A stretch of 64,000 bases of DNA, taken from assembly GCF_018977255.1 (NCBI RefSeq), contig NW_024704755.1:15872001-15936000 (forward strand), read 5' to 3'. This document shows positions 1 through 64,000 of this stretch, one piece after another; the stretch's first letter is position 1; the number at the start of each line of letters is the position of its first letter. The notes below the pieces were generated by a model that had not been told where the DNA came from, made no database searches, and saw only the letters and a list, made by a program, of their open reading frames with translations. This DNA is from Callorhinchus milii. Taxonomy: Eukaryota. Made by a program: the position numbers and the translations under genes.

Positions 1-149
1 TATTAATCCGGAGTTGTTTAGCAAGGATACTGTGAGAAAATCTCTTCTTTTCTCCAGTAGGGAAGCAGGATATTTAAGCCAGCCGGACAGGCAAACGGAA
101 CATCGGTTAAAAGTTTAACTGGAAGAATAGCACCTCCATTCACAGGATG

Positions 150-650
150 TCCTAAAAGTACTCTGGTACAGCCTCTGGTCTCAATATTGATTTCAACAAT
201 TTCAGACCATAACAGCTCAACTTCCTCTACCCCTCTTCTGTGCTCAACTTCCTCTCCCCCTCTTCTGTGCCCAATAAACTCGTCGTCTGGGTCCCAAATA
301 CACCTTTTCTCTCTCTGGTCTGCCTATTTCCTTTCAACATTCTACCCCCTCACCACCACCCCCACCTTTTGTTTGGCATTATTATCTCCTCTATTCTCCT
401 ATTTTCTTGCAAACCCTCCTTTGTTTTACATAATTATATCCACTTTAACCCATCGACCCCTGTCATTCACCCCATTTTCTCCTTTGTCTTCTTGCCCTAT
501 CTTCCTCGTCTCTGTTAGCTCTTGAAAGCCTCTCCCTCACAACATGCTCCAGTTCTGACGAACGGTTGTGGACCTGAAACATTGACTCACTTTCCTGCAT
601 AGATGTTGCCTGACTTACTAAGTGTTCCCATCATCTTCTGTTTTTGTTGG
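150..650 (+). mobile_element. Penelope-like element, 3' end and terminal repeat
   Basis: Degenerate GIY-YIG C-terminal-like stretch (..tctggtctcaatattgatttcaacaatttc.., SGLNIDFNNF), a pyrimidine-rich 3' region, then a terminal repeat homologous to 34809-34996. Confidence 0.55.
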
Positions 651-654
651 AGAT

Positions 655-960
655 GTTAAGAGTCTGGTCCAGGAGAAGGGCTGCGGAGCACAGGAGGGTC
701 TGAGGCTTCCGTAGAGAGATGCTGCCAGTCCAATGAACAGGGAATTGAAATGATCAAGCCTGGACATGATGAATACATCAGGGTCTCGGCAGCCAGCGAC
801 AGCGGTACTGATTGATTCAGGCGATTTTGGGAAGATGTTGGGAAGATGTTGGGAAGGTGCTGGAAAACAGAGCGATTCACAGCCAGGAAGGATAGTTGAT
901 TTTTGGGGGGTTCAGCCGGTGTCTAACATATGCGAGAGTCCATCACTGTGCTCAGCAGTA
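655..960 (-). mobile_element. Degenerate L2-like LINE fragment
   Basis: Minus-strand AAETLM..PGLIISIP resembles the decayed L2 ORF2 segment AETLIHAFVTSRLDYSN seen in other copies in this window. Confidence 0.35.
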
Positions 961-1270
961 CGTCAATCAAAATGAGAGTTACATGTATTTCACATCAACT
1001 TGAAATTTTCTCTCTATAGAAAGCGGAAGAGGAAGTACATAGATGAGGAACAGGAGGAGCTCATGTTACAAGATACACAGTAAAGAGAGTCAGCAAAAGA
1101 GAGAAACATGATCCTCTACACAGTTTCCAAAACTAAACAAAAATGTAATTATTGAAATCTGATATATAAAGATTATTTGATGTGTTAGATTGAGTAGAAT
1201 ATTGTAGAAGTTATAACACTTCATAGCAATTATAAGACAGTGATTTAAAACGTTAAAATTATACTGTGGC

Positions 1271-1862
1271 TGTTGGCTTCAGGCACTGTGAGGAGCAGGC
1301 ACAACCTTTAGTCCTGAAGCATGAGGTAAGGGCCACCTGGAGATATGGGGAGACCCTGAGCCTGGCACCATGATAATGGAATATGTGCCTGAAAGCTTTT
1401 TCTTGAAGAAGGGTTACACTCTCAAGGACAGTACTGAGATACGGTGAAGCCTATCTCAATTCCATATGGTAGAAAAGAAGAGAGCCTCGTTGATCAGGTT
1501 AGACAGAACAAAGCAAGAATAAAATTCTGGAGACCATAATCTTATCTGGCCGGAGCAAAGGTTAGAGGGGAATTTAGTGTAATTGGGGTGCCATTGAACA
1601 GAGAGGGGTGGAAGCAGAAAGAGACAGGTGTGGAAGCAAAGAGAGAGAGACTAAGAGAGAATGTGAGTATTGCAAAAGCTTGAGCCTGAGAAGCCGACAC
1701 GAAAGACTGAAATCAGCCTACAAAAGACATAGAACTGGCAGTATGACTATTTACCTCTTTTGCTATATACTCGTAAACTGTTTGTGAATAATAAACCATT
1801 ATATCTTTAGTAAGGATTGTTGAGTCATTATTTCAGATCCTCGAGACCGGTATATCCCAACA
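1271..1862 (+). mobile_element. Candidate solo LTR (592 bp)
   Basis: Begins TGTTGG and ends CCAACA (6-bp inverted termini), with AATAAA at 1790-1795. The flanking 5-mers gtggc/gatgc match only 3/5. Confidence 0.45.
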
Positions 1863-2569
1863 GATGCTTATAATAATGTTTGGATTTGAATCAGAGTTGT
1901 GACGTTCAGCGGTTCATAGGCAATTATTGTCAGAGGTAATTATTGTGTATAATCACTGTACTTTGTGCTCTGTGAAGTGTTTGAGACGTCCTCCACAAGT
2001 GAAATGCGCTATTTCAAAAGCAAAGGTTATATTATTTCATATTGGACAGCGCAGCACAACAATACTTGGCTCCACTACGAGCTTAATTGAGATGCGAATG
2101 TGATATCAACTGAGCTAAATTTACACTTAAACCACAATGCTATTATACATGTATTACTCTCGTATCACAATGCTCTCCCCTGCTCTATTTGTTTACTTCC
2201 AATCTGCCCTGAACACTCCACCTTGCAATGGTCACGATTAATGTGATGCTGAGCACCGAAGATGTAATTATCATAAGTGTGTTTCTCTCACCAAAAGCAT
2301 TTCGACGTCAAATCTGGGTATTTATTACGAGTGAACCACGTGGATTTATGTTTCTTTCACTTCAATAAACAAACTGCAGAGGGAAGCAGAACAACAATAT
2401 AGTTTCAGCTGCAAATGCATTTCAGCACTGTATTCATTCTTTCCATCACCAGCTGCCAATGCTCCGGTTTCATTAAAGTCTTATCGCGCATTGCAACGTG
2501 GTGAACGCATTCCTCAGGATTTAATCTACTGACACATGAGGGTAGACGAACCCGGTATCCTATTTCACA

Positions 2570-2762
2570 CAGCAATGTCCACAAAGAGACATTAAATATA
2601 TTACCATTTTTACACAGGGTTGTTTGGCCAGGACAACGGGAAAAAATCGCCCACAAATATACGGTCAATTCACTTTACAGTCTATTCTGTGAAGCACTTT
2701 GAGATATCGAGAAGATGTGAAAGGCGCTACACCAAATGCAAGGATTATTATTATTATTATAT
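2570..2762 (+). mobile_element. SINE 3' portion ending in (ATT)n
   Basis: Matches the 3' half of the tRNA-derived SINE described at 9532-9854. Confidence 0.7.
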
Positions 2763-3429
2763 AAATCCCTCCTGTTTTTCAGTAACGACATAGAATATTT
2801 TACACCCATCTGAACAGGCAAACAGGACCTCGGATAAACGTTTCACTCAAAGGATAGCACTCCCATTAGAGAATGTTCTTAAAATTCTCTTATCAATATT
2901 CAACCGATAATCATCTGACTCAGTGGCCACAGTGCTGAGCCGAGCTGACGCTTATTGCTCAATCTTGCATTTCACCTGGTGCCTTTATGTGATGAAAACG
3001 TTTTAAAACGCATTGCTGTTAAGTTAGTGACTGTGTTTGCAAGCGAGGGCGGCAGAGAAAATGCACAGTCGATTCAACAGTATCATTCAAAACAATATTT
3101 AGCGCACAGATTTTGATATTAGTTCGAAAGTAATCCCGAAATCCATAGATTAAAATTTACCTTCTATTCTGTAATCAGCCGAATGTAGTGGACTCAGGAG
3201 CATGTTACACGACAGTGCCTTGAGTGTACATGAGCTGGAGCTCTAACGTCAAGTTAACCCTATGGCATTTACAGCATCATTTTATTTACAACTATATAAT
3301 TCCACCTCTCCGAGCTACAAATGGTTTGTGTTATTCACATTTGTCTGTCTGAAAGATGCTTTTTACAATTGATTTGAAGATTAAAAGGAAACTTATTATC
3401 ATACTGTTACGAAATGAAACAACTTGTGC

Positions 3430-3680
3430 CCATCACTAGGAATGGATGGAAGATCGGCCACCGATGTTGGAAAGGAAGGGAGAGAACCCAACAGGAGGCC
3501 AGAGCCAGTGGAGTGGAGGCTGTGGGTACCGGAGTGGAGAGTAAACAGATTGGAGAGGTAGTGAGGGACAGTCAGGAAATGAGTGGTTATGTAAACCAGT
3601 GAGAGGATCTTGAAGTTGATCCGTCCTGTGATAAGGAGCCAGTGTGGCCTGGCAAGGCTTGGGGGGAGGGCGATTCACAG
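3430..3680 (-). mobile_element. L2-like LINE ORF2 fragment
   Basis: Homologous to the decayed LHWLP..RIDFKIL region of other L2 copies (gaggatcttgaagttgatcc). Confidence 0.5.
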
Positions 3681-4016
3681 TTTAAAAGTCTGCATTAATT
3701 TTGAATGATAGTCTTTTGAATGATACTATTTAGACATCAGAACCTGATAAGTCACTGTGTACAGTTGCTGTCACCCCACCATAGGGGCTGCCCTAGAGAC
3801 AGTCCAGAGAAGGAAGGAGAGAGAAGCAACAAGAATCATCCCAAGGGTTAGAGGAACGATCTATCAACAGGAATGGACAAGCTGTGCTCTCCAGATTTGT
3901 GAGAAGGCGACTCATTCGGGTCTCTCGGGGTCTCACTAATATAATACCTTTCACATAAGGCGATAGTCTGAAAGCATTTTATAAAACCAGAGTTGGAGCC
4001 CAACTGCGCCACAGGG

Positions 4017-4025
4017 ACAGGAAGT
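4017..4025 (+). promoter_or_regulatory. ETS/PU.1-type motif in the proximal promoter of receptor A
   Basis: ACAGGAAGT about 95 nt upstream of ATG 4119. Short motif with positional support only. Confidence 0.3.
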
Positions 4026-4118
4026 CAACATCACTCTCACACATCTCATCTCAACTGACTGCAACCCCTTGTAACAGATCAGTGACCGCTTTAGGGTTTG
4101 TCTCAGTCAGAGATCAGA

Positions 4119-7100
4119 ATGTTGGCGAGTGTTGTGTTTCAGTGTCTGTCTCTCATGTGGATCATTCCTAAAGGTTTGTCCTTATTCAATGTCACAGTTT
4201 GCTGAAAAAGGACAAGGATAAAGTTCTTATTCTAGTTTTATCCATTTATAGAGTAAATCTCATCTCTAACTTACTCTGTGTTTATCTCTTTGTCGCAGTA
4301 CTTTTGTTTCAAAACAATGTTTGAATTTATTTCTGACAGTTGCTGACGGGACATCGATCCAAGTAACTCAACATCCCGAACACATCGCTATAAACACTGG
4401 TGAAAATGTGAAGTTCTCCTGTAACTTCCCCGACACCAAGATTATAAAAACAAACTGGTGGAAGCAGGGAGAGAGTGAATACCTGAAAATTGATCACAAG
4501 AAACAATTTGATCAGAAAAGTGCAAGAAAGACTTCTCTCGAGCTCCTGGATGTGCGCCACCAGGATTCTGGAATCTATTACTGTGCAGCGATGACTGCGG
4601 GATATACAACAGTAAATGGAAGTGGATCACATTTAACGGTATATGGTAAGTATTGTTATAAGACTGAGAACTTAACTGTTATATATAATTGATCCATCAT
4701 TTACATTCATGTAAATTAATTTAATCATTTTGGGGGGAGAATCTTAAAGCGCTTTACAAAGGCTGAGGGGCTGCCGGAGCTGAGACCGAGGTGGGAGGGG
4801 AGAGTGGCCACAAGGACAGTCAAACTGGTGTGTCTTCAGGTGGGATTTGCGAGGAGAGAGGGAAGGGCGAGAAGGATGGATTTCGGGAAGGAATTCTAAA
4901 ACTTCGGGTCAACACAGCTGAACGTTCCCTCCACATGAACGTTTCCTAATCAGACACCCAACCGATCAAACTCTTTATTATAATTTACCATCTAAAATAT
5001 ACTTGTTCTTTTTATTCCCCCCACGCCAAGCTGTACCGTATAGCCTCATAGTCGTATGCATTACACCTCAGGTGCCATTTCTCTGCCCAGTCAACTAATC
5101 TGTCTCTATCGCCCTGAAGTGGCTTACAATCTTCTAATGACTAAATGACTGAAAGTTCTTCATTGTTAGTTACTCCGTATTTTGTGAATCATGTAAACTT
5201 GGACATTGTTCCTCTTATATTACAATCCAGACCATATATAAATGTCGAATTACCATAGGTTAGTGGGAGCTGACTTGAAAAATTACACTAAAATTTGATG
5301 ATGGGTTTCATCATTCACTTCATTGCTATTGGGACGTCCTCCCGATGTGAAAAGCGCTATATCAAATGCAAGGATTATTATTATTATTATCGTGAGATAT
5401 TTCTGTACACAGAATGGACAGCCACGCACGAAAGTAAATATAAGCAATACTCTTCATAATAAATCCTGTGAAGCGACTTGAGACTTGAAAAGGCGTTACA
5501 TAAAAGATTTTTATTGCAGTGCCTCCAATTCCTCTAAAAATTTCGTACAAAGAACGTCGAGGAGATTCATCTGTGTTTCTGACTCTCGTGTGTGAAACGG
5601 CCGCGTTTTACCCGAAAAATCTCACCTTCACATGGTCTAAAAACGGCACAGAAATTACAACTGGGATACATACCACTGAACGACAGAACACTGAGGGACT
5701 GTTTGAAGCTTCCAGCTCTGTGGAGGAGACACAGTCTGTCCAGAATGGGACAGTTTATACCTGTCGGGTGTCTCACATCAGCCTCCAGACTCCAGGAATT
5801 CGCAACTACACCATCTACAAGGTTTACCTTCCTGACAAAGGTAGGAATACAACAGTCTCAATGTCAATTAGCGTTAATTGTCTTTCACAAGAATATTTCC
5901 TTCTTTTAAATCACACCGCGAACCATAGCCATAAAATTTGCTTCATGTAAAATATAAACCACTTTCACCTTTTAATGCATAACATTTGAATTGTTATGAA
6001 TGCAAAATATCACTTGCCCTTGACAATATTAACCAGTCAGGTTTAAAACCTCTAATTTACAGTATATTGTAACCAAGAATGCGAGTATGAAACGTGAATT
6101 TCCACTCAATTTCTTAATTATTAGTAGATATTATGTTCCCTCTGTTTCCCCTCAGACCTGTCTTGAATAGCGCCATTTTATTAAATAACTTTAGTAAAAT
6201 GATCTGCTCTCAGGCTTTTTACAGTGATGCTTTTGTTCAAACTCAGTTCCCTGATCCCTGTGGAGCGGCAGTGAGACAGGAAGATATCTGTGCCGATGAT
6301 GGTGCTCAGGAAACCTTGTTTCACCTTATAATGGCGCAGCACATTGGAGCGTTTTGACCCGCGATTACAGTTTGGCTGCACTTGGGAACTTTTAATAGAT
6401 GTCTCTATCTACAGCTGTCTCCCTACAAAATAACTAACATACCTGCCCCCGATCTCCTTACTGATAATAAATATATTCACCCACAAAATATTGAGTCAAA
6501 AAACACTTTGCAATACAAGTTTCTTCGAAGCACTTTGAGACACCTGCATGATGTAACAAGGCACTATATCAAATGCAAGCATTACAATTTATTATTATTC
6601 CCAAGAGGTTTCATTGTCCACAGTTTCTCTCCACAAAATAATTAACTTGCTCTCCCATCTCCCTTACTGTTCAGTAAAAATGATTGAATACTTTATTTTA
6701 AAGGGATTAAGGGATATGGGGATAAGGCAGGGTTATGGTATTAGCAGGACTTAGATTAGAAGATCAGCCATGATTTATTGCCAGGGCAGGCTCGAAGGGC
6801 CGAATGGTCTACTCCTGCTCCTTTATGTAATGTTAAACAGATAAAACATAATCCGATGGCGAAGCAGGGGACAAGTCACATGAAACATTCCGGTTTTCAT
6901 TTGTTAGACATTGTTCTTAAATGGAAAAATATAACATTGTATTTTGTCCTAAAACGCTTTTTTTCTAGAGAATTGTGTCATTACTGAAACGGTAAACCAT
7001 CGGATCACAAAGTGCAGTTTCACCTCTCATCTCCCGGTGTCCAGGCCAACAATCCCCCAAATCAACTTGTTGGCTGATTCTATGATTGTAAGGCATTATT

Positions 7101-10100
7101 GTGCAGAAATTGGCTGCCACGTTTCGGCAAAAAATACACAATCTCAACATTTGACAGTATATCATGTGAAGTGCTTTGAGGTGCCTTGACAATGTGAAAA
7201 TATGTTGTGTAAAATGCAAGGATTATTACATCATTATTATGATCTTATATTGTTTTTATGGAAGAAAAGGATCGGCACCTATATCCATTACTGATCGCTG
7301 GATGTGCAGTGGGGGTGGCTGTTTTGGTGCTTTTGGTATACTTTGGGAATCGATCCAAATTAATGAAAATGAAAGGTAAGAATTTTGTTCTGGTTAATTA
7401 TGAATGCTTGATTTTGGTACATGTAGTTGTGAAAGTGCTAATAGTCCTTTGGTAACGCAGAGAGACTGTTTCTCAAAGAAAAATCGACCTGAAAGTTTGG
7501 GGATCCAATTGTTTTTCACTCTTTTCATTCTCCATTGGAGATTCAATAAAAATTTCAGTTATTATATTTCATTAATTTTAGGGGTACACAGGAAACAGAA
7601 TGATTTGGACCATCAGAGCCAACAGGTAATATCCATCCCAGGCAGTGTTTCATACCTAACATTAACATTGATTGATAACATTGAAAAGGATTGTGTTGTT
7701 TATAATTATTTGAGGATATTTTCAAAATGTTTCTTACCTGATTGCCCGCTTCACTATGTCATTGAAATTGTATTCACACATGTAACTCAGGTAACATAAT
7801 ATACAAGCCAACCAGTCTTGAGAAAACATTCCTTTACATTAAGGTAAAAGTTGAGAGTTGCAGTTTGTGATTTACAGGAAGTGCATGGAGGAGATGCTGA
7901 GAGGGTCACTTATATCACACTGGATTTGAAAAGTTCCAATAAACTTTCAAGACCGAAACATCAGGAAGACAGGACAGTGTACGCCAAGGTACAGCTGAAA
8001 AGCATTGCATCAACGCATACACAATCAAATTATTCTAAATGTAATACATTGTGCCTCATGTGCTCCATTTTGGGCTCGAGGGTATATAGAAATAAACTAT
8101 TTCCATTGTTTAAAGGCATCAGCAAATAGAGGACATGTATAAGATTGACATAAGGAGCAAAAGGAAAGTTTAGCAGATTTTTTCATACGATGTGCGGGTT
8201 TGGTAAGGTGGTAGAAGCAGATTTGTGTGTTTCAAGACAGAATTAGATAGGTACATGATATATATGCTTAACTAGGTATCTAGTCCGATTATGCAATTTT
8301 CGCATAAAGACCGAATGAAACTAAATTCTAATTCCTTGGCTTTTATAGATCAAGCAAAAAGCAGAAAATAACAAGCAGGTATATGCTTCTTTGGAGTTTT
8401 CTGGCCCAGAGAAAGGAGGAAAACCGAAGAGAAGCAAACCAAATACAGTGTATGCTACAGTGCAGGTGAGAAACTGTGAAGGGCAATAGAGGCCATTTAC
8501 AGTGAACCAAAAACAATGATGAATTGCATTAATAGGTTCAGGACCTAACCCTAACCCACACTCAGCCGAACTGCTTTCCAATTGGGTAATTAGCTATGGC
8601 CACCTGGATGATTTCCACCCGGTCTCTGCATGCGCGTTTTGGCTGCCGCCCCACCCTGAGTCTCCCGCTCCACTCTAAATATCTCTCCTCCCACCCCACT
8701 CTATGTCTCTCCTCCCACCCCCCTCTGTGTCTCTCCTCCTAACCCCGTCTAGCCGCTACTCCCCCTCTGTCCTTCTCTCCCACTGCACTCCCCGCCTTCT
8801 CTCTCTCCTTGATCCCATCACCACCTCCCTCTGCTCCAGCCTGGGCCTCCTCTGCTGGGCACATCATGGCTCCAGGCACTGGCTATCCCAGAGCAGCCAC
8901 CCCAAGTGACCAATCATTCACTCCCTCCACACAAACCGCTTCCTTAAGGCAAACCCAACTTCGCCCTCCCTCATACGCACCCTCCCCAACTCTCCACTCA
9001 CACCACTCTCCACAATCATCTCTCCTGTACACCCAAAATCCTCTCTGCATCACTCTCTGCTCCCTCCCCTCCTTCCAGCATCTCCAAACCCACCCGATAC
9101 CCCTCGTACAACAATCATCACCACCGCCTAAAAACCCAAACCCGGCTGCTCGAGCGCAGATGGTGGAAAACTGGCCTGACAGTTTACCGCCAATTGTGGC
9201 TCGGGCATCTCCACAGCTGCCGCTGTTCTTTGACACGCGCAAAAACAGCCTTCTACTCCAACATCATCTTGGAGGCTAAACACAAACCTAAAATCCTTTT
9301 TTCCAGCACCCACTAACTCCTGCGTGCCCCTCCTCAGAAGTCCTCAATCTTCATATCAAATGCCAAGTGTGACGGAGTCATGGATTTCTTTTCATCTAAA
9401 ATACATAACATCCGCCAGGCAGCCTCATCGACCTGCCTCTTGTCACCCATCACCATGCCCTCTCTGTTCCCCTCACCCTCCCCATCATCTGCTCCTACCA
9501 CCATCCCCATCCTGTAGCTCATCCCCATCCTGTGGAGTCCTGTAGCTCAGTGGTTACAGCACTCGCTTTACAAGCGAGAAACCTGAGTTCAATTCCAGGC
9601 ACAGGGCGAAACCTTGGGCCAGTTTCCTTACTCCACACACCTAATAATAATCCCTCCAAAACCAAAAACAATGATAAAATTGATCATTTTCAATCTACGA
9701 CTGTTTGTGGGACATCGCTGTGCGCAATTGGCTGCCGCGTTTGCCCACAAATATACAGTCAATTCACTTTACAATGTGCTCTGTGAAGCGCTTTGGGACG
9801 TCCTCCCAACGTGAAAAGCGCTATATCAAATGCAGGGATTATTATTATTATTATCCTACATTCCTCCTCCCCATCTCACCCTCCTCCTTCTTACCCACCA
9901 TCACCTCCACGAAACCCACCACCTGCTGCCTCGAACCCCTTCCCATCACCTTGCTGGTCACCCAGCTCCCCTCCTCTGTCCACTACTGGCTGACGTCATC
10001 AACCAGTCCCACTCCTCCGGATCAGTCCCTGACCCCCTCAAAACTGCTGTCATCAACCCCCCACCTCAAAAATACTTCCCTAGATCCCTCAAAGCCCAAC

Positions 10101-12094
10101 CACTGCCGCCCTATTTCTAACCTGCCCTTCCTCGCAAAAGTCCTGGAACGCGTTGTTATCAATCAATTTTGTGCACACCTCCTCCCACTCCCTCTTCGAA
10201 CCGCTCCAGTCCGGTTTCTGCCCACAGTACAGACACTGCACTTGTGAAAGTCACAAACGACATCCTCTATCTGTGACCGGGGCTCCCTCTGCCTTCTTGT
10301 CCTCCTAGACCTCTCCGCCATGTTCGACACAATTGATCACGCCATCCTCCTCCACCGCCTTTCCACCGTCATCCACCTCACTGGGACCGCACTCGCCTGG
10401 TTCAAGTCCTACCTCACAAACCGCCAGCAGTACATCTCCACAAATGGCTTCTCCTCCCGCTCTCACCCAGTTACCTGCGGGGCCCCCCAGGATCCATCCT
10501 TGGCCCCTCCTCTTTCTGACTTATATGCTCCCTCTTGGGGATGTCATCCGCAGAAATGGGGTACATTTCCACATGTATGCGGATGACACCCAGCTCTATT
10601 TTTCCACCTCTCATTGCGACCCCCAGTCCCCTGATGTTCTGTCAGCTGCCCGTCAGACCTCAGGGGCTGAATGAGCGCAAATTTCCTTCAGCTGAACATT
10701 GACAAGACAGAAGCCATACTCTTTGGCTCTCATCAATGTCTAAAATCTCATGATTCTCACCTCCTCCACCTACCCAACCTCCCCATAAAATTCTCTGAAC
10801 GCATACGCAACCTAACGATCAGGTTCGACCCCCAATTATCCTTCCTCCCCCACATCCAATCCCTCACCACCACTGCTTTCTTCCACCTCCGACGCATTGC
10901 CCGTCTCCACCAATACCTCTCTCCAAAAGCCACTGAAACCCTGGTCAATGCCTTTGTTACCTGTCAGCTGGAGTATTCAAATGTCCTCCTCACTTGCCTC
11001 CCCTCCACTATCATCCATAAAATTCAGGTTATTCAAAACTCTGCCGCCTGCATTCTCACCCACACCAAACTCCGCTCCCCAATTACCCCAGTCCTCACCA
11101 GACTGCACTGGCTCCCTGTCCCAGAGAGGATCGATTTCAAGATCCTCAGCCTTGTCTTGAAAACCCCCTGCCTCTCTGACCTCCTCCCTCCTCAAAACAA
11201 TGCCTGTTGCCTTCGTTCCTCCAGGTCTGGCCTCCTCCTTGTCCCCCAAGTCCTCTGCTCTACCCTCGGCAGCAGTGCCTTCAGCCACTATGCACCGAAG
11301 CTCTAGAACTCCCTTCCTCACTCCCTTCACCTTGTCCCCTCTCTTCCTATTTTCTTTGATGAAGATCTTTCTTTTTGACCGAGTCTTTGGTCACCTTCCT
11401 CCCGCTCTTCCTGGCTTGGCCTCGGGATCCATTACTGTGAAGCTCTGAGACGCCATCTGGCGTGGAGTGCACTATATGAATCTAAGTTGTTATTGTTGTT
11501 GTTGTTGATCTTTTGATATAGCTAGAAAATTATAGAATCATAGAGCTATACAGCACATAAGGAGGCCATTCAGGCCATTGTGTCTGTCCTGACTCTTTGA
11601 AAAGTGCTGTCCAAATCAATCCTATTCCCCTGCTCTCTGCCCTAACTCTGCAAACTTGTCCTTCCCAGATAATTTTTGACTTCTCTCTTAAGAGTTGTTA
11701 GAGGCTTCCACACCTTTTCAGGCAATGCATTCCAGATCCAAACAACTCGCTGTGTGAAAAAAATTCTCCTCGCTTCCTCTCTTTTTTTTAACAACTATTT
11801 TAAATTGGTGTCCTCAGGATATTGACCCACGCACCACTGGAAATAGTTTCTCCTTGTTCACTCTATCGAGTGCCCTCAAACTTTTGAAAGCTTAAAACTG
11901 TCAGTAGTTTATCAAAGTTGCACAAAAGGATAAGCTAACTATGTTCTGAAAAATTGGCTTTACAGGGCAAGCAAGGAGTAGCTGCTAACAAGCTGACATA
12001 CGCTGCTTTAGAATTTTCTGGCTCCAAGAAACCAGGAAAACCTAAACACAGCGACAAGAATACAGAGTATGCCAAGATACGGGTGAGAAAATAG
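4119..12094 (+). CDS. IgSF receptor A: leader-V(J-like)-C1-TM-cytoplasmic tail with 3x ITIM/ITSM (SIRP/NCR3-like inhibitory receptor), 397 aa
   Basis: Exons: 4119-4173 (leader [18 protein letters not shown]), 4340-4645 (V: [24 protein letters not shown]), 5520-5840 (C1: [24 protein letters not shown]), 7265-7375 ([25 protein letters not shown]), 7582-7625, 7878-7988, 8349-8465, 11966-12094 (TAG). All introns are GT-AG with compatible phases (1,1,1,1,0,0,0); 1194 nt total. Orthology is not established. Confidence 0.85.
7030..7240 (+). mobile_element. SINE 3' fragment just upstream of the TM exon of receptor A
   Basis: aattggctgcc..gtgaagtgctttgagg..aaatgcaaggattatta tail. Confidence 0.6.
8690..11510 (+). 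mobile_element. L2-clade LINE, frameshifted ORF2 (reverse transcriptase), interrupted by a SINE; inside the last intron of receptor A
   Basis: RT motifs [50 protein letters not shown] and [15 protein letters not shown] are spread over several frames; 3' (TTG)n tail near 11490-11507. Confidence 0.9.
9532..9854 (+). mobile_element. Full-length tRNA-derived SINE (about 320 bp) inserted in L2
   Basis: Head gtggagtcctgtagctcagtgg (A box) and gagttcaattcc (B box); L2-like tail gtgaaaagcgctatatcaaatgca followed by (ATT)n. Confidence 0.9.
11530..11890 (-). mobile_element. CR1 LINE 3' end
   Basis: atagaatcatagag..cagcacataaggaggccattc is the reverse complement of the CR1 3' terminus seen at 60313-60366. 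Confidence 0.7.
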
Positions 12095-12134
12095 AAAGGA
12101 GCAATGGAGGCCACCTCGATGGAACAGGATCCAC

Positions 12135-12455
12135 ATAATAATAATAATAATAATAATAATGTTGCATTTGATATAGTGCTTCCCAAAGGACGTCCCAAAT
12201 CGCTTCACAGAACACACTGTAAAGTGAATTGACTGTATATTTGTGGGCAAAAACGGCAGCCAATCACGCACAGCAAGGTTTCACAAACAGTCGTGGATTG
12301 AAGTGACCATTTTTTTTTCTGGAGGGATGATTATCAGGCGTGTGGACTAACAAAACTTGCCCAAGATTTCCTGCTGGAAATTGAACCCTGGCCTCTCGCT
12401 TGCAAGGCCTCTCGCTTGCAAGGCCAGTGCTCTAACCACCGAGCAACAGGACTCC
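12135..12455 (-). mobile_element. tRNA-derived SINE, 40 nt after the stop codon of receptor A
   Basis: Reverse complement of the 9532-9854 element; contains a 16-bp tandem duplication at 12391-12422. Confidence 0.85.
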
Positions 12456-13609
12456 GAATGTTACAATGATAGGTACAGAAGCTTAGTAGAGTACAGTACA
12501 GTATTAGTAATTCGATATAATTTGCAGTAATGCCTTACATTGCTAGTCTATAGCATCTGTCAAACACAACTATAGTTATTTGTGTCTTTAATCATTTCAG
12601 GCAGTTTCTTGTAGAAAAGTAGTCCTGGTTACATTTATTGCTGGACTTAAGTACTGATCAATGACATTTTATATTTATCTATTAAATCTAACTGGTGAAT
12701 TCTTTAATTCAGAAAGTGAACATTAAACAAGCCTCAAAAGCACAAACAATACTCAGTTTAAATATGTTTGGCATCATACTGTATTGTGTTTTATCACCTC
12801 TTTCAAAGTCATGCCTTATCATGTTCAATGAACATTTTCAATGAAGAACAATTCTGAAGCATAAATCATGTAATTTCTCCTTTAATTGGATTGTTTTTTC
12901 CATTTTCATGAAGTAATATGTGGTGTGGCTTGCAACCTGGTTAACAAAATATCAAAATAGCTCAAAATAGCTTAACTGATCTTCCAGCCGTGAAAAGTTT
13001 GATGTGTGGGTGTTCTACCCGTGAAGTATTGCTAAATGTACCTGACAGGAAGTAATTGGGCTCTCACTCATGTTGTTTTTGTGATAACTGTTCGATGATA
13101 CTGACACTAAATTATTCTGTTGCAAGTGTCTTCAATTCTCAGGCTAAATACAGAGTGCGGTTTTATGAACTTTTCTTTACCATTTCTGCATTATTCAGCA
13201 GTGTCTAGGCAGTTGCAGCTAATAGGCCTAAATTCTACCTATTGTCAGTCTTTAAGACTAATATATTTTTACAATTTAAGATTAATATATATTACAATGT
13301 GTAGACATTGCAACAGTTATAATCAGTTTTAATTTGAATGTCATTCCTTGTTAAGAATTACTGGAAACTGACTTCCTAGACTGTATTGAAGAATCTTGTA
13401 TGTTAGGCTAAATCTAAATGTAATTACAGGCCTCATGTTTCAGGGTTATGCAATCACAGACAGGTCATGACACTTCAAGAATAAACTCATTCTGCACATC
13501 TTTTTGTATTCTCTTTCATTATTTGTACACTCTATTGGATTCTACAGTGGGTTCACTTCAAACTCAAAATACTTAGGTTAAGTTGTTTGACACTATTGGC
13601 ACATGTTAA

Positions 13610-13970
13610 GTGGAGTCCTGTAGCTCAGCAGTTAGAGCACTTGCCTCGCTAATGAGAACTGGGTTCTATTCCTGGCAGGGTGAAATGTTGGGAAAGTTTC
13701 CTTACTCCACATGCCTCTTTGTTTTCTTAGCAGTAAATAAGAACCTGATTTTTAGTCGATTGACTATTCCAGGGTAATAATTCCTTCAACAAAAAGAAAT
13801 CGGTCACTTCAATCCACAACTGTTTGTGGGAAACTGCTGTGCACAAATGGCTGCCATATTTCACCCACAAAATATACAGTCAATTCACTTCACCGTGTAT
13901 TCTGTGAAGCACTTTGAGGCATCTCAAAGACATGATAAGGCTCTATATCAAATGCAAGGATTATTATTAT
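13610..13970 (+). mobile_element. tRNA-derived SINE
   Basis: Head gtggagtcctgtagctcag, shared body, (ATT)n tail. Confidence 0.85.
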
Positions 13971-16529
13971 AAATATAGGTGGTTTCGCATTACCTGTGTC
14001 ACCCATGATACAATTATTACTTCTGCTTTGGCGACAGGTGTAGGACACCGCGGTCCTGGCTGTCACTCCAGTATATTGCTGGGGAAATGCTGCAATTTTT
14101 GATGGATAAGTCTCTATGATGTCCACTCTGCCTATTCTGCATGTTAAAAATCTCATTACTTTATTCCAAAAAAGAAGCTTCTGTCGCTGTCCTGCTGAGT
14201 TGTCAATCCTCTAATGGTTGTTTGTACAATTTTGCTGTGCATAAAATTGCTGTCACGTTTGCTTACAAAATAAAGTCACTTTAATTAACAGTAATTAGTG
14301 CAGATCCTTTGTGGTTTTTCGATTCTATAGGCGCTTTAAACAGGAAAGGATTTTTTCTGCATAAGGAATATCCCCCTCTCCTACGCCCCATGTAAGGATG
14401 AGATGTTCTGGCCCAAAGCGCCAAATTGGGTACAGATAACAGTGGCTCTAACAGTATGTGACTCCAACACAAACCAGTAACAGGTTTAGGAAAGGAAACC
14501 CATGTGAGCCAGTGGAAAGGTGAAGGATATAGATGCGGTTTGAAGTTTTTAAAGTCAACGCTATATTTTGTGCTTGTAAGCGAAAAATAACATTAAAACG
14601 TGATTATTTCTTGGAAGACGTATGTTATATGGTAGGTGTGAATTGAGAGGTCACGTAACACCGCCCCCGTGTGATATTTCATGTTTAATAACCTGTTGCG
14701 GGGGCCGCACAGCTGTGAACTTGATTTTCTGTACTCAGGGCTTCTTCTACATATACAAAACCACTTGTGAGACGTACTTTTTCGCATCTCATACCCATCT
14801 GCTCAAACAGTTTTCATTTAACACAACGAACCAAACGTATAACACGTAGCTTTACAGACCATGAGGAACATTTGGAAACATGCTGACGTGCCCTGGTACA
14901 GAGAGAGCGTTTGTAAAGCAGATGAAAAGCTGAACAGAAGCAGAAATACTCCGAATTAAGAGAGCGCGGAATTAGCAGAACAGAGAGAAACGCAGCGCTG
15001 CACACAAAAGCCAAAGTGAAATAACCATTGATAATATGTTATTAAAATGTACAATTAAATACTCTGAAACCTTTTCTTGTAACATCCTTCATGTTGTCAC
15101 CTATTTATTCGCATCCTCTACTGAACACGCGTTGTTGGTTACGGCTCTTTGGGTATCAGCAAATACATCGCAAACTGACCATTCATTGCGGGTTAGCCCA
15201 GGCTCCAAATATGGTATATTCCGCAGAACAAAACATCTAATTATTATCTGTTAAGTTAAGTTATTATCTGAAATCTTCCGCTCTGGGCTTGACATAGAAC
15301 CCGTTTCTTTCCCACAGACATCGGCACACGTTCACTTTCCACCATTAACTGTTGTTTGGGTCATTGCGGGGAAACTGCCTTCAGCTCTGATGTCAAATGC
15401 AGCGCAGCCCAGTGTCACCTGAACTAATAACAGCCTCTGATCACAAGCCTTGGCTGGAATTGAGCCTGGAATCTTCTCCTGTTTTACTTGTTCCCGACTG
15501 GGAATTTTCAACCTGAGGAGACATTGCAATATGTTTTGCCTTCTTGCATAGTTTTACAATGATTATTGATTTATAAAAGCCTTTAACCAGAAGATTGATT
15601 CTATAATTTAAACATATTTCTGGCTGTGCAGCGTTCCTGACTTATTTTAATGTGTTAGGAATAGGAGTTGGGGTATATTTGCAATCAAATAATAACACTC
15701 TAAGCATACCGCAGAAACTTGAAACGTAACTATAGCGCCTGACACTTTTCTTACAACGACATAGATTGTTTTCGTCATTGGATTCAAGTTCCGTTCACTG
15801 AATCTCCTTCGTCACTGAAGCACAGTACATTGTTTACAGTCATTTGGAGTTTGTTATTGTATTTGTACTGCATTTAACTCCTGCCCATCGAGACCTCTGC
15901 TCGCTTCGCCCTTATCTTTTCTGGGGGCAGCCTGACTAACACATCACATATGAATTTCCAAACGAGAATCGAAAATATCCATGCTTCAGAGGATCCAAAC
16001 TAAAAATTCAACACATGATCCTACCAACACATGGAAATTTCTCTGTGTTCAAGTGAATGCAACAACAACAACTTGGATTTATGTAGCGCCCTCCACGCCG
16101 GACGGCGTCTCAGACCGCTTCACAGTAACGGATCCTGGGGCTGAGCCAGAGGGAGGGGGAGGAAGGTGACCAAAGGCACGGTCGAAATGCACACCCTCTG
16201 CATGGATGCATGGATCCTGCCTACCTCATTCCAGAGAGCATAAGTATGTGTTGGCAAGAGCCAAGGTCTGGGAACCCAGTAGTGTGCATTGGAATATTGC
16301 TTGAGTTTAATCAACTAACCCTACATAGCTTGTCATTAAAACTCTGTCTGATAAGGTTCTTCACTGCTTGTCCAATTTGGACCACCCACCCATTAGGATT
16401 TTGGCTCATGGGTATAAAAAGAGTTGCAGAAAGAATCCCTGTCCCTAATGACATGTCTGCCTCTTTATGTCCTATTGATGAGCCGATATCAACACCAGTG
16501 TCTTAATACTTGCATTTATACAGTACCCT

Positions 16530-17500
16530 TCACATGGGGTAGTTTCTTGGAGTGCTTAAAAGTCGCAGAGCCTGATACTGAGTCAGGCGAGGGAGGAGGT
16601 AAGCCATGATCTGAAAGGGGGGAAGGAGGAGACAAGGTGGAAGAATTGAGTGAGAGAGTACAAAAGTTTTGGGGTATAAGTAGCTGAAAGCATGATCACC
16701 AATGGTGGAGCAGACGGAACAAGGGACAAGCAGGAGGCCAGATCAAGCAGTTTGGAGGCAGTGGATGATGGAGTGGGGAGTAAGCAGGGTGGAGAGGTAG
16801 GGATTGAGGTGCCAGGGCACAAAGTGATTTGTCAATGATTGTGAGGATCTTGAAGTTGATCCGTTCTGTGATATGGAGCTAATGGAGCCTACCAAGGACT
16901 GGTGTGATGGGGCTACAAACGTTAGTGCGGGTGAACAGTGGAGGTTTGAATTAGTTGGATTTTGTGGATAGTGCAGCTGGGGAAACTGGCAATGAATTGG
17001 AATAGTCGAAATAGGAGGTGATGATTGTGTGAATAAGGGTTTTGGCTGTATTTGGTGTGAGGTATGGTTGGAGGCAGGCAATGTGATGGAGGTGGAGAAA
17101 AGTGATCCTGGTCAGAGATAGCTGGGGATTGATCCTGCCGTCTAGGTTACGAACAAGTTCAGTAATTCTTAGGGAAAGGCCAATGAGGTCTGAGCCACAT
17201 GAGAGAAGAGAATGATGGGAGCTAAGGAGTATGGCTTCCATCTTGTTGACATTCAGCTGCAATAATTTTGTTCTCATGCAGGCATTGTTGTCTGACAAAA
17301 AAGAACATCAGTACTCCTGGAGTCACAGCTGGAGGATGAGAAGTAGATTTGGGTGTCATTCGCATACATGTGGAAGTTGACCCCATGTCTGGGGATGATA
17401 TTGCCTAAAGGAGGCAGGCAAATGAGAAAAAGAAGGGGTCCAAGAATGGAGACTTGGGGTATGCCACAGGTGACTGGGAGGGTCGTGAGGAAATCACATT
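16530..17500 (-). mobile_element. Degenerate L2 LINE fragment
   Basis: Minus-strand LLQLNVNKMEAILL, LVRNL, TAKTLIHT..FDYSNSL. Confidence 0.8.
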
Positions 17501-18339
17501 TGAAGAAAACCTGAAGGAATTAAACCATTTTGGGATTCTAACCATTTGATAATGTACTAAATCATTTGAAGAACAAGGAACATTACATCTCACAAAGTCC
17601 TTCCACTGTGCCCATTAAGTAATTCCAGGTCATTGCTTGTTGGGTTGCATTAAAAGCAAATATTTTTGGAAGTTTCAGTTATTGTTGTGGAGAATATCTG
17701 CATTTCTCAAAGTCATATCTGGAATTTTTTGTTGATTATCCTGTTGGTCATATGCTTAAATTAATGAAACAAATAAATAACAGAGGAATGTAAAATTCCC
17801 TTACAATGATGTATATATTGTTGTTATAATGATGAATATTTAATATTTTGAATAGTTTAGATTGATCTGCTGACAATTTGTAAAAGGATTGATTTGGTGA
17901 AAAACCTGCAGCGACACCTTATGGTATTATAAGGGACAGGAGGGTTCCAGAGACACATGAAACTTACATTAGTTCCATCAATATCTACCAATAGGAAACA
18001 AAGAGATTATTTAGTAAGTATATCGTCAGGTAATTAAAGAAGTCATTCAAATTACACCTTTCATAGGATTTATTGTGTATTTTATGAGCTAATGTGGCAG
18101 CCAATATTCGCACTGTTTGCTGCACTTGGTGACGTTTCCTCACTAAGTGACACATATAAGTGACAATAATTCAACAGTGTATACACACAACTGTCATGTT
18201 AATAAGTTATTTTGTTATCTTAGTGCATTTAACATCAGCTATTCTCCTTTAGGAAAAATACAGATTTCCATAGAGAGGCAAGCAGATTGTATTGATCAGA
18301 TCCTTTTTATAAGGTCTCGTTTGCAATAACTGTAAGGAA

Positions 18340-19066
18340 CCAATCTTCTCCAATGCTATTCCTGCCCTCACCCCTTCTGCTCAGCTAATTCGAGTTTGCT
18401 GTGTGTGCATCCTTACCCTGCTCTGCACCACCAAATAAGGCTGAGCCTTCAGTTCCTTCCCTGTACTTGCTGCAACATCCTCCCCACCACCAACAATCTC
18501 TCACACTGTCTTTAAATCCCGCCTCAAATCCTACCTCTTCAAATGTGCCCATGGCCACCTCCTACCTTCCCCACACCACGCCCACCCCTCCCCCGCCATC
18601 CCATTCCCCCTTGATTAGCATCTAATCCCGTTCATTCCAATCCTATCCTTCAGAGGATCCAGTTCAAGATCCTGGTCATCACCTACAAAGCCCTCCATGG
18701 CCTTGCCCCACTACCTCTGCAACCTCCTAAGCCCCTACCAACCCGCCCACTCCCTTCGCTCAGCTGGCTCCGACCTGATCCATGTCCCTCGAGCCACTCA
18801 CCCCACCATTGGCAAGAGAGCCTTCAGCCACTCTGCCCCAACCTCTGGAATTCCATTCCCCAATCACTCCACTTCACCCCCTCCTTCAAGTCCTGCCTCA
18901 AGACTCGCCACTTCAACCATGCCATTGGTGAGCCCCCTTCCCCTCCCCTCCCTTCTCCGTCCCTGACCCCAGCTCGGGTCTGAAATGCAGTTCACTGTCC
19001 AGCGCCTTAGGACATCCTCCCGACATGAAAGGTGCTATACAAATGTAATCTTGTTGCTGTTGTTGT
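18340..19066 (+). mobile_element. L2 LINE 3' fragment
   Basis: ggatccagttcaagatcc and LRS..DL.HVP..THPTIG.RAFS-like segment; tail ..aaatgtaatcttgttgctgttg. Confidence 0.8.
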
Positions 19067-19317
19067 TTAATGCACTCTGAGGCAATACCCTACATAAACA
19101 GCGTTATATAAATGCACATTGCTGTTGTTGTTGAGTAATGCCAGTAGACTGTCACCATTTACTGCTCTATTGACTGTCTATTGGTGCTGAAAACACATTT
19201 CTGCATGGAAAAGAGATTTCTCCCATATTCCTAGACAACAATCCCCTAAATAATATTGGTCATTACTTCATAAGCTATTATGGTACGTGGCTGTATGTCA
19301 ACTGGCTGACTTGTTTG

Positions 19318-20700
19318 CAACAAAACAACAACAAAATTACATTTATAGAGCGCCTTTCACATTGGGAAGATATCCCAAAGCGCTGAATGGTCAGGTGTTG
19401 GGGCCCAAGCATGGAGGAGGGGTGGTGAGAAGTGGGAAGATTACCAAGGGCACGATCGACGAGAAGGGTCTTGAGACCGGCCTTGAAGGAGGTGAGGGAG
19501 GAAGTGAGGCGAAGGGACTGTAGGGTGGAGTTCCAGAGTGTGGGGGCAGAGAGGCTGAAAGCCCGGCCACCAATGGTAGGGTGGGTCGGGTGGGAGACAT
19601 GGAGCAGGCCGGGGCCTACTGAACGGAGGGAGCGGGCAGGTTGGTAGAGAGTCAGCAGATCAGAGAGGTAGGAGGGAGCAAGGCCATGGATGACATTGAA
19701 AGTGAGGATGAGGATCTTGAACTCAATCCTCTGGGGGAATGGGGAGCCAGTGGAGTCGGGCGAAGGTGGGAGTGATGGGGTCATGGAGCCTGGTGCGCAA
19801 AACTGCATGAGCTGCAGAGTTTTGGATGATCTGCAGCTTGTGAAGGGAAGAGCTTCGAAGGCCGATGAGGAGGGAGTTCCCTGTAATTGAGCCTTGATGT
19901 GACAAATGTGTGGATGAGGGTTTCAGCAGCCTGCGGAGTGAGGCAGTGGCGGAGTCTGGCAATGTTGCAGAAGTGGTGGTAGGTAGTGTGGTTCATGGCA
20001 TGGATGTGGGGGAGAAAGGACAGTTCAGGGTCAAACAAGACACCCAGGTTCCTGACTGGCTTAGTGAGGTTGAGTGTGCAGAGGCTGATGCTGTCAGTGC
20101 CCGAGATGTGGAGGCCCTGACGTGAGCCATTCAGGAGGGCCTCGGTCTTGCTGACGTTGAGTTGGAGAAAGTTGTCCTTCGTCCAGGACTTGATGTCGGA
20201 CAGGCAGTCGGTCAGGACACCAGTAGTTCTGCAGTTGAGACTGTCATCCACATACAGATGGAAATTTACCCCATGTCTCCGGCCTTTGGGACATCCTCCC
20301 CACGTGAAAAGCACTCTATAAATGTAATTTTGTTGTTGTTGTTGAAGGGGGGAGCATGTAGAGTGTGAAGAGGAGGGACTGAGGACAGAGCCCTGAAGGT
20401 CACTGCATGAGATGGTGCAGAGGCTGGAGGAGAAGACGTTCGCTGCAACGAAGTGGAGGCAGTGTTAAAGGTAGGACCTGAACAAGTCAAGGACAGAACC
20501 TTGAAGGTTGAGGTGGGCGGAGAGGTGGTGAAGGAGGAATGAATGGTCCACGGTGTCAAAGATGGCGGCGAGGACGAGGAGGCAGAGGGAGACCTGATCA
20601 CACATAGTCAGGATGTCATTTATGATCTTGACCAGAGCAGTTTCCGATTGGAGGGGTTCATGGAGGGAATGGGAGAAGAGGTCATTGCTAACAGTCATTG
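19318..20700 (-). mobile_element. L2 LINE ORF2 3' region, frameshifted
   Basis: FDTVDHSFLLHHL, FHLYVDDS, FLQLNVSKTEALL, RIEFKILILTF, GRAFSLSAPTLWN; tail at about 19320-19390. Confidence 0.9.
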
Positions 20701-21484
20701 CTCTTTACAGTAAATCCTGTGAAGTACTTTCAGTTGCACTTCTCAAGTGAAATCAATGTATCAAATTAAATTATTACTTCAGACATATGTGAGCCTTTTT
20801 TCTGCTGCTAATAGGATGTACTTTTTTCTTGTCACAGTTTCAGTCCATTCTTGTCCATTGTGAATTCCTCTCACCGCAAGTTTTCCATTTCCTAGACCCA
20901 CAGAAAGGGAAATCAGTGTCACATTGATAAGAACATTGATATTGCATAGCAATCAATCTGCAAACTGTGAAAAGATAGGGAACTTGGTGATTGATTTCAT
21001 CCTGAACATTAGCATTGGCGGATCTTAACTTCCAGCTATTTCCTGGAATCACTTCTGAGTTCACGATTTTGGGCTGGAGGAATAGCATACAGATCACGGA
21101 TCTAAAATGAGGGTTAAAAGGCACCTCCCTGGAAAGCCTTTTGATCAGGTCATTTTCGGAACTGAAGCAATAAAGGTGGGGCTTGTCTGTGGGGGAGCCA
21201 GAAGAGCTGCTTTGCAGAGACGATTCTATTGCTGCGTTAAAATCTCCAATCGCTAAGAACACTATCGCTTTTACTCGAGTGAGACTTCCATAGATAATCT
21301 GTCTGCCAGTAAACCTGACTGTAGTCAAGAGTAAGCGTTCTGCTTGCGAATAGACTGAATGCAATTAAATAATTTGAGAAATCATCACTGAAACTCGATG
21401 TGTCTGAATAGGATCCAGCTGATAGTTGGAGTCAGGTAAAACTCAGTTAAGTTTGTGGCACAGACTATATAAGTGATCAGAATC

Positions 21485-24145
21485 ATGACAAGTGTGGTCT
21501 TTCTGTACCTGTTTGCCCTGGAGATTATTTCTACAGGTATGTGTTCATTCTAAACCCCGCTCCTTTAAATTAGTTACCATATAAAACCCTACTCACTCAC
21601 CTTCCTTCTTCTCCTTGCACGAAAGACGATCTAAGAAATCAGTGTTTGTCTTTATTTTCTGACAGTTTCTGGCGATTCTTCGATCGAAGTGACTCAAATC
21701 CCCGACCATGTGGTTGTCATCAGAGGGACAAACGTTACCTTCCGCTGTATCTTTCCCTTCTCACAGGACGGTTCAGGAGTGGATGTGCAGTGGGATAAGG
21801 AGGGTGAGAGCGGGTATTTGGATACAAAGGAGGATAACAGGAAACTATTTGGTGTAAAAACTAAAGGAAGCGCCTTCTTCCAGTTCTTGAATGTGAATTT
21901 ACTGGACTCTGGAGTCTATCGCTGTGCAGTGGTCCGTCAGGAATCAATAATTGGAACAGGACCTGGATCGCGATTAACTGTGTGCGGTGAGTGTTTCACT
22001 TCCATTCTCCACCACATTCCCAATTTGCAGATATTATACAGCATATAATAAACCGGGATGAATGTTTCAAAGGTGTTTATACTGTGCATTTTTGTCGATT
22101 GTCAGCCTTAATATTAATTTCCCGGGGAAACATAAACATGAGTAAGAGCAGCAATCACAGAAAAATCATCAATATACTTTAGGAAATGCGTTTATAATTG
22201 GCATCAGCGCACATCAGCGCGTTGAAATGTATTACATTTGGTTTTATTCCACAATTTATATATATTGTGTTTTAAAATATGTTCAGTGCAAGTCAATGTT
22301 TAATTTCGAACTCTGCACAACTGAAACACAAAACTCAAGATACCACTAAACCAAATTACGATGTTTTATTAATCGTATTCAATGGGGCATTATTTCTTCC
22401 ATGATTTATTTCAGACTACAGCGACCGACACTGTGGGTGTAAATACAGTAATAGAACAAAATGTGATGTATTACATTATGACATGATGGAGCCTTTTGAG
22501 GACTGATAGAATGTAGTTCCTCATCAATTGCTGTATGAGATGTCTTTTCTCTTCGTTTTCAATCTTTAAAGTGCAAAGCTCTCGCTTTTTTATTATTGTT
22601 GTTGCATGCTGCCTACATAATTACTGAACCATCTAGTGAAAAAAAGATAGTCCTAGTGGTACNAAAAATAGTCTTTCATTTATAAAGAGAATGAGAACCA
22701 GCACAACTTGCTTTACTGAAGGCCAGACATTTCTAAAGCTGTGTGCATCTTTGGAATTATTAATAAAAGGGAGGTAGTGTGAATGATATGACTTAAACTT
22801 TATTTTTAAAATACAAAGTTAACAAACCTGAACATAAGCGGAAGTCGGTATGAGTTGGGAGTTGCAAGGAATTGTACACCAATCAAAATAAAATATATTC
22901 CTCCATCTGAGCCCAAATAACGAGAATCTGCACCATTATCTGTTCTGCAGTTCCCCCAACTCCACTGAAGATCTTTTCCAGGGCTCCCGAAAGAAGTTCG
23001 TCTGCATCGTTTTCTCTGGTGTGTGAAACGGCCGCCTTTTACCCCAAAGATTTCACCCTCACCTGGTATAGAAATGCCATCGAAATTATTCCATTGCTGG
23101 GTACAAGTGTGACAAAGATCGTCACTGCTGGACAACCGAATCCGGAGGGACTGTATAAAGTCTCCAGCTCTATGGAAGAGACACAGGTTGTCCAGATCGG
23201 GACTGTTTACACCTGTTTGATATCTCACTTAAGCCTCCGGACTTCAGCCATCGCCACCCACACCGTCACCCAAACTGCTCTGGGTAGGATGCCAACAATC
23301 TTACTGTCTGTTAGGCAGGTGCCAAATATGTTCCACATTGAAGAAGTACTACGGCACGGGTTTCCAGTAACTTTTGTTGAGACTAATTCGTAATTTAACT
23401 GGTAAATTATCTTCCTAAAAGTGGTCATGAATTTCAGGGGAAAAAAACGCAAATATTTTAGCCAACGCTGCTATAAAAAGCGATGGAATGAATATCATCA
23501 TATTTGTAATCAGTATTTTTTAAATCAAGTTACGAGAAATGCAAACTATTTCCTATGTAAGATGATGTTGGCCACGTTTCTGTTTACTTTCTTCCACGTT
23601 TGATTGCAGATTGTAGCTATTTTGAAGTATTTGTTGGTCCTATCCTCTCTGTTTATTGCTCTGCAGGGAATGGGAGTACATCGGTTTATTTCTTCATCTC
23701 TGGCTGTGTGGGGAGCGGATTTACAGTTCTAGTGCTGGCGATACTCATTGGAAAGGTAAGGCAATTAAACACCAACTATTTACATTTACATATCGCCTTT
23801 CCCATCTCAAAAGGCTTCGTACAACTGACGGGAGGAGGGGGGGAGTGGGGGGACGGGTGGAATCCCATCCGAAGAGATAACGCTTAAAGCTATTTTCGAA
23901 GACTGGGAGAGAGAAGAAGAGGACTTCAGTAGCGACACACTTTATGTTTTGCATTTTAGAACATTTTGAATCAAGTGCAAAAAGAGACTGCAGGTACGCA
24001 AAGGCCATATGTATACAACAAAATAATAACACAAGGGGAGACCCTTTTCATGCCCAGCTTTTCTTGTGCACTTATGCGAAAATATGTTCCTTTACAGACT
24101 GTGCAGACATCAGCGGCAATGTCAGGGCAGCGTGAGCTCCAATAA
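21485..24145 (+). CDS. IgSF receptor B: leader-V(J-like)-C1-TM-short tail without Tyr, 280 aa
   Basis: Exons: 21485-21536 (leader MTSVVFLYLFALEIIST), 21666-21986 (V: FRC..QWDK..DSGVYRC..GTGPGSRLTVC), 22951-23283 (C1: [23 protein letters not shown]), 23667-23755 (TM VYFFISGCVGSGFTVLVLAILIGK), 24098-24145 (TVQTSAAMSGQRELQ*). GT-AG, in frame, 843 nt. The last exon is the least certain. Confidence 0.8.
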
Positions 24146-25469
24146 GTGGCTCCTGGGAAACTGCGAGAAACAGCAACAGGTGCACGTACCAAAGTAGGAA
24201 CAAAAAAAGCATTGAAAAAAAAACAACTTTATGCGGTTTCAAGAGTCAAATAACGTTAAACTGCCGATTCAAATGCTGTTCCTAATGAATGGTTTGCAGA
24301 GGTGGTATTTCCCTGTTATTTAAACTGTGTGTTATCTAGAAATGTTCATTTAGAAATTATAATATGGTTCATTTGCAGGGAAATTTAATTTCTTCCTGGC
24401 ATCATTTAACATTGCAGCAGTTAACATTTAATAATTTAATAGAATGCTAGTACTTTTAATTGTGTAAGGAATACTTGCTTAGTACCGTTATATTCATATT
24501 ATTACCAGCAATGCTTTGGAAAGAACAGGTGACGTTCATACTATTGTTTGGCAAAAACAAATACTGATTTGTACACCTGATTGCATACAATAAAGCCTTG
24601 TGAAATACATTTGTCTAATGTAACTCCAAACAAAATATCACATTGTTTGTGCTGTTTTTAGAAGAAATATTCATTTTACTGTGCTAATTTTTATAGGAAT
24701 TTTGAATTTCCAAAAGTAAACCAATAAGGTGAGGTTCCTGGTTCGGTACCGAACACAGTGATCAGATTCATAGTACTAAATCAGACAGAAAAAATACTGA
24801 CACTGTGTCTATCGCCACCGCGACACAAACACACACACATTCAGAAATACAGGAACATGTGGGAAAGATTTCACAGAGATTATTTCACCGAAAATCCTAA
24901 CCTGCCTGTACTTGTATTCCTTCTTCTTCACCCAACTCCAACACAGGTTAAACACACGTACAATCTCAAGAAACACGCAAGAGAATTGCGAGAGAGGAAC
25001 AAGAAAACGGGCAGCGAAAATCGGCTCAAAAAAATAAACCCAGAGCAATGAAATAGGTTTAACTGCAGAGTTAATTTTCGAGGCATTTATTTTAGAAACG
25101 TGTCTATTATTGGTAAAGATTTTTTTTTAAAAATGATTTATGCTGCAACTAAAAGTGTCATTAAACCTCGGCGTCTTGTTGGAAGAGATTGTTAATTGGG
25201 GATGGTTAACGATGTATTAATCTTGGCTTTAACCTCAGCACTGCACGCACAACTTGGTTTTGGTAACTACAATCTATTTCCACATCTTCTTTCCGTTATA
25301 CTGCAATCAAATGACCTACTTTGGTTAGAGCTGCAGTCCACCAGCTAAACCGTATAATTATATCCCCCGGCCAGCCACACGCTTGCAATTGTTTCATATA
25401 GGTTTAAAGTGGACATAAAACAAATTATAATACCAATCATTGCATTTGATATCGCGCCTTATCTTCGAA

Positions 25470-25765
25470 ACGCCTCAAAGCTCTTCACGGAATCTGCTGT
25501 CAATTTAATTGACTGTATGTTTTGTGGGCGAAACGTATTTAATGTATAGAAAATAAATGCATAGAAATAAAAAATAAGTTAATTCATTATATTGCTTTAC
25601 ATTTGTAGATTTTGTTTTGTTTCACGCCTCAAAGCTCTTCACGGAATCTGCTGTCAATTTAATTGACTGTATGTTTTGTGGGCGAAACGTGTGTAATGTA
25701 TAGAAAATAAATGCATAGAAATAAAAAATAAGTTAATTCATTATATTGCTTTACATTTGTAGATT
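25470..25765. repeat. 142-bp near-perfect tandem direct duplication (period 154)
   Basis: 25470-25611 matches 25624-25765 apart from about 3 substitutions. Confidence 0.9.
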
Positions 25766-27838
25766 CCCCGGATTCCCGTTAGTAAAGTTGTGGCGCTACG
25801 TGGTACACTTCAGCTGCTCTTAAGTGTTTCAAATTGTCTTGGTGTTGTCGTGAATCATTAAACAAATGAAAAATTGATGAATTTGTACACGTGGGACGTT
25901 TGCCTGTGACTCCTTACTTGCTTCATATATTTTCAATCGAAGGATTCCGAAATTTTCACAAACTTTGTACCTGTCCCGCGATTAATTCAGACATGAGAGA
26001 TGATGGTATGAATATCACTTAAATTACTGTATAGCGAAACTGAACTACTGCACACCCTTTCAGTTATTAAACGCAGCTACAATCTTCACTGAAGTGCGAC
26101 CTCTAGAACTATTTGCACATAAGAACATAAGAATTAGGAGCAGGAGTAGGCCATTCGTGCTTACTCCGCCATTCAATAAGATCATGGCTGATCTTCTCAC
26201 CTAACTCTGATTACATGCACTGAAATCCGCACCTGAAGTGTATTCGCTTGGATTATTTTCCCACGCCATTCGCACACAGATAACCCATATTCCACAGTGA
26301 AAAATACTTGATTGCAAGGCGCACTGCTTCGTATATCCTCAAGTCAAGTGATCTTGTATAATCCAGAGACCCGCCTCCTGCAACACAGCGCTCCACACAG
26401 TCCTGCTCTGGGGTGTTATCACAGACCTGGTGCTCAAGTCCCAATTTAGCAATTGAATTTATAGCCTTCGTGTCAGATTGCTATCAAGTGAAACAAGCTC
26501 ATTCTTGTACCGTCAATACCAGAAGCCAGTTCTCTGTGGAATCAGTGGAAACGGACTTGAAGGATCCATTGGGTTAAACCTATAAAAGCTTTGAATCCAA
26601 CGGAGTTACTGCTTATTACGTTCCAGCATAATCAAACTGCTATTGATGTTCACATACCCTCGCAGCTCACTGTCGAATGAGACAAATGTGAACTATATGG
26701 TCACAGATTAACTGCACAACTCTCCGAAGGTGACCGAGTCTGTCTGTGTGAAATGGTGAATTTGTGACTCTTGACCTACCTGTTGGGTTCTTAAAGTGTC
26801 ATCATTCTATATGAGACCAGAACTATCTTCCGTTAAACCATGAAATGAAGCCATACTGCTAAAAAAATCAAACTAACTAACCATTCCACTTGACTACATC
26901 AAGTGAAACTGAAGTCAAAACAAGTGACTCAAGCTCATACTTGGAAGTTGTTGGAAAACACAAAATCAGAACAAGCAACGGTTACGAAACTTTGATTTAA
27001 ACGTCACACAATAAACTAAGCATATTTAACCAGATTCCGCTCAAATGAACTTGTGCATGTTATCAGAATTTCATAATTACACAGGGAATGATTGATGGTT
27101 TGCAACCTCCCAGTTTGGCTGGAACAAACCTACCAGGGTTAGCTTACAGGACCCATTGGATTGCAAGCAGATAAGTACTTGAGATTACAGTAACGGCTGA
27201 GACTGTTTTAACAGCGAACCGTCACGTTTAATTTACCAAATATAAACGCGGTCGAGCAGTATAAAAGTATTTTATTTCTAAAAGAAAAGAGGTTGGCCGA
27301 GAACAAAAAGATTTATTTAGATGAACAAAACATTCTTGGCGGGTGAAGCAGTCCCCAATTCTCCAGCTGTACTAAAGTAAACCGTCCTGTGAGAGTGTGA
27401 ACACTGAAATGTTAGGCGGTCTTCTTCTCTCAAAAGGAACCTCTCCGATAAACTGCAATTTGTTGATAAGATATGTTGGCAATCAGAAAAAGATCTGACA
27501 ATTTTAATTGCACACAGATCTCAGGCCGCCGGCAGCACTACATTTCTAATATTTTTTAACAAGTACTCCCTAAATACCCCTACACCGGATGTGACCATCG
27601 CCCTATTGGCCGGACTGGATAACAGTCGCCATTGAGATCAAATTCTAACCCATAAAGTTGCATTTTCATATTATAATGCTATTTGACCACTTAAACCTGC
27701 TTCTGGACTCGCCAGTTTAGGTGTGAGGTGTCACGTATCATTGCTCCACTGTTTATACCAAGTCACATGCAACTACATGTTCTAATACTATCACCACTTG
27801 GTATTAGTGGAAGCAAGGTGCCAATTTCCATTTATACC

Positions 27839-30800
27839 ATGTTTGTAAAAATTGTACTTCAGTATTTTCCTGCACTGGGCATCATTTGCACAGGTATTTA
27901 GCTCTTTCTATCTCTCGTTTTAATTTGTTTCCCTATTCGTGACATAGGGAAAATGCTGGAAATTGGATTAATAAAAGAAGAGTAATTTGGTTGGTGTTGA
28001 TTCCATGGTTGAATAATTTCCCTCGCATAACATTTTTGTTTCTATATATAATTTATATTTATATTTTCTCTGACAGTTGCCGCCAATGCTCGCCTCACAG
28101 TGACCCAAACCCCTGAAAGCTCTATTGCGATCGTAGCTGCCAACGTTACCTTCAGGTGCATTTTCTCCCTTTCTGATAATTCTGCTGTGACTGTTGAGTG
28201 GTGGAAACTGGGCGAGAATGAGTTTCTCCAGCCGGGCTCAGACAGCAGGAAACGGTTCCTTACCCAGAGTGGGGAAGCTTCCCTTCAGCTCCTGAGTGTC
28301 AACCTCCAGGACTCAGCAGCCTATTACTGTGGAGTGAGATATCAAGGAAGAGGAATGACAAATGGAACTGGATCATCACTGGTTGTTCATGGTAAGTACA
28401 TGGGTGCTTTGTACTAGACATATTTTTAATTGCATAGGAATAACTAGAGGAATTTTGAATGATTTTCTTTGCTTCAAATAAAAAAGGAACTAAAAAAATT
28501 GTTTTTAAAATAATGTAATACAGTGCCTGGTCGCATCCGAAACACATTACAATATTACAATGAATTCACACTGTATTCTGCACACAGCAAGGTCATACAG
28601 AGAGAATTAGGTAAATTACTTTTTTAACCTAAAGAATTGTTCATAAAGGTCTTAGGAAAATAGGAGCTCTTTTCAAGTACCCAAATCTTTAAAGTCCATC
28701 TGAAGAGAGGTTGTAGAAAAACCTAATTTTAATACCTCCCCCAGTATTGCACTTGGCGTGTCAGTCTGATCTGTGAATCCATAATCTTCTATCCAGAATT
28801 TAGAGTGCAATCAACTGGGTAGAACTGGCACCCACATTACACATTCATTATAATGAAGATTAGCAACGTAACATGAATTATAAGCACAAGATAGATTACA
28901 TCACCTCTGAAACGTGATTCTATTTTAATCCTTATTCTTGGTCTTATTTGGCTGGTGAGAAGTTATATATGACCTATGTTCACTCACGCAAGACAAATAG
29001 TGGAATAATTAAAAAATGTGATCAGGTTTTGCGACAGCCCCAATAAACATGTAAAAACATAAAAGTTGTTCTGACTTTATCTGACGTTGTGTCATTCCAG
29101 CTGCTGTTAAAGTTAAATAGAATTCAGTCTCTCCAGAGCTGAAGATATTTCAGACTAAAGTGCCTGTGTCTCTTAGGCCTGGCTGCATTTATAATTCCTC
29201 AGTGTCTCTTTGTCTCAGTGTCTCAGTGTCAATTCCACGAATGACCAGTGAGAAACTCCATCTGGATACACAGATTTACACAGAATAGCATAATTGTACA
29301 GAATTACACTATTTATGGAACATTTCAATGACCAGAATTTGGCAAATTGTTGAATTCAGTCTTATCTTTGAGGCTGTTATCTGTAGTTCTTAAAATAACT
29401 TACACAAAAAGGTGGCTTCAAAATCAAAGATGTATTAAAGAATTTGCTAAATTCTGTATGTTCAATAATGCCACATTAGTGTAGAAGATCTAGATCCAGG
29501 CTAAATTACACCCTCCTGAAAAGTATCTTGAGTTGAGGGTAAACGGGGAGTCCTTGGAATTGAACTGGTTCAAATGTGACATGTTTGGCAACTGAATGTC
29601 AGACCAGAGCCAGACAGATTCGCAGGACTCCTGGGCATTGCTGTTGAAAAACAATTGTCCCCGCCCTGACCCCAGCTCAGGTTTGAAATGCTGTACACTG
29701 TCTAGTGCCTTGGGACGTCCTCCCGACGTGAAAGACGCTATACAAATGTAATCTTGCTGTTGTTAACTCTGCAAGTCAAAGCCCTAACAGATAGGATGGT
29801 CCTCGCAGGGGGAAAGCTTGCCCGACAGTTCTATCAATGGTAAGCTATGCGATTTTAGCTGGTTAGGCTCCAGCAGTTACCTCAACCACATTCTGGGGTA
29901 CCCAAATCTTGGCTCTTGTCAATTAGCGCCTAAGTTCCAGAAATAGGTGAGCAGGGTGCATCCCTGTGGCACAGTTTGTATCCTCTAAAGCATGGTGATT
30001 GGTCTCCACTTGGGTCAGAAATCTGTCTGCCCCCCAAAAAAAAATTATCCTGCAATCAAAATAACAACGAGAAGCAGTCTATTCCGCGGTTACATTTCCT
30101 GTTCATTGATGGAATTTACATTGAATTTGTTTCATGAGTAACAACTGAAAAGTGGCTCTAGTGATAAATTTGTGCTGTTTTCCCCTGACATATGCTTCAT
30201 AGTTCTTTGATATTCACAAGCGCAGAAATATGCATGGAGATTTTTTTGATCTCTTATATAACAATTAAAGTGTGAAAGTTGAAATTTTCAAAGATTAGGT
30301 ATCAATTTTGATGAAACATAATTAATTACAATAGTTCAGAGGGAAGAATGAACCTCTCTCTAACCACAATGTATTGCAAATCATGGTTGAGCAATTTGAT
30401 CTTGTTTTTGGTCAGCCAGGTGTCTGACACATGCAGAAACCCATGATCATGATAAAGAGAATCCACCCAAACTGATATTTCTAGGTATCTCACCTTCACA
30501 TGGAAATTCCAGAGATAGATTGTTGGAATGGAATACACACTCTCTCCCTAGAGAGACACATCCTGCTTAACTAATTCCAGAAAGTATTAGGTGCAAGTTG
30601 GCAAGAGCCAAGACTTGGGGACCTCAGAGTGTGCTTTAGGGTAACAGCTGGAGTCTAACCAGCTAAAACTATATAGCCTGCCATTAATATCGCTGTCTGG
30701 CAAACTTCCCGCAACTTGTCCAGATAGCACCACCCTACTCGTTGGGGATTTGCCTTGCAGAGCTAACAGGAGGATTCTTTGCCCTAATGATTGGTGTGAT

Positions 30801-31904
30801 TTTCCAAGTCCTCCCAAGAGCTAGGTTGGCAGTGCTATGATCAGCAGTGCCCTGGAGTACTGCAGATCCACTTTGCTCAGGAACCGGATAAGCAACACCC
30901 AAACTGATATTTCTAGGTATCTCACCTACACATGGAAATTCCAGAGATAGATTGTTGGAATGGGATACACACTCTCTCCCTAGAGAGACACATCCTGCTT
31001 AACTAATTCCAGAAAGTATTAGGTGCAAGTTCATTGCCAAACATGTCACCTTGGAGCTAGTTCAGCTCCAAGGAGACCCCAGTTACATCCCCCTCCCCCA
31101 AGGAGGATAGGAGGGAAGGAATGGTTACAGCAGAAATTAATAAAGTACATTTCAATTACAAAGTCTTCAATTTATTACATCACTAATTCCTTCTCTAATC
31201 TGTCTTTCCACAGCTCCCCCGATGCCTCCTTGGATAGTCTCCACAGTGTCTGATGGGAACTCGACCACTTCTCTGACTCTAGTTTGTGAAACGGATGGGT
31301 TTTACCCAGAGGATATCATTGTCACTTGGTATAAAGATGATAAGAACGTTTTCACTGTAAATACAAGAAAGCAGCTTTGGAGAGATGGGAGAGGTTATAA
31401 AGCTTTGAGCTCCTTGGAAGAGACACAGCCTGTGCAGAGCGGGGCTGTTTACACCTGTCTGGTATCTCACCTAAGCCTCAAGACGCCAATCATTGCTATT
31501 TACTCTGTTTCTGGTTCCTATCCAGGTATACTTATTTTATCCTTCTAAATCATGTCTGCTGATAACTTATTTTCACTATTTCTATGTGACCACCACCCCA
31601 ACCCCCACCACCCCACCCTGTCCATATCAACAGAACAGAATTAACCATCATATAACGTTCCTGTTTTGTAACATATCTGAGCTATTCGACACCACGTGTG
31701 CTGTGCCATCATCATTCCTCCGAGAAAATGACGTATTTTATTTATTTGTAAACACTACATAGGTTATATATCGTTAGTACTTATTTTGCAGCTGCTGATC
31801 TCAGGATGCCGGTGGCTATGATTCCTCGGTTAATTCTGTGTTTATTGTTGGTGCTGGTGTTGACAGTTATCATTGTGGATTATCATAAAATCAACTCTAT
31901 TTAA
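27839..31904 (+). CDS. IgSF receptor C: leader-V(J-like)-C1-TM with Arg, 8-aa tail (activating type), 264 aa
   Basis: Exons: 27839-27893 (leader MFVKIVLQYFPALGIICT), 28077-28391 (V: FRC..EWWK..DSAAYYC..NGTGSSLVVH), 31214-31525 (C1: CETDGFYP..TWYK..YTCLVSHLSL), 31792-31904 (AADLRMPVAMIPRLILCLLLVLVLTVIIVDYHKINSI*). All introns are phase 1 GT-AG; 795 nt. A GTAAG donor at 31907 implies a further non-coding exon. Confidence 0.85.
29767..30762. repeat. Unclassified repeat of about 160 bp present as a diverged inverted pair
   Basis: 29767-29920 aligns to the reverse complement of 30601-30762 (roughly three-quarters identity by eye); a partial third copy lies near 37889-37945. Confidence 0.7.
30464..31031. 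repeat. 136-bp direct repeats flanking a 296-bp insert (intron of receptor C)
   Basis: 30464-30599 and 30896-31031 differ at about 2 positions. Confidence 0.9.
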
Positions 31905-32399
31905 AGGTAAGATATTCACTGATTCATTGCCACCGTCCCCCCCACCAACAACATTTTAAATCTATAAATATTTATAGTAGTGACATCATCTTAAATGCAA
32001 TTTCATCCTTGATAAAATCACGAGTCCAGCGCATAATATGGAATGAAGATGCTTTGTTATATTGGATGATGATTAGTGGATAAATAATAATTATTGACTC
32101 ATGATTGCTTTGGATATAGTACCATAAAGTTGAAAAATCTTAAAGTGCTACACATGGCAAGGTCCTTCAAACAGTCATAAAGTAAATTGTTTGTTTGGGC
32201 AAGTACTCAGTCACTATACTTTACAGGTCATCCTACTGTCTGCCTGGCTCAATCAATACACTTGCCACGAAGTTAAACCATGATTCTCTCTGTCAGTTTA
32301 GGTGGATGCAGCATACAGGAAGTGGCATCAGTGGCAACCTGATGACTCTAAAGTTGGCCAATTTTGGGAGATGGAAAGACAGCTAAGTACCAGAAAGCA

Positions 32400-33600
32400 G
32401 ATGTATCGCACTTCCTGATAGTCCAGTCCACAGGACCCAGCATTATGACCATGACAGCTAAAGCCTTCTCTGACCACTGTTTAATCTCCCTAAATTCCTC
32501 TATTTCCCCTCCTGTGACCATCTCCTTCCACTTCTGGAAGAAAATTATCCCTTGCTCCCTCTCTATTGGCCTCGAGTCCTCCAACCTTTTTCCCAACTGC
32601 TCCTCTGCCTCCCACCACCTTACCTCCTCAGTCACCCTGCTGTACAACTCCCTCAAAAAAAACCTTTTAAACAAACTTGCCCACATCACCTCCTACACGG
32701 TCTTCTACTTGCATAAATCCCCCTGGTAGGGATTCACCTCCACTCCCTCAAATCGTTTGTGCTGCTGAATGCACCTGTCTTAATCATTGTTAATTACATT
32801 GTCAATCTTGCATAACAATGGTTAGACCTATCGCTGCGCTTTCACCTCAGCCAAATAGTCCTTCTATTCCAGGATGATCTGAAGGCCAAGGGCAACCCCA
32901 AGCTATTTTTCTCCATCATCAACCACCTCCTTTGACATCTTCCTATATTCCACCTCCAATTTCAAATACGAGGAGATAATGGATCTTCTGAAGTCCAAAA
33001 TTGAGAGGATCTCAAGTTCTCTGCCACTGCCAACCACCCCCCAATCCCCCCCCAACCCACCACTATACAACCCTCCCGCCACACCTCCCACCCCATCTCT
33101 TCTTTATCCCTGTCTTCCCTCATGTACTGTATAAAATCACATGTTCCCTCAATCCCATCTCCACCCCTCTACTGACCTCCCACCCTACTAATTGATATCA
33201 TCAACCTCTCCCAGTCCACTGAGACAATCCCACCTCTTTAAAACTCTTGTTATCATGCCCTTCGCAAAGTATGCTCCTTTGACCCATCCTTACTCCCATT
33301 CCATCTCTGCATTTCCTTTCAAAAATACTGGAACAAAACGCTGCTTCCCAGCTTCACTTTTTCCTTTCCTGGCATTCCTGAATGAACTCCTCCAATCTGG
33401 TTTACTCCACGCCCACAGTAATAATAATCCTTGTATTTGCATTTGAATACAGGACTGTGCTGGTCAAAGTCACCAATGTTATTCTCTCCATTTTCTCCAG
33501 AGGTGATGTTTATAACTATTCAGTACGATTTACATTTGGATAGCAAGGATAGCATGAGGCAGTAGCAGGAGCCAGAGGGAGCCTATGTGTTCTCCTTAAT
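32400..33600 (+). mobile_element. Highly degenerate L2-like remnant
   Basis: C/T-rich segments homologous to the 5' part of the L2 copy at 8.7-10.3 kb (e.g. gtgctggtcaaagtcaccaatg). Confidence 0.5.
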
Positions 33601-34774
33601 CTCTCTGCTGCCTATCAATCATACATTTACAAATGTAAATTTGTACTGTATTGTTATTAAAAAAATGCTAAAGGTGGGGCCATGGATTACTATGCATTTT
33701 TAAATATACTGTTTCTGATTTATAGATCACATCACAAGATCATTTGAATGAGGAAGTAATTTCAGACCATTCAATTAAATTCTTCCACAATACCAATCCT
33801 ACTATCTTCGCATTATAGCAGTAAACTGTCTCTTAAATGAGTCCATCATCCTGTCTTCAACCACTTTTACCCTCTGTCAAGAATTACTTCCTGATATTTA
33901 TCCCTAAACCTGTACCTTCTTGTTCTGGTGCCTTGAGAATATTGTTCTGGGTTTACTTTCTTAGTTGAGGTTAAAGTGTTCAGATTGACTGAAACAAATT
34001 TCTTGTATTAGGTGTCAGTGATGTTTCTCAGGGTTATGGTATATTTCTGAAATTACACGGATACAAAGTGCAAGTATTTTAGCTGCATATTAATTGTTTT
34101 TTCTTCTCTAGGTTTGAGCCTTTCTTTTGTTGTGAAACATTATGGATCAGCTGTTCTTGACATAAAAATGATGCATATATACTGTTGCTAAGCTTTGCCA
34201 GGATTAAACATAAATTTGTAGTACTATAGATTGGTGAAGCTTTGTTAAGTTGACTTGTGTGCTGTTGTATTGCTATGCATTTTGACTAAAAGGGAAAATG
34301 ACTGAAAATTTATACTGCTGTACCTTTAAGTGAAATTTTGCGAATGATTGTGCTAGCATATTTTTTGTAATCTTACTAGAAACGAATGATGTCTGTCTTT
34401 TCCTTAATATCCTTGCTCTGTCTGGTGCAGTTCTGTGGGAAAAGGAATGTATATAAATAAATGGTCTTTGTTGTGTGAGAAATAAGTCNAAAAATTGGTG
34501 TCTATGTGTGAACCAATGCAATAAACAAGTTAGATTATCAACAGAGCTGGTATAGCTGCTGCTTTTTGGAACAGACCCGGGATTGAAACCAAATCTAGCA
34601 AATAAAGAGAAAAGAAATGAAGACCAAGGAAAAAATGATAAAGCAGAAAACATAAACATAAAACTTGTGTAACTACTTCTTCTGCTGCTCAGATTGGGAA
34701 CTATGCCTTTCTGCATCATGCACATTGATATATAAAGCTTTCTTAATGAAACGTCTTGTCTCTGTGACCAAAAC

Positions 34775-34996
34775 ACAAAATACTGCAGATGCTGGAAATC
34801 TGAAAGCAAAAACAGAAGTCGCTGGGAACACTCAGCAGGTCAGGCATCATCTCTGGAGAAAGGAAAGTGAGTCAACGTTTCGGGTCCACGACCCTTCGTC
34901 AGAACTGGAAGGGTCGTGGACCCAAAACATTGACTCACTTTCCTTTCTCCATAGATGCTGCCTGACCTGCTGAGTGTTCCCAGCAACTTCTGTTTT
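34775..34996. mobile_element. Penelope-like terminal repeat in inverted (hairpin) configuration
   Basis: Arms 34809-34897 and 34908-34996 (89 bp, 5 mismatches) around a 10-nt loop; homologous to 550-650. Confidence 0.7.
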
Positions 34997-35489
34997 GGTC
35001 ATCCTGTCTCGGTGAGCCTGATTATCTCTGCGTCCAAAAATAAATAATTAACCCATTGTAGGCCGGGCATCTTCTCCAGAATCGTAGAAACTTCGAAAGA
35101 GAAAGAAAGATGACTTTTGAGCCATGGTGCTCTGTATGCTACATCCTGGAAATTAACACGATTTCTATGGTTCTTGTTTAGGAAACTTGTAAAGCTTTGC
35201 ACTGTGTGTAGAATGGCCTCCAGCTTCTTTTACCAAGTTGTTTCACGGTGTTGTAGCGCCATCTGTTGATTCTTTGTCAATCTGCACGGGAATGGCATTA
35301 TTTGGGGAAAAGCAACCACAATTTACATTCATATAGTAACTTTCATGATAGGCACATTTCTGAAGTGCTTCACACCGCTGACTACGCCCACGCTGGTGGG
35401 TGTAGGGGTGTGTCTCAAAGTACAGTAAACAAAATATAGATTTAAAACAAGCCCACATCAAGAGCGGCTCTTTTAATCTCAACCTTATA

Positions 35490-36240
35490 CACTCTCCTCA
35501 ACAACAATTTGCATTTATATGGCACCTTTCATGTGGGTTGAGCACTCAAAACCACAAGAGAGTGAGGATGAAAATAATAATGGTAATAATCCTTGCATTT
35601 GAGACGGTGCTTTACCACATCTTCGAGACGTCCCAAAGCACTTCACAGAATATAAAATAATAACCCTTGCATTTGATGTAGCACTTTTCATGTCTTCTAG
35701 ACATCTCAAAGTGCTTCACAGAATATACTTTAAAGTGAATTGACTGTATCGCCTGTGGAAGAAAGGCAGTAGCCAACTGCACACAACAATGTCTCACAAA
35801 CAGTCATGATTGAGTGACAAATTATTATTATTATTTTGAAGGGATTATTACCCCCAGAAAAGTGATCTGCCAATTGACTAACAACCAGGCTCCTACTTGC
35901 TGCGAGGTAAACAGAGGCCTGTGGGATAAGGGAGTGTACCTAACATTTCACCCTGCCCAGCAATCTAACCCAGGTCCTCTCGCTTGTGAGGTGAGTGCAC
36001 TAACCACTGAGCTACAGGACTCCAAATAATAATAATAATCCTTACATTTGATATAGCGCTTTTCACGTCGGGAGGACGTCCCAAAGCACTTCACAAGAAC
36101 ACACTGTAAAGTGAATTGACTGTATATTTGTGGGCGAACGCGGCAGCCAATTGCGCACAGCAACGTCCCACAAACAGTCGTAGATTGAAAATGACCAATT
36201 TTTATTTTTTTTGGTTTTGGAGGGATTATTATATATAATG
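35490..36240 (-). mobile_element. Stack of SINE copies and tails (near-full copy 35656-36023; 5'-truncated young copy 36025-36240)
   Basis: Repeated ttgcatttgatatagcgc tails; head gctacaggactcc at about 36011-36023. Confidence 0.85.
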
Positions 36241-62992: not shown

Positions 62993-64000
62993 CTAATGTA
63001 TAAATAAATATAATGATAAAATATGAGGATAAAATATAATCACCAGAGCTTTTTCATAATGCTCTGGGGATTATGCCCTGTTGCCAAATTGAGGATCAAT
63101 TGTAGAGTCCTGTAATGTATTGGTTAGAGCACTCGCCTCGCCTAGTGAGAGGACCTGGGTTTGATTCCCGGCTGGGTCAAAATGTTAAGAAAGTTTCCTT
63201 ACACAAGCCTCTGTTTACTTAGCAATAAGTAGGACACAGGTTGTTAGTCAATTGGCAGATTGCTTTCCAGGGGTAACCACACTGAGACGCTACCCTGCCT
63301 GAAGGGCGCTATATAAGTACAAGTTGTCGTTGTTAATAACCCCTTAAAAAAAATTCACACAAAAAATATAATTTGGTCACTCAATCCACGACAGTTTGTG
63401 GGACATTGCTTTGCACAATTGTCTGCTGCATTTCGCCCAGAAAATATACAGTCAATTCACTGGAATAACCAGTAAAGTAGTCAAGGGAGGCAAACCATTT
63501 TTCCTTCATGATCCTTATCATCAAGCTCATATCCTGAAGCTCTGAAAAGTTTCTGTCTAACACCTCACCCCAAAAAAGACAAATGAAGCCAAATATTTCA
63601 CCAATACCACTTTTAAACATTAAAATATCGAATAATAATCCTTGAATTTAATATAGCATATTTTCACACCATCGAGACATCTCAAGGCGCTTGCCAATGT
63701 TTCTTTCAGCCCTGGCTAAGATCAGCTGAGTCAACGCATAGCGAGCAAGGGGAATGCTCTGGCTCTGCATGGCTTATTTCCATAAAATTACTAAACACAG
63801 CAAAGTGCAGTGATCGTGTGATTGTAGGCAAACTCGGCGGTTAAATGCACATAACAATGTCCCACAAACAGTCGTGGACTGAGTCATAAAACATTATTTT
63901 AAAAAAAGATTATTATCCCCCGGAAAGCTATCCGCCAATCAACTAACAACCAGGTTACACTTACTGCTACAGCCATGAAGTGAATGACCAATTTTATTTG

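Follow-up and report, generated by a model that had tools for sequence, protein, structure and literature searches.

Inhibitory and activating candidates in a multigene family of VJ-C1 membrane receptors of cartilaginous fish

Three genes in a 64,000-nucleotide stretch of the Callorhinchus milii genome (the window) quite probably belong to a large family of type-I membrane receptors, encoded by many genes and confined to cartilaginous fish, in which gene A would be an inhibitory member, gene C an activating one and gene B neither. Each encoded protein is predicted to combine one antigen-receptor-like V domain, carrying a built-in J-like strand, and one C1-set domain with exchangeable transmembrane (TM) and tail modules. 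Few molecules other than Ig, TCR and SIRP join a VJ-type V to a C1-set domain.

Genes A (4119-12094), B (21485 to at least 23755) and C (27839-31904) are co-oriented on the forward strand. A sequence-only reading of the window had proposed three tandem genes of this orientation with a leader-V-C1-TM plan and phase-1 introns, and all exons lie where it placed them: every junction reads AG/../GT, the leader/V, V/C1 and C1/TM junctions are all phase 1, and the V and C1 exons have lengths that are multiples of 3. Pfam recognised V-set and C1-set domains in all three genes at E values far beyond chance (1e-9 to 3e-7 for V-set; 1e-14, 1e-7 and 2.5e-14 for the C1-set of A, B and C), and C1-set was the sole set-specific model matching the second domain. 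Each gene has one C1 exon, and tblastn located no additional C1 exon within the three genes. The description of the three as clearly related corresponds to identities of 41-44% for V and 45-53% for C1.

The J-like G strand (xGxGSxLxV) lies within the V exon, which closes at a normal donor (…HLTVYG/gtaagt) and splices straight to the C1 exon; the genes are thus non-rearranging, as had been read, and would need no joining step of the kind used by Ig and TCR, in which separate V and J segments are joined by RAG at RSS. Several familiar identities were rejected. An Ig light chain would have a separate J segment and no TM; a tapasin/TAPBPR-like protein would have the N-terminal tapasin domain, in place of which there is V plus C1 only; and the C1 nature of the second domain removes NITR and PRARP, the NITRs being bony-fish proteins in which V is followed by an I-type domain.

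Gene A opens with a split leader plus 1 nt (exon 1, 4119-4173; donor G/gtttgt, phase 1), followed by the V exon with its internal J-like strand (exon 2, 4340-4645; 306 nt, phase 1-1), for which the AF2 model reached a pLDDT of 89, and the C1-set exon (exon 3, 5520-5840; 321 nt, phase 1-1; PF07654, E=1.1e-14). Exon 4 (7265-7375) encodes a stalk, an uncharged TM and a basic stop-transfer segment, and its junction is identical in P0018, the RefSeq model XP_007904055.1, in which splicing from TM to tail is the same as in gene A; the short cytoplasmic exon 5 (7582-7625) has junctions as in P0018 and P0019. The tail then continues through three exons that carry the six Tyr motifs noted in the sequence-only reading: an ITIM, VTYITL, and an ITSM-like TVYAK(I), completed as TVYAKI, in exon 6 (7878-7988); QVYASL, which is not a canonical ITIM, and an ITSM, TVYATV, in exon 7 (8349-8465); and an ITIM, LTYAAL, with an ITSM, TEYAKI, in exon 8 (11966-12094), where VRK and the stop TAG (12092-12094) follow. 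Exon 8 lies beyond a 3.5-kb intron containing LINE and SINE debris; in the paralogue P0020, Val likewise comes next after the last Tyr motif ('VQVGAN…'). A PDB search with the gene A tail returned no match.

Gene B has the same front end, with a split leader (MTSVVFLYLFALEIIST plus 1 nt; exon 1, 21485-21536), a V exon ending …GTGPGSRLTVC (exon 2, 21666-21986), an extra Cys at the V/C1 junction, and a C1-set exon (exon 3, 22951-23283) whose longer C-D region is common to the C. milii paralogue P0021. Its TM, VYFFISGCVGSGFTVLVLAILIGK, is uncharged, as had been noted (exon 4, 23667-23755), and the exon ends either at a good donor, AAG/gtaagg, at 23755 or by read-through to a stop at 23885-23887; if the donor is unused, the frame extends for 44 aa that include one Tyr (NTNYLHL). 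When tails from eight relatives served as tblastn queries, neither an ITIM nor any tail exon turned up at 23.8-27.8 kb, and the Tyr-free tail ascribed to gene B is a putative feature. With neither the Tyr motifs of A nor the basic TM of C, gene B may be a form that does not signal or acts as a decoy, comparable to SIRP-gamma, or it may have lost its tail exons.

Gene C comprises a split leader (MFVKIVLQYFPALGIICT plus 1 nt; exon 1, 27839-27893), a V exon ending …TNGTGSSLVVH (exon 2, 28077-28391) whose counterpart in the C. milii paralogue P0001 is 97% identical in nucleotides, a C1-set exon (exon 3, 31214-31525; Pfam E=2.5e-14) and a final exon encoding the TM (MIPRLILCLLLVLVLTVIIV), an 8-aa tail and the stop (exon 4, 31792-31904); the predicted V-C1 model has a pLDDT of 90 and a pTM of 0.81. 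The Arg and 8-aa tail ascribed to gene C can be read directly: the TM is PVAMIPRLILCLLLVLVLTVIIV, with Arg near its outer face, and the tail is DYHKINSI. Since the NCBI model of P0001 has no TM exon, placement of the gene C TM exon rests on sequence and on homology to shark proteins. Gene C has the motif [IVL][PHY][RQ][FLS][IV]L…II[VMAF][DE]H in common with shark, ray and other chondrichthyan family members, and this activating TM motif is conserved between chimaera and sharks.

The tail types are opposite, as had been proposed, with six Tyr motifs in A and an Arg TM with a very short tail in C, and suggest opposite signalling roles. In gene A, ligand binding would lead Src-family kinases to phosphorylate three ITIM/ITSM pairs spaced as in SIRP-alpha, and phosphatases of SHP-1/SHP-2 type, with tandem SH2 domains, would then be drawn to the tail. 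In gene C, the partner of the outer-TM Arg would be the Asp in an ITAM adaptor of the FcR-gamma, CD3-zeta or DAP12 type, the 8-aa tail itself having no recognised signalling motif. The term paired, used by the sequence-only reading in the SIRP/KIR sense, does not fit this arrangement. The ectodomains of paired SIRP and KIR receptors are nearly identical, whereas inhibitory and activating ectodomains here are about 42-47% identical; A/B and C share 41-53% identity and fall into different well-supported old clades, each of which includes shark sequences. A/B and C are therefore not a matched pair, and at an identity of 41-47% they probably do not share a ligand.

Nor do the three genes form the compact, self-contained system first proposed; they are a slice of a larger array. 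In the C. milii reference, a co-oriented array extends over 15.21-15.57 Mb of MU249845.1, at least 350 kb, in which 39 kb can contain as many as four V-C1 pairs, and P0018 shows that a further family gene is situated just upstream of the window. The attribution of the DNA to a cartilaginous fish was correct: the host is Callorhinchus milii, and 39 aa of a RefSeq model match window positions 3453-3569 exactly. Elsewhere in the window, Pfam analysis of ten non-repeat ORFs named only a GST N-terminal exon (weakly) and a Sec6 exon, which makes the neighbouring genes one for a GST and one of the Sec6 family; the LINE ORFs gave a single sub-threshold RVT_1 match.

The family extends well beyond this array. 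When 1.84 billion representative proteins were searched with a profile, about 100 of the best 150 matches were clusters of the family, and every match whose source was named or looked up came from a shark, ray or chimaera (18 of 18 family proteins looked up were chondrichthyan). RefSeq and UniProt predict family genes in every chondrichthyan with matches named or looked up, under automatic names that clash (tapasin-related-like, SIRP/PTPNS1-like, Ig lambda-like, CD276, NCR3-like and NCR3LG1-like). By a rough motif classifier, about 33 of 81 ectodomains from retrieved proteins are attached to ITIM-type tails, at least 8 to the conserved basic-TM/short-tail module and several to short tails. V-only isoforms produced by C1-exon skipping are predicted in several species; such forms were found solely as predicted alternative isoforms of relatives, and all three window genes keep the C1-set exon.

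To which known receptors the family is related was assessed from per-domain local HMM scores against references first verified against PDB chains. These replaced whole-ectodomain, V-only and C1-only PDB searches, which were swamped by antibodies and multi-Ig proteins and whose scores were summed over domains. Judged by these sequence comparisons, the family is a mosaic, with an NKp30-like VJ, a C1 nearest those of B7H6, SIRP and Ig lambda, and a SIRP-alpha-like ITIM/ITSM tail.

The tail resembles that of SIRP-alpha. The family tail HMM scored 32 bits on the bat SIRP-alpha tail, the Tyr-Tyr distance in gene A exon 6 is 23 residues as against 24 in the bat SIRP-alpha sequence, and LTYAAL…TEYAKI of gene A corresponds to ITYADL…TEYASI of SIRP-alpha; the paired ITIM-type Tyr pattern of SIRP-alpha and its spacing are thus both found in gene A, and phosphatase binding is predicted from them. 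In both families a V with a J-like strand is followed by a C1-set domain, and inhibitory, basic-TM and non-signalling members occur side by side, paralleling SIRP alpha, beta and gamma. SIRP-alpha was recovered in the global profile search at E=5e-37 through C1, TM and tail, its d3 domain scored 48.5 bits with the family C1 HMM, and SIRP-alpha d1-d2 gave the best superposition of the predicted V-C1 unit (2wng; TMq 0.76, rmsd 4.0 A), Ig light chains fitting it poorly (TMq about 0.45). NCBI, moreover, calls many members 'tyrosine-protein phosphatase non-receptor type substrate 1-like' or 'SIRP beta-1-like'. These observations could mean that A, B and C are cartilaginous-fish orthologues of SIRP, alpha-, beta- and gamma-like, with one C1 fewer than the two membrane-proximal C1-set domains of mammalian SIRP. 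We regard such orthology as improbable, however, as the V domain does not follow the tail: the family V HMM gave 15.5-16 bits on bat SIRP-alpha/beta V and 37.3 bits on human NKp30, and the C1 HMM scored B7H6 and Ig lambda at least as high as SIRP. The basic TM residue of gene C is an outer-face Arg, not the mid-TM Lys of SIRP-beta, and the genomic neighbourhood seems to differ as well. In white shark and catshark, one family member lies on the MHC chromosome, with unnamed LOCs at 80.8-81.0 Mb of catshark chr13; the white shark member sits between NELFE and ATF6B in the MHC class III region and not beside homologues of human 20p13 genes, and no SIRP-locus marker was seen in the small flanks inspected, namely the window neighbours and the white shark NELFE-ATF6B interval. 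Siglecs and CEACAMs likewise carry ITIM/ITSM tail modules patterned in this way, so the tail likeness to SIRP-alpha may be modular and not orthologous.

In searches with the family HMM, the V domain points instead to NKp30. Human NKp30 (3pv6_B) matched the family V HMM over the full domain and scored best among the single-V reference domains tested, with one Ig lambda V at 21 bits; the family and NKp30 share VxQxPE…C.F… and a G strand of the form G(N)GT.LVV. Both have a single-exon, non-rearranging VJ-type V with an N-glycosylated GxG G strand, and both have an Arg in the TM of the activating form. Linkage to the MHC class III region in white shark is a further likeness, the family member at 103.77 Mb lying ~1.5 Mb from five genes labelled NCR3 (101.9-102.3 Mb, beside AIF1); here the equation of CM029971.1 with NC_054485.1 (chr19) rests on accession offset and matching gene coordinates. 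Add to this the predicted V-only isoforms, one of which (P0040) carries the NCBI label 'NCR3-like', and it becomes conceivable that A, B and C fall within the shark NCR3 (NKp30) family of the Flajnik/Ohta laboratory, already described, with the ancestral C1 and both forms retained. A shark NCR3 family was reportedly treated by Kinlein in 2021. We nonetheless consider this placement rather unlikely. An NKp30 query in the reverse search preferred a different, multi-V protein of Mobula (36 bits) to family members (14-24 bits), thus favouring other elasmobranch V proteins, and mammalian NKp30 has neither a C1 domain nor ITIM forms, whereas A, B and C have a C1-set exon. Foldseek with the V model alone returned vNAR, TCR V and CD79b as best matches and did not separate NKp30 from others. 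The published white shark table gives the name NCR3 to other LOCs, adjoining AIF1, and leaves the LOCs covering the V-C1 family unnamed, and two Flajnik/Ohta papers (one of them PMC12227049) term NCR3 a 'VJ' gene and UrIg the novel VJ-C1 gene.

The C1 domain leads in yet another direction. Human B7H6 C1 gave the top score with the family C1 HMM (53.8 bits, with Ig lambda at 53.5 and UrIg2 C1 at 47.4) and shares the pattern C.V.H.SL.TP; a C1 tree with 8 family rows, in which deep nodes are weak, grouped the family weakly (76/76) with B7H6 and SIRP C1, and can be read as a hint only. B7H6 also has a V-C1-TM architecture, and three members are named 'NCR3 ligand 1-like' by NCBI. It is nevertheless highly improbable that A, B and C encode ligands in the B7 family, resembling B7H6 (NCR3LG1), and not receptors. 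B7H6 V (3pv6_A) scored 11 bits and is unrelated, lacking the J-like strand; the family V, by contrast, has a J-like GxG strand and, in the predicted model, the antigen-receptor-like fold reflected in the Foldseek matches. A series of ITIM/ITSM pairs is characteristic of receptors, as is a basic-TM module, whereas B7H6 is a ligand and not an ITIM- or adaptor-coupled receptor.

The preferred reading, a distinct family of inhibitory and activating VJ-C1 receptors, also bears comparison with UrIg and UrIg2 (9dmx), which are likewise restricted to cartilaginous fish and consist of a split leader and a non-rearranging VJ exon followed by C1-set exons. UrIg has several C domains, is antibody-like and is made mainly in the liver; UrIg2 has 9-11 C domains, the first three being paralogous to the C domains at the N-terminal end of UrIg (PMC12227049). 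Both thus have at least 3 C1 domains after VJ, in contrast to the single C1 exon of A, B and C, and for neither does PMC12227049 report a multigene array that includes ITIM and basic-TM forms. In white shark, UrIg lies on the same chromosome as the family member, at 108.5 Mb.

The suggestion that the V-C1 family is undescribed may prove correct. The literature searched, with the shark NCR3, Flajnik 2012 and Ohta 2019 papers outside the search, contained no chondrichthyan V-C1 family with inhibitory and activating members; the genes themselves are already predicted in RefSeq and UniProt under their clashing names. Activating members follow the plan of a TCR/BCR chain, with a split leader, VJ, one C1, a connecting peptide, a basic TM residue and a very short tail. 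The family might be seen as a VJ-C1-TM lineage that does not rearrange and has survived, keeping in membrane-bound form a relic of the antigen-receptor precursor from before RAG; it would be distinct from UrIg/UrIg2 and V-only NKp30 and unrecognised as such. We hold this proposal to be improbable.

For the family genes, the database names tapasin-related, Ig lambda-like, CD276 and NCR3LG1-like are misleading; what chimaeras, sharks and rays have in common is a family of VJ-C1-TM receptors of predicted inhibitory and adaptor-coupled form. Non-rearranging VJ-C1 genes near the MHC are sought in tracing the gene that the RAG transposon entered. If confirmed and MHC-linked, the family would join NKp30 and UrIg/UrIg2 as a candidate relative of a third kind. 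It would further imply that inhibitory/activating families with exchangeable TM/tail modules already existed in the ancestor that today's cartilaginous fish share, and would offer concrete candidates for receptors of NK or myeloid type, of which next to none are known in these animals.

On the forward strand, DNA reading and exon assembly yield three co-oriented genes with AG and GT at every exon border. Gene A comprises a leader (4119-4173), a V exon (4340-4645), a C1 exon (5520-5840), an exon for an uncharged transmembrane (TM) segment (7265-7375), and four cytoplasmic exons (7582-7625, 7878-7988, 8349-8465, and 11966-12094). Gene B has a leader (21485-21536), V (21666-21986), C1 (22951-23283), and an uncharged TM exon (23667-23755), and gene C a leader (27839-27893), V (28077-28391), C1 (31214-31525), and a TM exon that includes the stop codon (31792-31904). 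Pfam recognizes a V-set domain in all three V exons and a C1-set domain in all three C1 exons (E=1e-14, 1e-7, and 2.5e-14 for A, B, and C, respectively). The leaders are split one base after codon 17 or 18, and the V and C1 exons have lengths divisible by three, with phase-1 introns on either side. A J-like G strand is encoded within each V exon, which splices directly to C1; the genes therefore do not rearrange, as the sequence-only reading had proposed in calling them non-rearranging VJ-C1 genes. The V-C1 intron of gene C (2.8 kb, vs only ~1 kb in a paralogue in C. milii reference locus L001) contains a direct repeat (30464-30768 and 30896-31031).

The three genes end differently. Three homologous tail exons of gene A each carry one ITIM-like and one ITSM-like tyrosine (VTYITL/TVYAKI, QVYASL/TVYATV, and LTYAAL/TEYAKI), which bears out the six tyrosine motifs first counted, and the TM-to-tail junctions are exactly those of RefSeq model XP_007904055.1 (P0018). 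From established immunoreceptor biology, gene A would be inhibitory, its phosphorylated ITIM/ITSM pairs recruiting tandem-SH2 phosphatases; the paired tyrosines stand 23 residues apart, compared with 24 in SIRP-alpha. The TM segment of gene C, MIPRLILCLLLVLVLTVIIV, places an Arg close to the outer face and is followed by an 8-aa tail, DYHKINSI. By analogy with known receptors, gene C would be activating, through pairing of this Arg with an ITAM adaptor's Asp. Gene B has a strong donor at 23755, after its TM segment, but a tblastn search with the tails of eight relatives, covering the 4 kb that precede gene C, detected no tail exon. In paralogues the homologous reading (…IIGKRCQLKKKNG|) extends beyond this point; read through the donor, gene B would gain 44 aa, one Tyr among them, so the Tyr-free tail of the sequence-only reading is only tentative. 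Gene B could be non-signalling, a partner chain, or decaying, if it follows other immunoreceptors. Gene B also encodes an unpaired Cys at the V/C1 junction (21984-21986; …RLTVC, then VPP), which could permit disulfide-linked dimers. The same Cys occurs in C. milii paralogues P0019, P0020, P0021, P0025, and P0026 and is absent from genes A and C, and in some shark members the connecting peptide carries one instead (…VPNCNS…). These residues hint that some members of the family may form disulfide-linked dimers.

The trio is not the self-contained three-gene cluster originally envisaged. In the C. milii reference, MU249845.1 carries relatives in one common orientation between 15.21 and 15.57 Mb, with four V-C1 exon pairs in one 39-kb locus and at least three in another. 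The RefSeq model P0018 is nearly identical to gene A, with few substitutions, and is a chimera in which ITIM exons from another family member are linked to a repeat-like segment and to gene A, most of whose C1 exon is left out. The spurious repeat-like exon contributes 39 residues that match window positions 3453-3569 (+) exactly; related copies of this segment lie at 16722-16799 and 60710-60787. The member that supplied the first ITIM exons of P0018 must sit upstream of the window and, given this neighbor and the relatives along MU249845.1, the trio is a slice of a long co-oriented array. The 489-aa NCBI model P0021 (locus L002, MU249845.1:15,247,272-15,286,562) spans two adjacent tandem genes and hence has two domains each of the V and C1 types. 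Gene models along the array cannot be relied on, and the family probably has more members than counted.

Two shark relatives appear to lie on MHC chromosomes. In white shark, member P0012 maps to CM029971.1:103,767,155-103,772,571; this accession appears to correspond to NC_054485.1, judging from the accession offset and matching coordinates. NC_054485.1 is chr19, the MHC chromosome, which carries five NCR3 genes (101.9-102.3 Mb) adjoining AIF1, then C2/Bf, SKIV2L, and NELFE as far as 103.61 Mb, a series of LOC genes without names, among them LOC121291302 (103.672-103.869 Mb, +), ATF6B at 104.27 Mb, and UrIg at 108.5 Mb (Verissimo et al. 2023, supplement). Catshark member P0005 (LR744038.1:80.85 Mb) falls within LOC119975899, an unnamed gene on NC_052158.1 (chr13), the MHC chromosome of that species (Verissimo et al. 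2023, table).

Downstream of the trio, the window holds two minus-strand genes. A Sec6/EXOC3-family gene is represented by an exon at 57916-58194 (PF06046, E=4.6e-9, profile positions 419-480), and a glutathione S-transferase by two 5' exons at 45678-46031 and 46696-46950 (MADSMVVFWGSGSPPCWRVMIALEEK… and …LPTFRHGDVVLNESYGVCIYLE; Pfam GST_N weak, E=5e-4), presumably resembling the fish rho class. The GST exons flank the start of a masked or gap region (46142-49116) and adjoin a GC-rich, strongly purine/pyrimidine-skewed, low-complexity stretch (45455-46010) whose translation is Gly/Arg/Glu-rich on one strand and Pro-rich on the other; it is probably a non-coding simple-repeat or CpG-island-like region. 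A SINE family of ~320 bp is present in 11-15 copies, among them 9531-9868, 12136-12455, 13610-13977, 35575-36232, 42917-43237, 57532-57896, 59932-60280, and 61332-61663; copies in the reference loci are ~78-95% identical, mostly 82-94%. ARAGORN called tRNA-Ala or tRNA-Val at the heads of five copies, which are therefore SINE heads rather than tRNA genes. Decayed LINE-like ORFs, only one piece of which has a weak RVT_1 match (E=4e-4), occupy 8800-11450 (+), 16500-20700 (-, between genes A and B), and 59200-59820 (+). The first fills most of the 3.5-kb intron 7 of gene A and accounts for the strong skew toward C between 8 and 12 kb.

Comparison with named immune families was made per domain, with verified reference sequences scored against family HMMs. 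For the V domain, a turtle multi-V receptor scored 57 bits, a Mobula multi-V protein 41, human NKp30 (3pv6_B) 37.3, Ig lambda V 21, bat SIRP-alpha V 15.5, and B7H6 V 11; in the reverse search from NKp30, the Mobula protein (36 bits) outranked the family (14-24 bits). The C1 HMM gave B7H6 53.8 bits, Ig lambda C 53.5, a Pogona SIRP-like C1 49.8, SIRP-alpha d3 48.5, UrIg2 47.4, Ig kappa C 44.9, TCR-beta C 43.1, HLA alpha-3 37, and beta-2-microglobulin 31, and the family C1 domains form a monophyletic group (93/99) in a small tree, placed weakly with those of B7H6 and SIRP. The tail HMM scored the bat SIRP-alpha tail at 32 bits, and a global profile search reached SIRP-alpha (E=5e-37) by way of d3, the TM segment, and the tail. 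AlphaFold models are confident (gene A V, pLDDT 89; gene C V-C1, pLDDT 90, pTM 0.81). The V fold best matches vNAR, TCR V, and CD79b; the two-domain model superposes on SIRP-alpha d1-d2 (TMq 0.76, rmsd 4.0 A), and Ig light chains align by E-value yet reach a TMq of only ~0.45. Each named family has at least one defining feature that the A/B/C family lacks. On these comparisons the family is a mosaic: an NKp30-like VJ domain, a C1 domain akin to those of B7H6, SIRP, and light chains, and a tail like that of SIRP-alpha.

RefSeq and UniProt already contain predictions of these genes, and there is no categorical novelty, as families that combine inhibitory and activating receptors are well known. 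The accessible literature gave no account of a VJ-C1-TM family in chondrichthyans; because the shark NCR3 paper lies outside that literature, we give an earlier description a minor but appreciable chance. In two papers from the laboratory likeliest to know the family, NCR3 is a VJ-only gene and UrIg is the novel VJ-C1 gene.

Word-based protein searches matched chondrichthyan proteins only, and an exhaustive profile search covered 1.84 billion representatives; ~100 of its best 150 clusters belonged to the family when judged by local domain HMMs. Each of the 18 family proteins whose source was looked up belongs to a shark, a skate or ray (Amblyraja, Mobula, Narcine), or the chimaera; the names are automatic and mutually contradictory. 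Maximum-likelihood analysis of 77 ectodomains gave a tree that places A and B in a 31-member clade (100/99) of inhibitory and unclassified forms from chimaera and elasmobranchs, and C in a distinct 21-member clade (92/90) with shark activating forms. The activating label requires at least four changes on this tree, and the activating TM module, [IVL][PHY][RQ][FLS][IV]L…II[VMAF][DE]H, is conserved from chimaera to sharks. The simplest reading is that TM and tail exons have been exchanged among old ectodomain lineages, a process that occurs in other receptor families with activating and inhibitory forms. The initial view of the trio as paired receptors is not sustained: with A/B and C in separate clades and only 41-44% (V) and 45-53% (C1) identity among the three genes, A/B and C are no matched pair, and a shared ligand is not expected.

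Follow-up and report, generated by a model that had tools for sequence, protein, structure and literature searches.

Organization of the Receptor A Gene

The analyzed window, a 64-kb stretch of the Callorhinchus milii genome, contains an intact gene, here referred to as receptor A, that is predicted to encode an immune receptor of the SIRP-alpha type in the elephant shark, with three tyrosine modules in its cytoplasmic tail instead of the usual two. Joining of its eight exons (Table 1) yielded a reading frame of 397 amino acids that was not interrupted by a stop codon and in which a leader, a V-set domain, a single C1-set domain, an uncharged transmembrane (TM) segment, and three tyrosine modules follow one another. 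Over its first 16 residues, the leader shared 69% identity with those of paralogues P0016 and P0028. The V-set exon, whose J-like strand terminates the exon with GSGSHLTVY, matched the Pfam families V-set (E = 1.6e-10; 4342-4644) and I-set (E = 9.5e-11), and the C1-set exon matched Pfam C1-set (E = 2.2e-14). Matches of the C1 domain in PDB included Ig constant domains and SIRP-gamma (E = 1e-11), with Ig heavy chains scoring better. No further Ig exon was detected by tblastn with family proteins between the C1 and TM exons. The TM exon shared 75-87% identity with the corresponding segments of P0021 and P0001, and its hydrophobic core contained no K, R, D, or E.

Table 1. Features of the receptor A gene. 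Coordinates refer to the window; a slash marks the exon-intron boundary.
Feature	Position	Strand	Description and basis
Leader (signal peptide) exon	4119..4173	+	ATG at 4119; phase 1 out; donor aaag/gtttgt
V-set Ig exon, J-like G strand	4340..4645	+	Phase 1 in and out; splice sites present
C1-set Ig exon	5520..5840	+	Phase 1 in and out; splice sites present; only C1 exon of the gene
TM exon, uncharged segment	7265..7375	+	Phase 1 out; donor aaag/gtaaga, score 10.8
Cytoplasmic micro-exon, 44 nt (15 protein letters)	7582..7625	+	Phase 1 to 0; donor cag/gtaata
Module 1 (m1), proximal type, 37 codons	7878..7988	+	VTYITL and TVYAK(+I); exon translation, homology, tree
Module 2 (m2), 39 codons, predicted added copy of distal type	8349..8465	+	QVYASL and TVYATV; homology, flanks
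m2-m3 intron, 3.5 kb	8466..11965	+	About half interspersed repeats; blastn within window
Module 3 (m3), distal type, terminal exon	11966..12094	+	LTYAAL and TEYAKI, then RVRK and stop (12092-12094); translation, homology, tree

The micro-exon has the best acceptor within its intron, is also present in the RefSeq model XP_007904055.1, and is conserved at the paralogue loci L001 and L002. Both XP_007904055.1 and the paralogues confirm it as the link between the TM exon and m1. The exon list of the first-pass annotation did not include this micro-exon. Two other routes into the tail were tried and rejected. Direct splicing to 7878, from a TM exon with a phase-1 end, is out of frame and runs into a stop codon. 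An alternative acceptor at 7863 preserves the frame, but its pyrimidine tract is poor.

Register and Motifs of the Three Tyrosine Modules

As proposed in the first-pass annotation, translations of the three module exons indicated that they are homologous, start in phase 0, and each encode tyrosines at codons 12 and 35. For m1, phase 0 holds only by way of the 44-nt micro-exon between the TM exon and 7878. AG acceptors and GT donors were found at all three exons. In the terminal exon, nucleotides 11966-12082 extend to the counterpart of the m2 donor, after which four more codons precede the stop. The six tail tyrosines form three pairs, with successive spacings of 23, 14, 23, 16, and 23 residues. 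Permissive tblastn searches of the 64 kb detected no modules beyond these three.

Each module had been described as an ITIM followed by an ITSM. The motif strings were indeed present as listed, but only five of the six comply with the consensus sequences S/I/V/L-x-Y-x-x-I/V/L (ITIM) and T-x-Y-x-x-V/I (ITSM), as taken from PMC8631942. VTYITL and LTYAAL fit the ITIM consensus and QVYASL of m2, with Q at position -2, fails it. TVYATV and TEYAKI fit the ITSM consensus. TVYAKI does so only across the m1-m2 junction, its final I being codon 1 of m2, and splicing of m1 to m3 would yield TVYAKG. The inserted m2 exon is therefore predicted to make a canonical ITSM of the TVYA-x-T motif before it.

Homology of Exons and Flanks and Origin of the Modules

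Blastn aligned 8289-8495 (m2) with 11909-12113 (m3) at 68% identity over 208 bp (E = 6e-24), and the match between both modules at the protein level was 55-57% (E about 1e-10). Similarity between m1 and m3 was 63.6% over 132 bp (E = 1e-7), with only marginal similarity between their flanks. The intron strings previously quoted as evidence that m2/m3 similarity extends beyond the exons were present, and tests on the flanks alone bore out this extension: the upstream 60 bp were 60% identical and the downstream 30 bp 81%, each level being reached in 0 of 500 shuffles. In these tests, no m2/m3 similarity was detected past -60.

In the module tree, proximal and distal types were split (93/90). m2 and m3 both fell in the distal group and m1 grouped with the initial modules of proteins from sharks and chimaeras (93/90). 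The original interpretation of the tail as a single triplication within the gene did not survive this analysis: a single clade for the three modules was rejected by the AU test (p-AU 0.002), and proximal and distal types are common to sharks and other elephant-shark paralogues. As judged from these sequences, the proximal (m1) and distal (m3) types predate diversification of the family and only the middle exon represents an added copy.

Most likely, m2 arose by copying of the distal exon, which was then the terminal one. Descent of m2 from the proximal type was compatible with the tree alone (p-AU 0.36). The distal assignment is based instead on homology of the flanks, on a closer match to m3 in both exon and protein sequence, and on the length of the exon and the location of its donor. 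The tail most often seen in the family, and probably its ancestral form, has two modules, one proximal and one distal, as in SIRP-alpha. A copied terminal exon could have become internal at once, as the codons after the ITSM, CAG GTG AGA (Q-V-R), constitute a consensus 5' splice site. Tail growth would in that case have involved conversion of a terminal into an internal exon through coding sequence that also serves as a splice donor. As a tentative extension, the distal ITIM plus ITSM exon may be "duplication-ready," in the sense that every tandem duplicate of this terminal exon would yield a spliceable, in-frame, symmetric cassette. If so, this property would account for the one to four docking units and for exon-skip trimming in cartilaginous-fish SIRP-like clusters, would give the oldest jawed vertebrates a "dial" of copy number and splicing with which to set inhibitory strength, and might also explain the origin of the two pairs in SIRP-alpha.

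Distribution in the Family

All relatives found were chondrichthyan. Their tails had one to four modules, with two as the commonest number. A search of 1.84 billion proteins with a module profile found no tetrapod or teleost relatives of the modules at E ≤ 0.001, and a full-length search with P0022 found no relatives outside the chondrichthyans. Most family proteins found were V-C1, as is receptor A, and a few were without a C1 domain. The SIRP-like V-C1 receptors of elephant shark and sharks resemble receptor A in domain order, micro-exon, and proximal and distal module types, and those relatives whose loci were read likewise had one module per exon. Module counts differ between them, with two in XP_007902825.2, three in XP_007902824.2, and four in Heterodontus XP_067906074.1.

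Against this background, the earlier description of the receptor A tail as "unusually strong" finds no support: three modules are unexceptional in a family with one to four, and the tail is best read from the sequences as a modest variant among cartilaginous-fish receptors. The accompanying term "tunable" is plausible: every module exon has symmetric phase-0 boundaries, and in one Heterodontus isoform a single 37-aa module is precisely left out. In the literature, nothing relevant to SIRP-like tails of chondrichthyans or to duplication of ITIM exons was found, and the UrIg paper (PMC12227049) makes no mention of ITIMs or SIRP.

Paralogues and Sequence Constraint

XP_007902824.2 (L002) represents a second three-module gene with the same micro-exon and a separate exon for each module. 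In its terminal module, the reading frame continues through codons whose counterpart in receptor A is the "intron" sequence after m2 and m3, and the sequence 3' of m3 was homologous to the coding C-terminal extension of XP_007902824.2. Receptor A and the paralogue LOC103185939 have in common a distinct middle module that starts with IKQKAE, but of the two only receptor A retains three full modules. Comparison of m1 with its paralogue gave 93.7% nucleotide identity and a Ka/Ks of 0.35. In paralogue L001, m2 was conserved with both tyrosines kept (Ka/Ks 0.43). Between paralogues, module exons were more conserved than introns, with Ka/Ks about 0.4; for m1 and m2 together, the departure below 1 was not significant in this pairwise comparison (Fisher p = 0.06). 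The third and fourth module exons of L001 had decayed (frameshift, stops), indicating that extra modules do not always persist.

These data bear on the question whether receptor A is itself a copy that is decaying or not expressed, within a receptor cluster of fast turnover, and has a functionless three-module tail. The frameshifted and the stop-bearing module in the neighboring L001 copy and the non-significant Ka/Ks would be in line with such a fate, as would the fact that no current RefSeq/NCBI protein was found for the exact receptor A gene. This scenario is nevertheless considered very unlikely in view of the eight open exons with usable splice sites, the conserved leader, the Ig domains that retain their Pfam signatures, and the stronger conservation of receptor A exons than of introns.

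Inclusion of the Middle Module

Among the module exons, m2 had the strongest splice sites (acceptor 3.7; donor CAG/GTGAGA, 10.9), and m3 contained a donor-like CGG/GTGAGA at 12083. In the intron between them, 48% of the sequence matched other places in the window. It contained a SINE-like unit (9522-9868), for which blastn gave up to 14 overlapping matches at other places in the window, and a 921-bp repeat unit (10232-11152). Pfam searches for reverse transcriptase with the intron ORFs (9705-11303) yielded no match at E ≤ 0.01, so that repetitiveness is established for this sequence but a LINE label is not. AATAAA and ATTAAA were absent from the whole of 8466-11965; downstream of m3, ATTAAA and AATAAA occurred at 12681, 12722, and 13480.

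Two public gene models include m2. XP_007904055.1 (P0001), an older RefSeq Gnomon model that is near-identical to the window, joins the TM exon, micro-exon, m1, m2, and m3, although it is a computational, old, and N-terminally chimeric prediction. An independent Gnomon model of a paralogue, XP_007902894.2, includes m1 and m2, with the middle exon spliced in. We infer that all three module exons of receptor A are spliced into one mRNA.

Alternatively, m2 may not be constitutive, and may either be skipped, leaving an m1 plus m3 tail, or serve as an alternative last exon (ending in QVRNCEGQ and a stop), so that a three-pair protein would be rare or absent. Such a pattern would suit an exon that descends from a terminal exon, meets an in-frame stop eight codons past its donor, is followed by a repeat-laden intron, and has a non-canonical first motif; it would also agree with the symmetry of all module exons, the shark isoform that skips one, and two modules as the commonest state of the family. 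The superior acceptor and donor of m2, the lack of the two hexamers throughout the following intron, and its presence in both Gnomon models argue for regular inclusion, as do the retention of its ORF and both tyrosines in two paralogues, the stronger conservation of the exon than of its flanks, and the loss of the m1 ITSM that skipping would cause. On balance, non-constitutive use of m2 appears unlikely.

Predicted Signaling by the Three-Module Tail

Taken together, the sequence data make it likely that receptor A is an intact SIRP-alpha-like gene with a micro-exon and three phase-0 modules, of which m2 was copied from the distal exon, and whose tail is proposed to dock SHP phosphatases. Src-family kinases would phosphorylate the tail tyrosines, after which each pair would dock the tandem SH2 domains of SHP-1 or SHP-2. 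The maximum for receptor A would then be three docking units, with two left upon skipping of the middle cassette.

The main output of the tail could also differ from SHP-1/SHP-2, with SAP/EAT-2-type adaptors binding via TxYxx(V/I), or Csk, SHIP, or Grb2 as partners, and inhibition that is not simply graded. ITSMs of some receptors bind SH2D1A and SH2D1B (PMC8631942), and one of the three ITIM positions of receptor A is non-canonical. However, the alternating ITIM/ITSM order and 23-residue spacing fit the layout for bivalent tandem-SH2 docking, two ITIM-type motifs have Ala at pY+1, as do SHP1-recruiting receptors (PMC8631942), and the TM segment is uncharged. A different main output is accordingly regarded as improbable, and SHP docking remains the preferred reading.

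In cartilaginous fish, the SIRP-alpha-style docking unit (an ITIM and an ITSM about 23 residues apart) is a discrete exon module, which was copied, lost, and possibly skipped in evolution. Receptors that are otherwise alike thereby form a natural series with one to four units. Provided that it is expressed, the three-unit protein would offer a simple comparative system for the scaling of inhibition with the number of tandem-SH2 docking pairs. The general picture of inhibitory-receptor action is unchanged.

Comparison With SIRP-Alpha, PD-1, and BTLA

Several family members are named [quoted passage not shown] by NCBI. Mammalian SIRP-alpha (SHPS-1, PTPNS1) resembles receptor A in having a V-set domain with a J-like strand at the N terminus and a C1-set domain after it, in its uncharged TM segment, and in the alternating ITIM/ITSM-type tyrosines of its tail, which lie 24-26 residues apart within a pair (23 in receptor A). 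For the tail, human motifs were compared as quoted in the literature, the SIRP-alpha pairs being ITYADL/TEYASI and LTYADL/SEYASV (motifs listed in bioRxiv 10.1101/2021.08.06.455421). SIRP-alpha has two C1 domains and receptor A only one, so that the latter lacks the V-C1-C1 arrangement. In addition, SIRP-alpha has two motif pairs whereas receptor A has three, each on its own phase-0 exon, and receptor A has one non-canonical ITIM position, unlike SIRP-alpha. Database relatives were found only among chondrichthyans; the parallel between receptor A and SIRP-alpha described here is one of architecture.

PD-1 and BTLA also have an ITIM followed by an ITSM. The spacing in receptor A had been described as similar to that of PD-1, and this agrees with the 23 residues found here and the 25 reported for PD-1 and BTLA (PMC8631942), a distance of about 25 residues being thought to permit bivalent binding of one tandem-SH2 phosphatase (PMC8631942). 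In contrast to receptor A, PD-1 and BTLA have only one pair, and their ectodomain is unrelated and V-only, while the pair in receptor A is a repeated exon unit.

Receptor A Gene Model and Tail Motifs

Translation of m1, m2 and m3, the three tail-module exons of the SIRP-alpha-like receptor A, bore out the first-pass annotation in placing tyrosines at codons 12 and 35 of each, in the motif pairs VTYITL/TVYAK (m1), QVYASL/TVYATV (m2) and LTYAAL/TEYAKI (m3). All three exons were bordered by AG and GT, and no fourth module was found in the window. The phase-0 start claimed at 7878 cannot be reached directly from the transmembrane (TM) exon; since the latter ends in phase 1, a bridge is required, and a 44-nt micro-exon provides it by converting phase 1 to phase 0. 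Joined, the eight exons of receptor A gave a stop-free open reading frame of 397 residues, in which the six tail tyrosine motifs were successively spaced by 23, 14, 23, 16, and 23 residues.

Features of the window (window positions)
Feature	Position	Remarks
ORF segment	3453-3569	used by XP_007904055.1 to join upstream gene's tail modules to receptor A
Leader exon	4119-4173	first 16 residues match paralogue leaders
V-set exon	4340-4645	Pfam E=1.6e-10
C1-set exon	5520-5840	single; Pfam E=2.2e-14
TM exon	7265-7375	uncharged
Micro-exon	7582-7625	intron's best acceptor (7581); donor cag/gtaata (7626)
m1	7878-7988	
m2	8349-8465	
SINE-like repeat	9522-9868	inside m2-m3 intron
m3	11966-12094	
SINE-like repeat	12135-12394	immediately 3' of m3 stop
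Receptor B (second SIRP-like gene)	21665-23700	V exon ~21665-21985; C1 exon ~22950-23267; hydrophobic TM-like ORF near 23681
Receptor C (third SIRP-like gene)	28076-31951	V exon ~28076-28390; C1 exon ~31216-31509
Several long N runs	46142-49116	either gaps in the assembly or masked sequence

In the part of the window 3' of receptor B, no ITIM/ITSM module turned up. The SINE-like repeat, which spans roughly 250-330 bp and includes an (AAT)n run, also occurred at no fewer than a dozen other sites in the window.

With S/I/V/L-x-Y-x-x-I/V/L as ITIM and T-x-Y-x-x-V/I as ITSM consensus (PMC8631942), five of the six tail motifs were canonical; QVYASL of m2 misses the ITIM consensus at -2. The last residue of TVYAKI in m1 is supplied by codon 1 of m2. 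Most relatives have TVYAQT at this position, and a predicted m1-to-m3 splice product would read TVYAKG.

Origin of the Tail Modules

The annotation had interpreted the tail as an exon triplication. This was contradicted by a tree of 45 modules, in which a constraint uniting the three modules of the receptor A lineage in one clade was rejected (p-AU 0.002). Proximal (m1-type) modules were separated from distal-type modules (93/90); m1 grouped with first modules of sharks and chimaera, while m2 and m3 were placed among distal modules. These results suggest an old two-module tail that later gained an extra copy of its distal exon. Because placement of m2 in the proximal group was not rejected (p-AU 0.36), its probable distal origin rests on higher exon and protein similarity to m3, flank homology, 39-codon length, and donor position. 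Alignment of 8289-8495 (m2) with 11909-12113 (m3) showed 68% identity (E=6e-24), against 63.6% over 132 bp for m1 and m3 (E=1e-7); protein-level similarities were 55-57% and 37-41%, respectively. The intron strings quoted in the annotation around the last two exons were found, and comparison of exons plus flanks confirmed that m2/m3 similarity extends into the introns. Scored alone, the upstream 60 bp were 60% and the downstream 30 bp 81% identical, scores that none of 500 shuffles matched; upstream likeness stopped past -60.

Two paralogue loci of the same genome were compared with receptor A. At the locus of XP_007902824.2, which has the micro-exon and three modules (one exon per module), the terminal module continues beyond its ITSM via codons VGANRAAVEATFN, homologous to 'intronic' sequence 3' of m2 and m3. 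The downstream flank likeness is therefore most probably a relic of a terminal-exon coding extension, the distal module having formerly been the last exon. In m3, a donor-like CGG/GTGAGA occurs at 12083; left unspliced, it encodes RVRK, followed by the stop codon (12092-12094). After the distal ITSM, CAG GTG AGA serves both as codons and as a consensus 5' splice site (score 10.9 at m2). A terminal exon of this kind may be 'duplication-ready', an evolutionary possibility of somewhat greater interest.

The second paralogue, LOC103185939 (about 80-86% nucleotide identity to receptor A), shares the micro-exon, m1, and m2, and has four module-like exons in all. Its extra third module (20931-21060, in positions of the paralogue locus) has a frameshift before the second tyrosine, leaving AVYTEI out of frame, and its fourth (21651-21790 of that locus), the positional counterpart of m3, contains two in-frame stops. 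Family proteins mostly have two modules, with three in some, four in one, and one in two. Receptor A adds a further state to this variable tail; what chiefly sets it apart is an intact ectodomain together with three intact modules. In the four-module tail of Heterodontus francisci XP_067906074.1, modules 1 and 3 are identical in sequence, as are modules 2 and 4. Either a two-module unit was duplicated in tandem very recently, or the pattern is an artefact of assembly or annotation.

Use of the Middle Module

Inclusion of m2 in mRNA is favored by several sequence features. Its splice signals were the strongest of the three modules, neither AATAAA nor ATTAAA was found across the following 3.5-kb intron (about half interspersed repeats), and it is present in both Gnomon models. 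Two paralogues retained its reading frame and both tyrosines, with higher identity in the exon (85.5%) than in flanking introns (75-81%). Ka/Ks between paralogues was 0.43 for m2 and 0.42 for m1 plus m2. Against inclusion, the latter departure was not significant (p=0.06). All module exons are symmetric and skipping would therefore be frame-neutral; compared with isoform X1, the Heterodontus RefSeq isoform XP_067905924.1 is missing exactly one 37-residue module.

Relatives and Comparison With Known Inhibitory Receptors

A three-module profile searched against 1.84 billion representative proteins yielded 20 matches, all from cartilaginous fish (Callorhinchus milii, Heterodontus francisci, Heptranchias perlo, Scyliorhinus torazame, and Mustelus asterias). 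The best, XP_007904055.1 (C. milii LOC103186685), is an older Gnomon model near-identical to the window, which identifies the genome as that of the elephant shark. It holds exactly TM, micro-exon, m1, m2, and m3, so that this chain already exists as a public, uncharacterised prediction. Its N-terminus is a chimera with the tail of the gene upstream of receptor A, a fusion that, given the genuine leader exon of receptor A, looks like a prediction artefact. No current NCBI protein for receptor A itself was found, and a literature search on tails of the chondrichthyan SIRP-like family returned no paper.

Many family members are labeled 'tyrosine-protein phosphatase non-receptor type substrate 1-like' (SIRP-alpha-like) by NCBI. 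Receptor A has one C1 domain, whereas the SIRP family proper has two, and profile and full-length protein searches detected no orthology beyond cartilaginous fish (full-length search with one family member: no match outside chondrichthyan proteins). These findings do not establish receptor A as a member of the SIRP family proper.

In functional terms, receptor A looks like a SIRP-alpha-type inhibitory receptor. Its 23-residue internal module spacing is close to the 24-26 residues of the SIRP-alpha motifs ITYADL/TEYASI and LTYADL/SEYASV (bioRxiv 10.1101/2021.08.06.455421) and to the 25 residues in PD-1 and BTLA, thought to allow bivalent binding by one tandem-SH2 phosphatase (PMC8631942). We infer that the tail may recruit SHP-1/2 and that a third pair could confer greater inhibitory strength. 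QVYASL and LTYAAL share Ala at pY+1 with ITIMs that recruit SHP1 (PMC8631942).
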